From assembly GCA_947038155.1 (NCBI GenBank), contig CAMQVH010000013.1, forward strand, positions 317 to 64,316: a stretch of 64,000 nt of DNA, read 5' to 3'. Origin of the DNA: an uncultured Bacteroides sp. (GTDB lineage: Bacteria > Bacteroidota > Bacteroidia > Bacteroidales > Bacteroidaceae). How positions within the stretch are numbered: position 1 is the stretch's first letter; the number at the start of each line of letters is the position of its first letter. The notes beneath the pieces are model-generated. The model did no database searches, had not been told where the DNA came from, and saw only the letters and a list, made by a program, of their open reading frames with translations. A program made the translations under genes and the position numbers. Below, piece by piece: positions 1 through 64,000 of this stretch.

Positions 1-824
1 TTTGCCAACTTAATCAGTGCCACATCGTCCGTATCATACCGGCTAAACGTAATATAAGCATTCCCCTTACGGAAATTCTTCTCTTCCACATTCGATTCTA
101 TGGAATAAGGAAGTTCGCTCTTGACGCAATAACGCAGAAAACCATCAATGACCTGCTGCGCATGAATCGCTTCCGGACGTGCTATCAGAATCAGTTTCTC
201 ATAATTCTTCAATCTATCCTGCAATTGCAGAAGACTGCAATAAATATCATAGCCATAATCCTGATAGATGCAACTATAGTTACCACTCAATCCCTGCTGA
301 TTATAATCTATGATTATTCTCTTCTCCGCCGGAATCAGGTTCAAGACATCCGTCACATCTTCTTTCAGGAAAGTAGCTATAATATAATGTGTATAATTAC
401 CCAGATTCTCCTTGATAAGCTTTTCAAAAACCTTATAGTTATGATGATGAAAGTAAATATCAATATCCCCTACATCTTTCAAAGCATTGAAAATAGAGCG
501 ATAAATCTGTTCACGCATCACGTTCATCTTATCCAATAACAAAAACACATGATAAGAATGATTTATAGATATTTTTTTCACAAAATACCCCTTCCTGTAA
601 ATCGCTTCGATGACTCCCATCTCCAATAAGTAGTTCAGCCCCTTCAACAAAGTCTCCTTACTCATGTGCAATTGTGTCTGTAATTGGTTCAATGAAGGTA
701 TCTGGTCACCTATCTGAAGAGTCCCGTCTTCAATCAGTGAATTAATATAATCCACTAATTGAAGGTACTTCATCCGTGAAGCGGGTTTCTTCTGTTCTGT
801 TACATCAAGATTCTGGTTCTGCAT
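1..824 (-). CDS. GntR-family transcriptional regulator (N-terminal wHTH plus sugar-binding-like domain), 3' end runs off the window
   Basis: Manual translation of the minus strand from ATG at 824: MQNQNLDVTEQKKPASRMKYLQLVDYINSLIEDGTLQIGDQIPSLNQLQTQLHMSKETLLKGLNYLLEMGVIEAIYRKGYFV (GntR HTH pattern), then open to position 1. Absent from the ORF track because it has no stop in the window. Confidence 0.85.
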   Translation of the reverse strand, partial: MQNQNLDVTEQKKPASRMKYLQLVDYINSLIEDGTLQIGDQIPSLNQLQTQLHMSKETLLKGLNYLLEMGVIEAIYRKGYFVKKISINHSYHVFLLLDKMNVMREQIYRSIFNALKDVGDIDIYFHHHNYKVFEKLIKENLGNYTHYIIATFLKEDVTDVLNLIPAEKRIIIDYNQQGLSGNYSCIYQDYGYDIYCSLLQLQDRLKNYEKLILIARPEAIHAQQVIDGFLRYCVKSELPYSIESNVEEKNFRKGNAYITFSRYDTDDVALIKLA

Positions 825-852
825 TACTACCAAGAGTTAAATAAATATTTAG

Positions 853-860
853 CAAATATA
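853..860 (-). promoter_or_regulatory. Bacteroides sigma-A -7 element (TATATTTG) for the GntR gene
   Basis: Matches TAnnTTTG about 30 bp upstream of the ATG at 824. Confidence 0.55.
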
Positions 861-911
861 CTTAAATACCATGATAAAGCAATATTAATATCTCATTCAA
901 AATATCTTGAA

Positions 912-3194
912 CTATTCATAGCACTTCACCGCAAACAAAGCTGCCGGAATCATTTCTGAAGGATGCTCCAACACAATTTTAATCTCATCGGTCACCAGTT
1001 TCTCCGGAAATACAAACTCATTTATCGACTGATGGTTGTCTGTTTTCTCATAAATCAACCGGTTCTCTCCATCGTATATTTTATATTTCTCCACACAGAA
1101 AGGCATCTTATTCTCCGGATGCGTCATCTGAACCGTTTCCATCGGCTGGTCAAAATCCGTATCAAAAAAGAGAGACATCTTTCCGATATGTACAGCCGAG
1201 TCCCATTTGATGGTCAAAGCCGGAGCAGGGTCATCCAACTCTGCAACCCAAGCATTCGGCGACTGAACCGGACGGTCAATGCCATTATTAATATCTGAAA
1301 CAGAAAAAATATGGCAGTCCTTTTCCAACAGGACAGCGATATTATGCCCTCCGGGTCTGCGCTTCGGACACCAGAACTCAAATTCCTCAATGCCGATATC
1401 TTCTTTAGGAGTCTGCTTCCCAAAATTGGATACAGCCTCATTAATGGTGTTAAACACAGACAAAACTCCAGTTATCCTTTCCTGAGTATATTGCAATTGC
1501 ACCAGAGGATTTTTCTTGAAAACAAGGAAAGCATACTGTTCTTCCGGTATCACGGCTTCAAAAGTCAGCTCCAACTGTTGCCTGCCTTGGCACAAGGAGA
1601 CTGTCTTCGCTTCCAAAGTAACATCCGGAGTATGATTGAACGGTTTGCTGCTTACACGAAGCTCTACTTCCAACTCTGTCACTTCGGAAACAGCAAGTCC
1701 AACTTTCACCATTCCCAACACATCCCCTTTATGTAAAGGTATCATTTGAGCAACAGACTCATCCAAAACCTGCATCCCACCATCAGCCGGAAAACCCTTA
1801 AAACGATATTCACTGGATGCAGACAAAGTGGCTTTCGCTACCAGATTCTCCTCATCTTTTATAGCCATATCAGGGATATATTGACCCATTCTTGATAATT
1901 TCGCCTGCAATTCAGGCACTCTTCCCAAAGAATAGACTTCCCTCGGAGAGATATTCTCTTTCAGACAAATAGCCGCAGCCATCGCAACAGCCTGTGCACT
2001 GTGCGCAGAAGTAGCCATCACACGGGTCGAGCCGAAAGCGACGTGTGATGTACTTATGATTCTTCCGGCAAGGAAAAGATTGTCAATGCCCCTGCTGTAA
2101 AGACAACGATAAGGAATCTGATATACCCCTTTCGAGTGCCACTGGTTACAGGCCGACTCTTCTCCGAACACACCGGCTGCCGGATGCAAATCAATACTCC
2201 ATCCACCATAGGAAACCGCATCCTCATGATGTCTTTGCTCTATGACATCCTGCTGAACCAGCATATAGTCGCCTTCAAACCTTCTGCTCTCCCGCTTTCC
2301 AGGAATACAGCCTACCCACTCCAGTGTCATAGTCTCCGCTTCCGGATATCTGCCCGAGTTCTTGATATAATCCCAAGCACCATAAATAACTTTCCACAAT
2401 TCCCACTTAATTTGCTCCGTATCATGCACTGTGTCCAAGTCGCCTCCGTATTCAACCCACCATAGTTTACAGCCATGTTCCTTTGCATTGAAACTACGGA
2501 ACCGCGGAACAGTCTTCGTCACATCCATCGCATAAGAAGGAGCCACATATTTCACCGGATGACCGGTATCCTTTGTATAGAAGTACAGGCTGTGCCCCAA
2601 AAGCTCGCCATAATCCTCGGCCGGTGCAAACTTTTCGCCAAACTCCTCTCTGCTCTCCGCTCCCATGCGATAAGGAGCCCCAGAAAGGAAACCGACAACA
2701 CCGTCACCGGAAGCATCACAAAACAAAGGTGCAGACACTTCGTACATGGTGCTGTTCTGGCTACAGAATCCCCGGACACTTTCTATTTTATGGCTGGAAC
2801 TCTTTTTCACCTCATACACGCAGGTATTCAGCAATAAAGTTATATTTGGTTCGCTCACCACCTTGTCAAGCATGACAGAATCAAAGATTATCGGATTGCC
2901 TTCCGGGTTGCGGAACGTATTCTCCACCATAATCTCATCTATCACACCACCTTCACGTGCCCAGCGATTATTATTTCCCATGTGAGAAGTTGCTCCGAGC
3001 ATCCACAGCCTTATCTCGCTGGAACCATTTCCTCCCAGTACCGGACGATCTTGTATAAGCACCACTTTCAAGCCTTGCCGAGCCGCGGTTATGGCAGCAC
3101 AAACCCCTGAAATACCTCCGCCTACTATTACAAAATCAGCCTGAATCGTATCTGTCTTAAATATTCTCACACTATTAAACTTATCAAGTACCAT
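912..3194 (-). CDS. FAD-dependent oxidoreductase (FAD_oxidored/PF12831-like) with C-terminal beta-sandwich; no signal peptide
   Basis: Rossmann motif VIVGGGISGVCAAITAAR, LGGNGSSE, DASGDG, GKRESRRFEGDY, IPYRCLYS and STRVMAT motifs typical of this family. Confidence 0.85.
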   Translation of the reverse strand: MVLDKFNSVRIFKTDTIQADFVIVGGGISGVCAAITAARQGLKVVLIQDRPVLGGNGSSEIRLWMLGATSHMGNNNRWAREGGVIDEIMVENTFRNPEGNPIIFDSVMLDKVVSEPNITLLLNTCVYEVKKSSSHKIESVRGFCSQNSTMYEVSAPLFCDASGDGVVGFLSGAPYRMGAESREEFGEKFAPAEDYGELLGHSLYFYTKDTGHPVKYVAPSYAMDVTKTVPRFRSFNAKEHGCKLWWVEYGGDLDTVHDTEQIKWELWKVIYGAWDYIKNSGRYPEAETMTLEWVGCIPGKRESRRFEGDYMLVQQDVIEQRHHEDAVSYGGWSIDLHPAAGVFGEESACNQWHSKGVYQIPYRCLYSRGIDNLFLAGRIISTSHVAFGSTRVMATSAHSAQAVAMAAAICLKENISPREVYSLGRVPELQAKLSRMGQYIPDMAIKDEENLVAKATLSASSEYRFKGFPADGGMQVLDESVAQMIPLHKGDVLGMVKVGLAVSEVTELEVELRVSSKPFNHTPDVTLEAKTVSLCQGRQQLELTFEAVIPEEQYAFLVFKKNPLVQLQYTQERITGVLSVFNTINEAVSNFGKQTPKEDIGIEEFEFWCPKRRPGGHNIAVLLEKDCHIFSVSDINNGIDRPVQSPNAWVAELDDPAPALTIKWDSAVHIGKMSLFFDTDFDQPMETVQMTHPENKMPFCVEKYKIYDGENRLIYEKTDNHQSINEFVFPEKLVTDEIKIVLEHPSEMIPAALFAVKCYE

Positions 3195-3237
3195 CTTCTC
3201 GTATCTAATTAATTTTACTTCTATTTTAGCTCTAAAC

Positions 3238-5733
3238 CTACTTTTCTATCTTTATTACCTTACGTAACCGGATGTCATCGGACGCACTTCCAACAAGTAT
3301 TTCATAACTTCCCGCATCATAATCAAAGTCTTTCAATTCCGTTTTGTAATAGGAGAAAGCAGCCTTGTCCAAAGTTATTTCCATTTCCTGCCCGGTGTTT
3401 TTTCTGATAAAATGCTTGGCAAACCCTTTAAGCTCCTTATAAGGTCTTTCGACTTTCGGATGGATAGGGCGAACATATACCTGGGCCGTTTCCGAGCCGT
3501 CATATTTCCCTGTATTCTTTACAGTAAACCTGACCTTAACCAGCAAGTCTTTGCCTTTCTCCCTGTTTACACGCAAGTCAGAGTATTTGAACGTGGTATA
3601 AGACAATCCATAACCGAACGCAAATTGAGGTTTCGTATCACTGACATCGTAATGCCTGTAACCCATGAAAAGTCCCTCTTTATACTCTACCCGTTTATCA
3701 CCATCCGCATCATAGTAATATGGATAAGCCGGATTATCCTCCCATTTCTTTTCAAAAGAGACGGGTAACTTTCCACTGGGATTCACTTTCCCGAACAGGA
3801 TTTCAGCAACAGCCGTCCCGCCTTCCTGACCGGCATACCACAGATGCAACAAGGAAGGAACCTTATCTATCCATTTCGACATATCCACATTCCCGCCGGC
3901 ATTCAGCAGCACAACCGTATTCGGATTGGCAGCAGTGATACACTGCACTAAACTATCCTGATACTCGGGCAACTCGAAAGGCCGGTCATTACTTTCACGT
4001 TCACTGCTCTCATTAAATCCTATATTCACAATAGCCACATCGGACTTTCCGGCAATTTCCACAGCCTCATCAAAGAGTAGCTTATCCTCTCTCCATCCGA
4101 AAGAAATATCAACAGGATGCACATTAGCAAAATATTCAAGAACAACAGGATATTCCTTACCGGCTTCCATCGCCAATACAACCTCACGAGTTGTTATCCC
4201 CTGGTCTCTCCACTCATTAATCACCATTTCCGTACCGACTTTCAAACGGAACCCGTCGAACCCTCTGACTATGAACCGATAATCAGCGCTTTTCTCCGGA
4301 CGTACAACTCCACTCCAACGCATGGAACAGTGGTCATACGGAATGCCTTTATTCTCGGCAGCAATATGCCAGCCATTGCCAATATTGACAATCGTGTCTA
4401 TCACAGTTTTTGCCGGTGTACCCTTCAAACGGATATTATCAAAATATTCGGCCTTTAGTCCTTTAGTCCGGCTTCCCGCTTCTGTGTAAAAAACTGCATT
4501 GGCAACCGTTTCTGTCAAAGTAGGCACGCCGGGCGCATAAGAAATCTGAAGATCCTGTCCGACATTCTTCAACCCCTCCAATACCGAAACAGAATGGAAC
4601 GGGAATGTATAAGAACTCCCACCTCCCGATATATAAGAGTTCGCATTGGGGCCAATCACGGCAACCGACTTCACTTTTGAAGGGTTCAACGGAAGTAGCC
4701 CATTCTCATTCTTCAATAATACAACGCCTTCTCTAGCCAGTTCCAATGCCACTTTTGCCGCTTCCGGGTTATTATATGGAATAGAACTATCCAATTGCTC
4801 ATTATCAAAAAAGCCGAACCGGAACATAACTCTCAGGATTCTCTTCACTTTCTCATCAATAGTTGCTTCCTTCACTTTCCCGGCTTTTATCGCAGGAATC
4901 AGATTCTCCTTATTCATCCACTTTCCACGCGGCATCTCCAAGTCCAGACCACCATTGGCCGCACCGACAGCGTCATACGTAGCCGACCAGTCACTCATTA
5001 CAATTCCATCAAATCCCCATTGTTTTCTCAACACTTGATTATTCAAATAATCATTCTGCGTGGCATGAACCCCATTCACCGGGTTATAGCTATCCATAAC
5101 GGCGCCCGCACCCGCTTCCTGAATGGCAGCCTTATATACGGGCAGATAAATTTCATGCAACACCCGCTCGTCAATGTCACTACTTACATTGTTGCGATCC
5201 CATTCCTGGTTGTTTGCAGCATAATGTTTCAGAGTAGCCACTACCCTCTGATCCTGCAATCCTTTGACATAACCTATTGCCACCTGAGAGTTCAGGTACG
5301 GGTCTTCCGTAAAATACTCAAAGTTTCTTCCACACAAAGGAGAACGAAGAATATTCACACCGGGACCTAATAATATATGTACGCCACGCGCCCTTGAGTC
5401 TCTTCCCAATTGTTTTCCTAATTCATATGCCAGTTCCCTGTTCCAGGTCGAAGCAGTCAGCACCCCTGCCGGATAAGCTGTCGACTTACCGTCTTTATGC
5501 GTACCGACAGGCCCGTCCGTCAGTTTTATTTCGGGAACGCCCAGACGTTCGATTCCCCTTATATAAAAGCCTTTATAACCTCCTATATAATCTAGTTTTT
5601 CTTCCAATGTCATGCGGTGGAGCAAATCATTCGTCCTATCCTCCACAGAAGCTGTCTTATCTTTGTATATCTGAGCAAAGCCGCTCATAGAAAAACAACT
5701 TAAAATTCCAACGATCACTAAATGCTTCATCAT
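3238..5733 (-). CDS. GH3 beta-glycosidase with PA14 insertion and C-terminal Fn3-like domain, secreted
   Basis: GRNFEYFTEDP, KHYAAN, MSDW nucleophile motif, PA14-like GLKAEYF...SMRWSG, C-terminal KELKGF; signal peptide. Confidence 0.93.
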   Translation of the reverse strand: MMKHLVIVGILSCFSMSGFAQIYKDKTASVEDRTNDLLHRMTLEEKLDYIGGYKGFYIRGIERLGVPEIKLTDGPVGTHKDGKSTAYPAGVLTASTWNRELAYELGKQLGRDSRARGVHILLGPGVNILRSPLCGRNFEYFTEDPYLNSQVAIGYVKGLQDQRVVATLKHYAANNQEWDRNNVSSDIDERVLHEIYLPVYKAAIQEAGAGAVMDSYNPVNGVHATQNDYLNNQVLRKQWGFDGIVMSDWSATYDAVGAANGGLDLEMPRGKWMNKENLIPAIKAGKVKEATIDEKVKRILRVMFRFGFFDNEQLDSSIPYNNPEAAKVALELAREGVVLLKNENGLLPLNPSKVKSVAVIGPNANSYISGGGSSYTFPFHSVSVLEGLKNVGQDLQISYAPGVPTLTETVANAVFYTEAGSRTKGLKAEYFDNIRLKGTPAKTVIDTIVNIGNGWHIAAENKGIPYDHCSMRWSGVVRPEKSADYRFIVRGFDGFRLKVGTEMVINEWRDQGITTREVVLAMEAGKEYPVVLEYFANVHPVDISFGWREDKLLFDEAVEIAGKSDVAIVNIGFNESSERESNDRPFELPEYQDSLVQCITAANPNTVVLLNAGGNVDMSKWIDKVPSLLHLWYAGQEGGTAVAEILFGKVNPSGKLPVSFEKKWEDNPAYPYYYDADGDKRVEYKEGLFMGYRHYDVSDTKPQFAFGYGLSYTTFKYSDLRVNREKGKDLLVKVRFTVKNTGKYDGSETAQVYVRPIHPKVERPYKELKGFAKHFIRKNTGQEMEITLDKAAFSYYKTELKDFDYDAGSYEILVGSASDDIRLRKVIKIEK

Positions 5734-5749
5734 TCTATTTTACTATTTG

Positions 5750-7801
5750 TTATTTAATATATTTGGAGATAACCTTTTTCCACACAGCGTACCCTTCGGC
5801 AGTCAGATGTAGCCCATCTTCCCGATAATGCTCCGGAAACAATTCTCCGTCCGCTGTAAACATCGGGGTATATATATCAGCGTAGGCAGCATTCGTTTGT
5901 TGCTCCACAAATTCTTTTATCAAGGCATTTGTCTGCTCTATCCTTTTCTTATCCTTCAATCTCCGTACAGACGGTTTGATAGAGATAAAGACAAGCTCCG
6001 CTTCCGGCTTTTCCTTCCGGAGAATAAAGAATAGCCTCTTGATCTGAGCCAGTATTTCGTCCGGAGTCCATTTGTAGCCAATATCATTGTCCCCTTCGTA
6101 AACAAAAATCTGCTTAGGTTGATAAGGGCTTATCAGGCGGTCTTTATAATTAATCAAATCTATCGTCTTCGTGCCGGAAACACCCCGGTTAAGTACCGGC
6201 TTCCCGGGAAAATCATCCGCCAGGGATTTCCAGTTCTCCATCGTCGAGCTACCCACAAAAAGGATCAAGTCCTTTGTCGGCGGATTGACGGAATCCGCTT
6301 TCTCATAACGCCTCATCTTCTGATCCCACTTCAGTTGTTGTGCCAGTTTAGGCACTCCCTTTACGCGTTCACACGGAACAGGCTTGCCACGCAAAAGTAT
6401 CCTGCCCAAATAGATTACGGACTGGTCATACTTTTCGGGATGTGCCGTTATATCCTCCCATTGCTTACTGCCGAGTATTTTTTTCTTGTCAGCCTTCTCC
6501 GAAGAAATCCGGACAGTCACCTGATGAACACCTTTATCTAACTTAATCACGTCATATTGTCCGCGATAGCGATTGTTACACCAGGAATTAAAACGATTCA
6601 ACGTATAATTCCCGATACGGTCATTCGCTTCATACAGATGAAAACCTTTAGTACCCACCTCTTTCAACTGAACAAATTTTCCGTCAACCAGAACTTCCAC
6701 CTGTCCTACCTCCGGACCGCCAATATCAAACAATCCGAGCATATCCCCCTCAAAGCCAAAGGAAAACGACGCCCCTTCCTTACTGCCGGTCATCACTGTA
6801 TCAAACCATCCGGCAAATTTCTTTAAAGAAGGGTTCTCTGACGTATTCACTTCTTTCCATGACCTGTCAAAAGAAGCAATCTGTGAAGGAATATACATTT
6901 CGGCTTCTTCCCATTCCGAACCGATTAACGGTTCCGGAAGCCTATGTGCCTGCAAAGCACCATTTCCCTTCCGTATCTTCTCTAATCCGCGGGCAATGGC
7001 GGATGCATACAAATTTCCTCCCTCAGCGACAGGGTGAATCCCGTCATTAGAAAACAGAATCTTCCCGGCAGCCACCTCTTTATTACCTTTCCAAAGCAGC
7101 TTACCCGCCTTTTCGAGTGTTGCCGCCTCCATTCCCAAATGAATGGAAGGGAGTTGATAATGTGCGGCTATGTCTTCCAGTCCCTTAATCACCTGCGGAA
7201 TATCCCCTTTCTGATAAGTAGTAATCTGGTTCGTATAAACCGTATAAATCAAACAAATATCCGTATGAGGATTCTCTTTTATAATCTTTCGGAGCATCCC
7301 TTCCATGCCATCCGGATAACCGCCGTTTACTGCAAATTCAATAAAAATGAGATCCGGCTTGTATTGCAACACCTGTTCACGAATCCGGAAAGCGCCCAAA
7401 TCCGTCCCCGTACCGGACACCCCGGCATTAATCCACTTAAAACGGGCATTGGAAAAAGCATTTTCCATATACCGGGTGGTTTGCAAACGATAGCAATATT
7501 CTCCTTGTGTAATGCTTCCACCGATAAAGGCAACTGTGACTTCCTGTCCTTTCTTTATTTTTGAATAGAAATTGGGAAGTCCCTTTCTTACTGTACATTC
7601 TTTTTCATTATAATAACCGCCAGGTTGTATCAATGGAATTTCCTTATCCGCCGTTGTGTACACCAAAGGCGAAGCTCCTCCCTGCGAAGCGGCAATCTTG
7701 TCCAAATCAGCCCGGCTCTGTCCATAAGCGCAGGGAAGTACGGTCATTAGCGCCATTCCTGCAAGAACAGTTCCCAGTTGTCGTATTTTTATCATCTTCA
7801 T
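5750..7801 (-). CDS. Secreted two-domain SGNH/GDSL hydrolase (probable carbohydrate esterase)
   Basis: Domain 1: FIGGSIT, NAGVSGT, EFAVN, DGIHP. Domain 2: FVGSST, NRGVSG, YEGDND, DGLH. 4-bp ATGA overlap with the upstream gene. Confidence 0.85.
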   Translation of the reverse strand: MKMIKIRQLGTVLAGMALMTVLPCAYGQSRADLDKIAASQGGASPLVYTTADKEIPLIQPGGYYNEKECTVRKGLPNFYSKIKKGQEVTVAFIGGSITQGEYCYRLQTTRYMENAFSNARFKWINAGVSGTGTDLGAFRIREQVLQYKPDLIFIEFAVNGGYPDGMEGMLRKIIKENPHTDICLIYTVYTNQITTYQKGDIPQVIKGLEDIAAHYQLPSIHLGMEAATLEKAGKLLWKGNKEVAAGKILFSNDGIHPVAEGGNLYASAIARGLEKIRKGNGALQAHRLPEPLIGSEWEEAEMYIPSQIASFDRSWKEVNTSENPSLKKFAGWFDTVMTGSKEGASFSFGFEGDMLGLFDIGGPEVGQVEVLVDGKFVQLKEVGTKGFHLYEANDRIGNYTLNRFNSWCNNRYRGQYDVIKLDKGVHQVTVRISSEKADKKKILGSKQWEDITAHPEKYDQSVIYLGRILLRGKPVPCERVKGVPKLAQQLKWDQKMRRYEKADSVNPPTKDLILFVGSSTMENWKSLADDFPGKPVLNRGVSGTKTIDLINYKDRLISPYQPKQIFVYEGDNDIGYKWTPDEILAQIKRLFFILRKEKPEAELVFISIKPSVRRLKDKKRIEQTNALIKEFVEQQTNAAYADIYTPMFTADGELFPEHYREDGLHLTAEGYAVWKKVISKYIK

Positions 7802-10800
7802 TTTGAATTAAGTATTATTTCCTTCGTTTTATCTGTCTGTCCTTTCGATTTCACCGTTACTTTGACAACGGCCTTCTCGTCCATCTTCAATTTATAAAAA
7901 CTCCATTCGAACGGATAAGAAGCAACCGTGCAAGCCTGTCCGTTACATTCCACCGCAACGGACATTTCTCTATCCTTAGCCGGTGCAGTTTCAGCGAATC
8001 CATACACAGAATCCCATCCGAACGGAGAACGGATACGGAATAAGAACACCTTACCGAAAGGTTCTCCCATATCAACCACCTCCATTCCATTCTTCAATAC
8101 AGGATAACGGGGCTCTTTGCGAGGTTCGGCCAAAGGAAACGCCAAAGCCCTGAAACCTTTTCCCGGAACAGAAACCTTAACCGTATTTCCAGTCCTGCTT
8201 ATCTTTGCCGTTTTCCCCTTCTCCGTATATTGTACAATATCACCCTGACCTACTAATCCGGCAACCGCGTCCAAACGGACAGTCAATGATTCTTCCTGTT
8301 CGGACTCACCGGACAGAATCACCCAGAAATATTTATCGGAAACCGCAGTCAGATAATTTACTGTCGGATTATCCACTTGAACCAATCCTTTCTTTGTCCA
8401 AAGTTTCGCCTTGCTGTCTCCAAATATCTTCCCTTTCTCATTTCCGTAGATACGGTTTGTAAACCAGACAAAGCCTTCCTGCTTGCAGGATTGGAAATAG
8501 ATATTCCCCCTGGAACGTTCTATCGCCTCAGACACCAGATAATCCCACGTAAATGCCAAATGGGGCGGAATATGATGGTAATAGATAGAGCTTACATCCG
8601 GCCCCTTATAAGGAAAATCCGGCGACAGGGTAATGTCCGTATATCCGGTGGCATAATATCCCGGATAATTTGTAAATCGCCCGATGACTCCATTCCGGGC
8701 ATAAGTCTCATAAATAGGTTTACGAGTATATTGAAAGAGACGAAGCAGATGAGGAGCCCAGTTGCTCATAAAGACCGGACGCACTTGTTTCCCCTTTGTC
8801 CGCAGGAAATAAGTCGAAGGCTGTTCAAACCCCAGTCCGACCGGCGAAACAAGCCATTCCGGCACTTGCTTCTCCTGTGCATCATTCGCCACGCGGGGGA
8901 ATCCCAGGCGGAATTTCTCTTTCCCTTTCCACCACAGGTTTGTATTTCCATCAAAACGGTTTCCCGGATGAATCGTCTGCGAACCTTCATTTACCGCAGG
9001 GTAACTTCTGATACCCGCAATCGTATTAGAAGCGCCGTATTGTGCCGCTTTCAGATATTTCTCTTCTTTTGTCAACTCATACAGATCAATCAGATCCCAC
9101 CACGGAGCATACACATTCGTATTATAAAAAGACATCAGACCTACCGGTTGGGATGAGTTCCTGTATATCTGCAAGTCTATATACCGGTCGGCCGTAGAAG
9201 TAGCCATCCGTTTCCATTTCTCATCTCCTGTAAGGTTATAGGCAGATATTGCCTGCACCCACGAGAGAACCTGCGTAGAATATCCCTTTGTTTTCCTCAA
9301 GGTATCACCCGGCAAGGCGATGGAAGTCAGCCACGGGTTCAACCCTCCCAAAAGACGATGCAAGCCTTCGTAATAAGAAGTGTTGAACTGCGAATGAAAA
9401 GGATTGAGCCGGAGTGTCTCAAGCGTTTTGTTATATCCGCCCGGCACCAAGTCCGTAGCCCATCTGTATCCGCTCCGGGACAATGTATATTCTATTGTCG
9501 GCAAAGAGCGTGACAGATAAAACTCTTCATCTTCCGAGAAGACAGAAGCAGCGACAATAGCCAAAGGAGCAGCGTGCACTACCGTCGGAGCCGTTTCCGG
9601 ATCTCCTTCAATATCATAGAACCCTTTAAGACCTGCATCCCAACCGCCATACTCTTCGTTACGCATCAAATCCAGTATATTGAACATTGCTTCAGTCAGT
9701 GATACATCCTTTTGTTTTCTGTAATCTTTCACCTTATATACTTGCTCCGAAATATATTCCACCGCCTCATTCCAGCCCGTCGGAAGTATGCCCACCACAA
9801 ACTTACGCTCAATCACCTGCCCTGCCTTCACGCGGGAGTCCTTCATCCCCATCACGGGAGCAAAAGCCACCGGCTGAACTACATTCTGTTCATTCTTGAC
9901 GGAGAATCCCATCGGAGAGAAATCCACACTTCCCCATTCCTGCGGGAAAGTCGTATCGTCTCCGCATATAAATGACGACATCACTCCGCCCAAAGGCGTG
10001 GTAGATTCAGCAATAGCCAACGGTTGTTGCATCATCGAAGAAAGCATCATCACCGGATGTGAAGAAACACGCTTATACTGAAACATCGGCGGAAGAAGCA
10101 GGTTGCTCATATTCGGCTGGGGCACAGGCTGGAAAGCTGAAAGCCCCATACTGTACATTCCGTCTGTAGCCGGACGACAGGACAACCTCACCTCGATATG
10201 ATTTCCTTTGGCGGGCAGCGTCCAGTAACCCGTGACGGTAGAGCCGTTCTTCGTGATATACTGTACTTCAATAGTCTTATTATCCTTGTTCACCGCTTTC
10301 ACCGGAATGGCCTCGCTAAGAACTCCCGCCACATAAGGATTCAGATAATCCTCGTCAGACTGCACCGTGTATTCTTTCCCCCCTACGGTAAATGTCCTTT
10401 TCGATACCGCATTCTTCCAGGAAGGAAAGAATTTATCATTATCCACCGGACTTTGCTCCGCAGTGATAAGAAACACCTTATGATCTTCCATAGTAGACAG
10501 GAAACGGCGCCAGATTCCCTTCACCTTGATTTCCGTCCGACAAGCAATCGCCTGGTTATTCACTCCGGCTTTTACAAAACTCAACCGGATATCCGGATTC
10601 TCTATATTAGCCACCATTTCCGCATCAGGCGACAATAAAAGCGGAGTAGACACATTGTCGAAACCCGCTCCTTTCGTTTCTACCTTAACGGGATTTTTTC
10701 TCCACTTTCCAATCTCCTTCCTATCCATCTCATTGGGATTGACAGAATGATCTTTCACCAATAGAATCGCATCACATCGGCCGAAGTTCTTTTTCGTATC

Positions 10801-11226
10801 ATGCAAGCGCAATAGCACTTTTTTTCTTTTCAACTGCACATTGCCCACATTTTCCCAATAAAATCCGGCCTTACCGTGTTTCCCCGATTCTTTCATCGGT
10901 TTCTCATCCACACTCAAACGGAACAAGCGCGTCCCCGGCAATTTCTCATAATCCGCCGACCTTACCCATACGTTATAGTCCCCTTCTTCCATTATATTGA
11001 CGACCGTAAGCGCATCAAACTGTTCATCAAGACTTCCACCACCGTTCAAACGAAGCATGGCACTGCCCATACAATCGGCCGATCTATCCGCTGACCATTT
11101 TCCTTTGAACTGAAAAGCCTCAGCTTCAATCAAATATTTATCTTTCTGTGCATACGTGTCTAGTCCTACGATCACAAAAAGAAGGGTGCAAACAAAGTTC
11201 TTTATTATCCGGTAATTTATGTCCAT
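7798..11226 (-). CDS. Large secreted hypothetical protein: N-terminal CBM-like module plus (alpha/alpha)-toroid region; candidate CAZyme
   Basis: Signal peptide; EAE-starting beta-sandwich; helical repeats AYNLTGDEKWKRMA and LYELTKEEKYLKAA; located inside a SusC/D operon. Confidence 0.7.
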   Translation of the reverse strand: MDINYRIIKNFVCTLLFVIVGLDTYAQKDKYLIEAEAFQFKGKWSADRSADCMGSAMLRLNGGGSLDEQFDALTVVNIMEEGDYNVWVRSADYEKLPGTRLFRLSVDEKPMKESGKHGKAGFYWENVGNVQLKRKKVLLRLHDTKKNFGRCDAILLVKDHSVNPNEMDRKEIGKWRKNPVKVETKGAGFDNVSTPLLLSPDAEMVANIENPDIRLSFVKAGVNNQAIACRTEIKVKGIWRRFLSTMEDHKVFLITAEQSPVDNDKFFPSWKNAVSKRTFTVGGKEYTVQSDEDYLNPYVAGVLSEAIPVKAVNKDNKTIEVQYITKNGSTVTGYWTLPAKGNHIEVRLSCRPATDGMYSMGLSAFQPVPQPNMSNLLLPPMFQYKRVSSHPVMMLSSMMQQPLAIAESTTPLGGVMSSFICGDDTTFPQEWGSVDFSPMGFSVKNEQNVVQPVAFAPVMGMKDSRVKAGQVIERKFVVGILPTGWNEAVEYISEQVYKVKDYRKQKDVSLTEAMFNILDLMRNEEYGGWDAGLKGFYDIEGDPETAPTVVHAAPLAIVAASVFSEDEEFYLSRSLPTIEYTLSRSGYRWATDLVPGGYNKTLETLRLNPFHSQFNTSYYEGLHRLLGGLNPWLTSIALPGDTLRKTKGYSTQVLSWVQAISAYNLTGDEKWKRMATSTADRYIDLQIYRNSSQPVGLMSFYNTNVYAPWWDLIDLYELTKEEKYLKAAQYGASNTIAGIRSYPAVNEGSQTIHPGNRFDGNTNLWWKGKEKFRLGFPRVANDAQEKQVPEWLVSPVGLGFEQPSTYFLRTKGKQVRPVFMSNWAPHLLRLFQYTRKPIYETYARNGVIGRFTNYPGYYATGYTDITLSPDFPYKGPDVSSIYYHHIPPHLAFTWDYLVSEAIERSRGNIYFQSCKQEGFVWFTNRIYGNEKGKIFGDSKAKLWTKKGLVQVDNPTVNYLTAVSDKYFWVILSGESEQEESLTVRLDAVAGLVGQGDIVQYTEKGKTAKISRTGNTVKVSVPGKGFRALAFPLAEPRKEPRYPVLKNGMEVVDMGEPFGKVFLFRIRSPFGWDSVYGFAETAPAKDREMSVAVECNGQACTVASYPFEWSFYKLKMDEKAVVKVTVKSKGQTDKTKEIILNSK

Positions 11227-11229
11227 ATC

Positions 11230-13851
11230 CTATTTATATTTAATCTTTAGAACTGTCAAGCCATACGCATCAGTCGTTACGTTCCAGTTTTCCACGCCAT
11301 CCAGAGGTGTGGAACGGCCTTGATTATCCAGGCAAGATACGTCTTTCACACGGATCTTTTTTCCGGGGAACAGACATTCCGCATCCATTTCAATCAAAGA
11401 GGACTGCTTTTCATCATCATTGTTCAGCAAGATCAGGAAAACGGTCTTCTCCTTCCCGTTCACAGCAGTCATATATTCCACGTAAGGATTATCCAGCTTG
11501 AATAACCCCGGACGCATTATCAAATCGGCTTTCGTACCGAATACGATGCCGGGCGCAAAGCCATAAGTCTGGTGAGGCCCCACTTTCGGAGTGATGAATC
11601 CACCCGGATAAGTTATCTTGCCATTTGAGCGCAAGGATATTTCAGACAATAAATAGTCGGTAATCCATCCCACCTGCCACCAGGCATGATGAGGATAAGG
11701 TCCCGCCCCATTATTCATCGAATCCCAATAGTAAGAAGCGACTCCCGTTTTCAAGTCCACAAACGCATCTCTTCCTATGGCTGCGGCACGTGCCATATTC
11801 AGGAATAACGAGTCCTTTGTCAGCCCATACATCCGTACGAACATTCCGGCATGGCTGGCTAATAATATCGGTCCGCGGTGATTGGCTGAACCGGCCACCC
11901 CACCATGTTCGAAACTCAATCCCACCTGACTGATTTCCCAGTCTTTCCGGGCTATCCCTTTTACCTGTTTCACCGTTTCTGTCGGAATAGGATGCGTATA
12001 AACCGATGCCGTATAAATCTTAGCCGCCGATATAGCCGCTTCTTTATACTTCTCGTCTTTTGTCACATTATACAGTTCCAACAAAGCCTGTACACTTTGT
12101 GCTGTCGCAAAATCCGGCACGAAACGTGTGTCACCGCAAACACCCAGGAAATGTCCTTTCCTTACAGCGTTCTCCACATACCAGTCCGCTCCTTGTATGG
12201 CAGCTTGCAGATACTTCTTATCTTTCAATATCTCGTAAGCAATCAACAGTCCATAAAACGTAGGCCGCAAGTCCGCAATATCGGTAAAGATGGGTTCCAA
12301 TGTTTTGTTCTCATAAGCCACTTCCCATTGTCCGTTAGGTTTCATCCATTCCAACAAACGGTCGGCAGCCAGTCTGACGTGCTGTTTCAGTTCCTTTTGC
12401 TGTGGTTCGAAAAGCAGGATATTGCCCATGTCCATCAACATGTAATAAGTAGTAGCAATGGGTTCCGTATAAGGTCCCCACTCTTCGGTGAACCGTTTAC
12501 TCTTATACAAATAATACTGTCCGGCAGAAGAGCCATATAGGAAATCTTTCTCCGCATGTTGTTGCATCAGTTTAAAATTCAACGCATTCGGCAGTCTCTT
12601 CCGTGTCAGACGAGGATCATCCGTCAACTTTGCCAGCATCCACATAGCCCCGTAATCGGAGTTTTTCATGGCGTCTTTTTCCGAATCATACACACCACCC
12701 AGATAATCCTGTGCTCCAATCGTCACTCCCTTATATACGTGGTTGTGCCATTTGGAAGTACTGTCATTAGTAAGGTATGCGTGCATATCGTAAAGCCTCT
12801 GTGTCAATGAATACTTAGTCTGTTTCAACTTTAGAAAATCAGTGAAACGATAAATATCATTAATCGCATGTTTCAGTACGGCATACCAGTCCGCTTTCCG
12901 GATGGTATAACGGAAAGAGAAAGAGAGACTGTCCCCTACATGAACCGATGAGTTCTTCTCTCCCAACACAGGATGATAAAGCGTAGGGGAGAACTCTCCT
13001 TCCCGGTTCATGACCGACAATCCGAGTTGCCATTCCGCATGCAACTTTTTATCCTTCGGCCAAGGATCCCTGCCCGTACCCGGTTCGGCTGTGACGGCAA
13101 CGGTCACGCCCTTTTTGTCCGTTATCAATGCGGACAATGTAGAAGCGGTGCGTTCTCTTGCCACCACCGGTACATCGGGGATTCCCTGCCCATAACCATA
13201 CGCTTGCACAAAATCCGTGTTTATGGCATTCCCCTGAAATATTCCAGGAACAGTAGCCCACTGAAAATTATATTTATCTATTGAAACCAGCGAAGGAGTT
13301 GCCAAAGAATAATAGCCGTCCCTCTTGGGATACAAGATGAAATCAACTTTAATATCATTCTGATGAACCGGATCCAGACACCACTTTTCTGTAATGCGCA
13401 TCGTTTCATCTTCGTACCGGAAACAGAGCTCCGTATCGGAAATACGTTTTACAGAGGAAGGGTGAAAAACCAGATTCTCCCCTGCCTTATTCAAGGCAAC
13501 AGCATTGGTATTCTGCTGCCATGAAGGAATAATGTAGCGATACTGTGGAGCTGGGAAAAGAATCTCTTTTCCCGTATTGTCATATAGTTTCTGCGATGTG
13601 GTTCCGGGTTTGGACGTAGCGTATAAAACGTTATGCTGATAGTTGGCAGTTTCCATAGAGTTCCATCCGTCGGATCCCTTCACTTTCAGCGTTTCCAAAG
13701 TATATCCGTCGGCATCCTTTTTCCACCTGAGTTCAAGTTGGTCGTTAGCCAATCGCACTACCGACAGTTCCTGGGCCGGTAAAGCGACAGACAAGCTTAG
13801 TGCTACACCTATAGAAAAATAGTTAATGAAATTCTTTGGCATCCCTTTCAT
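11230..13851 (-). CDS. Secreted hypothetical (alpha/alpha)6-toroid protein, distant paralog of 7798..11226; candidate CAZyme
   Basis: Signal peptide; repeats AYEILKDKKYLQAA, LYNVTKDEKYKEAA and MYGLTKDSLFLNMA; shares alignable blocks with the downstream ORF. Confidence 0.7.
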   Translation of the reverse strand: MKGMPKNFINYFSIGVALSLSVALPAQELSVVRLANDQLELRWKKDADGYTLETLKVKGSDGWNSMETANYQHNVLYATSKPGTTSQKLYDNTGKEILFPAPQYRYIIPSWQQNTNAVALNKAGENLVFHPSSVKRISDTELCFRYEDETMRITEKWCLDPVHQNDIKVDFILYPKRDGYYSLATPSLVSIDKYNFQWATVPGIFQGNAINTDFVQAYGYGQGIPDVPVVARERTASTLSALITDKKGVTVAVTAEPGTGRDPWPKDKKLHAEWQLGLSVMNREGEFSPTLYHPVLGEKNSSVHVGDSLSFSFRYTIRKADWYAVLKHAINDIYRFTDFLKLKQTKYSLTQRLYDMHAYLTNDSTSKWHNHVYKGVTIGAQDYLGGVYDSEKDAMKNSDYGAMWMLAKLTDDPRLTRKRLPNALNFKLMQQHAEKDFLYGSSAGQYYLYKSKRFTEEWGPYTEPIATTYYMLMDMGNILLFEPQQKELKQHVRLAADRLLEWMKPNGQWEVAYENKTLEPIFTDIADLRPTFYGLLIAYEILKDKKYLQAAIQGADWYVENAVRKGHFLGVCGDTRFVPDFATAQSVQALLELYNVTKDEKYKEAAISAAKIYTASVYTHPIPTETVKQVKGIARKDWEISQVGLSFEHGGVAGSANHRGPILLASHAGMFVRMYGLTKDSLFLNMARAAAIGRDAFVDLKTGVASYYWDSMNNGAGPYPHHAWWQVGWITDYLLSEISLRSNGKITYPGGFITPKVGPHQTYGFAPGIVFGTKADLIMRPGLFKLDNPYVEYMTAVNGKEKTVFLILLNNDDEKQSSLIEMDAECLFPGKKIRVKDVSCLDNQGRSTPLDGVENWNVTTDAYGLTVLKIKYK

Positions 13852-13860
13852 TTTTATCAG

Positions 13861-15564
13861 TTATTCTTTTACTTCAATATTTAATTTCACTTGCGAGTAA
13901 TTACTTCCGTCATACCAGTCGAATACAGCTTTATAAATGCCGGGAGTATTGTAAGTATGTACGTAATCTCTGGAAGTGACACTATTTAGAGAGACTCCCT
14001 TATCAGGAGTACCTTTTCTGAGATTAAAAGCTTTCGATATAGCCCAATCATCATTTTCCGGTTGGTTTGCCCCTCCGTCAATCAATATCTGACTGGAAGA
14101 AACTAAATTCCATGTTACAGCGGGATTTTTAAAATCGACAGCTTTCCACCCCATTGTAGACATCGCCGCCAAACTATTCCTTACGCCTTCAGGAGAAATC
14201 AAATCAAGGGTTATTGCTCTAACGATCCAATTATTCTGCCTGGGCTTTTCAGTATCCCTGTATCGGAAAGCCACATAAAGTTGAGCGTTCGGGTCATCAC
14301 CTGCATACTCTTTCAAACTAACTTCTCCGGAAGGAGTGCGATCCACTCCTGACGAGAATGTAAACTTCTCAGACAAATCAACCCAATCGGCAGCCTCCAC
14401 ACTTTCTTCATCATAAATACCATTAAAATCATTAGATACCAGAAACTGCAGATTCTGATAGATCTCACCATAACGCACCCAAGTCGAGAAATTCACCACC
14501 ATATCATTATCCGCATAGAATCTCTCCCTGAAGTCAAAGTTATGTCCGCTTTCTCCGGAATAGAAAACTACATTGTTGGCATTATTACCCGTCAGGCTAA
14601 ACGTTACAGGCTCTCCCGCCTTACATTCCACCTTATCCGGCAAAACGCTCAACGAAGCGGGAATCTCTTCTTCCACCGTACCTCGCACCTCTACAGTCAG
14701 TCTTGTCAATCCATGATCACTGCCATTGTACCAGTCGGATGTCGTTTCAAATACAACCTCATAGATTCCCGGTTTAGTATATATATACTTATACTCATCC
14801 ATCGTCGTACTGATATTCTTCAATGCAACCCCCGTATCGGGAGTGGTTTTCCGGGCATCAAAAGCCTGCGAAATAATCCAGTCCACATTCTTCGGCTGGT
14901 TATTTCCTCCATTTATCTGTATTTGGCTGGTAGAAGAAGTATTCCATGTCACAGCCGTATTCTCAAAATCAACGACTTTCCAACCCATAGTAGGCATCGT
15001 AGCCAAGTTACTTCGCACGCCTTCAGCAGAAACACAATCAAGTGTGATGGAACGGATAATCCAATTATTCTGTTGTGCCTTTTCTTCATCCTCATAACGG
15101 AATGCAACAAACAACTTGGCATCCTCGGCCGCACCGACATACTCTTTCAAATTCACCTCTCCGGAAGGAGTCTGATCATCTCCTACCGAGAAACGGAACT
15201 TATCGGATAAATCAATCCATGTAGCTGCTTCCACATTCTCCTTGTCATAGACTCCACTGAAATCAGAAGATACCAAGAATTTCAAGTTATGATAAATATC
15301 TCCGTAACGCACCCAGGAGTTGAAATTGACCAACAGGTCACCATCTGCGTGATATCTCTCTTTATAAGCATAGTTATGCCCGACCTCTCCCGAATAGAAC
15401 ACTATATTATCCGGATTTCCGTTCAGTTTGAAAGTCACAGGTTCGCCCACCTGATAGACTTGTTTATCCAGCGCCACCTTCAGTTCCACACTTGGAGCCT
15501 CATCTTCCACGCAGGAAACCAGCCCCACAAGTAACAAACCGCAATATCTTATTATATTTTTCAT
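13861..15564 (-). CDS. Surface lipoprotein with tandem DUF5017-like repeats (probable surface glycan-binding protein)
   Basis: Lipobox LVSC followed by acidic VEDE; two ~270-aa repeats (GEPVTF..FYSGE.GHN..SWVRYG..W.DLS.KF); immediately downstream of susD. Confidence 0.75.
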   Translation of the reverse strand: MKNIIRYCGLLLVGLVSCVEDEAPSVELKVALDKQVYQVGEPVTFKLNGNPDNIVFYSGEVGHNYAYKERYHADGDLLVNFNSWVRYGDIYHNLKFLVSSDFSGVYDKENVEAATWIDLSDKFRFSVGDDQTPSGEVNLKEYVGAAEDAKLFVAFRYEDEEKAQQNNWIIRSITLDCVSAEGVRSNLATMPTMGWKVVDFENTAVTWNTSSTSQIQINGGNNQPKNVDWIISQAFDARKTTPDTGVALKNISTTMDEYKYIYTKPGIYEVVFETTSDWYNGSDHGLTRLTVEVRGTVEEEIPASLSVLPDKVECKAGEPVTFSLTGNNANNVVFYSGESGHNFDFRERFYADNDMVVNFSTWVRYGEIYQNLQFLVSNDFNGIYDEESVEAADWVDLSEKFTFSSGVDRTPSGEVSLKEYAGDDPNAQLYVAFRYRDTEKPRQNNWIVRAITLDLISPEGVRNSLAAMSTMGWKAVDFKNPAVTWNLVSSSQILIDGGANQPENDDWAISKAFNLRKGTPDKGVSLNSVTSRDYVHTYNTPGIYKAVFDWYDGSNYSQVKLNIEVKE

Positions 15565-15595
15565 GTTCGATTATTTTAAAAAGGATAAAAATCAA

Positions 15596-17203
15596 TTACC
15601 ACCCCTCGTTCTGAGTCATCAGCTTGTTTACGGTAATCTCTGTATTCGGAATCGGGAAGAGCACATTACGGTCTGTCGTATTCTCTCCTACCCTGCTCGC
15701 ATATTTAAATTCTGACGGAGCAGTCGTTGAAATTTCCGTTCCAAAAGCCTTCATTGTAGCTACATATTCTCCCCAACGAAGCAGGTCGAGTTTGCGCATA
15801 CCTTCAAAGCAAAGTTCTCTGAACCGTTCTTTCTTCACTTCTTCCAAAAAATCCGTCTTAGCCAAATCCGCCGGGAGATCCACCGTTGCATCGGCGGTAT
15901 GAACCGGTTTCCCATAGGCTCTTCTTCTCACCTGATTGATTGCGTCATACGCCTCATCGGTTGGGCCGTTGACCTCATTCTCCGCCTCAGCTTTCATCAG
16001 CAGGACATCACTGTAACGGATAACAGGAAAGTTGGTGGAGTTGAAGAGCCGGGCTTTCTGTCCTGTCTCGTACTCTCTTCTCCATTTTCCCGGATTACGA
16101 TTATATATCTGAGTAGCCGAGAACATTACTTTTTTAGTAACCTGAACCACTTCTACCTCCTGGGTCTCTTCATTGACCTTTGTTTCTTCCACTACATTAT
16201 AATAATAAGGAGCAGCATTCCAGTCCCTGCGCAAGTCACCTTCCCCATACGAGTCGTAGAGTCTTTTAGAAGCCTTCATCGCACCACCGGAGTAACCAAT
16301 TGATTCGTCACGGCACAAGATGCCATTCTCCACTCCTACGGAACCTGCCAAATCGACCGTACCGATTTTATTGCCATACATACCCACTTCCCAAATACAC
16401 TCTTTGTTATCATTGATATCTTGCGAATGATTGATAAAGATTTGCGCATAATCCGAATTCAGCTCATGCTTTGTCGAAGCAATCACCTTGTTGGCATACT
16501 CCAAAGCATCTTCATAGCGTGCCTCATCTTTCAACGGCTCACCCGCCATTTTCAGGAACACCCTTGCCAGGATAGCTTGAACTCCCGTTTTGGAGATTCG
16601 CTCATTATGGCCAAGCGCATCAATATCCAATACCAGTTTTTCCGCTTCCTGCATATCCTTTACAATCTGTTTGTAAATATCCGCCAGTGGCGATTTCGCC
16701 AGATAGTTATCATTGGCAGACATTGTCGGAGTAAGTTTCAACGGCACTTCACCAAAGAAAGTGGTCAGCAGATAATAGTAATATCCTCTCAGGAAGAGAG
16801 CCTCTCCCTTGGCAGCTTTCATCACATCCGTACTCAGTTCTTTGTCCTCAACGCTATATAGCAGAAGATTGGCTCTGTTCACTCCTTCATACAGCACTTC
16901 CCAAAAACGTCCGACATCCAAATCAGCGGCATCCATTGCACCCGCACGGATATTAGTGTTGTTAAAATTATTGGTATAAAAAGACTCATCGCTCAGCACA
17001 AAGAAGCTGAAAAGTCCCTTACTGTACATTCTTCCGTTTGTGTCAATCAGACGATTATACACTCCGTTCAACGCCTGCAACAGTTCGCTTTCCGTATTGT
17101 AATAATAATCAGGAGAAACGAAGTCCGGTTCTTTATCCAGTATGTTCGAGCAGGAAGTTGCCAACAGACATACGGTCATCCATAACAATATAGTATGCTT
17201 CAT
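15596..17203 (-). CDS. susD: SusD/RagB family lipoprotein
   Basis: Lipobox ATSC; GEALFLRGYYY, IRYSDVLLMKAEA, ERFRELCFEGMRKLDLLRWG, C-terminal QNEGW. Confidence 0.95.
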   Translation of the reverse strand: MKHTILLWMTVCLLATSCSNILDKEPDFVSPDYYYNTESELLQALNGVYNRLIDTNGRMYSKGLFSFFVLSDESFYTNNFNNTNIRAGAMDAADLDVGRFWEVLYEGVNRANLLLYSVEDKELSTDVMKAAKGEALFLRGYYYYLLTTFFGEVPLKLTPTMSANDNYLAKSPLADIYKQIVKDMQEAEKLVLDIDALGHNERISKTGVQAILARVFLKMAGEPLKDEARYEDALEYANKVIASTKHELNSDYAQIFINHSQDINDNKECIWEVGMYGNKIGTVDLAGSVGVENGILCRDESIGYSGGAMKASKRLYDSYGEGDLRRDWNAAPYYYNVVEETKVNEETQEVEVVQVTKKVMFSATQIYNRNPGKWRREYETGQKARLFNSTNFPVIRYSDVLLMKAEAENEVNGPTDEAYDAINQVRRRAYGKPVHTADATVDLPADLAKTDFLEEVKKERFRELCFEGMRKLDLLRWGEYVATMKAFGTEISTTAPSEFKYASRVGENTTDRNVLFPIPNTEITVNKLMTQNEGW

Positions 17204-17227
17204 ATATAACGTTTTGATTTTAAAGGT

Positions 17228-20200
17228 TTAAAAAGAAATGTCAACTCCTAAAGTGATAGTTCTCGGCCTTGGATAAGGAGACCAGTCGAAAGAAGGCGTC
17301 AGTGCCGTGGGACGGGTGGAAACCTCCGGATCCGGTCCGGAATATTTGGTCCAGGTAATCAGGTTCTGCGCAGAAGCATATACTCTCAACGACTTGATAT
17401 TTATCTTTTTCAGCCATGCATTCGGCAGCCTGTATCCTAAAGCAACCGTTTTCAGGCGCAGGAAAGAACCGTCTTCAATGGTACGCGATGAATAAACAGC
17501 CGGTCCCTGTCCACCTATCCGGTAGAGTTCGTTCGTCTGGTTCTCGGGAGTCCAGCGGTTGGCAAAAGAAGCAAACATATTCAGTGAAGTACGGGCATTC
17601 GGGTCGCCACCTTCAAACTCAATGCGGTTAGCATTCAGCACATCGCCTCCGTAGCTCCATTGGAAGAATACATTCAGGTCGAAGTTCTTGTACTGGAAGT
17701 TATTGCCGAAACCACCGATATGTTTCGGGTTCGGGTTGCCGATAATAGTCAGGTCATAGTCGTTCACCACCCCATCGCGATTGATATCCTTGAACTTGAT
17801 ATCTCCCGGCTGAATCTTCTCACGTGCATTTCCATTATTGGGGACACCGTCTTTCAATATATACGATTCTCCTACCTTATCGAAATCGGTATATTGGTAA
17901 ACTCCGTCAAAAATATGCCCGTAGAACATGGCGATCGGATGTCCCGGAATGGCGATATACGGATAAGCGTTGTTGAAGTTACCCCAGTTCACACGGCTTG
18001 CCAGGCTCGGCTCGTCATCATTCAGTGACAACACCTTGTTGCGGTTGAACGAGATATTGAAGCTGGAAGTCCAGGAAAATTCCTTCGTCTGTATGTTTTT
18101 AGTGTCAATAGTAAACTCAAGTCCTGAGTTGGAAACCGATCCTACATTCCGATAGGCGGACAAGAACCCCATGCTCGGTGCCAACGTAGCATTCAACAGC
18201 AAATCTTTCGTTTTCTTATAGTAATAATCTGCCGTGAACGAAATCCGGCTATCCAGGAATGACATATCCAATCCGATGTTGGTCTGCACGGTAGTCTCCC
18301 ATTTCAGTTTGGGATTTCCCAGCGTTTTCGGCACTACCCCTTTACCCGGCGTGTTGCCTGTGCTATATCCGGAATCTGCCGTTATCTGCAAGGCTGTCAA
18401 TGCTGCATAATCCGTCACGCGGTTATTACCCGTCGTACCGATACCGGCTCTCAGCTTACCGCTGCTGATCCATTTGATATTTTTTATGAATTTCTCTTCA
18501 CCAAATCCCCACGCGGCAGAAGCAGATGGGAAATAAGCCCAACGGTTATCTTTCGGGAATTTCGACGAACCATCGGCACGGAATGAAACGGTCAGCAGAT
18601 ATTTGGACTTATAATTATAGTCTGCTCTTCCCAAATAAGAAACCAAACCGTTGTCCGTCTTGCTGATAGTGGCGGAAGTCAGTTCGCCTTCATCCAGTCC
18701 GGCAATTCCCAATGCCTCATTAGGGACATTGATTGCTCTGATTTCATCAATAAACGTACTATTATCCTGCACGGTAAAGCCACCCAGAACTTTCAGACGG
18801 TGTCCCTTCTTTAAAGGAACATTATAAGTCAGTGTATTTTCATTCAACAGGCTTGTCCGCTCCGTGTTGGTGATCCAACCGTTCACCTTATTGTTGGTAT
18901 GACGATGGCCTCCTCGCGAATTAGAGTTATAGAAGACTTCTTTGCGTTGGTGTATCTTGTTATATCCACCCGTAATCTTCAGGGTCAGATTTTTCAATAT
19001 TTTATATTCCAAATAAGCGTTGCCAATAAAATTGTAAGTGAACAACGGATTATACTCATTCTCTGCAGCCATTAAGGGATTGATACGAAGATCGGTAGTC
19101 GGGTCAGTTGATTCATCATACAGGTCATTCAGCAAGTCACCGTCATTGACACCTGCCACCGGGCGATACCCCCACAGAGCATACATCAAGCTAGCCGTAG
19201 GACTGGTCTGCGATTCAGATACAATAGTACCATATTTCTTTGAATATGTATAGTTGGCATTAATTCCCACTTTAATCTTCTTATTAATAGTCTGATCGAG
19301 CACGAAACGCCCCTGATATTTTTTGTAACCGCTATTCAGCATAATACCTTGCTGATCTACCAATGACCCTGAAACAGAGTATCTCGTCTTTTCAGTACCA
19401 CCCCTGACAGCTATATTGTGGCTATGCACCAAAGCATCCCTATACACCTTGTCCTGCCAGTTGATACCTTCGATGTTGCGATAATCTTCCAATGTCCTTT
19501 CGCCAGCCAAATAACGCTTACTGTAAACATTGTAGTCCGCTTCCAACTGATAGCGTACAAACTCATAAGGATCAAGCATTTCCTGCTGCTTGATAATTTG
19601 CTGTACACCTACCCAGCCATTGTATGTCACGGTAGGCGAACTAACCTTTCCTTTCTTTGTAGTCACCAGAATTACCCCGTTCGCACCTCTTGCACCATAG
19701 ATAGCCGTAGCCGACGCATCTTTCAAGATTTCGATAGACTCTATTTCTTCGGGATTCAGCATATTTCCCACCGCCATTTCCAGCGGAAAGCCATCCACTA
19801 CATACAAGGGAGAATTATCCTGAGTTACCGAGTTATTACCGCGAATGACAATCTGCAAATCACTGCCCGGCTGCCCGTCGGACGAAGTTACCTGTACACC
19901 CGCTACACGCCCTGCAAGACTTTCTTCAAAGTTAAAAACCGGCGCTTTACGCATATCTTGCACATTCGCCTTTGCTATAGCCCCTGTCAAATCCTTACGA
20001 GGTCCGGAACCATATGCAGTAATTACCACTTCCTCCAGTAATTCAGAAACGGCACGCAAGCGAACAGTCAGTTTCTTTCCATCCGCTACCGTCACCGTCT
20101 GCTTCTCATATCCGATAAAAGAAACCTCCAGATTTATGTTATCGCCATCCACCCGGATAGAAAAGTTCCCATCCAAGTCACTGATAGTACCCACACTTTT

Positions 20201-20422
20201 CCCGGCGACTGCTATAGAAGCCCCGATAATTGGTTCTCCTGTTTCAAAATCAATCACCGAGCCAACTACCGTTCGCGTTTTTGCCTGTTGGGCAACCTCC
20301 ACACTGTTTATTTTTGAAACATCTTCTGCCGAATATACTACAGAAGAAAAGGAAATAGATAAATACACAAGACTACAGCATCTAATGTACCACTTCGCTT
20401 TTGAAATAACTGCGTTCTTCAT
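17228..20422 (-). CDS. susC: SusC/RagA TonB-dependent transporter
   Basis: PLYVVDG, IESIEILKDASATAIYGARGANGVILVTTKKG, LKWETT, C-terminal YPRPRTITLGVDISF. Confidence 0.96.
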   Translation of the reverse strand: MKNAVISKAKWYIRCCSLVYLSISFSSVVYSAEDVSKINSVEVAQQAKTRTVVGSVIDFETGEPIIGASIAVAGKSVGTISDLDGNFSIRVDGDNINLEVSFIGYEKQTVTVADGKKLTVRLRAVSELLEEVVITAYGSGPRKDLTGAIAKANVQDMRKAPVFNFEESLAGRVAGVQVTSSDGQPGSDLQIVIRGNNSVTQDNSPLYVVDGFPLEMAVGNMLNPEEIESIEILKDASATAIYGARGANGVILVTTKKGKVSSPTVTYNGWVGVQQIIKQQEMLDPYEFVRYQLEADYNVYSKRYLAGERTLEDYRNIEGINWQDKVYRDALVHSHNIAVRGGTEKTRYSVSGSLVDQQGIMLNSGYKKYQGRFVLDQTINKKIKVGINANYTYSKKYGTIVSESQTSPTASLMYALWGYRPVAGVNDGDLLNDLYDESTDPTTDLRINPLMAAENEYNPLFTYNFIGNAYLEYKILKNLTLKITGGYNKIHQRKEVFYNSNSRGGHRHTNNKVNGWITNTERTSLLNENTLTYNVPLKKGHRLKVLGGFTVQDNSTFIDEIRAINVPNEALGIAGLDEGELTSATISKTDNGLVSYLGRADYNYKSKYLLTVSFRADGSSKFPKDNRWAYFPSASAAWGFGEEKFIKNIKWISSGKLRAGIGTTGNNRVTDYAALTALQITADSGYSTGNTPGKGVVPKTLGNPKLKWETTVQTNIGLDMSFLDSRISFTADYYYKKTKDLLLNATLAPSMGFLSAYRNVGSVSNSGLEFTIDTKNIQTKEFSWTSSFNISFNRNKVLSLNDDEPSLASRVNWGNFNNAYPYIAIPGHPIAMFYGHIFDGVYQYTDFDKVGESYILKDGVPNNGNAREKIQPGDIKFKDINRDGVVNDYDLTIIGNPNPKHIGGFGNNFQYKNFDLNVFFQWSYGGDVLNANRIEFEGGDPNARTSLNMFASFANRWTPENQTNELYRIGGQGPAVYSSRTIEDGSFLRLKTVALGYRLPNAWLKKINIKSLRVYASAQNLITWTKYSGPDPEVSTRPTALTPSFDWSPYPRPRTITLGVDISF

Positions 20423-20513
20423 GGTGCAATACTTAATTTCTCGTTAACAATTTAAATGGAATATCTAAGTTTTCAACGCTAGCAACTGGTCTACTCTGGT
20501 CTGCTAGACCTTG

Positions 20514-20544
20514 CAAACATAGTGATTATTTATTAAACTCCAAA
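20514..20544 (-). promoter_or_regulatory. Sigma-A promoter of the PUL1 operon
   Basis: Minus strand TTTG (20544-20541), 19-bp spacer, TATGTTTG (20521-20514). Confidence 0.7.
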
Positions 20545-20640
20545 TAAATTTAAAGAAAAAAGCATAATCATTCCTGCAGGATTCTCCAGAAAGCCCATAA
20601 ACAAAGGGAAGTGCACTTTTATTTTTTTTTCATAAGCAGG

Positions 20641-20691
20641 AAAAAGAAAAACGGGACACACCTCTTTTATATAGAAAAAGGCTATGTCCCG
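20641..20691 (-). terminator. Probable intrinsic terminator after lacI
   Basis: CGGGACA (20652-20658) pairs with TGTCCCG (20685-20691); T-rich run follows on the minus strand. Confidence 0.5.
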
Positions 20692-20721
20692 CAAATTATA
20701 CCTTCCGAGAAGGTCAAAGTT

Positions 20722-21759
20722 TCAACTCGTCTTTCTAAGAGACGATTCCCTGATATTCAGTTTTGCATCCAGGATGATTGATTTCGAGGGCATTTTATCG
20801 TCATTATTGATATTATGCTTGATTTGCTCCAATAACAACTGTGCTGCATTCCTCCCCATTTCAAAAGTCGGCTGCTCCACACTAGTCAAGTTAGGTTCCA
20901 CAATAAATGCTTCCTTTGATTCGGAGAAACCGACTACTGCTATATCCTCCGGGATTCTAATCCTGTTTTTTTGAAGAGTTTTCATCGCCCCTATCGCCAC
21001 CGGATCATTCACTGCAAAGATTCCATCCGGCAATTTTTCCATTTCAAGAATCTGGTGGGCAGCCATTATCCCTTTTTCCATCATTATTCCACAATCGATA
21101 ATCAAAGCCTCGTCAACCGGCAATCCATACTTTCGCAAGGCATCCATATAGCCGCTCTTACGTTTCTGCGCAATGAGCAAATCTTCAGAACCCGCCAAAT
21201 GGACGATCCGCGTGCATCCTTGCCGTATCAAATGCTCGACCGCAGAAAAAGCCCACTTATAATCATCAATAACCACATAGGGAGCATTCAATTCCGCACA
21301 AATCCGATTGAAGAAAACCACGGGGAAATGATTCCGAATCAAATCAGAGAAGTAACTGATGTTTTCTGATTCCTGGGTAACCGAAATCAGAAAGCCATCC
21401 ACCATCTGCGCTTCCAACGCCTGCATATTCCGCAATTCATTCTCATGCGACTCATTAGACTGCATAATCAACACATGATATCCTTCAGGATTGAGCACAC
21501 TCTGAATGCCCATAATTACCTCGGAAAAGAAGGAATTGACAAATTCAGGTACAATCACTCCGATAAACATAGACTGGCTCTGTTTCAGACTCAACGAAAT
21601 CGGATTCGGCTTATAATTCCACTTTTCCGCAAGCTCCAGAACCGCTTTGCGCGTTTCCGGGTTGACATCCCATTTATCACACAAAGCTCTGGAAACAGTA
21701 GAAGTCGAAATCTTCAGCTCCTTGGCTAAATCCTTGATAGTCACTCTTAATTTACTCAT
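20722..21759 (-). CDS. LacI-family transcriptional regulator
   Basis: VTIKDLAKELKISTSTVSRAL HTH, YKPN hinge, IPEDIAVVGFS and LTSVEQP effector-domain motifs. Confidence 0.95.
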   Translation of the reverse strand: MSKLRVTIKDLAKELKISTSTVSRALCDKWDVNPETRKAVLELAEKWNYKPNPISLSLKQSQSMFIGVIVPEFVNSFFSEVIMGIQSVLNPEGYHVLIMQSNESHENELRNMQALEAQMVDGFLISVTQESENISYFSDLIRNHFPVVFFNRICAELNAPYVVIDDYKWAFSAVEHLIRQGCTRIVHLAGSEDLLIAQKRKSGYMDALRKYGLPVDEALIIDCGIMMEKGIMAAHQILEMEKLPDGIFAVNDPVAIGAMKTLQKNRIRIPEDIAVVGFSESKEAFIVEPNLTSVEQPTFEMGRNAAQLLLEQIKHNINNDDKMPSKSIILDAKLNIRESSLRKTS

Positions 21760-21841
21760 AGTCTAATCCCCTTTCTTAAAAATTGCCCGAATATAATCAA
21801 ATTCCCGTGATTGAGATGTTAAAACTCCAAGAGTTTAATTT

Positions 21842-21867
21842 CGGTAACGTTTGCGGTAACGTTCCCG
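21842..21867. promoter_or_regulatory. Two overlapping LacI-type operators
   Basis: CGGTAACGTTTGCG (21842-21855) and CGGTAACGTTCCCG (21854-21867), each with the AACGTT core, between divergent lacI and symporter. Confidence 0.7.
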
Positions 21868-21911
21868 ATGATTTATATTCCGAATTGCTTGTTTATCTGT
21901 AGAATCGAAAA

Positions 21912-21919
21912 TATATTTG
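21912..21919 (+). promoter_or_regulatory. Sigma-A -7 element (TATATTTG) for the symporter
   Basis: TAnnTTTG about 50 bp upstream of ATG 21971. Confidence 0.6.
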
Positions 21920-21970
21920 CCGTCGGCTTTGAGGTTTTTCAAGCCTGTTTTGTTAACTAAATCATTTGAT

Positions 21971-23650
21971 ATGACTACTCTTGACATCATTACTATCGTA
22001 CTATTTTCCCTTGGAGTTGTCCTCGTCGGACTGGCTTTCTCCAGAAAAGGTAAAAGCATGCAATCTTTCTTTGCCGCCAACGGAACCATGCCGTGGTATA
22101 TGAGCGGACTGTCCCTGTTTATGGGATTTTTCTCTGCCGGCACATTCGTCGTATGGGGTTCCATTGCTTACTCCATGGGCTGGGTTTCAATTACCATCCA
22201 ATGGACAATGGCTGTCGCCGGTCTCATTGTCGGAATGCTTATTGCCCCCAAATGGCATAAAACGGGAACGCTCACGGCAGCAGAATACATACACAAAAGA
22301 TTAGGAAAGTCGACACAGAAGATATACACTTACTTGTTCTTGTCTATCTCCGTGTTTCTTACGGCCTCTTTCCTCTATCCGGTTGCTAAAATATTAGAAG
22401 TTTCCACCGGACTACCTTTAAATACCTGCATTTTACTATTAGGCGGACTATGTATTTTGTATGTCTCCGCAGGCGGATTATGGGCTGTTATCTCCACAGA
22501 CGTACTTCAGTTCGTCATCCTGACAGCGGCAGTTATTATCGTAGTTCCTTTATCTTTCGACAAAATCAATGGAGTGACCGCCTTGATAGAGCAGGTGCCC
22601 GACACATTCTATAATCTTCTGAACGATGAATATACTTTTGGCTTCCTGATAGCCTTCGGTGTCTACAACACAATATTCCTGGGCGGCAACTGGGCATACG
22701 TGCAGCGCTATACCTGTGTCAAGACACAAAATGACTCCAGGAAAGTAGGTTATCTGTTCGGCGCTTTATACATCATCAGCCCGGTGTTATGGATGCTCCC
22801 ACCAATGGTTTACAGGGTATATGATCCTTCTCTCTCATTGCTTGACGCAGAAGGGGCATACCTGATGATGTGTAAGGAAGTTCTTCCGAACGGACTTTTG
22901 GGATTAATGATCGGCGGTATGATTTTCGCAACTACCAGTGCGCTGAACTCAAAACTGAATATTGCTTCGGGAGTCATCACCAATGATATATTCAAAAATC
23001 TAAGACCGAAAAGTTCCGACCGTACTCTGATGTATGTTGCAAGAATCTCGACGATTCTTTTCGGAGCACTCAGTATACTGATAGCTATGCTTATTCCTAA
23101 AATGGGGGGAGTTGTAAATGTGGTTATCAGCTTGGCGGCATTGACAGGTGTTCCTTTATATCTGCCCATCATCTGGACGCTATTTTCCAAAAGGCAGACT
23201 TCGGCTTCGAATATCACCACTACTTTATTGAGCCTGGTTGTCAATGGTTTATTCAAATTCATCACTCCGCTGATGGGCTTCTCCCTCAATCGTGCCGAGG
23301 AGATGATTCTCGGGGTTACTTTCCCGATTGTATGCCTGGCAATCTTTGAGATATATTATAAGGTAAAGAACAAGGAGTCTGAAAAGTATCAATCTTACTT
23401 GGTCTGGAATAAAGAAAACAATGCCCGGAAATTAAAAGAAATCGAAGAAAATGAATCGGCAGAGAAAGCGGGAAATAATTTCAGCAAACGGGTGATCGGT
23501 TATGGTATTTTCGCTTCCGGAGCCGGTATTGCGATATTGGGCGGCATGGCGGATAACGGACAGAGACTTATCATCACAACAGGCGTCGTTTTTGCCCTGC
23601 TCGGGTTACTGATGACAAGGAATCCAAAAAGGCAAGAAAAGAAAATATAG
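21971..23650 (+). CDS. Sodium:solute symporter (SSS family)
   Basis: Many TM helices; SFFAANGTMPWYMSGLS, GGLWAVISTDVLQF, YVQRY, GLLGLMIGGMIFATTS. Start set at the ATG at 21971 rather than the upstream TTG. Confidence 0.9.
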   Translation: MTTLDIITIVLFSLGVVLVGLAFSRKGKSMQSFFAANGTMPWYMSGLSLFMGFFSAGTFVVWGSIAYSMGWVSITIQWTMAVAGLIVGMLIAPKWHKTGTLTAAEYIHKRLGKSTQKIYTYLFLSISVFLTASFLYPVAKILEVSTGLPLNTCILLLGGLCILYVSAGGLWAVISTDVLQFVILTAAVIIVVPLSFDKINGVTALIEQVPDTFYNLLNDEYTFGFLIAFGVYNTIFLGGNWAYVQRYTCVKTQNDSRKVGYLFGALYIISPVLWMLPPMVYRVYDPSLSLLDAEGAYLMMCKEVLPNGLLGLMIGGMIFATTSALNSKLNIASGVITNDIFKNLRPKSSDRTLMYVARISTILFGALSILIAMLIPKMGGVVNVVISLAALTGVPLYLPIIWTLFSKRQTSASNITTTLLSLVVNGLFKFITPLMGFSLNRAEEMILGVTFPIVCLAIFEIYYKVKNKESEKYQSYLVWNKENNARKLKEIEENESAEKAGNNFSKRVIGYGIFASGAGIAILGGMADNGQRLIITTGVVFALLGLLMTRNPKRQEKKI

Positions 23651-23720
23651 GCTGATATATCGAGATTCTCGTTTAATGCTTATCTTTGTCTATATTTCAT
23701 TTACAAAACAGCCGTACATC

Positions 23721-23876
23721 ATGGATATGAATTTCAGAAGATACCCGATAGGAATATAGAATTTCGAACTGCTGCGCAATGACAATTACGTATATGTGGA
23801 TAAAATGCCTTTAGTTTATAAATTGGCGAATACCAATACAACTTATTTTCTGAGCCGCCCCCGATGTTTTGGAAAA
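23721..23876 (+). pseudogene. 5' remnant of an AAA-ATPase-like/PD-(D/E)XK nuclease gene
   Basis: MDMNFRRYPIGI*NFELLRNDNYVYVDKMPLVYKLANTNTTYFLSRPRCFGK aligns with the 45591 ORF (YPIGIQNF...YIDKT...RPRRFGKS). TAG at 23757 replaces Gln. Truncated in the Walker A motif. TATCTTTG promoter box at 23681. Confidence 0.85.
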
Positions 23877-23882
23877 ATTCTC

Positions 23883-23992
23883 AAACTTTTCTCATAGTAT
23901 TGAGAAAAGTTTCTCACCACGATGAGAAAAAATACTCATCGCTATGAGAAAATATTCCCATAGTGATGAGAATTAATTCTCATCACTATGAG
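23883..23992. repeat. Array of five 14-bp palindromic cores (CTCAT-N4-ATGAG) at an exact 22-bp period
   Basis: Cores start at 23891, 23913, 23935, 23957 and 23979, separated by 8-bp A/T linkers; perfect 32-bp palindrome at 23959-23990. Confidence 0.9.
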
Positions 23993-24008
23993 TATTTCCC
24001 TCACTAAT

Positions 24009-24443
24009 CTACCAATCATATTTGTCTATATAATCATCAAATACAGGCTTTGACTTAATTCCGTGCTTGCGGAAAATAGCGGCTATCTGCTCCTGTTCAA
24101 CCGGATGCAACAGCCGTTCCTTATTAAGGATACGATAATACATGCTGCGTCCCATCAATGAATATATTTCTTTATGTATGGCAATGGCCGTAGCGTGTGG
24201 AATGTCATCCAGCAAATGGCTCATTCCGGCGGCAAAGCGTGTGGTTTCATTTAATTTAAAAAAGTCACAATTATTCTCATTTCCAGCTATGTGTTGCGGA
24301 TTGACTGTCGTATAGTAAGGAAGTTTTTGTGAAATATCGAGTGCGACCTGATAACGAAGACATTTGCCACGACGAGGACATTTATCATGATTGCAATATA
24401 AAAAACTCTTAGGAACATCATTGTAACCAATCTTTTTATTCAT
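24009..24443 (-). CDS. DUF6078-like small Cys-rich protein
   Basis: VP..FLYC-x4-C-x5-CLRY...C.FF, MYYR, LLHPVEQEQI..IF, PVFD.Y...YDW end match my recollection of this Bacteroidales family. Confidence 0.7.
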   Translation of the reverse strand: MNKKIGYNDVPKSFLYCNHDKCPRRGKCLRYQVALDISQKLPYYTTVNPQHIAGNENNCDFFKLNETTRFAAGMSHLLDDIPHATAIAIHKEIYSLMGRSMYYRILNKERLLHPVEQEQIAAIFRKHGIKSKPVFDDYIDKYDW

Positions 24444-24506
24444 AAATACATTGTTTTTTTAAACCTATTAAAATACTTTTTTATCTCTATTTTGACAATA
24501 CAGTTT

Positions 24507-25214
24507 TTATTCCGCCATCGCCAGCGTCAATATACTAATCCGTATTCCTTCTATACCGGTCAGACAAGACGCACATTCCACGGTGGTGGCCCCGGTAGTC
24601 AACACATCATCTACAATCAGAACGTGCTTTCCGGTCAGAGATTGCGCATGATGCAGCTCAAAGATTCCTTCCACATTCTCCCAACGTTCAAAAGAGGATT
24701 TGCGTGTTTGCGTTTCCGTGTTCTTTTGCCGCACTACGGATTCCGTATCAATAGAAATACCTGTTACGGCGGCAATTCCACGGGCTATCCATTCGCTTTG
24801 ATTATAACCACGAATCTGCTGTTTCTTTTTGTGCAACGGCACGGGAAGTATGATGTCAATCCCATCAAAGAAACCGGATGCCAGCAATTCGGCTGCCATA
24901 TAACGCCCCATGATTGCCCCGATGCCTTTTTGTCCGCCGTATTTGAGTTGGTGGAGAATTTGCCGGAAGTCACTTCCCTTCCGGTAAAAGAAGAAAGAGG
25001 TGGCTCGTTCCAAGGGAATCTTTCCCCAAAACTGTTTTTCTACGGGATTGTCTTTTCGAAGATGATAATCTGTGCGTGGGAGATTGATATTGCACATTGT
25101 GCAAAGACATTCTTCACCTTTCGCCAACGGTCTGCCACAAACTATGCAGCAATGGGGAAAGAACAAGGATAAGAATGAACCAAGCCAGTCTTTTATAAGG
25201 AGTGTGTGTTTCAT
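24507..25214 (-). CDS. comF: ComF family protein (double zinc ribbon plus phosphoribosyltransferase domain)
   Basis: CxxC...CxxC, PVPLH..K...RGYNQS, LIVDDVLTTGAT. Confidence 0.9.
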   Translation of the reverse strand: MKHTLLIKDWLGSFLSLFFPHCCIVCGRPLAKGEECLCTMCNINLPRTDYHLRKDNPVEKQFWGKIPLERATSFFFYRKGSDFRQILHQLKYGGQKGIGAIMGRYMAAELLASGFFDGIDIILPVPLHKKKQQIRGYNQSEWIARGIAAVTGISIDTESVVRQKNTETQTRKSSFERWENVEGIFELHHAQSLTGKHVLIVDDVLTTGATTVECASCLTGIEGIRISILTLAMAE

Positions 25215-25249
25215 AATAACAGTAAGGAATTAATAAGGAGACATTCTTT

Positions 25250-26053
25250 CTACATATCTACTGGCGGAACTTCCGCCAGAAGTTTCTGAAATAAAGGATG
25301 CAGGTGTCCGTTCGTAGCTATAATATGGTGCCCTTCAATAAAATGCTCTTCACCATAGAAATTGGTTACGCGTCCGCCCGCTTCCTGCACAATCAAAGCT
25401 GCCGCGGAATAATCCCATTTACCTAGAAAGGCTTCCGCCCAGGCATCAAAACGTCCGATAGCTACATAACAGATTGCGGCAGCGGCTGAACCATTCATAC
25501 GGATACCGCCCACCACTCCATACAACTTATCTATCAGATGGAGAGCTGTCTGTTTATATTGCAGATGATTATAAGGCAATTCCGTGATAACGAACGCATC
25601 TTTCGCGTCCTGAATAGCAGAGACATGAATTTCTTCACCATTCATAAAGGCTTTCCCACCTTGCCAGGCATAAAAACATTCATCCCGGCAAACTTCATAA
25701 ACGACACCCAAAAGAAGTTCGGTACGGTTACGCAAAGCAATACAGACACAGTAGGGAGCCTCATCGTGGATATAGTTCGTGGTTCCATCCAACGGGTCAA
25801 TCACCCAGCAATACGGTTCATCCCGATAGCTGGCAGAGCCTTCTTCAGTTATAAATCCCGCTTCGGGAAGCAAGGCAGAAAGAGCCTTCACCACTCGCAC
25901 TTCGGATTCTTTGTCTACATAAGACACGTAATCATGCGCATGCTTCTCTTCAACACGTTCACGACGGAAGTTCTTCCGTTCTTCTCTCAAAAAATGTCCG
26001 GCGTCAGTTGCAATGCGGCATACCTCGGCTGTAAGTTGTTTTAAATCTAACAT
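25250..26053 (-). CDS. suhB: Inositol monophosphatase family protein
   Basis: EE, WVIDPLDGTTNY, GSAA, WDYSAAALIVQEAGG. Confidence 0.9.
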   Translation of the reverse strand: MLDLKQLTAEVCRIATDAGHFLREERKNFRRERVEEKHAHDYVSYVDKESEVRVVKALSALLPEAGFITEEGSASYRDEPYCWVIDPLDGTTNYIHDEAPYCVCIALRNRTELLLGVVYEVCRDECFYAWQGGKAFMNGEEIHVSAIQDAKDAFVITELPYNHLQYKQTALHLIDKLYGVVGGIRMNGSAAAAICYVAIGRFDAWAEAFLGKWDYSAAALIVQEAGGRVTNFYGEEHFIEGHHIIATNGHLHPLFQKLLAEVPPVDM

Positions 26054-26310
26054 TTCTTCTTTTGTTACTTAGACTACCCACAAATCTATGCCAAAATTAT
26101 CACTTTTTTTGATAGAAGTAAGAGTTTTCCCTGAAAAAGATAAGAACTTTCAATACATAGGATGGAAATTCCGGATATTCTCTTGTTCATTAATATTTAA
26201 AAGAATCCGATTCTGTATTATGCGAACCGGATTTTTTAACATACCTAAGATTTGCTTATTTCACAGAATTTCCCGAATATTGCAGCATAAATACTAATCA
26301 AAAGGGCTTC

Positions 26311-27852
26311 ATGAAAAGAGTCGACTCCGTTATTTCCCTAGTATACTCACTATCTAAATCAGAAAAGAAACACTTCTCCTTGCAGGTCGTCAAAGACAAG
26401 GAAGAGAAGGACTATCTTGTGATTTACGACATTATCACGAAGAGCAAACAGCCTGACGGAAACGCGGTGAAAAAAGAATTTTATAAGCGCAGGCCGAAAG
26501 GTTCTTTTGAAGTATCCATTCAATATTTATATGAGAAACTGGTAGATACATTACTCACATTAAGAAAGAAGAAAGATATCTACTATGATTTGTTGAACGA
26601 CCTATGCAAAGCCCGTATGCTATATGAGCGTTCCCTGTTTGAAGAGTGTTTTGAGATACTGTCCAACACAATAAAGCAGGCGCAATTCTACGAAAACAAT
26701 GAGATTCTGACAATTGCACAAAAACAGGAATTGGAATATTTGCTACGGCTGAACTTCCCCAACATGACAGAGCAGGAACTTTTTCACAAACATTTTATCC
26801 AAAATGAATCGTTAAAGAAAATTCGAAAAATAACGGAGCAATCTTCTCTGCATAATTTATTAAAATACCGTCTCTCTCATATCGGAGCCATACGAACTGC
26901 AAAGCAAAAACAGGATATGAACGACCTTATGGTCAACGAGCTTTATATAGCCGCTTCTTCAGACGCAGAAGGGAATTTTGAATTGACACGAAATCATAAA
27001 CTTTTTCAGGCAAACTATCTAATGGGAGCAGGAGATTACAGAACTGCCCTCAACTCATACAAAGAACTGAATTCTCTATTTGAACAGAACCAACAATTCT
27101 GGTCAAATCCACCGATTTACTATTTGTCAGTACTCGAGGGAGTGCTCGGCAGTCTGCGGTCGGTAGGAAATTACAATGAGATGCCCTATTTTCTGGAGAG
27201 ACTAAGAAAACTAATCGCAGCGGACTCTTCATTGGAGTTTAAAGTGAACGCCACCTGCCTGCTTTTCCAATATGAGTTGTTTCCCTATTTGGACAAAGGT
27301 GATTTTTCCAATTGCACGGAGCTCATGAATCATTATCAGGAGTTACTATACGACAAAGAAGCATGGCTGAGTCCTATACGCAAAAGCGAGCTATTACTCT
27401 ACACTACTCTCATACACATCGGCAACCAAAACTACAAGACCGCGAAGAAATATATAAGCAACGCCATTATAGACCATAATATCAAATACTTGCCGCTAAT
27501 GAGAACGATTCGTCTGGTCCGTCTCATTGCTTACTATGAAACACAAGAATTTGAACTGATAAAGCACGAATCACGTTCCATTACGCGCAGTTTGTCTTCT
27601 CCCAAAGAGCAGACGTTTAAAACAGAACGGATTATTCTATGGTTTCTGAATAAAAGAAACCTCCCTATCCTGCGCAAAGACCGGGAAACCTTTTGGAAAA
27701 AGTTATCTCCGGAAGTTCAGGAATTATATAATAATAAATATGAAAATCAGCTTTTACGCATCTTCGATTTCACAGCATGGATGGAATCGAAAATACGAAA
27801 AGAAAAGCTTTCCGACGTTCTCGGATGGCGTATGATTGCTAAAGAAATCTAA
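26311..27852 (+). CDS. Helical (TPR-like) protein, probable RusR-type regulator of the ribose locus
   Basis: N-terminal LVYSLSKSEKKHF motif, all-helical, no signal peptide; sits directly before tandem ribokinases, as rusR does in the B. thetaiotaomicron rus locus (positional inference). Confidence 0.6.
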   Translation: MKRVDSVISLVYSLSKSEKKHFSLQVVKDKEEKDYLVIYDIITKSKQPDGNAVKKEFYKRRPKGSFEVSIQYLYEKLVDTLLTLRKKKDIYYDLLNDLCKARMLYERSLFEECFEILSNTIKQAQFYENNEILTIAQKQELEYLLRLNFPNMTEQELFHKHFIQNESLKKIRKITEQSSLHNLLKYRLSHIGAIRTAKQKQDMNDLMVNELYIAASSDAEGNFELTRNHKLFQANYLMGAGDYRTALNSYKELNSLFEQNQQFWSNPPIYYLSVLEGVLGSLRSVGNYNEMPYFLERLRKLIAADSSLEFKVNATCLLFQYELFPYLDKGDFSNCTELMNHYQELLYDKEAWLSPIRKSELLLYTTLIHIGNQNYKTAKKYISNAIIDHNIKYLPLMRTIRLVRLIAYYETQEFELIKHESRSITRSLSSPKEQTFKTERIILWFLNKRNLPILRKDRETFWKKLSPEVQELYNNKYENQLLRIFDFTAWMESKIRKEKLSDVLGWRMIAKEI

Positions 27853-28078
27853 AAAGGCAAAGCTGATAATCTAAATTCACAGCGCAAAAACACTTCTTTA
27901 ATTTCCCATTTATCTATTTGTAATTATACAAATCCACGCGATATCATAGCCATAGAAAAACCTTAAAACATAATATCCCATATTAAATATATAATTTGAA
28001 ATTATATAAATGAATTATTAATGTAAAAAACGATGCGTTATTATTCTTTTTATTTGCATCATCTTAATTATTAATATT

Positions 28079-29002
28079 ATGGAAACTATATCTAGCAATC
28101 GACCCAAAATCGTAGTTATCGGAAGCTGTAATACCGATATGGTTGTGAAAGCCAACAGACTACCTGTCCCCGGAGAAACCATTCTAGGTGGAACTTTCTA
28201 TATGAACCCCGGAGGCAAAGGAGCCAATCAAGCTATCGCAGCGGCCCGGTTGGGAGCGGAAGTCACCTTTATCTCTAAAATTGGGTACGATCTATTCGGC
28301 TTGCAAGCTTTGGAAATATACAGATCTGAGAAAATCAATACTGAATTTATATTCACCGATCAGAAAAGTCCGTCAGGAGTAGCGCTTATTTCCGTCGATT
28401 CGTTTGGTGAAAACAGTATTATTGTGGCACCGGGTGCCAGCCGTTCGCTTTCAACAGAAGAAATCAACAAAGCTGAAGAAAAAATCAAGGAAGCTGATAT
28501 TATACTCATGCAACTTGAAGTTCCAATCGATACAGTAGAGTACGCAGCTACTATTGCCAACCGATACGGCAAGAAAGTAATACTCAACCCGGCGCCTGCT
28601 TCTACGTTAAGCAACTCTTTTTTAAATAATGTACATACTATATTGCCTAATCGTATAGAAGCAGAAATGTTATCTGGAATAAAGGTAATGGATGTTGAAA
28701 GTGCGCACCGGGCAGCTGAAGCTATCGGAGAGAAAGGAATAGAAAATGTAGTTATCACTTTGGGAAAAGACGGAGCTTACGTGAAAGAAAAGAACGAATA
28801 TACCATGATTCCTGCCAAAGAAGTAGAAACGATCGACACAACCGGAGCAGGAGATGTATTCTGCGGAGCATTCAGTGTTTATCTATCCCAAGGACATTCG
28901 TTGGCCGAATCCGTAAAATTCGCAAATGCAGCGGCGGCTATTGCCGTCACGCGTATTGGTGCCCAGAGTGCTATCCCATACAAAAGGGAAGTCAACTTAT
29001 AA
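28079..29002 (+). CDS. rbsK: Ribokinase 1 (RusK1-like)
   Basis: GSCNTD, PGGKGANQA, NPAPA, DTTGAGDVF PfkB signatures. Confidence 0.92.
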   Translation: METISSNRPKIVVIGSCNTDMVVKANRLPVPGETILGGTFYMNPGGKGANQAIAAARLGAEVTFISKIGYDLFGLQALEIYRSEKINTEFIFTDQKSPSGVALISVDSFGENSIIVAPGASRSLSTEEINKAEEKIKEADIILMQLEVPIDTVEYAATIANRYGKKVILNPAPASTLSNSFLNNVHTILPNRIEAEMLSGIKVMDVESAHRAAEAIGEKGIENVVITLGKDGAYVKEKNEYTMIPAKEVETIDTTGAGDVFCGAFSVYLSQGHSLAESVKFANAAAAIAVTRIGAQSAIPYKREVNL

Positions 29003-29043
29003 AATAAAGAAAAGCCTAGGTCAATCACATAAATCTGATTCAA

Positions 29044-29979
29044 ATGAAAGTAGTTGTTATTGGAAGTTCAAACATCGACATGGTTGCGCAAGTCAGCCAT
29101 CTCCCGGCACCCGGCGAAACAGTCGGAGATGCAAATTTCATGCAGTCCCTCGGAGGCAAAGGAGCCAACCAAGCTGTGGCGGCAGCCAGGCTTGGCGGCT
29201 CCGTGACATTTGTCACCTCTTTGGGGAATGACATGTATGCGGATATTTTAAAAAATCACTTTAAGAAAGAAGGTATCACCACCGATTACATTATTGATGA
29301 TGTCAATCATCCCACAGGAACCGCACTGATTTTTGTGGCTAACAGTGGTGAGAACTGCATTGCAGTAGCTCCCGGAGCTAACTATTCTTTACTGCCCGGT
29401 TCAATCATCCATTTCTCAGAAGTAATTGACGAAGCCGATATCATCGTCATGCAGGCTGAGATACCCTACGAAACAATTAAAAAAATAGCTCTATCGGCAA
29501 AGCAAAAAGGTAAAAAGGTATTGTTCAATCCTGCACCCGCCTGCCTGATTGATGAAGAACTGATGAAAGCCATTGATATACTAGTCGTCAATGAACTGGA
29601 AGCTTCATTCATCTCAGGAATTGAGTATACAGACAACAATCTCGAAGAAATTGCCGAAACATTGCTGAAAGCGGGTACAAGCAATGTCGTAATCACACTG
29701 GGAAGCCAAGGTGTATATATGAAAAATGCTAAAGCAACCATCCAACTTCCCGGATGTAAAGTAAATGCAATCGATACGATCGCCGCAGGTGACACTTTTT
29801 GCGGCGCATTGGCGGTCGTTTGTGCAAAGAAAGAAATAGATCAGGAAGCGCTCAACTTTGCCAACACTGCGGCAGCCATTGCAGTCACACGTTCGGGTGC
29901 ACAACCGTCTATTCCTACTCTCGATGAAGTGAAATGCTTCATGCAAGAAAAAGAATTAGCCTTATCGTTCAACTTTTAA
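29044..29979 (+). CDS. rbsK: Ribokinase 2 (RusK2-like)
   Basis: GSSNID, LGGKGANQA, NPAPA, DTIAAGDTF. Confidence 0.9.
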   Translation: MKVVVIGSSNIDMVAQVSHLPAPGETVGDANFMQSLGGKGANQAVAAARLGGSVTFVTSLGNDMYADILKNHFKKEGITTDYIIDDVNHPTGTALIFVANSGENCIAVAPGANYSLLPGSIIHFSEVIDEADIIVMQAEIPYETIKKIALSAKQKGKKVLFNPAPACLIDEELMKAIDILVVNELEASFISGIEYTDNNLEEIAETLLKAGTSNVVITLGSQGVYMKNAKATIQLPGCKVNAIDTIAAGDTFCGALAVVCAKKEIDQEALNFANTAAAIAVTRSGAQPSIPTLDEVKCFMQEKELALSFNF

Positions 29980-29991
29980 ATTTAATGAGCC

Positions 29992-31170
29992 ATGAAAACC
30001 TATTTGAAACAACTACTCATCCCTATTTTATCGGGATTGATAGTATGCAACTTTTATAGCTGTGATAGCGACGATGAACACACCGCTATTCCTATAGCTC
30101 CCATTCTAAAGGAAATAAAATTACCTTCGGAAAATGACATCATTCCCGGTCAGGTTGCACAAATCAACGGACTTGGTTTTGCGAAAGAAGATATAGTTTA
30201 TTTAAGTAACGCTACCAATCAGAAGGAAAAAGTAGAAGTCACGGAAGTCACAGATAGCTACTTAAAATTCATTATTCCGGTGGAAGCAGGCGGTGAGTAT
30301 AGCATAACAATTGAAAGAGCCGGTAAACAAACCGTTTTAAACGGGACGTTGAAAGTACCGTTCATTGTTCCAATTATTGATGTTGTTCTTCCTTCCGGCA
30401 ATGTGCAGCCCAAGAGCAAAGTCGAAATTCAAGGAAAGGGATTTGAAGCAGGAGACGTTGCCGTACTATATGCTTCCTTCTACCCGACCGGCATCGAATA
30501 TAATTTGCCATTAACCCTTAATGAGGAAGGAGTAGAATTTACACTTCCTGAAGGGTTATACGGAGTAAACTCCATTATGATTGTCAGGGGAGAACGAAAA
30601 AGTAATCTCGGAACAATCACTATCGAGACAAATGTAGGAGATAAACTGGGCGGAGGTGTTGTATTCTGGGTAGATGCAGCAAAAGCACACGGATATATCG
30701 TAAATATGAGTAATGTCGGTACGAATACGGAGCAATTCGGCCCGGAAAGAGAAGCATCAGATGCAGCCGGAACCAGCCAAAGTATGGGAAGCGGCTACAC
30801 GAACACTCAGAATATAGTGAAAAAGTTCAATGCATTACAAAGTGCCAACAATTGGCCGGAGTGGCAAGGAGTCAAAATCGCTGCCCAACTCTGTCTTGAC
30901 AATAGCGTTACAGTCGGGCAGATTACATACACAGACTGGTTTCTTCCTTCCCGAGAAGAATTGATTGAAATCTTCAAGGTGAAGAACTTATTGGCTGAGA
31001 AGGGAGTGAATATCCCCGCCAACAATTATTGGTCTTCAAGTGAAGGCGACGGCAATGATCCGGGTTGGTCTGCTTTCTATGTAAATTTCTACGAAGAAAG
31101 CAAGCTGATTTCCGAGAAGTGCTCAAAAAGCGGTTGGAAAATTGGTGTTCTTCCAATCCGGGCCTATTAA
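29992..31170 (+). CDS. Lipoprotein with two IPT/TIG-like domains and a C-terminal DUF1566 (Lcl/C-type-lectin-fold) domain
   Basis: FYSC+DSDDE lipobox; INGLGF and IQGKGF Ig-like repeats; GGGVVFWVD, DWFLPSREEL, YWSSSE, VLPIRAY. Confidence 0.7.
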   Translation: MKTYLKQLLIPILSGLIVCNFYSCDSDDEHTAIPIAPILKEIKLPSENDIIPGQVAQINGLGFAKEDIVYLSNATNQKEKVEVTEVTDSYLKFIIPVEAGGEYSITIERAGKQTVLNGTLKVPFIVPIIDVVLPSGNVQPKSKVEIQGKGFEAGDVAVLYASFYPTGIEYNLPLTLNEEGVEFTLPEGLYGVNSIMIVRGERKSNLGTITIETNVGDKLGGGVVFWVDAAKAHGYIVNMSNVGTNTEQFGPEREASDAAGTSQSMGSGYTNTQNIVKKFNALQSANNWPEWQGVKIAAQLCLDNSVTVGQITYTDWFLPSREELIEIFKVKNLLAEKGVNIPANNYWSSSEGDGNDPGWSAFYVNFYEESKLISEKCSKSGWKIGVLPIRAY

Positions 31171-31195
31171 CTAACAATTCTATAAAATAAGCGTC

Positions 31196-34141
31196 ATGAA
31201 AAAACACATCATATTATTTATAGCTATCTTTTTTGTCAGTGTATTACACGCACAGACAATCAACATTAGAGGAACCGTAACCGACACGAGTAATGAAACA
31301 TTGCCAGGTGTATCTATAACCATAAAAGGGACTCAAACAGGAACTGTAAGTGATGCAAACGGAAACTACAGTATCAAAGCCCAAAGAGGAAATGTTCTGG
31401 AGTTTACTTTCGTGGGCATGGTAAAACAATCTGTTACCGTAGGAAAGCAAAATATCATTAATATACAAATGGCAGCAGACGCCATTAACTTGGATGAAGT
31501 AGTGGCAATCGGTTATGGTATTGCCAAAAAGAGCGACTTGACGGGGGCCGTTGCCTCTATCAAATCAGAGAATCTTACAAACTCCAAAGTAGGAACAGTG
31601 ACAACTGCCTTACAAGGACTTGCCGCCGGTGTGCAAGTGACTACCGGCTCCGTAAAACCCGGTGGAGACGCTTCTGTCGTTATTCGTGGAGTAGGATCAC
31701 TCCGGGCTGGCAGCGAACCGTTATATATCGTCGACGGTATTCCCGTACAAGGAGGTTTGCAGGATTTATCTTCCGGTGATATTGAATCTATCGAAATTCT
31801 AAAAGATGCTTCTTCTGCATCTATCTATGGTTCGAGAGGTTCTAATGGCGTAGTACTCGTGACTACCAAGAAGGGTACAAGTGGAAAGGCCAAAATCTCC
31901 CTGAATGCCTCTTTCGGTACGCAAAAAATGCTCAACAAGCAAGATCTGATGAACGCACAACAATATTACGAATTAGTATCCATTGCCCAGCCCAACTACA
32001 AATGGACATCAGAAGAACTACGTTTGCTAAGCCGTGGCGAATCGACCGACTGGCAGGACGCAGTGACCCAAAACGGACAATATCAGAACTATAACTTCTC
32101 GATCTCCGGAGGAAAGAACGATATACAACACTTTTTAGGAGTAGACTGGTACGATCAGAAAGGCACGGTCAAGAACTCGTCTTTTAATAAGCTGACTGTT
32201 CGATATAATATGGATGCCAAATTAAACAAGTGGTTAAGATACGGTGTACGTTTCAATGTCATCGAGTCTAAACTAATGAATATCAACGAAGAGGCAGATT
32301 CGGGATACGGAACCATGTTCAGTGCCATTAGTTCACAACCAACAGCTCCTGTTTATACCGAAGACGGTGAATATTTCGACGGCTTCCTCAACACGAAAGC
32401 AAATCCGGTAGCCATAGTCGACTTGCTTGACAAAGCCACACTCAAGTCCAGATTCGTAGGTTCCGCCTACATTGAGATAGAACCGATAAAGAACCTGAAA
32501 TTACGTTCCGACAACGGTGGAGAACTTGTCTTTTACAAAGTAAATACGTATGAGGACGGACGTATGGGACAACATTATACGGCCGGCGGCCATGCCAATG
32601 TAATATCGAATAAAAAAAGATACTGGCAAACTGAAAACACTGCCACTTATTCATTTGACATTAACAAAGAGCATCAATTCTCTGCAATGGCAGGTTTCTC
32701 CGCTTCCAAAACAGAGTATGAAGAAGTAACCGCCGACTCCAAAAAGTTGTCATCCATTCTCAAGTACTACAATTTGCAAGGAGCGGAAGAACATGGACCG
32801 AACTCTTCGTATGCAGTCCCTTCTTCCCTAGTGTCTTTCTACGGACGATTCAATTATAATTTCAGCAATCGCTATCTGGCAACATTAACCATGCGCGGCG
32901 ACGGTTCTTCCCGTTTTGCACCGGGACACAGGTGGGGATTCTTCCCGTCACTAGCACTTGCATGGCGTGCCTCTGAAGAAAGTTTCATTAAAGAAAACGC
33001 TCCGATCATCAGCAACCTGAAGTTAAGAATCAGTGCCGGAAAATTGGGTAACCAGAATATCGGAGATTTCGCCTATGCTCCGACAATCGCCCTAGGAAGT
33101 GCTTCCGCCAATTACGTTTTAGGCAATAACCTGGTAACCGGTTCCGTACAAACTTCTATTTCGAATCCGGAACTGACTTGGGAAAAAGCCAACCAATTAG
33201 ACTTAGGTATTGACTTCGGGTTATTCAACAACCGGATAGCCGGTACAATCGAGGCTTATTACAAGCGTACGACTGACTTGCTATGGGAAGTACCCCTTCC
33301 GTTGGAATCCGGCTTCGGCACTTCACTTACCAATATCGGTAAAATTGATAATAAAGGTATAGAATTTACGCTGAACACAGTCAATATCAGTACTAAAGAC
33401 TTCTTATGGACAACAGCCTTCATGATTTCTTATAATAACAATAAAATCAAAGAACTTTATGACGGCAAACAAGATGTCAATAAATCATTGTTTGTAGGGC
33501 GTCCTATCGGTCAGTTCTACTTACTGAAATCCGAAGGTATCTGGCAAACGAACGAAGCACCCGAAGCTGCCAAATATAACGCCCAACCCGGTGACCGCAA
33601 GATTCTGGATTCTAAGAAAGACTATGTCATCAACGGAGAGGACCGTGATTTCTGCGGAGTTTCCACGCCCAAATATTACGGTAGCTTTACCAATACGTTC
33701 TCATACAAAGGTATTGACCTTACCGCATTCTTCACTTTTGCAGGAGGACATAAAATCAATAATTCACTGAACCGTTACCTCAATTCTTTCAATGTATGGG
33801 GAAACATGAGTGAAAACTATTACAAATATTATTGGAGACAAGACAGGCCGAATAACAAATATCCTGCCCCACGAGTTGGCAGTGCTTATGCAAATGGAGA
33901 CGGAACGGATGCCAATCTACAAAAAGGGGATTACCTGCGTCTCCGTAATCTGGAAATTGGTTATAGCTTGCCGAAAAGTGTCATCAGAAATATCAAAGCT
34001 TCAAATATCAGGGTTTATTTCTCTGTACAGAATCTATTCACAGCTACAGAGTTTACAGGATTTGACGTAGAGTCCAGCGACAATACCAATCCTTACCCGA
34101 ATGCCCGTAGCTTTATCGGTGGTATTTCTCTTAACTTCTAA
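31196..34141 (+). CDS. susC: SusC/RagA TonB-dependent transporter (RusC-like)
   Basis: PLYIVDG, IESIEILKDASSASIYGSRGSNGVVLVTTKKG, LTWEK, C-terminal YPNARSFIGGISLNF. Confidence 0.96.
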   Translation: MKKHIILFIAIFFVSVLHAQTINIRGTVTDTSNETLPGVSITIKGTQTGTVSDANGNYSIKAQRGNVLEFTFVGMVKQSVTVGKQNIINIQMAADAINLDEVVAIGYGIAKKSDLTGAVASIKSENLTNSKVGTVTTALQGLAAGVQVTTGSVKPGGDASVVIRGVGSLRAGSEPLYIVDGIPVQGGLQDLSSGDIESIEILKDASSASIYGSRGSNGVVLVTTKKGTSGKAKISLNASFGTQKMLNKQDLMNAQQYYELVSIAQPNYKWTSEELRLLSRGESTDWQDAVTQNGQYQNYNFSISGGKNDIQHFLGVDWYDQKGTVKNSSFNKLTVRYNMDAKLNKWLRYGVRFNVIESKLMNINEEADSGYGTMFSAISSQPTAPVYTEDGEYFDGFLNTKANPVAIVDLLDKATLKSRFVGSAYIEIEPIKNLKLRSDNGGELVFYKVNTYEDGRMGQHYTAGGHANVISNKKRYWQTENTATYSFDINKEHQFSAMAGFSASKTEYEEVTADSKKLSSILKYYNLQGAEEHGPNSSYAVPSSLVSFYGRFNYNFSNRYLATLTMRGDGSSRFAPGHRWGFFPSLALAWRASEESFIKENAPIISNLKLRISAGKLGNQNIGDFAYAPTIALGSASANYVLGNNLVTGSVQTSISNPELTWEKANQLDLGIDFGLFNNRIAGTIEAYYKRTTDLLWEVPLPLESGFGTSLTNIGKIDNKGIEFTLNTVNISTKDFLWTTAFMISYNNNKIKELYDGKQDVNKSLFVGRPIGQFYLLKSEGIWQTNEAPEAAKYNAQPGDRKILDSKKDYVINGEDRDFCGVSTPKYYGSFTNTFSYKGIDLTAFFTFAGGHKINNSLNRYLNSFNVWGNMSENYYKYYWRQDRPNNKYPAPRVGSAYANGDGTDANLQKGDYLRLRNLEIGYSLPKSVIRNIKASNIRVYFSVQNLFTATEFTGFDVESSDNTNPYPNARSFIGGISLNF

Positions 34142-34154
34142 AAACAGAAACATT

Positions 34155-35570
34155 ATGAAAAAATATTTATCAATATTAGCCTTCAGTTGCCTGACATTAT
34201 GCAGTTGCAACAACTTTCTTGATTTGACTCCTCAAAGTGTATTAACTCCGGAAAATGCTTATGAGAAACCGGAAGACTGGCAACAAACTCTTTATGCTGC
34301 TTACGGCACACTTCAGGAAGTATTTGTCGGAAAATATACCATCACCCTTACTGAATTCGGAACTGATGAAGTTATTCCGTTTGATATGGGATGGGCGGCT
34401 TATTCAGAGTTACATTATTATACATTCTCCGCTTCACACGGATTCCTGGATAATCACTACCGACTCTGCTATGAAGGTATCAAACGCTGTAATGCAGTAA
34501 TCGACATGCCTTCGGATGCAGTAAGTTCGGATCTCCACAGTTCCATGATTATGCAAGCCCGTTTCTTAAGAGCGATCTACTATTTCGACTTGGTCAGAAT
34601 GTATGGCGGTGTTCCTTTATGGACAAAGTCATCCATTGACAGAAGTGAAATCATGAGACCCCGTGCCACGGTTGACGAAGTATATACACTGATTACTCAG
34701 GATATGGAAGCTGCCCTCGGACTTCCGGGTTCCTGGCCGGATGCACAAGATAAAGGAAGAGCTACGTCTTACGCAGCCCAAGCTTTGCTGGCACGCATTT
34801 ACCTTCAGTGGGGAAAACCTGCCGAAGCATTAAAATACTGCCGGATGCTCGAAGGAAAATTCAAGCTATACGATAATCTTAAAGATATATTTGATCCCAA
34901 AAACAAGAATCAGGAATATGAAAATATATTCGAAATACAATTCAAGCATTCCGGCTCGTGGGGGTTGGAAGGCAGTATCCAACATTCTTACTGGGGACCT
35001 CGCAATGTAGGCGGTCCAACTAACTTCGGCGGTTGGGGCGGATTTGGTCCGACACAATATTTATACGATTCTTATGACAACGCTGATAAACGTAAAAAGG
35101 CATTCTTCATCACAGAATATGCAGGTGTCGCCCAAACTCCCCCTTCTTCCGGCAAATTTTGGGACGCCGAGACTGGTAATGTGATTGAAGATGATAATCT
35201 GAATTTTACTATGATTCGTTATGCGGATGTACTTTTGATGAAAGCTGAAGCACTGAACAGCATAGATGACACAAGTAATGATAAATATAATGCCTTGAAT
35301 GAAGTACGAAACAGAGCGGGACTGACTTCCATTACAGCAGCCGACAACCTGAATAAAGAGCAGTTTGCCGAAGTCGTACTGGAAGAAAGATTGCACGAAT
35401 TATGTTGTGAACACCTGCGTCGTTGGGACCTGATCCGCTTCGGAAAACTGGCCGAATACATGAAAGACCACGCCGGAGTCACCATTCAGCCCTATCATGT
35501 TCTATACCCGATTCCACAGGCCGCCGTTGATGCCAATGATGCTATCACAGAAAATAACGAAGGATATTAA
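34155..35570 (+). CDS. susD: SusD/RagB family lipoprotein (RusD-like)
   Basis: Start at ATG 34155 (MKKYLSIL...CSC); ARFLRAIYYFDLVRMYGGVP, IRYADVLLMKAEA, ERLHELCCE...WDLIRFG, NNEGY. Confidence 0.95.
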   Translation: MKKYLSILAFSCLTLCSCNNFLDLTPQSVLTPENAYEKPEDWQQTLYAAYGTLQEVFVGKYTITLTEFGTDEVIPFDMGWAAYSELHYYTFSASHGFLDNHYRLCYEGIKRCNAVIDMPSDAVSSDLHSSMIMQARFLRAIYYFDLVRMYGGVPLWTKSSIDRSEIMRPRATVDEVYTLITQDMEAALGLPGSWPDAQDKGRATSYAAQALLARIYLQWGKPAEALKYCRMLEGKFKLYDNLKDIFDPKNKNQEYENIFEIQFKHSGSWGLEGSIQHSYWGPRNVGGPTNFGGWGGFGPTQYLYDSYDNADKRKKAFFITEYAGVAQTPPSSGKFWDAETGNVIEDDNLNFTMIRYADVLLMKAEALNSIDDTSNDKYNALNEVRNRAGLTSITAADNLNKEQFAEVVLEERLHELCCEHLRRWDLIRFGKLAEYMKDHAGVTIQPYHVLYPIPQAAVDANDAITENNEGY

Positions 35571-35587
35571 CATAAATCATTTAGCAC

Positions 35588-37210
35588 ATGAAAAAATTTA
35601 TTTTTATCACAGGACTATTGATGAGTATCTTCTTTTATTCATGCAAAGAAGAAGACCATGGCATACTTCCTCCCATTGAAGGAGGAGGAACAGTAGAAGT
35701 TAAAGACGGAAGAGTTACAATCAATCCGGCAGAATATCTTCATGCGATACGAAACCCGATGAAAGGATTACGCGAATTCTTCGGCCCGGGATATGATAAA
35801 GTAAGAGATGAATATCCATATCCTTACGGTTCTATCATTAAAGAATATATGCAATGGAATATGCTGGAAGACAACGAAAGCGACGGCGTCGACAAGATTA
35901 TAGCTTACAGCAACCACAGGTGGCAAGGAGTAGAAGATATAAATGTCAAGGTTATCCCACGCATTTATATCGTATGGATGGAACCCTGGCACGGTGGATA
36001 TGCCAAGAATACTTATACCAACAACCCCGACGATTTGAACGGTTGGCACTGGCCCAGCGATATTCCGGGAGAGACATATGACGAAGACAATCTTAACGTC
36101 CCTATTATCGGGGGCTACTGCCACCCTACCTTTCAGGAAAGAGTGAAGAAACTGGTAGAGAAAGCCGGACAGGCATGGGACAATGACCCCAGGGTAGCCT
36201 ATGTAGAAATGGGAATTATCGGTGAGTTCGGGGAACATCACGACCCGGATATCACCACAGTATGGGCACCTCATGACCAACCCAATCATGTAGAGAACCG
36301 TACTTGGCTGCCGGGTATTGAAAAAGTATTGGGAGATGCCTTTACCACCGCTTTCAAGAACAAAAAGGTAATGGTGCGCTATGCTTATGAATTTAAAGAT
36401 TATGAATTCGGAATCTATTGGGATTCATGGGCTATCGATGAAGAAATAAAGCGCGGCTACGAAGAAATGAAAAAGTTAGGCGATCGCTGGAAAACCCAGC
36501 CCATAGGCGGAGAAATCACCTGGAACTGGGGAAGTCTTTATAAATTCAAATCTTTTGAAGAAGTAGTGGCAGATGCCAAAACGCAAGACCTCGTCATTCA
36601 GCAAATACGTGATCTGCATTGCAACCACTTAGGAGGTATCACTTGGGCTAATTTCAATGACCCGACTTTCGAACCCAATGCAGAATTACTACAAAAGACA
36701 ATGGGTTACCGCTTTCTTTTGTCCAATTTCAACTATCCGACAAATATCAAGCCGGATGAACCATTCAAAATATCATTTGACGTAGTTAATACAGGCTCGT
36801 CACCTTTTTATTATGACTGGCCGGTAGAAATAGCCTTGCTAAACTCCCAAACGAAGGAAGTTGTATGGAGTAAAACATTGAAAACTCCTAAAATATCACA
36901 ATGGATGCCGGGAGACAACTGGAATAATTCGGCGAAAGTCTATACCCAACCTGCCGAAACGAATCATATTGAAGAAGAACTGACCCTAGACAAAAAACTG
37001 GATACAGGAGATTATATCATCTCTATTTCCATATTAGACCCGTCCGGCATGCTTCCTTCATTAAGATTTGCCATTCAGAATTATTTTGAAGGAGGACGTC
37101 ACCCCATGGGACATATCGGTGTCAATACGGAACCCGTATATTTTGAGATTCCGACCGACGGTTTCGATGATATGAGACAGGATAAAACTCTGAAATATAA
37201 AATCCAATAA
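35588..37210 (+). CDS. DUF4832-like lipoprotein, putative TIM-barrel glycoside hydrolase
   Basis: FYSC+KEED lipoprotein signal; NPMKG, WDNDPRVAYVEMGIIGEFGEHH, PIGGE, MGYRF, NTGSSPFY. Confidence 0.7.
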   Translation: MKKFIFITGLLMSIFFYSCKEEDHGILPPIEGGGTVEVKDGRVTINPAEYLHAIRNPMKGLREFFGPGYDKVRDEYPYPYGSIIKEYMQWNMLEDNESDGVDKIIAYSNHRWQGVEDINVKVIPRIYIVWMEPWHGGYAKNTYTNNPDDLNGWHWPSDIPGETYDEDNLNVPIIGGYCHPTFQERVKKLVEKAGQAWDNDPRVAYVEMGIIGEFGEHHDPDITTVWAPHDQPNHVENRTWLPGIEKVLGDAFTTAFKNKKVMVRYAYEFKDYEFGIYWDSWAIDEEIKRGYEEMKKLGDRWKTQPIGGEITWNWGSLYKFKSFEEVVADAKTQDLVIQQIRDLHCNHLGGITWANFNDPTFEPNAELLQKTMGYRFLLSNFNYPTNIKPDEPFKISFDVVNTGSSPFYYDWPVEIALLNSQTKEVVWSKTLKTPKISQWMPGDNWNNSAKVYTQPAETNHIEEELTLDKKLDTGDYIISISILDPSGMLPSLRFAIQNYFEGGRHPMGHIGVNTEPVYFEIPTDGFDDMRQDKTLKYKIQ

Positions 37211-37222
37211 CCAATAAACTTA

Positions 37223-39778
37223 ATGAAATCGAGCATCAAAAACATATTACTCCTAATGCTATTCGGCACGATGTCTGCATGCAGCGAACAAACTGTTACG
37301 GTTTCTTATCAGGAATACCCGAATGCATTCAGGAATCCGATGAAAGGATTTAGGGAATTCTTCGCCCCCGGTATCGACCGGGTCAGGGAAGAATATCCCT
37401 ACCCTTATGGTTCACTGACAAAAGAATATATGCAATGGAATATGATCGAAGACGACGCCAATGACGGAGTAGACAAGATTATCGCTTACAGCAATCATCG
37501 CTGGAAAGGAGTAGAAGATATAAACGTCAAAGTAATTCCCCGGGTTTTTCTTGTATGGTTGGAACCCTGGCATGGCGGAAAGCCTAAAGACCCAACTAAT
37601 CCAGATGACTTGACCGGTTGGCACTGGCCCAAAGGAATAGCTCCGGAAACAGGCCCTTATAAGCAAAGGCTAAACTCCGTAGCCGCCTATGTAGAAGAAA
37701 AAGACAAAAATACCCCCATTACCGGGGGGTACTTTGACCCTTCTTTTTCTGAACGCGTAAAAAAACTTGTAGAGAAACTCGGACAGGCATGGGACAACGA
37801 TCCGCGGGTGGCATATGTAGAAATGGGGATTATCGGCGAATGGGGAGAACACCATGACCCGGATCTCTCAACTTACTGGGCTCCGCACGACGAACCGGAT
37901 CACGTAGCTAACCGGACATGGATTCCGGGTATGGAGAAGATTCTGGGAGATGCCTTCGCCAAAGCATTCAAGAACAAAAAAGTAATGGTTCGTTATGCCT
38001 ATGAATTTAAAGATTATGAATTCGGGATTTACTGGGATTCATGGTCTCAACCCCAAGAGATTGTAAGAGGTTATGAGGAAATGAAGAAATTAGGTGACCG
38101 CTGGAAAACCCAGCCCATAGGCGGAGAAATTACCTGGAACTGGGGAGACCTTGCCCGATTCAAGTCTTTTGAAGAAGTGGTGGCAGATAAGGATACCCGG
38201 GAATATGTCATGGAACAGATCCGGAACCTGCACTGTAATCATTTAGGCGGAATCACCTGGGCAGACTTCAACGACCCGGAATTTCAGAAAAATGCAGAGA
38301 CACTGCAAAAAGCTATGGGATACCGGTTCGTCATCAATGAGTTCTCTTATCCGAAAGAAATAAAAGAGGGAGAACAATTCCCTGTTTCTTTCAAGGTCAT
38401 CAACACCGGCTCATCGCCATTCTATTATAACTGGCCGGTAGAAATAGCTTTACTAGACCCTGAAAGTCATCAAAAAGTGTGGGGGCAAATATTGGAGGGA
38501 GTAAACATCTCCGAATGGATGCCGGGAGATAATTGGTCTTTAGATGAACATAAATACCAAACGGCTCCGGAAACTTACCACATCCGAAAGAATATTTCTA
38601 TTGACGCCCCCATTGCCAAGGGAAAATATATCCTGGCTTTAACGGTGCTCGATCCGGCCGGCATGCATCCTTCACTCCGATTTGCCAATGAGAATTATTT
38701 CGAAGGCGGTTATCACCCAATGGGCTATATCGGTATTGATGAATCAGTGTCCGATACCCGTCTGAATCCGGATTTATTCTTCGACATTCAAAGTGACAAG
38801 TCTTTAAAATATCAACTCAAACAACCTGTTCCTGTGATATTCGACACAGATGTCGGCAATGACATTGACGACGTGCTGGCTATGCAAATGCTATTCAACT
38901 ATGAGAAAGCCGGGAAAATAGATCTGCTAGGTATCACAATCAGCAAGTCCAATCCTTATTCAATTGAATATATTGACGGATATTGCCGCCTCAACGAAAG
39001 GGGAGACATTCCATTGGGATATGCATACAACGGAGCTACTCCCGAAGACGGAGGTTATCTCCGCCAGACCTTGGATACTATTATTGAAGGCAATAAAATA
39101 CTGTATCCTCAAAGAAGTATCAAAGACAATCTGCCGGAAGGATATAAGTTATTACGGAAATTGCTGGCTTCACAACCAGATAATTCCGTGGTATTTATTG
39201 CCGTAGGACCGGAAACGAATCTTTCACGCCTGCTACACTCGGAAGCCGACGAGTATAGTCCTTTGGACGGCAAATCACTCGTTGCCCAAAAAGTGAAGCT
39301 ATTGTCCGTAATGGGAGGACTCTATGGGAACGAGTTCGATTTCCCAGAATGGAATCTAGTGCAGGATATAAATGCCGCACAAACCGTATTCAGTGAGTGG
39401 CCTACTCCGGTCATTGCAAGCGGTTGGGAACTAGGCAACAAATTATTGTATCCACATCAGAGTATCCTGAATGATTTTCCGGATGGTTACAAACATCCTC
39501 TTTGTGTATCTTACCAGATATATGACAAAATGCCATACGACAGGCAAACTTGGGATTTGACCTCTGTCCTACAAGCCATAGAACCGGAAAAAGACTACTT
39601 TGAACTGTCAACAAAGGGAACGATTACAATAGACAGTGTAGGACACAGTCTATTTAATGCGTCAGACAAAGGACAACATCAATATCTTATGATTCAAGGA
39701 AAAGAAAATATTCAAAGAACATTAGATGCCATTGTCCGCCAGGTGACAGGGAAAGAAGAAAAGAATATAAATCAATAA
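37223..39778 (+). CDS. Fusion: DUF4832-like putative GH plus C-terminal nucleoside hydrolase
   Basis: The first ~535 aa are a paralog of 35588..37210. The C-terminal part has IFDTDVGNDIDD, VGPETNL, MGG, EWN and WD motifs of the IU-nucleoside hydrolase family. Confidence 0.85.
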   Translation: MKSSIKNILLLMLFGTMSACSEQTVTVSYQEYPNAFRNPMKGFREFFAPGIDRVREEYPYPYGSLTKEYMQWNMIEDDANDGVDKIIAYSNHRWKGVEDINVKVIPRVFLVWLEPWHGGKPKDPTNPDDLTGWHWPKGIAPETGPYKQRLNSVAAYVEEKDKNTPITGGYFDPSFSERVKKLVEKLGQAWDNDPRVAYVEMGIIGEWGEHHDPDLSTYWAPHDEPDHVANRTWIPGMEKILGDAFAKAFKNKKVMVRYAYEFKDYEFGIYWDSWSQPQEIVRGYEEMKKLGDRWKTQPIGGEITWNWGDLARFKSFEEVVADKDTREYVMEQIRNLHCNHLGGITWADFNDPEFQKNAETLQKAMGYRFVINEFSYPKEIKEGEQFPVSFKVINTGSSPFYYNWPVEIALLDPESHQKVWGQILEGVNISEWMPGDNWSLDEHKYQTAPETYHIRKNISIDAPIAKGKYILALTVLDPAGMHPSLRFANENYFEGGYHPMGYIGIDESVSDTRLNPDLFFDIQSDKSLKYQLKQPVPVIFDTDVGNDIDDVLAMQMLFNYEKAGKIDLLGITISKSNPYSIEYIDGYCRLNERGDIPLGYAYNGATPEDGGYLRQTLDTIIEGNKILYPQRSIKDNLPEGYKLLRKLLASQPDNSVVFIAVGPETNLSRLLHSEADEYSPLDGKSLVAQKVKLLSVMGGLYGNEFDFPEWNLVQDINAAQTVFSEWPTPVIASGWELGNKLLYPHQSILNDFPDGYKHPLCVSYQIYDKMPYDRQTWDLTSVLQAIEPEKDYFELSTKGTITIDSVGHSLFNASDKGQHQYLMIQGKENIQRTLDAIVRQVTGKEEKNINQ

Positions 39779-39788
39779 AGAAAAAGCC

Positions 39789-40793
39789 ATGTTTATAGTC
39801 AATAGTTATACACTAGCCATTATCTTTTGCTTCATAACCATGATATGTTGGGGTTCCTGGGGTAATACCCAGAAACTGGCCAGCAAGAACTGGCGTTATG
39901 AGCTTTATTACTGGGATTATACGATCGGTATCTTATTATTTGCCTTACTTCTGGTTTTCACCCTCGGAAGTTTCGGAGATTCGGGAAGAGGTTTTCTGGA
40001 AGATATCCGGCAAGTAGATGCCAGATACATAGTCAGTGCCTTGATCGGAGGAGTTATTTTCAATGCTTCCAACATCTTACTTTCAGCTTCGGTCTCCATT
40101 GCCGGAATGGCGGTTGCTTTTCCGTTAGGTGTAGGACTTGCCTTGGTCCTGGGTGTGTTCATCAACTATTTCAGCACTCCTAAAGGAGACCCGTTCTGGT
40201 TGTTTACAGGAGTAATCCTGATTGTTATCGCTATCATCTGCAATGGGATAGCGGCAGGCAGGCAACAGAAAGAGGGGAATAATAATAGCAAGAAAGGGAT
40301 TATTCTTGCGGCTATTGCCGGCATACTTATGTCCTTCTTCTACCGTTTTGTAGCTGCTGCCATGGACCTTAACAATTTTGACTCTCCTACTCCGGGCATG
40401 GCTACTCCATACACCGCTTTCTTTATATTCTCAATAGGTATCTTCCTGAGCAACTTCCTGTTCAATACAGTTGTTATGAAACGTCCGTTTGTAGGAACTC
40501 CGGTAAGCTATAAAGAATATTTTGCAGGAAAAGCAGCCACACATCTGGTAGGAATCCTCGGAGGATGTATATGGGGATTGGGAACAGCTTTAAGCTATAT
40601 AGCCGCAGGAAAAGCGGGAGCTGCCATCTCCTACGCTCTCGGTCAGGGAGCACCTATGATTGCCGCCTTATGGGGGGTATTTATATGGAAAGAGTTCACC
40701 GGTAGTTCCAAATCAACCGACAGGCTTTTAGGAATCATGTTTATTCTGTTCATCACAGGATTATCATTCATCGTTTTATCCGGAGGAAACTAA
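39789..40793 (+). CDS. DMT/GRP-family sugar permease (RusT-like)
   Basis: About 10 TM helices; CWGSWGNTQK, WRYELYYWDY, AISYALGQGAPMIAALWGVFIWKEF. Confidence 0.8.
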   Translation: MFIVNSYTLAIIFCFITMICWGSWGNTQKLASKNWRYELYYWDYTIGILLFALLLVFTLGSFGDSGRGFLEDIRQVDARYIVSALIGGVIFNASNILLSASVSIAGMAVAFPLGVGLALVLGVFINYFSTPKGDPFWLFTGVILIVIAIICNGIAAGRQQKEGNNNSKKGIILAAIAGILMSFFYRFVAAAMDLNNFDSPTPGMATPYTAFFIFSIGIFLSNFLFNTVVMKRPFVGTPVSYKEYFAGKAATHLVGILGGCIWGLGTALSYIAAGKAGAAISYALGQGAPMIAALWGVFIWKEFTGSSKSTDRLLGIMFILFITGLSFIVLSGGN

Positions 40794-40795
40794 TT

Positions 40796-42745
40796 ATGAA
40801 GATAAACTATATTCTTTTTCTACTGATGGCAGCCTTTTGTTATCCTTCGATAACAGTCGCCAAAATAATTGAAGCCAGTTCGCCGGACAAGAAAAATGTG
40901 ATAACTATCGAGACTGACAATCAGGTCAGTTACAGCTTATCCCGGAATGGAACAAAGATTCTTGATACTTGCCCGCTCTCACTTACAGTCGGAAACGACA
41001 CTTGGGGAACAGACAAATGTAGAAAGATAACTCGTAAGAGCGTTTCGGAAAAAGTAGAATTTATTGTACCGCGTAAATATAAAGAGACAGTGGATAATTA
41101 TAATCAGGTTGAGCTTATTTACAAAGACTATAAGATCGAATTCAGAATCTATAATGACGGAGTGGCCTATCGTTTCGTAAGTACTGCAAACAATAAACAG
41201 CCTGTAAAGATAGAGTCGGTATCTTTCCGCTTCGGACAGGATCACACCTCGTACACTCTTTTAACCGACCAGCTACAAAACTGGTTTGAGCAGGATTATA
41301 CGGTAAAGCCGATCAATGCATTACCCAAAGACAGTTTCTCCGTAGCTCCTGTAATGGTTGAAGTAGACAAATACAAAGTATTATTAGCAGAAGCCAATCT
41401 CTATAATTATCCGGGAATGTACTTACAACCCGCCCAAGAATCCTTCCATGGCATTTTTGTCAATTATCCGGATAAGGAAGTGCCATACGAAGGGGATAAT
41501 AAAATCTATGCCTCCACACGCAAAGATTATCTTATTCCCACCTGCGGGAAACGGGTCTTTCCATGGCGAGTAATCGGTACTTTCGACAATGCCTCTTCCA
41601 TATTACAAAGCGAGCTTATATATTTACTCTCCGAAGAGAAAGAACAAGCCGCCGACTATACATGGGTTAAACCTGGTAAAGTATTATGGGACTGGTGGAA
41701 TGACCGTAATATCTATCATATAAATTTCAAAAGCGGCATTAACACCGATACATATCTATATCTGGTAGACTATGCAGCCAAACATCACATCGAATATGTC
41801 CTGATTGACGAAGGCTGGTCAGCACGTAACGATCTGTTAACCCTCAATCCCGATGTTGACATTCCGCGTATCTGTGAATATGCAACAGAAAAAGGAGTAG
41901 GTATCCAGTTATGGTCAAAATGGGTGAACATCATGCGACAAATGGATGAGGCTTTTGCACAATTCAGCAAATGGGGAGTGAAGGGAGTCAAAATAGATTT
42001 TATGGACCGTAATGATGCAAAAATGGTTAACTTCTACGAACAAGTAGCGGTTAAAGCCACTCAATACAAATTATTAGTAGACTTTCATGGTTCTTACCCC
42101 AACGAAGGCATGAGGCGCAAATATCCGAATTTGATGACACGCGAAGGAGTAATAGGACTGGAGTATAACAAATGGAGCAAAAGAGCCACGGTTACACATG
42201 ATGTAATCATCCCTTATCTCCGTATGTGGGTAGGACCAATGGACTATACTCCCGGAGCTATGCTTAACGCACATCCGGAAACATTCTATGAAAATCAACA
42301 TGAACCGATGAGTCAGGGCACACGTAGCCACCAATTAGCAATGTATGTAGTCTACGAAAGCCCGTTGCAAATGATTTCGGACAGTCCGACTAAATATGAC
42401 GAGAATCCCCAGAGCTTTGAATTTATCAAATGCATACCTACAACCTGGGATGAAACAGTTCCTTTAGAAGGAGAAGTGGGCGAATATATCGCTCTCGCAC
42501 GCCGACATGGCAATACATGGTACATCGGAGTAATAAACGGAAATACTCCACGGCATATTGAAATTGATTTATCATTCATAGGAAATGGCCTGAAGAAGAT
42601 AAAAGCGCATATAGACGGAGTAAATGCCAGTCAACAAGCAAAAGACTCACAAATAATAGAACAAATTATCAAGAATAATGAGAAACTACTCATAAATATG
42701 AGTAGAGGAGGAGGATATACAGGTATTATTCATATAGAGAAGTAA
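40796..42745 (+). CDS. GH97 glycoside hydrolase (retaining-type signature)
   Basis: FRIYNDGVAYRF, WVKPGK..WDWW, DEGW, GVKIDF, REGVIGLE, GPMDYTPG, PTTWDET. Confidence 0.93.
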   Translation: MKINYILFLLMAAFCYPSITVAKIIEASSPDKKNVITIETDNQVSYSLSRNGTKILDTCPLSLTVGNDTWGTDKCRKITRKSVSEKVEFIVPRKYKETVDNYNQVELIYKDYKIEFRIYNDGVAYRFVSTANNKQPVKIESVSFRFGQDHTSYTLLTDQLQNWFEQDYTVKPINALPKDSFSVAPVMVEVDKYKVLLAEANLYNYPGMYLQPAQESFHGIFVNYPDKEVPYEGDNKIYASTRKDYLIPTCGKRVFPWRVIGTFDNASSILQSELIYLLSEEKEQAADYTWVKPGKVLWDWWNDRNIYHINFKSGINTDTYLYLVDYAAKHHIEYVLIDEGWSARNDLLTLNPDVDIPRICEYATEKGVGIQLWSKWVNIMRQMDEAFAQFSKWGVKGVKIDFMDRNDAKMVNFYEQVAVKATQYKLLVDFHGSYPNEGMRRKYPNLMTREGVIGLEYNKWSKRATVTHDVIIPYLRMWVGPMDYTPGAMLNAHPETFYENQHEPMSQGTRSHQLAMYVVYESPLQMISDSPTKYDENPQSFEFIKCIPTTWDETVPLEGEVGEYIALARRHGNTWYIGVINGNTPRHIEIDLSFIGNGLKKIKAHIDGVNASQQAKDSQIIEQIIKNNEKLLINMSRGGGYTGIIHIEK

Positions 42746-42764
42746 CATTTTACAGTTACTCAAC

Positions 42765-42803
42765 AAGGCAGGCTGTCTCAAGCAAAAGAGACAGCCTGCC
42801 TTT
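42765..42803. terminator. Bidirectional intrinsic terminator between convergent GH97 and phosphatase genes
   Basis: Perfect 15-bp stem AAGGCAGGCTGTCTC / GAGACAGCCTGCCTT with an 8-nt loop. Confidence 0.85.
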
Positions 42804-42821
42804 ATCTTACTCTCAATCGTT

Positions 42822-44657
42822 TCAGACTGTAATATCCAGCAAAATCTCTCCTTTTACGTTCAGGACTTTAATCTTCAAGTCATTTTTCTTCTTTTCCAGA
42901 ATCATCACCGTAGCGCCATCCATCTTATACCCGCCACCGATAACAACCGGATAATTATTGCCTAACTCACCTTTCGGATGAAAAGCATATTTATGAGTAT
43001 GTGCATTCAAGCTAACATTGAAAGGTGCCTTCTCTAATAAATTAGTCCACAAGTCGGCACAGAGATTCACTCCATCATTGCCATAAAGTGGAATATGGTG
43101 AATAAGAATACGTTTCTTGGCTTTTTTGAATTCTTTGGCAGAAAGTTCTTTTTTCAGAAAATCCACTTGTTCATTACGCAGTTGGGTAAAATCATTCAAG
43201 CCATAATATACCCAGTGGGAGTCTAGTTTGTCTTCCCCGCAATCCAACATGACAATACGGGTATCCCCCCAGTTGAAAGAACCGTAAGTCTTGTCTCCTA
43301 CATAGTCGTAATGATCGCGCAAACCAATAGAATATGCATTGCGGATTTCGTGATTACCACGCATAAAGAAAGTCGGTATACGGTCGCCATGAACACCTTC
43401 CGTCAGTTCGCTGATAAAAGCAGTCGCTTGATTATGATCGACAGGATCGTCTACACAGTCACCGTTGAAAACAACGAAGTCATAATCCACATTCTGTATT
43501 TGTTTGCACAGGGCACGGAAAGTTTTGGTATGCTGATGCAGGTCATTAAAAACAACGGCAGTAAAAGAATCCGTATCCGTTGCCGGAAGCGTGAACTCAC
43601 TGAAAGACGACTGTGCCGTATTGCCGAACACCTTTTTATATGCCTGGTAAAGCAGCATTTCCTGTGAGCATACACGATAATAATACTTCTGACCGGGTTG
43701 CAAACCGTCTATACGTATTTTGTGCAAGTAGTTATTGCAAACCACCTGTCCGTCTACGATTGTACGCGCACGTTTCAGTTGAGTAGTGTCCGTTCCATAT
43801 TCTACCCAGCAATATGCAGGGACGGTAGTTTCCCACATCACTGTAATGCCATTGCCTACCGGATTCTGCAAATAAGGTTTCGTGCGGAATATTTTATTTG
43901 CTTTTTCGGCGGTTCGGAGTTCTACTAATATAGGACGGTGGTCGGAAGCCACAGGCTCATTCAATACCCGGGCAGATATAAGAGCGAAACCGTTTGCATT
44001 GGATTTTAATGCCGCAATATAATCTATCGTTTCCTTAGGCTCTGGAGCCGGATAAGTATGCTGTTTGGGATTGGAAAGTAACTGAAAATCCTTTTGCAGT
44101 TCTTTAATAAAGTCGGATTCCGGTTCGGCATTCATGTCTCCTGCCAGAAAAAGAGGCTTTTTATAAGGAGTAGTAAACGATTTCACAATCTTCAATGATT
44201 CCATTCGATCTTCTTCTGTCAGCGACATATGAGTGCAACAGTAAATGTAATCTTCAAATTCTGCGAGAACCAGGGCACGCTCTTCTTCTCTTCCCGGTAA
44301 AGGGATAGTTTGCAGGCGTACCGGAACTTGTCTGGTCAGTAATCCGATTCCGTATTTTCCACCATCAAAATCAATGGCAGGTGCAAAGTAGGCATGCATT
44401 TGTGTGCGCCCGGCAATTTCTCCCAACACATACTTCTGTCCGCTCCGCTTCGTCATGCTGTCCACTTCCTGTATAGCCACCACATCGGGAGAAGCGTTGT
44501 TTATCACATTCGCTATACGCTGGAAATTACAGACATCATCCATGCCGTTTGCATTCTTGATATTGTAGGTCATCAATTTTAACGTGTTCTGAGCCTGTGC
44601 TGAAAAAACAAATAGAATAGCAATAATTAATAAAAGATTCTTTTTCATGTTTCTCAT
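42822..44657 (-). CDS. Secreted EEP (endonuclease/exonuclease/phosphatase) plus purple-acid-phosphatase-like metallophosphoesterase fusion
   Basis: TYNI, QEVD, AGDMN, IDYI, SDHRP; then an Fn3-like region, NDLH, NGDCVD, RGNHE and AHTH. Confidence 0.88.
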   Translation of the reverse strand: MRNMKKNLLLIIAILFVFSAQAQNTLKLMTYNIKNANGMDDVCNFQRIANVINNASPDVVAIQEVDSMTKRSGQKYVLGEIAGRTQMHAYFAPAIDFDGGKYGIGLLTRQVPVRLQTIPLPGREEERALVLAEFEDYIYCCTHMSLTEEDRMESLKIVKSFTTPYKKPLFLAGDMNAEPESDFIKELQKDFQLLSNPKQHTYPAPEPKETIDYIAALKSNANGFALISARVLNEPVASDHRPILVELRTAEKANKIFRTKPYLQNPVGNGITVMWETTVPAYCWVEYGTDTTQLKRARTIVDGQVVCNNYLHKIRIDGLQPGQKYYYRVCSQEMLLYQAYKKVFGNTAQSSFSEFTLPATDTDSFTAVVFNDLHQHTKTFRALCKQIQNVDYDFVVFNGDCVDDPVDHNQATAFISELTEGVHGDRIPTFFMRGNHEIRNAYSIGLRDHYDYVGDKTYGSFNWGDTRIVMLDCGEDKLDSHWVYYGLNDFTQLRNEQVDFLKKELSAKEFKKAKKRILIHHIPLYGNDGVNLCADLWTNLLEKAPFNVSLNAHTHKYAFHPKGELGNNYPVVIGGGYKMDGATVMILEKKKNDLKIKVLNVKGEILLDITV

Positions 44658-44682
44658 TTTTTGGGGTTCATGTTAAGCGGCT

Positions 44683-44932
44683 CAAAGGTAGTGAAAAAAC
44701 AAAAAGCTGCAAAGATCAAACAAAGATGTATGGAACAAACAATACGGATATAATAAAATACACAGTACGATGTTGGTTACTAATTCAAATAAAGCACCTT
44801 TCGTTGGAGAAAGTTTAGAAAAGTTCCAAGTAAAATAATTCAAAGAAACGTCTTCTTTAAGGGAAAAAGGAAAAACAGGCAAAAACGATACACTCATAAA
44901 GTTTGTCGTTTTTGCTTTTTTAGGTACTTTTG
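44683..44932. promoter_or_regulatory. Divergent sigma-A promoters for the phosphatase and NUDIX genes
   Basis: Minus: TTTG (44713-44710), 19 bp, TACCTTTG (44690-44683). Plus: TTTG (44902-44905), 19 bp, TACTTTTG (44925-44932). Confidence 0.7.
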
Positions 44933-44971
44933 TAATCGAAAAGAACCAAATGCAGTATCTGCAAAAGAATT

Positions 44972-45496
44972 ATGAAACATCCTCTCGACCAATTCCAATA
45001 TTGCCCCGAATGTGGTTCCTCACATTTCGAGGTCAACAATGAAAAATCCAAGAAATGTGCCGATTGCGGCTTTGTCTATTATTTCAACCCGTCCGCCGCT
45101 ACCGTGGCGCTGATTCTGAATGAAAAGAACGAGTTGCTAGTCTGCCGACGCGCCAAAGAGCCCGCCAAAGGTACGCTCGACCTTCCCGGCGGCTTTATCG
45201 ACATGGACGAAACAGGAGAAGAAGGCGTAGCCCGCGAAGTATTGGAAGAAACCGGATTGAAAGTGAAGCAAGCCATTTACCAATTCTCACTTCCCAATAT
45301 TTACATCTACTCCGGGTTTCCCGTACACACGCTTGATATGTTCTTTCTTTGCACCGTAGAAGATATGAGCCATTTCTCGGCAATGGATGATGTGGCGGAT
45401 TCCTTCTTCCTGCCTTTATCGGAGATACGTCCGGAAGATTTCGGGTTGGACTCCGTCCGGCGGGGACTTATACGGTTTCTGAGCCAGCATAACTAA
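44972..45496 (+). CDS. NUDIX hydrolase with N-terminal zinc ribbon
   Basis: YCPECGS...CADCG; NUDIX box PGGFIDMDETGEEGVAREVLEETGL. Confidence 0.92.
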   Translation: MKHPLDQFQYCPECGSSHFEVNNEKSKKCADCGFVYYFNPSAATVALILNEKNELLVCRRAKEPAKGTLDLPGGFIDMDETGEEGVAREVLEETGLKVKQAIYQFSLPNIYIYSGFPVHTLDMFFLCTVEDMSHFSAMDDVADSFFLPLSEIRPEDFGLDSVRRGLIRFLSQHN

Positions 45497-45590
45497 CCGG
45501 AGACTTCATTAAACTTTCGGCATGCAAATTGCGTTCTAAGCGGAAAAGGGTGTATCTTTGTAGCATTAGAATTCTAAATCTATCCTGGTC

Positions 45591-46602
45591 ATGAGCAAGA
45601 TTTACCCCATCGGAATACAGAACTTTGATAAGATTCGCAGAGACGGATATTTCTACATCGACAAAACTGCCTTAGTCTATCAAATGGTAAAGACAGGCAG
45701 CTACTTCTTCCTAAACCGCCCGCGCCGCTTTGGGAAAAGTTTGTTGGTGTCTACGCTCGAAGCCTACTTTGAAGGTAAGCGCGAACTCTTTGAGGGACAG
45801 AAGTATGCCGTGAATTAAGGACGTGTTACGATGGGTATCATTTCGTAGAAAATTCTGTCGGTATATATAATCCGTTCAGCGTGCTTAATACATTCTTCAA
45901 AATGAAGTTCGGTAGTTACTGGTTTGAAACCGGAACACCTACTTATCTGGTGGAATTATTAAAAGCCCATCACTATGACCTGCACTGTATGGCGCATGTA
46001 GAAACCGATGCGGACATACTGAACAGTGTCGATTCGGCTTCGACCAATCCTATTCCTGTGATTTATCAAAGTGGATATCTCACTATAAAGAAATTTGACC
46101 AGGAATTTGCTACTTATCAGTTAGGCTTTCCCAATCGCGAGGTAGAAGAAGGGTTTATGAAATTTCTGTTGCCTTTCTATGCAAATACAGATAAGGTTGA
46201 ATCACCTTTTCAGATTCAGAAATTCGTTCGTGAAGTACGCAGTGGCGATTATGAATCTTTCTTCCACCGCTTGCAAAGTTTCTTTGCCGATACACCCTAT
46301 GAGTTAATACGCGACCTGGAACTACATTATCAGAATGACTGTTCATCGTTTTCAAGCTTATCGGCTTCTATGTAAAGGCAGAGTACCACACATCGCAAGG
46401 TCGTATTGACCTCGTGTTGCAAACAGATAAATTCATATATGTAATGGAATTTAAACTGGAAGGCAGTGCCGAGGAAGCTCTCAGACAAATAAACGAAAAG
46501 AATTATGCGCAGCCTTTTGCAGCCGACCCTCGTAGGCTATTCAAGATAGGGATTAACTTCGGCAGTCGGACAAGGAATATTGAGAGGTGGATTGTAGAAT
46601 AA
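45591..46602 (+). pseudogene. AAA-ATPase-like plus PD-(D/E)XK nuclease (DUF1703-type) pseudogene
   Basis: N-terminus YPIGIQNF..RPRRFGKS. A large internal deletion at about 45797 jumps to YDGYHF..IYNPFS..YWFETGTP. A 1-bp frameshift near 46337 precedes GRIDL..MEFK. Split into three ORFs in the track. Confidence 0.9.
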
Positions 46603-46629
46603 TACAAGAGCCGGGAAAGTGAAGTACCC

Positions 46630-46986
46630 TTTCAGCCTTCAGCTTCTCAAAAAGCTGCAAAATCAATAAATAAATTAAACACATACATCTATCCTGATAT
46701 ATGTCTACATAACCCACATATTGGACATATAGATTCACCGTGCTGTATATATATTGCCACCGTGCTGTACATATATAGCCACCACAATGGATATATATAC
46801 CCACTAAACAGCTTGATGTCTGCGCCGTGCATGCATATATTCTATCCCCCAGCCCATACCTCTTCGAGCACCCGGCATATCGAATTCTCCCCACGGTTCA
46901 GAGATTCTGTTCTCATGGATTGACACCTTTGTTCCCGCACATCAAAGCCTCTAATCTATAATTACAGAAGAAACTGAAAGCTGAAA
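46630..46986. repeat. 357-bp non-coding segment bounded by imperfect 18-bp inverted repeats
   Basis: TTTCAGCCTTCAGCTTCT (46630-46647) versus AGAAACTGAAAGCTGAAA (46969-46986), 16/18 complementary. Confidence 0.5.
46713..46804. repeat. Degenerate 22-bp tandem array (CCACCGTGCTGTAyATATATAg-like)
   Basis: CAC anchors at 46715, 46736, 46758, 46780 and 46802. Units: TCACCGTGCTGTATATATATTG / CCACCGTGCTGTACATATATAG / CCACCACAATGGATATATATAC. Confidence 0.75.
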
Positions 46987-47191
46987 ACAGAGAAGTTGAT
47001 GAAAAGTTGGGTTTAGCCCAAAACCTATTAAAAAGACCATTTAAGACCAAAGCACACAATCAGTCCATAATCTTAAATAATTATATTACACCACTCAAAA
47101 TGAGAAGAATAGCAAGACTTTCATTATCTTTGTAATCGTCATTAGTTTAATGGCCATCAAATTAACCGCCATTAAGAATAAAGCCTGTAGT

Positions 47192-47407
47192 ATGCAATTT
47201 TATGACCGAAAGACAGAAATAGCGATAGCCCTGACAGCCCTCAACCGATTCAACAAAACCGCCCTAATCGGAGAGGTAAAAAGAAACCCCATAAGAACAA
47301 GCATCTCCGTGTTGGGAAACGTGTTGGAAAAGAAGAGCGAAACTTTACATAAAGAATTAAATGATTATAAAATAACTTTCAAAGGATTGTCTTTGGAAGA
47401 TATGTAG
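47192..47407 (+). pseudogene. Internally deleted remnant of an archaeal-type ATPase/DUF234-like nuclease gene
   Basis: MQFYDRKTEI (typical N-terminus) is joined directly to a C-terminal nuclease-like tail I.L.ALN..NKTALIGEVKRN...GLSLEDM; TATCTTTG box at 47125. Confidence 0.65.
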
Positions 47408-47430
47408 TACTTTTGCATAAATACCCGATT

Positions 47431-50400
47431 ATGAAAAAAGAAATTATCAGACTCATTTGCGCGGCTATCTGCAGCGCACCCATTATAGGACTTGCCCAGA
47501 CAGGTGATAAGTTCACCTCGACTGACAACCTTTATAAAGAGGGAAAAGAACTTTTCCTGGAAAAGAATTACGCTGCCGCCCTGCCGGCACTAAAGGCATT
47601 TATAAAACAAAAGCCAACAGCCAGCCTGCTTCAGGATGCGGAGTATATGCTGGTCAGTTCGGCATACGAGTTAAATGACAAGAACCGTATCGAATTGCTC
47701 CGCAAATATCTCGACCGCTATCCCGATACGCCTTACGCCAATCGAATTTATTCACTGTTGGCTTCCTGCTATTTCTACGAAGGAAAGTACAATGAAGCGA
47801 TGGCGCTCTTCAATTCTACCGACCTCGACTTGCTCAGCAGCGAAGAACGTGACGACCGCACCTATCAATTGGCTACCTGCTATCTGAAAACGAACAACCT
47901 GAGAGAAGCAGCCATCTGGTTTGAGACTCTCCGCGCCAACAGCCCCAAATATGCAAAAGATTGCGATTACTACGTTTCTTATATCCGCTACACACAGAAA
48001 CGCTATAACGAAGCGCTGAAAGGTTTCCTGCCGCTACAAAACGATTCGAAATACAAAGCACTCGTACCTTATTATATCGCTGAAATCTATGCACAGCTCA
48101 AAAACTATGATAAGGCACAGATTGTGGCACAGAATTATCTGTCGGCTTATCCGGACAATGAACATGCAGCGGAAATGTACCGTATCCTCGGAGATGCTTA
48201 TTACCACTTCGGCCAATATCACAAAGCGGCAGAATCATTCAATGCATATTTGAATAAAGACCATTCGGCTCCCCGCCGGGATGCCCTCTATATGCTGGGA
48301 CTTTCTTACTATCAGACGAAAGTCTATTCAAAAGCAGCCGAGACACTCGGTAAAGTGACAACTACCAATGACGCGCTTACACAGAATGCCTACCTGCATA
48401 TGGGGCTCTCTTATCTGCAACTGGCAGAAAAGAACAAAGCCCGCATGGCTTTCGAACAGGCGGCAGCGTCCAACGCCAATATGCAAATCAAGGAGCAGGC
48501 AGCCTACAACTACGCTCTCTGCCTGCATGAGACTTCTTTCTCCGCCTTCGGTGAATCCGTTACCGCCTTCGAGAAGTTCCTGAACGAATTTCCGACTTCT
48601 CCTTATGCAGAGAAAGTCAGCAGCTATCTGGTGGAAGTTTACATGAATACCCGCAGCTACGATGCGGCTTTGAAATCAATAGACCGGATTGCCAAACCAA
48701 GCGCACAGATACTGGAAGCCAAGCAGAAGATACTGTTCCAATTAGGTACACAGTCCTTTGCGAACGCCGACTTCGAACAGGCTCTGAAATATCTGAACCA
48801 ATCCATTGCCATCGGGCAATACAACCGTCAGACCAAGGCAGATGCTTACTACTGGTGTGGAGAATCTTATTATCGCCTCAACCGGATGACGGAAGCAGCG
48901 CGTGACTTCAACGCCTATCTGCAACTGACCACCCAGCCCAATAACGAAATGTATGCGCTTGCCAATTATAACCTGGGATATATCGCTTTCCACCGGAAAG
49001 ACTATACGCAAGCAAACAACTACTTCCAAAAATACGTCCAACAGGAAAAAGGTGAAAACACAACGGCTTTAGCCGATGCATACAACCGTATCGGCGACTG
49101 CCGCTTGCATGTGCGCAACTTCGAGGAAGCCAAACATTATTATTCGCAAGCCGAACAGATGAATACTCCTTCCGGAGATTATTCTTTCTATCAACTGGCT
49201 CTTGTATCCGGCCTGCAGAGAGACTATACCGGCAAGATAACTTTGCTGAACCGCCTGGTGGGAAAATATCCCGCTTCTCCTTATGCCGTGAATGCGATTT
49301 ACGAAAAAGGGAGGTCTTATGTATTGATGGACAATAACAATCAGGCAATCACTTCCTTCAAGGAACTGCTGAACAAATACCCCGAAAGCCCGGTCAGCCG
49401 GAAAGCTGCGACGGAAATCGGACTGCTCTATTATCAGAAAGAGGATTACGACCAAGCTATCGGAGCCTACAAGCAGGTCATTGAGAAATATCCGGGTAGT
49501 GAAGAAGCCCGTCTGGCTATGCGTGATTTAAAGTCGATTTATGTGGACTTGAACCGTATAGACGAATTTGCGGCTTTGGCAAATGCCATGCCGGGACATA
49601 TCCGCTTTGACGCCAACGAACAGGATTCACTGACCTATGCCGCCGCTGAAAAGATTTATATGCGAGGACGGATGGAAGAAGCCAAGACAAGTCTCAACAA
49701 ATACTTGCAGACTTTCCCGGAAGGGGCTTTCAGCTTGAATGCACATTATTATCTTTGCCTGATTGGGAACGAGCAGAAAAACTATGATATGATTCTTCTC
49801 CACTCCGGCAAATTACTGGAATATCCGAACAATCCGTTTGCCGAAGAAGCCCTTATCCTGCGTGCCGAAGTGCAGTTCAACCAACAACAGACAGCAGAAG
49901 CACTGGCTAGTTATAAGATGCTGAAAGAGAAAGCAACTAACGTAGAACGTCGCCAGCTTGCTGAAACAGGGATACTCCGCTGCGCCTTCCTGTTGAGGGA
50001 TGATATTGAAACCATCCATGCTGCTACCGACTTATTGGCTGAACCTAAACTCAGCCCTGAACTGAGAAATGAAGCCCTTTATTATCGCGCCAAGGCTTAT
50101 GTCAAACAAAAGGCGGACAAGAAAGCAATGGACGACTTCCGCGAACTGGCAAAAGACACCCGTAATCCATACGGAGCGGAAGCAAAATATCTGGTTGCAC
50201 AGTCGCTGTATGACGCGAAAGAATATGCTGCCGCGGAAAAGGAACTGCTCAACTACATAGAACAAAGCACACCGCACGCCTATTGGCTGGCACGTAGTTT
50301 CGTCCTTTTGTCCGATGTATATGCTGCTACGGGTAAGGACCTTGACGCACGCCAGTATCTATTGAGTCTGCAACAGAATTACCAGGGCAACGATGATATA

Positions 50401-50448
50401 GAAAGTATGATTGAAAGCAGACTTGCTAAGTTGAAAGGTGAAAATTGA
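47431..50448 (+). CDS. Large periplasmic TPR-repeat protein
   Basis: Signal peptide from ATG 47431; many TPR motifs with YPxS turns; TACTTTTG promoter box at 47408. Confidence 0.88.
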   Translation: MKKEIIRLICAAICSAPIIGLAQTGDKFTSTDNLYKEGKELFLEKNYAAALPALKAFIKQKPTASLLQDAEYMLVSSAYELNDKNRIELLRKYLDRYPDTPYANRIYSLLASCYFYEGKYNEAMALFNSTDLDLLSSEERDDRTYQLATCYLKTNNLREAAIWFETLRANSPKYAKDCDYYVSYIRYTQKRYNEALKGFLPLQNDSKYKALVPYYIAEIYAQLKNYDKAQIVAQNYLSAYPDNEHAAEMYRILGDAYYHFGQYHKAAESFNAYLNKDHSAPRRDALYMLGLSYYQTKVYSKAAETLGKVTTTNDALTQNAYLHMGLSYLQLAEKNKARMAFEQAAASNANMQIKEQAAYNYALCLHETSFSAFGESVTAFEKFLNEFPTSPYAEKVSSYLVEVYMNTRSYDAALKSIDRIAKPSAQILEAKQKILFQLGTQSFANADFEQALKYLNQSIAIGQYNRQTKADAYYWCGESYYRLNRMTEAARDFNAYLQLTTQPNNEMYALANYNLGYIAFHRKDYTQANNYFQKYVQQEKGENTTALADAYNRIGDCRLHVRNFEEAKHYYSQAEQMNTPSGDYSFYQLALVSGLQRDYTGKITLLNRLVGKYPASPYAVNAIYEKGRSYVLMDNNNQAITSFKELLNKYPESPVSRKAATEIGLLYYQKEDYDQAIGAYKQVIEKYPGSEEARLAMRDLKSIYVDLNRIDEFAALANAMPGHIRFDANEQDSLTYAAAEKIYMRGRMEEAKTSLNKYLQTFPEGAFSLNAHYYLCLIGNEQKNYDMILLHSGKLLEYPNNPFAEEALILRAEVQFNQQQTAEALASYKMLKEKATNVERRQLAETGILRCAFLLRDDIETIHAATDLLAEPKLSPELRNEALYYRAKAYVKQKADKKAMDDFRELAKDTRNPYGAEAKYLVAQSLYDAKEYAAAEKELLNYIEQSTPHAYWLARSFVLLSDVYAATGKDLDARQYLLSLQQNYQGNDDIESMIESRLAKLKGEN

Positions 50449-50468
50449 GAATTAAAAAATAGAAAAGT

Positions 50469-52199
50469 ATGAAACACTCTCTTTATATAATAGGCGGACT
50501 TGCATTGGCGATTTCCATGCCGTCCGACCTTCAAGCCCAAACTACCCAGCCCAAGGATACGACCATGAATCGTACCGTTGTTGTGGAACAAGAATATAAC
50601 CCGGATATTATGGATGCTTCGAAAGTAAACGTCCTGCCCAAAGTGGAAGAACCGACGGTAAGCAAGAAAGAGGTAGAGTATGCTACGACTTTCTTTCCGG
50701 CAACTTCTGTCCCGGCGGGTCTGATGAATCCTTATACCGGAAAAGAAGTCCAGCCCGGCAGCACTCCCGGATATGTACGTGCCGGATATGGCAATTTAGG
50801 CAATCTGGATGTTCTTGCCAATTATTTATTCCGCCTCTCGGATAAAGACAAACTGAATGTACGTTTCCAGATGGACGGAATGGACGGAAAATTGACTCTT
50901 CCTTTTACAGATGGTGAGAAATGGAATGCTTTCTATTATCGCACACGTGCTAATGTGGATTACACACACCAATTCAACAAATTGGATTTGAATATTGCCG
51001 GAAACTTCGGCTTGAGCAACTTCAACTTCAAACCGGGAAGTGTAAACAGTAAGCAGAAATTCACTTCCGGTGACTTTCATGCCGGTATTCATTTTATCGA
51101 CGAAACTGCACCGCTTCGTTTCAATGCCGAAACAAATCTGCTGATGTACGAACGTCAGCATAATATGCTCAATGGGAATGATGCCAATACAGCTATTAAA
51201 GAAACAATCATACGCACCAAAGGCGATGTCACGGGAGCTATCGGTGACCAACAATCGGTGACTATCGCTCTGGAAATGAATAATCTCTTGTATAGCGGAT
51301 ATCCAAAGGATGTCTCTACCGGAGACGAGTATTTCAAGAACTATACGACGCTTCTCCTGAATCCATATTATGAGTTGGACAACGACGACTGGAAACTGCA
51401 CGTCGGCGCCAACGTAGACCTGTCTTTTGGGTTCGACAAGTCCTTCCGTGTCTCGCCGGATATTACTGCACAATATATCTTTTCCGACAGCTATGTGGTT
51501 TACGCAAAAGCGACGGGCGGCAAGCAACTGAATGATTTCCGCAGACTGGAGAATATCTGTCCTTATGCAGACTCTTATATACCGGCATTATCAGAAGCGA
51601 GTACCATCCTCAGTCATACCTTCGACACTTACGAACAAGTCAACGCCAGCATCGGATTCAAGGCAAGTCCCTATACCGGGGTTTGGTTTCACCTGTTCGG
51701 AGGATATCAGAATCTGAAGAATGATTTAATGTATAGCAGCCAAGCCCTATGCACCTCCAGCACGGGTCCAATAGGCAACACACTTACTTTCCAACAGGAA
51801 AACACCAGCAATGTATATGCAGGTGGTGAATTTACCTACGACTATAAAGACATTCTTTCTGTTGCAGCCCGCTATACTTATCGCAACTGGAACAGTAACC
51901 GAAATGAATATCTGCTCAACATAAAGCCCGAGAATGAAGTTTCCGTATCTCTGGGTCTTCAGCCTGTTTCCGCTCTCCGGGTCAACATCGGCTACGATTA
52001 TATCGGACGCAAGCAAGAACCGGTGTCTTTCCCTATGTCGGACGTGAACGACTTATATGTCGGAGCCAGCTACAATGTATTCAAAGGAGTTTCTGTTTAT
52101 GCACAGGTACACAATCTGCTGAACAAGAAATATCAATATTATATAGGTTATCCTGCGGAAGGATTCAATTTCTTGGGAGGATTGAGCTTCCGGTTCTAA
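50469..52199 (+). CDS. Outer-membrane beta-barrel protein (TonB-receptor-like C-terminus, no obvious plug)
   Basis: Signal peptide; amphipathic beta strands; NLLNKKY; C-terminal GFNFLGGLSFRF beta-signal. Confidence 0.8.
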   Translation: MKHSLYIIGGLALAISMPSDLQAQTTQPKDTTMNRTVVVEQEYNPDIMDASKVNVLPKVEEPTVSKKEVEYATTFFPATSVPAGLMNPYTGKEVQPGSTPGYVRAGYGNLGNLDVLANYLFRLSDKDKLNVRFQMDGMDGKLTLPFTDGEKWNAFYYRTRANVDYTHQFNKLDLNIAGNFGLSNFNFKPGSVNSKQKFTSGDFHAGIHFIDETAPLRFNAETNLLMYERQHNMLNGNDANTAIKETIIRTKGDVTGAIGDQQSVTIALEMNNLLYSGYPKDVSTGDEYFKNYTTLLLNPYYELDNDDWKLHVGANVDLSFGFDKSFRVSPDITAQYIFSDSYVVYAKATGGKQLNDFRRLENICPYADSYIPALSEASTILSHTFDTYEQVNASIGFKASPYTGVWFHLFGGYQNLKNDLMYSSQALCTSSTGPIGNTLTFQQENTSNVYAGGEFTYDYKDILSVAARYTYRNWNSNRNEYLLNIKPENEVSVSLGLQPVSALRVNIGYDYIGRKQEPVSFPMSDVNDLYVGASYNVFKGVSVYAQVHNLLNKKYQYYIGYPAEGFNFLGGLSFRF

Positions 52200-52277
52200 A
52201 AAAATAAAGGGATAATCCAACAAGCTGCCACACGAATTCTTTCTGAATCATTTTTCAAGATTTTACTAAAAAACATT

Positions 52278-52318
52278 AGATTCTCCTTATATTATAAGGT
52301 AGGGAGAATCTTTTTTTC
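52278..52318 (+). terminator. Probable intrinsic terminator of the TPR/OMP operon
   Basis: AGATTCTCC pairs with GGAGAATCT and is followed by a T run. Confidence 0.55.
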
Positions 52319-52368
52319 TACTTTTGTCCCCGAATATTGTGGTACAAGCCATTATAAAAGAAAGAATT

Positions 52369-54720
52369 ATGCAGAAAAACCTTGTCATTGTCGAGTCTCC
52401 GGCAAAAGCAAAAACGATTGAAAAGTTTCTTGGGAAAGATTTTAAAGTCCTTTCAAGTTACGGACACATACGCGACCTGAAGAAGAAAGACTTCAGCATC
52501 GACGTAGAGAAGAATTTTAAGCCCAACTACGAAATTCCGGCAGACAAAAAGGCTTTGGTCAGCACACTGAAAGCAGAAGCAAAAGAGGCGGAAACCGTAT
52601 GGCTCGCATCCGATGAGGACCGCGAGGGAGAGGCTATTGCCTGGCATCTGTATGAGGTCTTAAAACTGAAACCGGAAAACACAAAACGGATCGTATTCCA
52701 TGAAATTACGAAAAACGCTATTCTAAAAGCTATTGAACAACCACGCGATATCAACATCAACCTCGTGAATGCACAGCAGGCACGACGTATCCTGGACCGC
52801 ATCGTAGGTTTCGAGCTGTCTCCCGTACTCTGGAGAAAAGTGAAACCGGCACTTTCGGCAGGACGCGTACAGTCGGTTACCGTCCGCCTGATTGTAGAGC
52901 GCGAGCGCGAAATCCACGCTTTCAAATCGGAAGCAGCCTATCGGGTGGTCGCCGTTTTCCTGGTGCCCGACACTGACGGAAAACCGGTGGAAATGAAAGC
53001 CGAACTAGTGCGCCGTATCAAAACCAAAAAAGAGGCAAAGGCTTTCCTCGAAACTTGCCAGGGAGCTAATTTTGCTATCGAAGATATTACCACCCGTCCG
53101 GTAAAGAAAACGCCACCCGCACCGTTCACTACGTCTACATTGCAACAGGAAGCCGCCCGTAAACTGGGATATACCGTAGCACAGACCATGATGCTTGCAC
53201 AACGTCTGTACGAGTCGGGATTCATCACTTATATGCGTACGGACTCCGTCAACCTGTCGGAATTTGCAACGATAGGCAGCAAAGACGCCATCGTCAAAAT
53301 GATGGGCGACCGCTATGTGCATCCGCGCCATTTTGAGACAAAGACCAAAGGCGCACAGGAAGCGCATGAGGCTATCCGTCCAACGTATATGGAAAACCAG
53401 ACCATAGAAGGCTCACCACAGGAAAAGAAACTGTACGAACTGATATGGAAACGTACCATCGCCTCACAGATGGCGGACGCGGAACTGGAAAAGACAACCG
53501 CAACCATCACGATAAGTGGCAGCAGCGATGTGTTTACTGCTGTCGGCGAAGTAATCAAGTTCGACGGCTTCTTACGCGTCTACCGTGAATCTTATGACGA
53601 TGACAGTGAGCAGGAAGATGAAAGCCGCTTGTTGCCCCCTTTGAAAAAGGGACAGAAACTGGAACACGGCCCTATCATCGCCACCGAACGTTTCAGCCAG
53701 CGCCCACCACGCTATACGGAAGCCAGCCTGGTACGCAAGTTGGAGGAGTTGGGCATCGGACGTCCGTCTACGTATGCACCTACCATCTCGACCATCCAAC
53801 AGCGCGAATATGTAGAAAAGGGAAACAAGGACGGAGAAGAACGCAACTTTAATGTGATGATCCTGAAAGACAATCAGATTAAGGACGAGAACCATTCCGA
53901 AATCACCGGTGCCGAAAAGTCCAAGCTGTTCCCTACGGATACGGGTATAGTGGTAAACGACTTCCTGACCGAATACTTCCCGGACATTCTGGACTACAAC
54001 TTTACGGCAAGTGTGGAAAAAGATTTCGACGAGATTGCGGAAGGCGGCGTGCAATGGACTTCCATCATGAAGACTTTCTATGATAAATTCCATCCGTCGG
54101 TAGAAAACACATTGGCTATCAAGACAGAACACAAGGTAGGCGAACGCATCTTGGGAGAAGACCCGGAAAGCGGCAAGCCTGTTTCGGTGAAGATTGGGCG
54201 TTTCGGTCCTATGGCACAAATCGGTACGGTAGAAGATGAAGAAAAGCCACGGTTTGCCCAATTGAAGAAAGGACAGTCCATAGAAACCATCACTTTGGAA
54301 GAAGTTCTCGAATTATTCAAACTTCCCCGTACACTGGGCGAGTATGAAGGAAAGACAGTCAGTGTAGGTATCGGCCGTTTCGGTCCCTATGTTTTGCATA
54401 ATAAGGTATATGTATCACTACCGAAAACAATGGACCCGATGGTAATCACTTTGGAAGAGGCAGAACAACTGATTCTCGAAAAACGCCAGAAGGAAGCCGA
54501 ACGCCACATCAAGAAGTTTGAAGAAGAACCGGAGCTGGAAATTCTGAATGGTCGTTACGGACCTTATATTACTTATAAGGGCAATAACTATAAGATTCCT
54601 AAAGATATCGTTCCACAGGATTTGAGCCTGCAAAGTTGTTTGGAACTAATCAAGATACAGAACGAAAAAGGGGAAACGTCTTCCTTCAAACGAGGAAAAC
54701 GGACTGCGAAGAAGAAATAA
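52369..54720 (+). CDS. topA: DNA topoisomerase I
   Basis: NLVIVESPAKAKTI, ASDEDREGEAI, SAGRVQS, ITYMRTD (catalytic Tyr), C-terminal GRFGP repeats. ATG 52369; TACTTTTG at 52319. Confidence 0.97.
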   Translation: MQKNLVIVESPAKAKTIEKFLGKDFKVLSSYGHIRDLKKKDFSIDVEKNFKPNYEIPADKKALVSTLKAEAKEAETVWLASDEDREGEAIAWHLYEVLKLKPENTKRIVFHEITKNAILKAIEQPRDININLVNAQQARRILDRIVGFELSPVLWRKVKPALSAGRVQSVTVRLIVEREREIHAFKSEAAYRVVAVFLVPDTDGKPVEMKAELVRRIKTKKEAKAFLETCQGANFAIEDITTRPVKKTPPAPFTTSTLQQEAARKLGYTVAQTMMLAQRLYESGFITYMRTDSVNLSEFATIGSKDAIVKMMGDRYVHPRHFETKTKGAQEAHEAIRPTYMENQTIEGSPQEKKLYELIWKRTIASQMADAELEKTTATITISGSSDVFTAVGEVIKFDGFLRVYRESYDDDSEQEDESRLLPPLKKGQKLEHGPIIATERFSQRPPRYTEASLVRKLEELGIGRPSTYAPTISTIQQREYVEKGNKDGEERNFNVMILKDNQIKDENHSEITGAEKSKLFPTDTGIVVNDFLTEYFPDILDYNFTASVEKDFDEIAEGGVQWTSIMKTFYDKFHPSVENTLAIKTEHKVGERILGEDPESGKPVSVKIGRFGPMAQIGTVEDEEKPRFAQLKKGQSIETITLEEVLELFKLPRTLGEYEGKTVSVGIGRFGPYVLHNKVYVSLPKTMDPMVITLEEAEQLILEKRQKEAERHIKKFEEEPELEILNGRYGPYITYKGNNYKIPKDIVPQDLSLQSCLELIKIQNEKGETSSFKRGKRTAKKK

Positions 54721-54767
54721 AAAAAATCAGGGTGTCGGTCAACGTGAGACCGGCACCCTGTTTTTTT
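54721..54767. terminator. Bidirectional terminator between topA and argS
   Basis: A run, CAGGGTGTCGGTC / GACCGGCACCCTG stem, T7 run. Confidence 0.85.
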
Positions 54768-54788
54768 CAGATAAATATCCGATTGTTC

Positions 54789-56606
54789 TTACATTCGTGA
54801 AGGAACTTCGATGCCCAACAGGCCCATACCCAAACGAACCACTTTAGCTACATTTGCCGACAGAGCGATACGGAACACTTTCACCGCTTCATTCTCTTCG
54901 CGCAAAATACTGAAGTCGTGGTAGAACTGATTGTATTCTTTCACCAGGTCGTAGGTGTAATTGGCGATGATAGACGGGCTGTAGTCCTCGCCTGCCTGTT
55001 TGACAACAGCGGCAAAATCGGCAACCATTTGAATCAGTCCTTCTTCTTTTTCACTCAATTCAATACCGGCAGGAATCTGCTCGGGTATCACGATTCCCGA
55101 TTCGGCAGCCTTACGAAGTACGGACTGGATACGGGCATAGGTATATTGGATGAACGGTCCTGTGTTGCCGTTGAAGTCAATAGATTCTTTCGGGTTGAAC
55201 GTCATGTTCTTACGGGCGTCCACTTTCAGGATGAAATACTTCAAAGCACCCAAACCGACGATACGGGCAATATCATCCGCTTCTTCCTGTGTCAAGCCGT
55301 CCAGTTTGCCCAGTTCCTGCGAAGTTTCTTTGGCAGTGGTAATCATCTCTTCCATCAGGTCGTCAGCATCCACCACCGTACCTTCACGGGATTTCATCTT
55401 ACCTTCCGGCAGTTCCACCATTCCGTAAGAGAAGTGAACCAGACTCTTGCCCCACTCGAAGCCGAGTTTGTCAAGCAGGATAGAAAGCACCTGGAAATGA
55501 TAGTTCTGTTCGTTACCCACTACATAAATCATCTTGTCAATGGGATAATCGGCAAAACGGAGTTTAGCTGTGCCGATGTCCTGCGTCATGTAAACAGATG
55601 TGCCGTCACCACGGAGAAGCAACTTATGGTCCAGCCCTTCAGCAGTCAGGTCAGCCCACACAGAGCCGTCTTCCTTCTTGAAGAAGAAACCTTTCTCCAG
55701 TCCTTCCATCACTTTCTCTTTTCCTTCAAGATAGGTGTTGGATTCATAATATATCTTGTCGAAGCTGACACCCATCTTCTTGTAGGTTTCATCGAAACCG
55801 GCATATACCCAGTTGTTCATCATCTCCCACAATCCGCGTACTTCCGGGTCACCTGCTTCCCACTTCACAAGCATTTCACGGGCTTCCTGCATCAATGGGG
55901 AAGCAGCTTCCGCTTTCGCCTTCGCCTCTTCATCATTCATTCCCTGTGCTGTATATCCAGCCATCAGTTCCTTAACTTCCGCCTTATAATGCTTATCGAA
56001 AGATACATAATAATCACCTACCAGATGGTCGCCTTTCTTGCCGGAAGTCTCGGGAGTTTCACCGTTGCCGTATTTCTTCCATGCCAACATGGATTTACAG
56101 ATATGGATGCCACGGTCGTTAACGATATTGGTCTTTACCACCTTGTTGCCGTTTGCAGCCACAATGTTAGCCAATGCGTTACCCAAAAGGTTGTTACGCA
56201 CGTGTCCCAAGTGAAGCGGCTTGTTCGTATTCGGAGAAGAATATTCAATCATCACCAACGGCGAAGTTTCGGTAGCTTTTACCAGACCATATTGTTCGTC
56301 AGCCTGAATCTCATTCAGCAACTGAATCCACGTAGCTGATGCGATAGTCAGGTTCAGAAACCCTTTTATCACGTTAAAGGTAGCCACTGCCGGTTCGTTA
56401 GCCTTCAGATATTCGCCAATTTCCTGCGCCGTCTGTTCCGGGCCTTTTCTCGACATTTTCAGAAAAGGGAACACAACCAGCGTCAGATGTCCTTCAAATT
56501 CTTTTTTGGTCTTTTGGATTTGCACCATCTTTTCAGGGACTTCCTGACCGTAGAGTGCCTTCAGTCCGCTAATGACGGACGCTACAATTTTATCTTCTAT
56601 CTTCAT
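54789..56606 (-). CDS. argS: Arginine--tRNA ligase
   Basis: EYSSPNTNKPLHLGHVRN (HIGH-like), KMKSREG, GNTGPFIQYTYARI. Start at ATG 56606, after a TATCTTTG box at 56635-56628. Confidence 0.97.
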   Translation of the reverse strand: MKIEDKIVASVISGLKALYGQEVPEKMVQIQKTKKEFEGHLTLVVFPFLKMSRKGPEQTAQEIGEYLKANEPAVATFNVIKGFLNLTIASATWIQLLNEIQADEQYGLVKATETSPLVMIEYSSPNTNKPLHLGHVRNNLLGNALANIVAANGNKVVKTNIVNDRGIHICKSMLAWKKYGNGETPETSGKKGDHLVGDYYVSFDKHYKAEVKELMAGYTAQGMNDEEAKAKAEAASPLMQEAREMLVKWEAGDPEVRGLWEMMNNWVYAGFDETYKKMGVSFDKIYYESNTYLEGKEKVMEGLEKGFFFKKEDGSVWADLTAEGLDHKLLLRGDGTSVYMTQDIGTAKLRFADYPIDKMIYVVGNEQNYHFQVLSILLDKLGFEWGKSLVHFSYGMVELPEGKMKSREGTVVDADDLMEEMITTAKETSQELGKLDGLTQEEADDIARIVGLGALKYFILKVDARKNMTFNPKESIDFNGNTGPFIQYTYARIQSVLRKAAESGIVIPEQIPAGIELSEKEEGLIQMVADFAAVVKQAGEDYSPSIIANYTYDLVKEYNQFYHDFSILREENEAVKVFRIALSANVAKVVRLGMGLLGIEVPSRM

Positions 56607-56636
56607 AATCAAGTTGTTTCTTGCGCGCAAAGATAC

Positions 56637-56663
56637 AAAAAAAGGAGACGCATCACGTCTCCT
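56637..56663 (-). terminator. Terminator of the HU gene
   Basis: AGGAGACG / CGTCTCCT stem with a T run on the minus strand. Confidence 0.7.
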
Positions 56664-56690
56664 CTTTCCAATTTCTTTCAACTATATGTC

Positions 56691-56963
56691 TTATTCAACA
56701 GCTGCAGACAATTCAGCACCAGCTTTAAACTTAGCTACTTTCTTTGCAGGAATAGTAATAGTTGCCTTTGTAGAAGGGTTAATACCAGTTCTTTCAGCCC
56801 TTTCGCTTACAGAGAAAGTACCAAAACCAACGAGGGATACTTTTTCGCCAGCTTTCATAGCATTAGTAACTGAAGTGATGAAAGCATCAAGTGCTTTTTT
56901 TGCATCGGCTTTGCTCATTTGAGATTCAGCAGCCATTGCGCTGATAAGTTCAGACTTATTCAT
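56691..56963 (-). CDS. hup: DNA-binding protein HU
   Basis: MNKSELI, VSLVGFGTF, RTGINPST, KFKAG. Promoter TTTG (57059-57056), 19 bp, TATATTTG (57036-57029). Confidence 0.97.
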   Translation of the reverse strand: MNKSELISAMAAESQMSKADAKKALDAFITSVTNAMKAGEKVSLVGFGTFSVSERAERTGINPSTKATITIPAKKVAKFKAGAELSAAVE

Positions 56964-57180
56964 AATACGTGAATGATTAATTAATATATATGTTACACAA
57001 AAGATTATCTTTCAAGGAATTGATTTCACAAATATAACCGAACAAAACAACATATCAAATAAAAACATAAAAAAAACGCAGCAAATTATTGAAAAAGAGC
57101 TAATAGGAAGTCTTTTTCATGCTTTAAAACAGAATTTATTCGTACTTTTGCGTTTATTATCTAAATATTCAGAAATTAAA

Positions 57181-57858
57181 ATGATGCCAACTGTAACTAA
57201 AAACCTGATAATTATCAATGTACTGGTATTTTTCGGTACATTCGTTGCCCAACGATACGGTATAGACTTAACGAATTATCTGGGATTGCATTTTTTCCTT
57301 GCAAGCGATTTCAATCCGGCACAACTTATCACTTATATGTTCATGCACGGCGGATTCAGCCACATTTTCTTCAATATGTTCGCCGTTTTCATGTTCGGTT
57401 CGATTCTCGAACAAACTTGGGGACCGAAACGTTTTCTGTTTTACTATATCCTTTGCGGCATCGGTGCAGGGCTTATTCAGGAAGGAGTGCAGTATATCCA
57501 GTATGTGACGGAACTGAGCCATTACGCACAAGTAAACATAGGTACGGGAATCATCCCCATGGAAGAATTTCTGAATATGATGACTACCGTAGGTGCTTCG
57601 GGAGCGGTCTACGCCATTTTGCTGGCATTCGGTATGTTGTTTCCCGACAACCGCCTGTTCGTCTTCCCGCTACCCTTCCCTATCAAAGCGAAATTCTTTG
57701 TTATCGGATATGCCGCAATCGAATTATGGGCGGGACTAGCCGATAGTGCCGGAGACAATATCGCTCACTTCGCCCACCTGGGGGGAATGTTGTTCGGACT
57801 GATTCTGATTTTATATTGGAGAAAAAAAAACAATAACAATGAGACATATTATAGCTGA
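57181..57858 (+). CDS. Rhomboid intramembrane serine protease
   Basis: TYMFMHGGFSHIFFNM, VGASG, AHFAHLGG. Confidence 0.92.
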   Translation: MMPTVTKNLIIINVLVFFGTFVAQRYGIDLTNYLGLHFFLASDFNPAQLITYMFMHGGFSHIFFNMFAVFMFGSILEQTWGPKRFLFYYILCGIGAGLIQEGVQYIQYVTELSHYAQVNIGTGIIPMEEFLNMMTTVGASGAVYAILLAFGMLFPDNRLFVFPLPFPIKAKFFVIGYAAIELWAGLADSAGDNIAHFAHLGGMLFGLILILYWRKKNNNNETYYS

Positions 57859-58744
57859 TTTAAAAGAAACGTTCAGAAGAGGAAACATTTTTATCCAGCT
57901 GATTTATATTAACGTCGGTATTTTTATTATCGGCACACTGGTTAATGTTTTCCTGCAACTATTCAATTTCAATATCCTTGATATATTCAGTATTTTTTCC
58001 CTGCCGGCATCGTTTATCGGCTTTATCCATCAGCCGTGGTCACTGTTCACCTATATGTTCATGCATGCAGGCATCCTACATATCCTGTTCAATATGCTAT
58101 GGCTGTACTGGTTCGGAAGTCTGTTTCTCTACTTCTTTTCGGCAAAGCATCTGAGAGGTTTGTATGTATTGGGCGGTATCTGCGGCGGTTTATTATATAT
58201 GGTCGCCTACAATGCATTTCCTTTATTCAGTTCGCAGGTGGCGGGCTCCACACTAGTAGGTGCATCGGCATCCGTACTGGCTATCGTAGCAGCAACGGCA
58301 TACCGTGAACCAAACTACCGGGTACAACTCTTCCTGTTCGGCGCTATCCGACTCAAATACCTGGCGTTAATCGTTATCGGCATTGATGTATTATCCATCA
58401 CCTCCAGCAACGCAGGCGGACATATCGCCCATTTAGGCGGTGCGCTCGCCGGACTTTGGTTTGCCGCAAGTTTGAGTAAAGGCGTTGATTTAACTTCTTG
58501 GATTAACCGGATTCTGGATGGTTTCATTTTTCTGTTCCAAAAGAAAACATGGAAACGAAAGCCCAAAATGAAAGTACACTACGGCAACAGTGCTACCGGT
58601 CGTGAGAAGGATTACGATTACAATGCCCGCAAGAAAGCACAGTCCGACGAAGTAGACCGCATTTTGGAAAAACTGAAAAAGTCCGGTTACGACAGTCTGA
58701 CTACAGAAGAAAAGAAAAGCTTGTTCGACGCAAGCAAAAGATAA
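57839..58744 (+). CDS. Rhomboid protease with C-terminal DUF6576-like tail
   Basis: PWSLFTYMFMH..HILFNM, VGASA, HIAHLGG, EVDRILEKLKKSGYDSLT. Confidence 0.9.
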   Translation: MRHIIADLKETFRRGNIFIQLIYINVGIFIIGTLVNVFLQLFNFNILDIFSIFSLPASFIGFIHQPWSLFTYMFMHAGILHILFNMLWLYWFGSLFLYFFSAKHLRGLYVLGGICGGLLYMVAYNAFPLFSSQVAGSTLVGASASVLAIVAATAYREPNYRVQLFLFGAIRLKYLALIVIGIDVLSITSSNAGGHIAHLGGALAGLWFAASLSKGVDLTSWINRILDGFIFLFQKKTWKRKPKMKVHYGNSATGREKDYDYNARKKAQSDEVDRILEKLKKSGYDSLTTEEKKSLFDASKR

Positions 58745-58748
58745 AAGA

Positions 58749-59834
58749 ATGGAACATATAGGCAAAATTGTCGCATTTCTGATACTGGCCATCAACGCTT
58801 TCTTTGTGGGAACGTTGATATTAAGTGCGTATAGCCCTTATCTCAGTCCCAAAGCAAACCCGCTTGCTTCCAGTCTCGGACTTGCGTTCCCGATATTTCT
58901 GGCTGTCAACTTCCTGTTCCTTATTTTTTGGGCATTTATCAATTACCGCTACGCGTTATTGCCAATCATCGGTTTTCTGGTTTGTATTCCGCAAATTCGG
59001 ACGTATATCCCTTTCAATTCCACCACCAAAACAATCCCTGAAGGAAGCATCAAACTTCTATCCTACAACGTAATGAGTTTTAATCATATGGAAAAGAAAG
59101 ACGGGGAAAACCCTATCCTGTCGTATCTGGCAAATAGCAAAGCCGACATTATCTGCCTGCAGGAATATAATACAGCCACCAACAAGCAATTTCTAACGGA
59201 GCAGGACGTGAAAAAAGCGCTGAAAGCCTATCCTTACCAGTCTATCCGCCAGCAAGGAAGAGGAGAGGTACAGCTAGCCTGTTTCTCCAAATTTCCCATA
59301 CTATCCGCACGTCCCATCAGGTACGAAAGCAGTTATAACGGTTCCATGAGATACGTACTGAATGTAAACAACGACACGATTATGTTGATAAACAATCACT
59401 TGGAATCCAACAAGCTCACCAAGGAAGACAGAGGAATCTACGAAGACATGATAAAAGACCCGAATGCGCAAAAGGTGAAAACCGGACTTCGGCAACTAGT
59501 CAGGAAGCTCGCGGAAGCATCGGCCATCCGTGCGTCACAAGCAGACTCCGTAGCCAACTATGTAGCGGAAAGCAAATATCCGACCATTATTGCGTGCGGT
59601 GACTTCAACGAGGGTTCCATCTCGTACACACACCGTATCCTGACCCAAAAGCTGGACGACGCATTTACCCACTCCGGCAAGGGGCTGGGGATTTCCTATA
59701 ATCAGAACAAGTTCTATTTCCGAATCGACAATATCCTGATAAGCCCCAACCTGAAAGCTTATAATTGCACCGTAGACCAGTCAATCAAAGCTTCCGACCA
59801 CTACCCTATCTGGTGCTATATCAGCAAGCGATAA
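58749..59834 (+). CDS. Membrane-anchored EEP family protein
   Basis: N-terminal TM helices; SYNV, CLQE, NHLES, CGDFN, RIDNI, SDHYP. Confidence 0.9.
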   Translation: MEHIGKIVAFLILAINAFFVGTLILSAYSPYLSPKANPLASSLGLAFPIFLAVNFLFLIFWAFINYRYALLPIIGFLVCIPQIRTYIPFNSTTKTIPEGSIKLLSYNVMSFNHMEKKDGENPILSYLANSKADIICLQEYNTATNKQFLTEQDVKKALKAYPYQSIRQQGRGEVQLACFSKFPILSARPIRYESSYNGSMRYVLNVNNDTIMLINNHLESNKLTKEDRGIYEDMIKDPNAQKVKTGLRQLVRKLAEASAIRASQADSVANYVAESKYPTIIACGDFNEGSISYTHRILTQKLDDAFTHSGKGLGISYNQNKFYFRIDNILISPNLKAYNCTVDQSIKASDHYPIWCYISKR

Positions 59835-59862
59835 GAACTGTGAACTCTAATATAAAACACAT

Positions 59863-61950
59863 ATGATGATAAAAAAAACACTAACCATTTTAGCAGTAAG
59901 TTGTATGATGTACTCCTGTGCTACGAAAACAGAAAGCAATCCTTTCTTTACAGAGTTTCAAACCCAGTATGGTGTTCCTTCTTTCGACAAGATTAAGCTG
60001 GAACACTACGAACCTGCCTTCCTGAAAGGTATCGAGGAGCAGAACCAAAATATAGAAACTATCATCGAAAGCCCGGAAATCCCGACTTTCGAGAATACAA
60101 TTGCAGCCTTGGATAACAGCGCGCCTATCCTTGACCGCGTAAGTGCTATCTTCTTCAATATGACAGATGCGGAGACCACCGACGCCCTCACCGAACTTTC
60201 CATGAAAATGGCTCCGGTCCTTTCGGAACATGAGGATAATATCTCCCTGAATGAGAAACTGTTCAAGCGTGTGAACCACGTGTACTTGCAGAAAGACTCA
60301 TTGAACCTGACAACAGAACAGGCACGTTTGCTGGATAAAACCTACAAGAGATTTGTCCGTTCGGGAGCCAACCTCAGCGCAGAGAAACAAGTCCGTCTCC
60401 GTGAAATCAACAAGGAACTTTCCACACTCGGCATCACTTTCAGCAACAATGTATTGAACGAGAATAATGCTTTCCAACTCTTCGTTGATAAAGAGGAAGA
60501 TTTGGTCGGCCTGCCCGAATGGTTCCGCCAAAGCGCAGCCGAAGAAGCAAAAGCAGCCGGACAACCGGGCAAATGGCTGTTTACCCTGCACAATGCCAGT
60601 CGTCTGCCTTTCCTGCAATATTCCGAAAGCCGTCCGCTCCGCGAACAAATGTACAAAGCCTACATCAACCGGGGAAACAACGACAATGAAAACGACAATA
60701 AAGAGAATATCCGCAAAATCGTTTCTCTCCGTCTGGAAAAAGCCAATTTATTAGGTTTCGACTGCTACGCCAACTTCGTCCTGGACGAAACAATGGCAAA
60801 GAACGCCACCAACGTAATGGAACTTTTGAACAACCTCTGGAGCTATGCATTGCCGAAAGCGAAAGCGGAAGCGGAGGAACTTCAAAAATTGATGGACAAA
60901 GAAGGCAAAGGCGAAAAACTGGAAGCATGGGACTGGTGGTATTATACCGAGAAACTGCGGAAAGAGAAATACAACCTGTCTGAAGAAGATACAAAACCCT
61001 ACTTCAAACTGGAGAACGTACGCGAAGGCGCATTTGCGGTAGCCAACAAGCTATACGGCATCACCCTGAACAAGCTCGAAGGCATCCCAACCTATCATCC
61101 TGACGTAGAAGTCTTTGAAGTAAAAGATGCAGACGGTTCACAACTCGGTATCTTCTATGTTGACTACTTCCCGCGTGCCGGCAAAAGCGGCGGTGCATGG
61201 ATGAGCAACTACCGCGAACAACAGGGGGCAACCCGTCCGCTAGTATGCAACGTCTGCAGCTTCACCAAACCGGTAGGCGACACTCCTTCCCTGCTGACAA
61301 TGGATGAAGTAGAGACATTGTTCCACGAATTCGGACATGGCCTGCACGGACTGCTGACCAAATGCGAATACAAAGGAACGTCCGGCACAAACGTAGTGCG
61401 CGACTTTGTAGAACTTCCTTCACAAATCAACGAGCACTGGGCTACCGAACCGGAAGTACTGAAAATGTATGCCAAACATTATCAGACAGGAGAAGTAATC
61501 CCCGACGAAATCATCGAAAAAATACTGCAACAAAAGACCTTCAACCAAGGTTTCATGACTACTGAACTACTGGCTGCCGCCATCCTTGACATGCACCTGC
61601 ACACCGTAACAGATGTAAAGAATATAGACATGCTTTCTTTCGAAAAAGAAGCCATGGACAAGCTCGGCCTTATCCCCGAAATAGCCCCCCGCTACCGTGC
61701 CACTTACTTTAATCACATCATCGGCGGATACGCTGCCGGATACTATAGCTACCTGTGGGCAAATGTATTGGACAACGACGCTTTCGAAGCCTTTAAAGAA
61801 CACGGAATTTTTGATAAGAACACTGCCGACTTGTTCCGCTACAACGTATTGGAGAAGGGGGACAGCGAAGACCCGATGGTGCTTTACAAGAATTTCCGCG
61901 GAGCAGAGCCTAGCCTGGAACCTTTACTGAAAAACAGAGGAATGAAATAA
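59863..61950 (+). CDS. dcp: M3 metallopeptidase (peptidyl-dipeptidase Dcp), lipoprotein
   Basis: KSGGAWM, FHEFGHGLH, DFVELPSQ, YAAGYYSY; lipobox YSC. Confidence 0.93.
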   Translation: MMIKKTLTILAVSCMMYSCATKTESNPFFTEFQTQYGVPSFDKIKLEHYEPAFLKGIEEQNQNIETIIESPEIPTFENTIAALDNSAPILDRVSAIFFNMTDAETTDALTELSMKMAPVLSEHEDNISLNEKLFKRVNHVYLQKDSLNLTTEQARLLDKTYKRFVRSGANLSAEKQVRLREINKELSTLGITFSNNVLNENNAFQLFVDKEEDLVGLPEWFRQSAAEEAKAAGQPGKWLFTLHNASRLPFLQYSESRPLREQMYKAYINRGNNDNENDNKENIRKIVSLRLEKANLLGFDCYANFVLDETMAKNATNVMELLNNLWSYALPKAKAEAEELQKLMDKEGKGEKLEAWDWWYYTEKLRKEKYNLSEEDTKPYFKLENVREGAFAVANKLYGITLNKLEGIPTYHPDVEVFEVKDADGSQLGIFYVDYFPRAGKSGGAWMSNYREQQGATRPLVCNVCSFTKPVGDTPSLLTMDEVETLFHEFGHGLHGLLTKCEYKGTSGTNVVRDFVELPSQINEHWATEPEVLKMYAKHYQTGEVIPDEIIEKILQQKTFNQGFMTTELLAAAILDMHLHTVTDVKNIDMLSFEKEAMDKLGLIPEIAPRYRATYFNHIIGGYAAGYYSYLWANVLDNDAFEAFKEHGIFDKNTADLFRYNVLEKGDSEDPMVLYKNFRGAEPSLEPLLKNRGMK

Positions 61951-61960
61951 TTCTGCAAAA

Positions 61961-61991
61961 AAGCCCTTAAACATCAAATATTTGGGGGCTT
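61961..61991 (+). terminator. Possible terminator after dcp
   Basis: AAGCCCTTAAA / TTTGGGGGCTT stem with G-U pairs. Confidence 0.45.
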
Positions 61992-62115
61992 CTTACATAT
62001 AAATGTGAAAAAAAAACTATATTTGCAGCCTTGTATGCGGCAAAAAGCACTTGTGTACGACAGAATTTAACTGAAAATTAAATTAAAAAAGTAATCATCA
62101 TAAATTAAAAGTAAA

Positions 62116-64000
62116 ATGCAAAACAAAGGATTTGTAAAGGTTTTTGCGGTATTACTCACGCTGGTATGCGTGTTCTACCTCTCCTTCTCCTTCGTAACAC
62201 GCCATTATACCAACAAGGCGAAAGAAATTGCGAACGGCGACCCGAAAGTGGAACAGGACTACCTCGACTCTCTCTCCAACGAGAAAGTATGGCTGGGTAA
62301 CTGGACGCTGAAAGATTGTCGTGAGATGGAGATTAGTTTAGGTTTGGACCTGAAAGGTGGTATGAACGTTATCCTTGAAGTTTCCATACCTGATGTTATC
62401 AAAGCATTGGCAGACAACAAGCCGGATGAAGCTTTCAACAACGCATTGGCGACAGCTGCAAAACAGGCTGTCAACAGTCAGGATGATGTTATCACCCTAT
62501 TCATCAGAGAATACCACAAAATTGCTCCGGACGCAAAACTTTCCGAACTCTTCGCAACACAACAGTTGAAAGATAAAGTTAACCAGAAATCAACAGATGC
62601 TGAAGTTGAAAAAGTACTAAGAGCAGAAGTAAAAGCCGCAGTTGAAAACTCATTCAACGTTCTTCGTACCCGTATCGACCGTTTTGGTGTCGTTCAGCCG
62701 AACATCCAAAGCCTGGAAGACAAAATGGGTCGCATCATGGTAGAATTGCCGGGTATTAAAGAACCGGAACGCGTGAGAAAACTTCTCCAAGGTTCGGCTA
62801 ATCTGGAATTTTGGGAAACATATACAGCTAAAGAAATTCTTCCTGCCATGCAATCTGCAGACGCTAAATTGCGTGGTATTTTAACAGAAGGAACAACAGC
62901 TGATACAGATACTATTGAAGCAGCCCTTACCGAAGCTACTCCGGTTGAGGAAAAAGCTGTAAGCGCTGCCGACAGCCTTGCAGCCGCCTTGAAAGGTGAT
63001 GCAGCCGCTGAAGACAAAGCAGCCGTCAACATGGAAGAAATCAAAAAGCAATATCCTCTGTTGTCAATGCTTCAGTTGAATTCCAGCGGACAGGGTCCTG
63101 TTATCGGTTATGCCAACTACAAAGACACTGCCGACATCAACAAATACCTGGCGATGCCGGAAGTGAAAGCCGAACTGCCTAAAGACCTTAGTCTGAAATG
63201 GGGTGTATCTGCCGCTGACTTTGACAAGAAAAAACAGACATTCGAACTGTATGCCATCAAAGTGACAGAACGCAACGGCAAGGCTCCGTTGGAAGGTGAT
63301 GTTATCACAGATGCAAAAGACGAATTCAACCAATACAGCAAACCGATAGTTACTATGGCTATGAACAATGACGGTGCACGTCGTTGGGCACAGTTGACCA
63401 AACAGAACATCGGCCGCGCTATTGCTATCGTATTGGATAATTATGTATATTCCGCACCGAATGTAAATACAGAAATTACCGGCGGACATTCTGAAATCTC
63501 CGGAAACTTCACTCCGGAACAGACCAAAGACTTGGCAAACGTATTGAAATCAGGTAAGATGCCGGCTCCGGCTCACATCGTACAGGAAGATATCGTTGGT
63601 CCGTCACTGGGTCAGGAATCTATCAACGCAGGTATTTTCTCATTCGTTGTAGCGCTGATTCTGTTGATGATTTACATGTGCTCCATGTACGGCTTCATCC
63701 CGGGTATGGTTGCCAACTGCGCATTAGTCCTCAACTTCTTCTTCACACTGGGTGTCCTTTCATCCTTCCAGGCTGCGTTGACAATGTCCGGTATAGCCGG
63801 TATGGTATTGTCACTGGGTATGGCAGTGGATGCGAACGTACTTATCTATGAACGTACAAAAGAAGAGCTTCGTGCAGGCAAGGCAGTGAAGAAAGCACTT
63901 GCTGACGGTTATTCCAACGCATTCTCGGCCATCTTCGACTCTAACTTGACATCCATCATCACAGGTATCATCCTATTCAACTTCGGTACTGGTCCGATTC
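62116..64000 (+). CDS. secDF: Protein translocase subunit SecDF (3' end beyond window)
   Basis: Manual translation from ATG 62116: MQNKGFVK...LGLDLKGGM...RIDRFGVVQPNIQ...AIVLD...VGPSLG...GMAVDANVLIYER. TATATTTG box at 62018. Confidence 0.96.
   Translation, partial: MQNKGFVKVFAVLLTLVCVFYLSFSFVTRHYTNKAKEIANGDPKVEQDYLDSLSNEKVWLGNWTLKDCREMEISLGLDLKGGMNVILEVSIPDVIKALADNKPDEAFNNALATAAKQAVNSQDDVITLFIREYHKIAPDAKLSELFATQQLKDKVNQKSTDAEVEKVLRAEVKAAVENSFNVLRTRIDRFGVVQPNIQSLEDKMGRIMVELPGIKEPERVRKLLQGSANLEFWETYTAKEILPAMQSADAKLRGILTEGTTADTDTIEAALTEATPVEEKAVSAADSLAAALKGDAAAEDKAAVNMEEIKKQYPLLSMLQLNSSGQGPVIGYANYKDTADINKYLAMPEVKAELPKDLSLKWGVSAADFDKKKQTFELYAIKVTERNGKAPLEGDVITDAKDEFNQYSKPIVTMAMNNDGARRWAQLTKQNIGRAIAIVLDNYVYSAPNVNTEITGGHSEISGNFTPEQTKDLANVLKSGKMPAPAHIVQEDIVGPSLGQESINAGIFSFVVALILLMIYMCSMYGFIPGMVANCALVLNFFFTLGVLSSFQAALTMSGIAGMVLSLGMAVDANVLIYERTKEELRAGKAVKKALADGYSNAFSAIFDSNLTSIITGIILFNFGTGPI

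Follow-up and report, generated by a model that had tools for sequence, protein, structure and literature searches.

A conserved Bacteroidota PUL with six-hairpin proteins, an SGLT-like symporter and a PF12831 flavoprotein, a candidate system for oligosaccharide scavenging

The locus described here lies at the beginning of the window (the whole stretch of 64,000 nucleotides that was analysed) and probably feeds on an acylated oligosaccharide by an undescribed route, because its six-hairpin enzyme candidates, symporter and flavoprotein match no characterised system. With moderate confidence we consider it an oligosaccharide-scavenging PUL of a conserved and uncharacterised type, in which import is followed by periplasmic trimming, symport and flavin-dependent conversion. 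PULs are the main glycan-harvesting route of gut and soil Bacteroidota, and loci without a recognisable depolymerase mark gaps in our knowledge of enzymes.

The genes from susC to the flavoprotein form one tightly packed operon on the minus strand behind a Bacteroides-type promoter. It starts with a susC-like TonB-dependent transporter (17228..20422, 1064 aa, with Plug and CarboxypepD_reg Pfam domains), followed after only 24 nt by a susD-like lipoprotein (15596..17203, 535 aa, SusD_RagB and SusD-like_3 domains, lipobox ...ATSC by inspection), and this adjacent pair is the hallmark of a PUL. The next genes code for a candidate surface glycan-binding lipoprotein with two DUF5017 repeats (13861..15564, 567 aa), for protein A, a secreted six-hairpin enzyme candidate (11230..13851, 873 aa), and for protein B, a secreted paralog of A with an N-terminal CBM35/CBM6-like module (7798..11226, 1142 aa). 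The last three are a tandem SGNH/GDSL esterase (5750..7801, 683 aa, Lipase_GDSL_2 in two stretches), a GH3 enzyme with a PA14 insert and an Fn3-like tail, probably a beta-glucosidase (3238..5733, 831 aa), and a leaderless, cytoplasmic PF12831 flavoprotein, FAD760 (912..3194, 760 aa). Besides these co-located CAZymes the locus has dedicated regulators, both on the minus strand: an AraR-type hybrid of a GntR wHTH and a periplasmic-binding-protein-like domain (3..833, cut by the window edge), and a LacI-family protein (20722..21759, 345 aa, LacI HTH and Peripla_BP domains). An SSF (SGLT-like) sodium:sugar symporter (PF00474) is encoded on the plus strand at 21968..23650.

Spacing between operon genes ranges from a 4-nt overlap to 78 nt. 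The flavoprotein gene begins 43 nt after GH3 with no terminator in that gap, and no intergenic gap of the operon holds a terminator-like hairpin; such matches over positions 1-20000 occur at chance level, all inside coding sequence. A terminator-like hairpin with a T-run does follow lacI (20652..20691, minus strand). It is the inverted repeat I1, after which GTTTTTCTTTTT comes next on the minus strand, and it is kept in five Bacteroides loci. The 64 kb contain only four matches to the promoter consensus TTTG-N19-TAnnTTTG, and one of them (TTTG-N19-TATGTTTG, 20544-20514, minus strand) precedes the susC ATG by 92 nt. This promoter and the pentamer-repeat operator candidate that follows it (GTCTAGCAGACCAGAGTAGACCAG), together at 20480..20544 on the minus strand, are likewise kept in five Bacteroides loci. 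The original prediction had described an uncharacterised PUL made of a contiguous gene set from susC to an FAD oxidoreductase, accompanied by LacI, symporter and GntR-type genes, with one clear promoter and no recognisable backbone-cleaving enzyme. Every gene that it named is present, one promoter consensus precedes susC, no recognisable endo-GH or PL occurs among the window genes (N-termini read by eye), and we found in the literature no characterised PUL that matches this co-conserved locus.

Localisation was judged from N-termini inspected by eye, with no predictor used. The DUF5017 lipoprotein (PF16409 at 295 bits in two stretches) has a lipobox, LVSC, followed by acidic VEDE, which resembles a surface-export signal. 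The signal peptides of A, B and the esterase are plain, with no lipobox in A and B, and the GH3 N-terminus shows a possible lipobox with the acidic export signal absent. Since no enzyme bears a surface-export signal, scavenging of oligosaccharides is the most likely role of the locus, not cleavage of a polymer backbone. The earlier idea that the two unknown proteins cleave the backbone fits poorly with their ordinary signal peptides, which are not of the surface-lipoprotein kind, and with the tethering of A to an inner-membrane symporter in other taxa. Of all the genes, that of the DUF5017 lipoprotein is the most variable between Bacteroides loci (52-99%). For susC, identity is 97-99% among close Bacteroides loci and 51-69% in metagenomic ones.

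How widely has this gene set been maintained? The synteny check across Bacteroidota suggested with the original prediction showed that the locus is one co-conserved unit recurring in many lineages. Synteny is full in five Bacteroides genomes. Some 30 metagenomic loci (44-63% identity) keep the genes together in shuffled order. Among 22 long metagenomic loci (at least 22 kb, 44-79% identity to B), susD was present in all, susC, A and the esterase in 21 each, a third paralog of A and B in 14 and GH3 in nine. The flavoprotein (scored within a 10-kb flank) was found in 13 of them, the symporter in 12, and one or the other in 18. The flavoprotein is thus not obligatory, and in one Bacteroidales locus (L006) the gene after GH3 is a different one. 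Among 151 sampled genomes of another order 13 carry A, and each of these also carries the flavoprotein, within 7.5 kb of A in 12; the core there is LacI / susC-susD-A-SSF-GH2-FAD760. This smaller core (LacI, SusCD, the 873-aa protein, symporter, GH2 and flavoprotein) recurs in two soil Bacteroidota families. The gene set was seen in Bacteroides, other Bacteroidales, Chitinophagaceae and Sphingobacteriaceae, from rhizosphere-type and gut settings. The 90% clusters of A and B have 1035 and 1410 members, and the closest Bacteroides versions occur in more than 1000 assemblies. Related loci carry GUS-like GH2, GH92, GH97 and GH28, and soil loci mostly retain only the N-terminal type of esterase.

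The esterase was expected to be double, and it indeed consists of two intact SGNH domains, with Ser and Asp-x-x-His blocks in each half by inspection. Residues 77-352 are homologous to the acetyl-mannan 2-O-esterase RiCE17 (6hfz residues 22-286, phmmer E 3e-19; GGSIT and DGIHP blocks are present), including part of its appended beta-sandwich, and residues 507-682 to the sialate O-acetylesterases EstA and NanS (6njc, 7pzg, E about 1e-15). This similarity is distant, so that specificity is not transferable. In the mannan loci of Roseburia intestinalis RiCE17 and RiCE2 also act as two complementary SGNH esterases on one glycan, but here both domains are fused in a single protein. The GH3 protein has PF00933 (151 bits) and PF01915 (197 bits) in addition to PA14 and Fn3-like domains, retains the nucleophile motif SDW (...IVMSDWSATY...), and is closest among solved structures to beta-glucosidases (7ms2, E 6e-152).

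A and B are paralogs outside the known families and, by their AF2 models, six-hairpin proteins, with an (alpha/alpha)6 barrel between two beta-sandwiches as in the GH127/GH146 beta-L-arabinofuranosidases (DUF1680), GH88/105, GH76 and PL27. In the model of A (pLDDT 86) the predicted beta-sandwiches span residues 28-333 and 765-873 and the barrel 343-745; its top structural matches are generic six-hairpin folds (Z 19-22, about 10% identity), and Pfam and NCBIfam gave no family-level match. B is related to A by BLASTP (22% identity across 735 aa, E 3e-27) and by hhalign (E 7e-45), and both share the motifs GL(S/G)FE(H/Q) and HH. The model of B has pLDDT 82, its residues 28-160 match CBM35/6/36 modules (Z 12-14, rmsd 2.2-2.9 A), and no sequence relative of B was found in the PDB. 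Both proteins are probably periplasmic, exo-acting enzymes on imported oligosaccharides. They could instead be lyases, isomerases or binding proteins and not hydrolases; AGE-type isomerases and epimerases are among the top fold matches.

Two particular families were considered for this pair. PF07944 (GH127) is matched by B at 18.4 bits, below the cut-off of 24.9, over 76 of 376 positions, and by A not at all; hhalign aligned A with GH127 at 91% probability over 133 columns only, covering the first barrel helices. We rejected GH127/GH146, as no full-length match exists and the Glu-x-Cys and Cys-Cys motifs (zinc/nucleophile), invariant as E-T-C and C-C in nine Bacteroidales GH127 sequences, have no counterpart. 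The barrel of family B is devoid of invariant Cys, and family A has only C572, outside the aligned motif region. PF07470 (GH88) matches A with a score equal to the cut-off (26.6 bits), but this match takes in just profile positions 34-106 of 352; the GH88/GH105 fold gives Z 18.5-18.8 at 13% identity.

The original prediction of a cytoplasmic FAD oxidoreductase is borne out by FAD760, whose start coincides with the Rossmann motif (VIVGGGISG), without any leader, here and in eight orthologs. It matches the complete PF12831 profile (330 bits over residues 20-433, profile positions 1-416 of 416) and has about 320 C-terminal residues without domain assignment; against solved structures the Rossmann motif alone matches, even by profile search. 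Its subfamily numbers more than 8000 relatives at E <= 1e-30, all labelled just "FAD-dependent oxidoreductase", and no activity for the 760-aa PF12831 subfamily was found in the literature. Orthologs at 50-62% identity always adjoin an SSF or MFS transporter, including those without A. Contexts in other genomes are diverse (fucosidases, sulfatases, GH30, GH43), so that the substrate may differ between loci. The symporter (PF00474, 133 bits) belongs with the sugar symporters, its closest solved relatives being vSGLT and SGLT1/2 (E about 4e-27), then the sialic-acid transporter SiaT (1e-21). Its listed TTG start at 21917 overlaps a promoter-like box, and orthologs begin at the ATG (21968). In six protein clusters (1420-1447 aa) the symporter is fused N-terminally to A, whose signal peptide comes after a positively charged loop and acts as a last membrane helix. 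Together with the leaderless flavoprotein, A and the symporter form a conserved trio, physically joined in part in some taxa, and this agrees with the earlier suggestion that an unusual sugar is imported and catabolised.

The whole pathway may be pictured as follows. SusC, SusD and the DUF5017 lipoprotein would capture and import an acylated oligosaccharide, with no surface endo-enzyme encoded. In the periplasm the two-domain esterase would strip acyl groups and GH3 would take off beta-glucosyl residues, a role that GH97, GH2 or GH92 may fill in related loci. A and B, elsewhere with the third paralog, would take off residues beyond the reach of ordinary exo-glycosidases and so set free a distinctive monosaccharide, which the symporter would move into the cytoplasm. 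There the flavoprotein would turn it into an ordinary metabolite in one flavin-dependent step; no further catabolic genes are linked to the locus. Our preferred guess for this step is that an ether or ketal substituent such as O-methyl or pyruvyl is removed oxidatively, or alternatively that the sugar ring undergoes C-H oxidation; that flavin chemistry could act on ethers or ketals is a conjecture without homology support. Marine porphyran PULs use P450-dependent demethylation of 6-O-methyl-galactose in the cytoplasm after import, and FAD/NAD glycoside 3-dehydrogenases process glycosides oxidatively. The role proposed for the flavoprotein is similar, in that a redox enzyme linked to the PUL would process a sugar which hydrolases by themselves could not channel into central metabolism, but PF12831 is unrelated to P450s, GMC oxidoreductases and Gfo/Idh/MocA enzymes, and an O2-dependent monooxygenase is unlikely in an anaerobic host.

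More tentatively, we propose that A, B and the third paralog represent a new glycan-active six-hairpin family and the 760-aa PF12831 protein an undescribed flavin-dependent step of sugar catabolism, which together with the SGLT-like symporter would make up an "uncap, import, unmask" module. If so, this module would open to Bacteroidota oligosaccharides of modified sugars that are beyond classical glycosidases and pathways. Solving the locus would probably bring a further CAZyme family and a first function for a very large flavoprotein subfamily, and reveal a glycan or sugar modification scavenged by gut Bacteroides; the enzyme-transporter fusion and two predicted operators make the question directly testable.

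What could the substrate be? The esterases, the CBM35-like module and the GH2, GH97 and GH92 of related loci suit bacterial capsule or exopolysaccharide and plant glycans alike. One candidate, rather unlikely in itself, is oligosaccharides cut by other community members from acylated, capped bacterial exopolysaccharides (xanthan-, succinoglycan-, gellan- or colanic-acid-like), from which A and B would take off capped terminal or uronic residues, leaving a modified hexose (e.g. pyruvylated mannose, glucose or galactose) to the flavoprotein. Such a substrate is consistent with two esterase domains of different types, one of them CE17-like and in this way linked to mannose O-acetyl, with the beta-glucosidase-like GH3, with the GUS-like GH2, GH92 and GH97 of related loci, and with the occurrence of the locus in both rhizosphere-type Chitinophagaceae/Sphingobacteriaceae and gut Bacteroides. 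The CBM35-like module of B matches xanthan-binding and xanthan-lyase modules (7ehg, Z 13.1; 6f2p, Z 12.0), though these are two among many matches to generic jelly rolls. Xanthan lyases release pyruvylated mannose, a sugar to which the xanthan literature that we found assigns no catabolic enzyme, but the literature also yielded no precedent for flavin-dependent depyruvylation.

The nearest comparison is the xanthan-oligosaccharide PUL of Bacteroides intestinalis, which has no role in cleavage of the native polymer and lives on oligosaccharides released by another organism (Ostrowski et al., bioRxiv 10.1101/2021.06.02.446819). Like that PUL, which has esterase activity and a cellobiose-active GH3, the window locus has SusC/D, a predicted esterase, a GH3 and no surface endo-enzyme. 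The genes of this sole characterised Bacteroides PUL for xanthan oligosaccharides, GH88, GH92, GH5, a PL-CE fusion and a hybrid two-component sensor (10.1101/2021.06.02.446819), were all undetected among the window genes, which also lack a recognised lyase or alpha-mannosidase, and identity of the two loci was rejected. The window locus differs in its two six-hairpin unknowns, PF12831 flavoprotein, SSF symporter and LacI and GntR-hybrid regulators. The exopolysaccharide proposal is a specific version of our general explanation and lies near the idea of the original prediction.

A plant cell-wall or gum glycan with many uronic acids or unusual caps (arabinogalactan-protein/gum arabic, rhamnogalacturonan) has a slim chance of being the substrate. 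A and B would then be GH127-, GH88- or PL27-like enzymes on beta-L-arabinofuranosyl, rhamnosyl-glucuronyl or unsaturated uronyl ends, and the flavoprotein would process a uronate-derived or O-methylated sugar such as 4-O-methyl-glucuronate. The weak Pfam and hhalign matches given above point this way, as do PF07944 in about one third of A-family cluster members, the likeness of the CBM35-like module to uronate-binding CBM35s (2vzp, 2w46, 4qb1), and GUS-like GH2, GH97 and GH28 in related loci. The top Foldseek match is the PL27 lyase BACCELL_00875, but Foldseek TM-scores reach 0.29-0.35 only, and the GH127 signature residues are neither aligned nor conserved in A and B. Moreover, a beta-glucosidase-like GH3 with a CE17-like esterase is atypical of arabinogalactan-protein and rhamnogalacturonan loci, and GH43, GH105, GH145 and PL genes are absent here.

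Acetylated beta-mannan or glucomannan oligosaccharides, deacetylated by the esterases and relieved of glucose by GH3, with A and B as novel mannoside-active enzymes, are very unlikely. The RiCE17 homology would fit, and so would the combination of GH3 with an esterase pair, which is known from mannan loci of Roseburia and Faecalibacterium. A also has mannose isomerase, cellobiose 2-epimerase and GH76 as its best VIA matches (Z 21-22), and there is a weak phmmer match to the GH76 protein BT2949 (E 3e-4), but six-hairpin matches are as good for unrelated families. GH26, GH5, GH113, GH130 and epimerase genes, which mark all characterised mannan loci including that of B. cellulosilyticus, are missing here, and the flavoprotein and dedicated symporter would be left unexplained.

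It is likewise very unlikely that the flavoprotein, symporter and regulators are a separate small-molecule uptake module, a mere neighbour of the glycan operon with no common pathway: flavoprotein-transporter pairs without A or B in several genomes, long loci without the flavoprotein, and a promoter and LacI site of the symporter distinct from the susC control region would suit it, but the presence of the flavoprotein in all A-bearing genomes of one order, the direct SSF-A fusions, the terminator-free junction with GH3 and the persistent linkage of the shuffled gene set argue against it.

Control of the proposed scavenging locus appears to be divided between its two regulators. The GntR-type gene is a 344-aa ORF in the full contig, with a GntR domain and a weak Peripla_BP_3 match. 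Its orthologs (50-83%) lie downstream of the flavoprotein in one locus (L086) and divergently from susC in soil metagenome loci. In distant loci, each of the 11 GntR-susC intergenic regions has CAGACCAGAC repeats directly behind a TAnnTTTG box. Position and conservation suggest these CCAGN repeats as the candidate operator through which the hybrid would regulate the susC operon. AraR-type GntR/LacI-hybrids likewise join a GntR wHTH to a sugar-binding domain, but the candidate site here is a set of pentamer direct repeats and not a simple palindrome. The LacI protein has orthologs (41-50%) in soil core loci and metagenome loci, and LacI repressors of sugar operons have CG-centred palindromic operators. 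Two adjacent candidates of this kind (TTTCGGTAACGTTTGCGGTAACGTTCCCGA, 21839..21868, plus strand) are the only matches to GGKAACGTTYCC in the 64 kb and are kept in five Bacteroides loci; they stand beside the symporter only, and no LacI-type site was found at susC. The same two kinds of evidence make CG palindromes the candidate LacI operator, and LacI would regulate the symporter via palindromes of the GGGAACGTTCCC type. In soil loci tandem palindromes TTGGGAACATTCCCAA fill the LacI intergenic region, facing susC in two of them (G441, G411), and another (G460) has a close copy of the LacI-type site of the window.

All genes of the original prediction were recovered by our ORF map and domain scans. 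On the minus strand lie susC (20422-17228), susD (17203-15596), a lipoprotein carrying a pair of DUF5017 repeats (15564-13861), an SGNH/GDSL esterase with two domains (7801-5750), a GH3 that has a PA14 insert and an Fn3-like tail (5733-3238), and a 760-aa PF12831 flavoprotein (3194-912). Between the lipoprotein and the esterase the ORF map places two large proteins on the same strand, A (873 aa, 13851-11230) and B (1142 aa, 11226-7798). A GntR-type gene (833-3, minus strand) is cut by the window edge; it codes for 344 aa in the contig, where the full ORF has a weak match to a periplasmic-binding-protein-like C-terminal domain. The LacI gene (21759-20722, minus strand) lies upstream of susC in the same direction, and the SSF symporter gene diverges from it, its real start being most likely ATG 21968, as in orthologs. 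N-termini were read by inspection. On this reading SusD is a lipoprotein, and so is the DUF5017 protein, in which acidic residues follow the Cys; A, B and the esterase each begin with an ordinary signal peptide. The flavoprotein lacks a leader, and eight orthologs likewise start at the Rossmann motif.

The gaps within the operon range from a 4-nt overlap to 78 nt, and no terminator-like hairpin was found in any of them. Generic sigma-70 promoter and terminator scans gave matches at chance level. Of the four matches in the 64 kb to the Bacteroides promoter consensus TTTG-N19-TAnnTTTG, one lies on the minus strand at 20544-20514 and ends 92 nt short of the susC ATG; a hairpin with a T-run stands between this promoter and lacI. 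The stretch up to the next locus (24009-26053) contains genes with no apparent link to the PUL: a DUF6078 gene, one for a ComF-like phosphoribosyltransferase that has a double zinc ribbon, and one of the inositol-monophosphatase family. From 28079-31170 onward there are two neighbouring PfkB (ribokinase-like) genes and then an IPT/TIG lipoprotein, an arrangement consistent with a locus for ribose utilisation.

The nearest loci belong to Bacteroides sp. f07 (99% aa identity), B. congonensis (93%), Bacteroides sp. KFT8 and two Bacteroides MAGs. Genome size among relatives in the same GTDB genus is 6-6.8 Mb. In all five Bacteroides loci the order symporter / LacI-susC-susD-DUF5017 lipoprotein-A-B-esterase-GH3-flavoprotein is identical. 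The distribution is patchy. A turned up in 2 of the 401 Bacteroidota genomes sampled. No copy was found in 200 further genomes from the window's own family, and in another order 13 of 151 genomes had it, mostly within two families. B was not found in the same 151-genome sample of this soil order at E 1e-100, a result that does not in itself show absence. Named homologs come mainly from Chitinophagaceae and Sphingobacteriaceae, and also from Dysgonomonas. The operon (2001-20000) has a G+C content of 44-47.5% against 37-43% in the flanking sequence. Horizontal acquisition would be compatible with both this contrast and the patchy distribution.

Scanning metagenomes with the B alignment yielded 57 loci, 34 of which were analyzed (44-79% identity), and the gene set recurs among them. 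In the 22 loci for which 22 kb or more of sequence was available, susD was present in all 22, and susC, A and the esterase in 21 each. A third six-hairpin paralog was found in 14, the flavoprotein in 13, the symporter in 12 (one or other of these last two in 18), the GntR-hybrid regulator (a GntR winged helix-turn-helix joined to a sugar-binding-type domain) in 12, GH3 in 9 and LacI in 7. Additional CAZymes were GH97 (nine loci), GH2 (two) and DUF4886 (three), with GH92 and GH28 in one locus. The order of genes varies by lineage, for example B'-LacI-symporter-flavoprotein-susC-susD-x-A-B-esterase-GH3, where B' is a second B-type gene. Such shuffling indicates that the linkage is kept by selection and not by recent common descent. 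A smaller version, the soil core locus, has the arrangement LacI / susC-susD-A-symporter-GH2-flavoprotein in two soil families; some of these loci add a secreted CBM35-PF12831 protein and ApbE. An ortholog of the 760-aa flavoprotein was present in all 13 A-bearing genomes of the 151-genome sample and lay at most 7.5 kb from A in 12 of them. The predicted locus is real and better supported than it was in the original prediction: its genes are co-conserved across lineages, some taxa have an enzyme-transporter fusion, and the two candidate operators are conserved.

Two regulators appear to act on the locus. The lacI-symporter intergenic region has two adjacent candidate sites, TTTCGGTAACGTTTGCGGTAACGTTCCCGA, at 21839-21868; the pattern GGKAACGTTYCC matches only these two sites in the window, and the sites are kept in five Bacteroides loci. 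In soil core loci the lacI-adjacent intergenic region has tandem perfect palindromes, TTGGGAACATTCCCAA and TTGGGAATGTTCCCAA. The gene that this region faces is susC in genomes G441 and G411, and in G501 it is a sulfatase gene. Genome G460 has ATCGGCAACGTATTCGCAAACGTTCCCGAT, which is nearly identical to the window's version. The LacI orthologs are 41-50% identical, and we assign the TTTCGGTAACGTTTGCGGTAACGTTCCCGA sites and the soil palindromes to LacI as candidate operators. In the window, the -7 box of the susC promoter is immediately followed by GTCTAGCAGACCAGAGTAGACCAG. In distant loci all 11 GntR-susC intergenic regions have a TAnnTTTG box followed by ACCAGTCCAG(TCCAG)ACCAGAC, with the core CAGACCAGAC in all 11. 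The GntR-hybrid is 50-83% identical across these loci, where it is divergent from susC; in Bacteroides it lies downstream of the flavoprotein. The CCAGN pentamer repeats are assigned to the GntR-hybrid as its candidate operator. With sites for both regulators, uptake and degradation would be under the control of one sensor and sugar import under that of the other.

What kind of enzymes are A and B? They are paralogs (BLASTP 22% identity over 735 residues, E 3e-27; profile-profile E 7e-45). AlphaFold models built on 33-sequence alignments were confident, with pLDDT values of 86 for A and 82 for B. In the model of A an (alpha/alpha)6 barrel (343-745) is flanked by two beta-sandwiches (28-333 and 765-873). 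The model of B has the same build plus an N-terminal CBM35/CBM6-like jelly roll and extra C-terminal sandwiches. Residues 28-160 of B superpose on such jelly rolls with Z 12-14 and rmsd 2.2-2.9 A, and phmmer found no match for this module in the PDB. Neither protein has a sequence relative in the PDB or an NCBIfam match, and fold searches (Foldseek, VIA) returned only generic six-hairpin, mutarotase-like and CBM35-like matches. The barrel of A is about equally like mannose isomerase, cellobiose 2-epimerase, GH76 and GH88 (Z 19-22, about 10% identity), and the best Foldseek match, PL27 lyase BACCELL_00875, had a TM-score of 0.29-0.35.

Membership in GH127 was tested because about one third of A-family members show weak matches to PF07944. 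The A profile aligns with GH127 over 133 columns, covering the early barrel helices only. Nine Bacteroidales GH127 sequences have invariant E-T-C and C-C motifs; these are absent from the barrels of family B, which has no invariant Cys, and of family A, which has a single one elsewhere, so that GH127 is excluded for both. The NCBI name given to A homologs, glycerophosphoryl diester phosphodiesterase, has no backing in Pfam, NCBIfam or fold and is treated here as a propagated misnomer. Invariant positions common to A and B are GL(S/G)FE(H/Q), H721/H722 (H884/H885 in B), R694 (R850) and a PVLG loop. We read the two proteins as a candidate new glycan-active family, and hydrolase, lyase and isomerase activities are all possible. 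Three metagenome contigs, each represented by a pair of our loci (L111/L118, L124/L110, L129/L109), belong to a single lineage with two B-type genes per locus. In many soil loci a third, more distant paralog (25-28% identity to B) lies between the esterase or GH97 and the flavoprotein. Hence the six-hairpin family has diversified inside the locus.

In some taxa A is fused to the symporter. We found 41 such sequences, from several sources, in six 90% clusters; the protein is 1420-1447 aa long, with the symporter N-terminal and A C-terminal. The junction has a positively charged RAARKVK stretch and then a hydrophobic, signal-peptide-like segment ending AEA-TAQ. A hydropathy count of the symporter helices was crude and too noisy for topology, and only this charged loop and hydrophobic segment were used; they indicate that the A domain would be exported and would stay attached to the symporter in the periplasm. 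Of all the evidence, the fusion argues most strongly that the product of A may be the cargo of the symporter. The original prediction that A and B cleave the backbone fits poorly with the ordinary signal peptides of A and B and with the tethering of A elsewhere; both are probably periplasmic, exo-acting enzymes rather than backbone cleavers.

The remaining enzymes have recognizable relatives. The GH3 is nearest to beta-glucosidases (7ms2, E 6e-152; K. marxianus BglI, which also has PA14, E 3e-123) and keeps the SDW nucleophile motif. Both esterase halves keep the Ser and Asp-x-x-His blocks; residues 507-682 are homologous to the sialate O-acetylesterases EstA and NanS, and residues 77-352 to RiCE17, a 2-O-acetyl-mannan esterase (E 3e-19). 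The symporter is closest to vSGLT and SGLT1/2, which makes a monosaccharide-type cargo likely. The GH2 of the soil core loci is nearest to gut beta-glucuronidases and beta-galacturonidases, and a regular-expression look for the GUS motif in these proteins gave nothing interpretable. The rival candidate substrates are, in this order, fragments of bacterial exopolysaccharides, uronic or capped plant glycans, and acetylated mannans; the characterised mannan loci differ from the window locus, and identity with the B. cellulosilyticus mannan locus was rejected.

The evidence supports a model in which acylated oligosaccharides would be imported and degraded in the periplasm by exo-acting enzymes, with dedicated import of one distinctive sugar and its flavin-dependent conversion as the final steps. 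The missing backbone-cleaving enzyme would be best explained if the locus needs none. The B. intestinalis xanthan-oligosaccharide PUL also works without its own backbone cleavage, but its gene content is unlike that of the window locus, and the gene list rules out identity between them. The locus is a PUL with an unassigned flavoenzyme step and with enzyme families that are probably new.

The PF12831 match covers residues 20-433 of the flavoprotein, and about 320 further residues have no assigned domain. Against solved structures, a sequence search and a nine-sequence profile matched the Rossmann motif only. More than 8000 homologs at E <= 1e-30 are all named simply FAD-dependent oxidoreductase, and comparable 760-aa clusters occur in Bacillota, Actinomycetota, Pseudomonadota and Verrucomicrobiota. 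Orthologs without A adjoin an SSF or MFS transporter and usually also a regulator, in loci that carry GH2, GH29, GH43, GH95, GH97, GH30, a SASA esterase or sulfatases. No linked kinase, aldolase or dehydrogenase was seen in any flavoprotein locus examined, so single-step conversion to an ordinary metabolite is the simplest reading. Our conjecture is that it removes an O-alkyl or ketal substituent in an O2-independent, dehydrogenase-type reaction, or else oxidises a ring C-H; O2-independent chemistry is favoured because the host is an anaerobe. Literature searches gave no characterisation of PF12831/FAD_oxidored PUL flavoproteins, DUF5017 or CE17 in Bacteroides, and no flavin-dependent pyruvyl-ketal removal.

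Secreted relatives of the flavoprotein were also detected. Two soil core loci (L009:14931-17833 in genome G371 and L045:15087-18111 in G460) code for a secreted PF12831 flavoprotein that shares homology at its N-terminus with the CBM35-like module of B (31-33% over 144-164 aa), and the gene directly after it is an ApbE flavin transferase. Such an arrangement points to a flavoenzyme of the periplasm or cell surface that is covalently flavinylated and acts on the same glycan. In G501 a secreted 670-aa PF12831 protein with a C-terminal Golvesin_C domain (L042:4899-6911) adjoins a sulfatase and the A-symporter-GH2-flavoprotein core. The window's own genome has a second full PF12831 gene on another contig (G000:C64:9456-10793; 631-aa frame, 320 bits).
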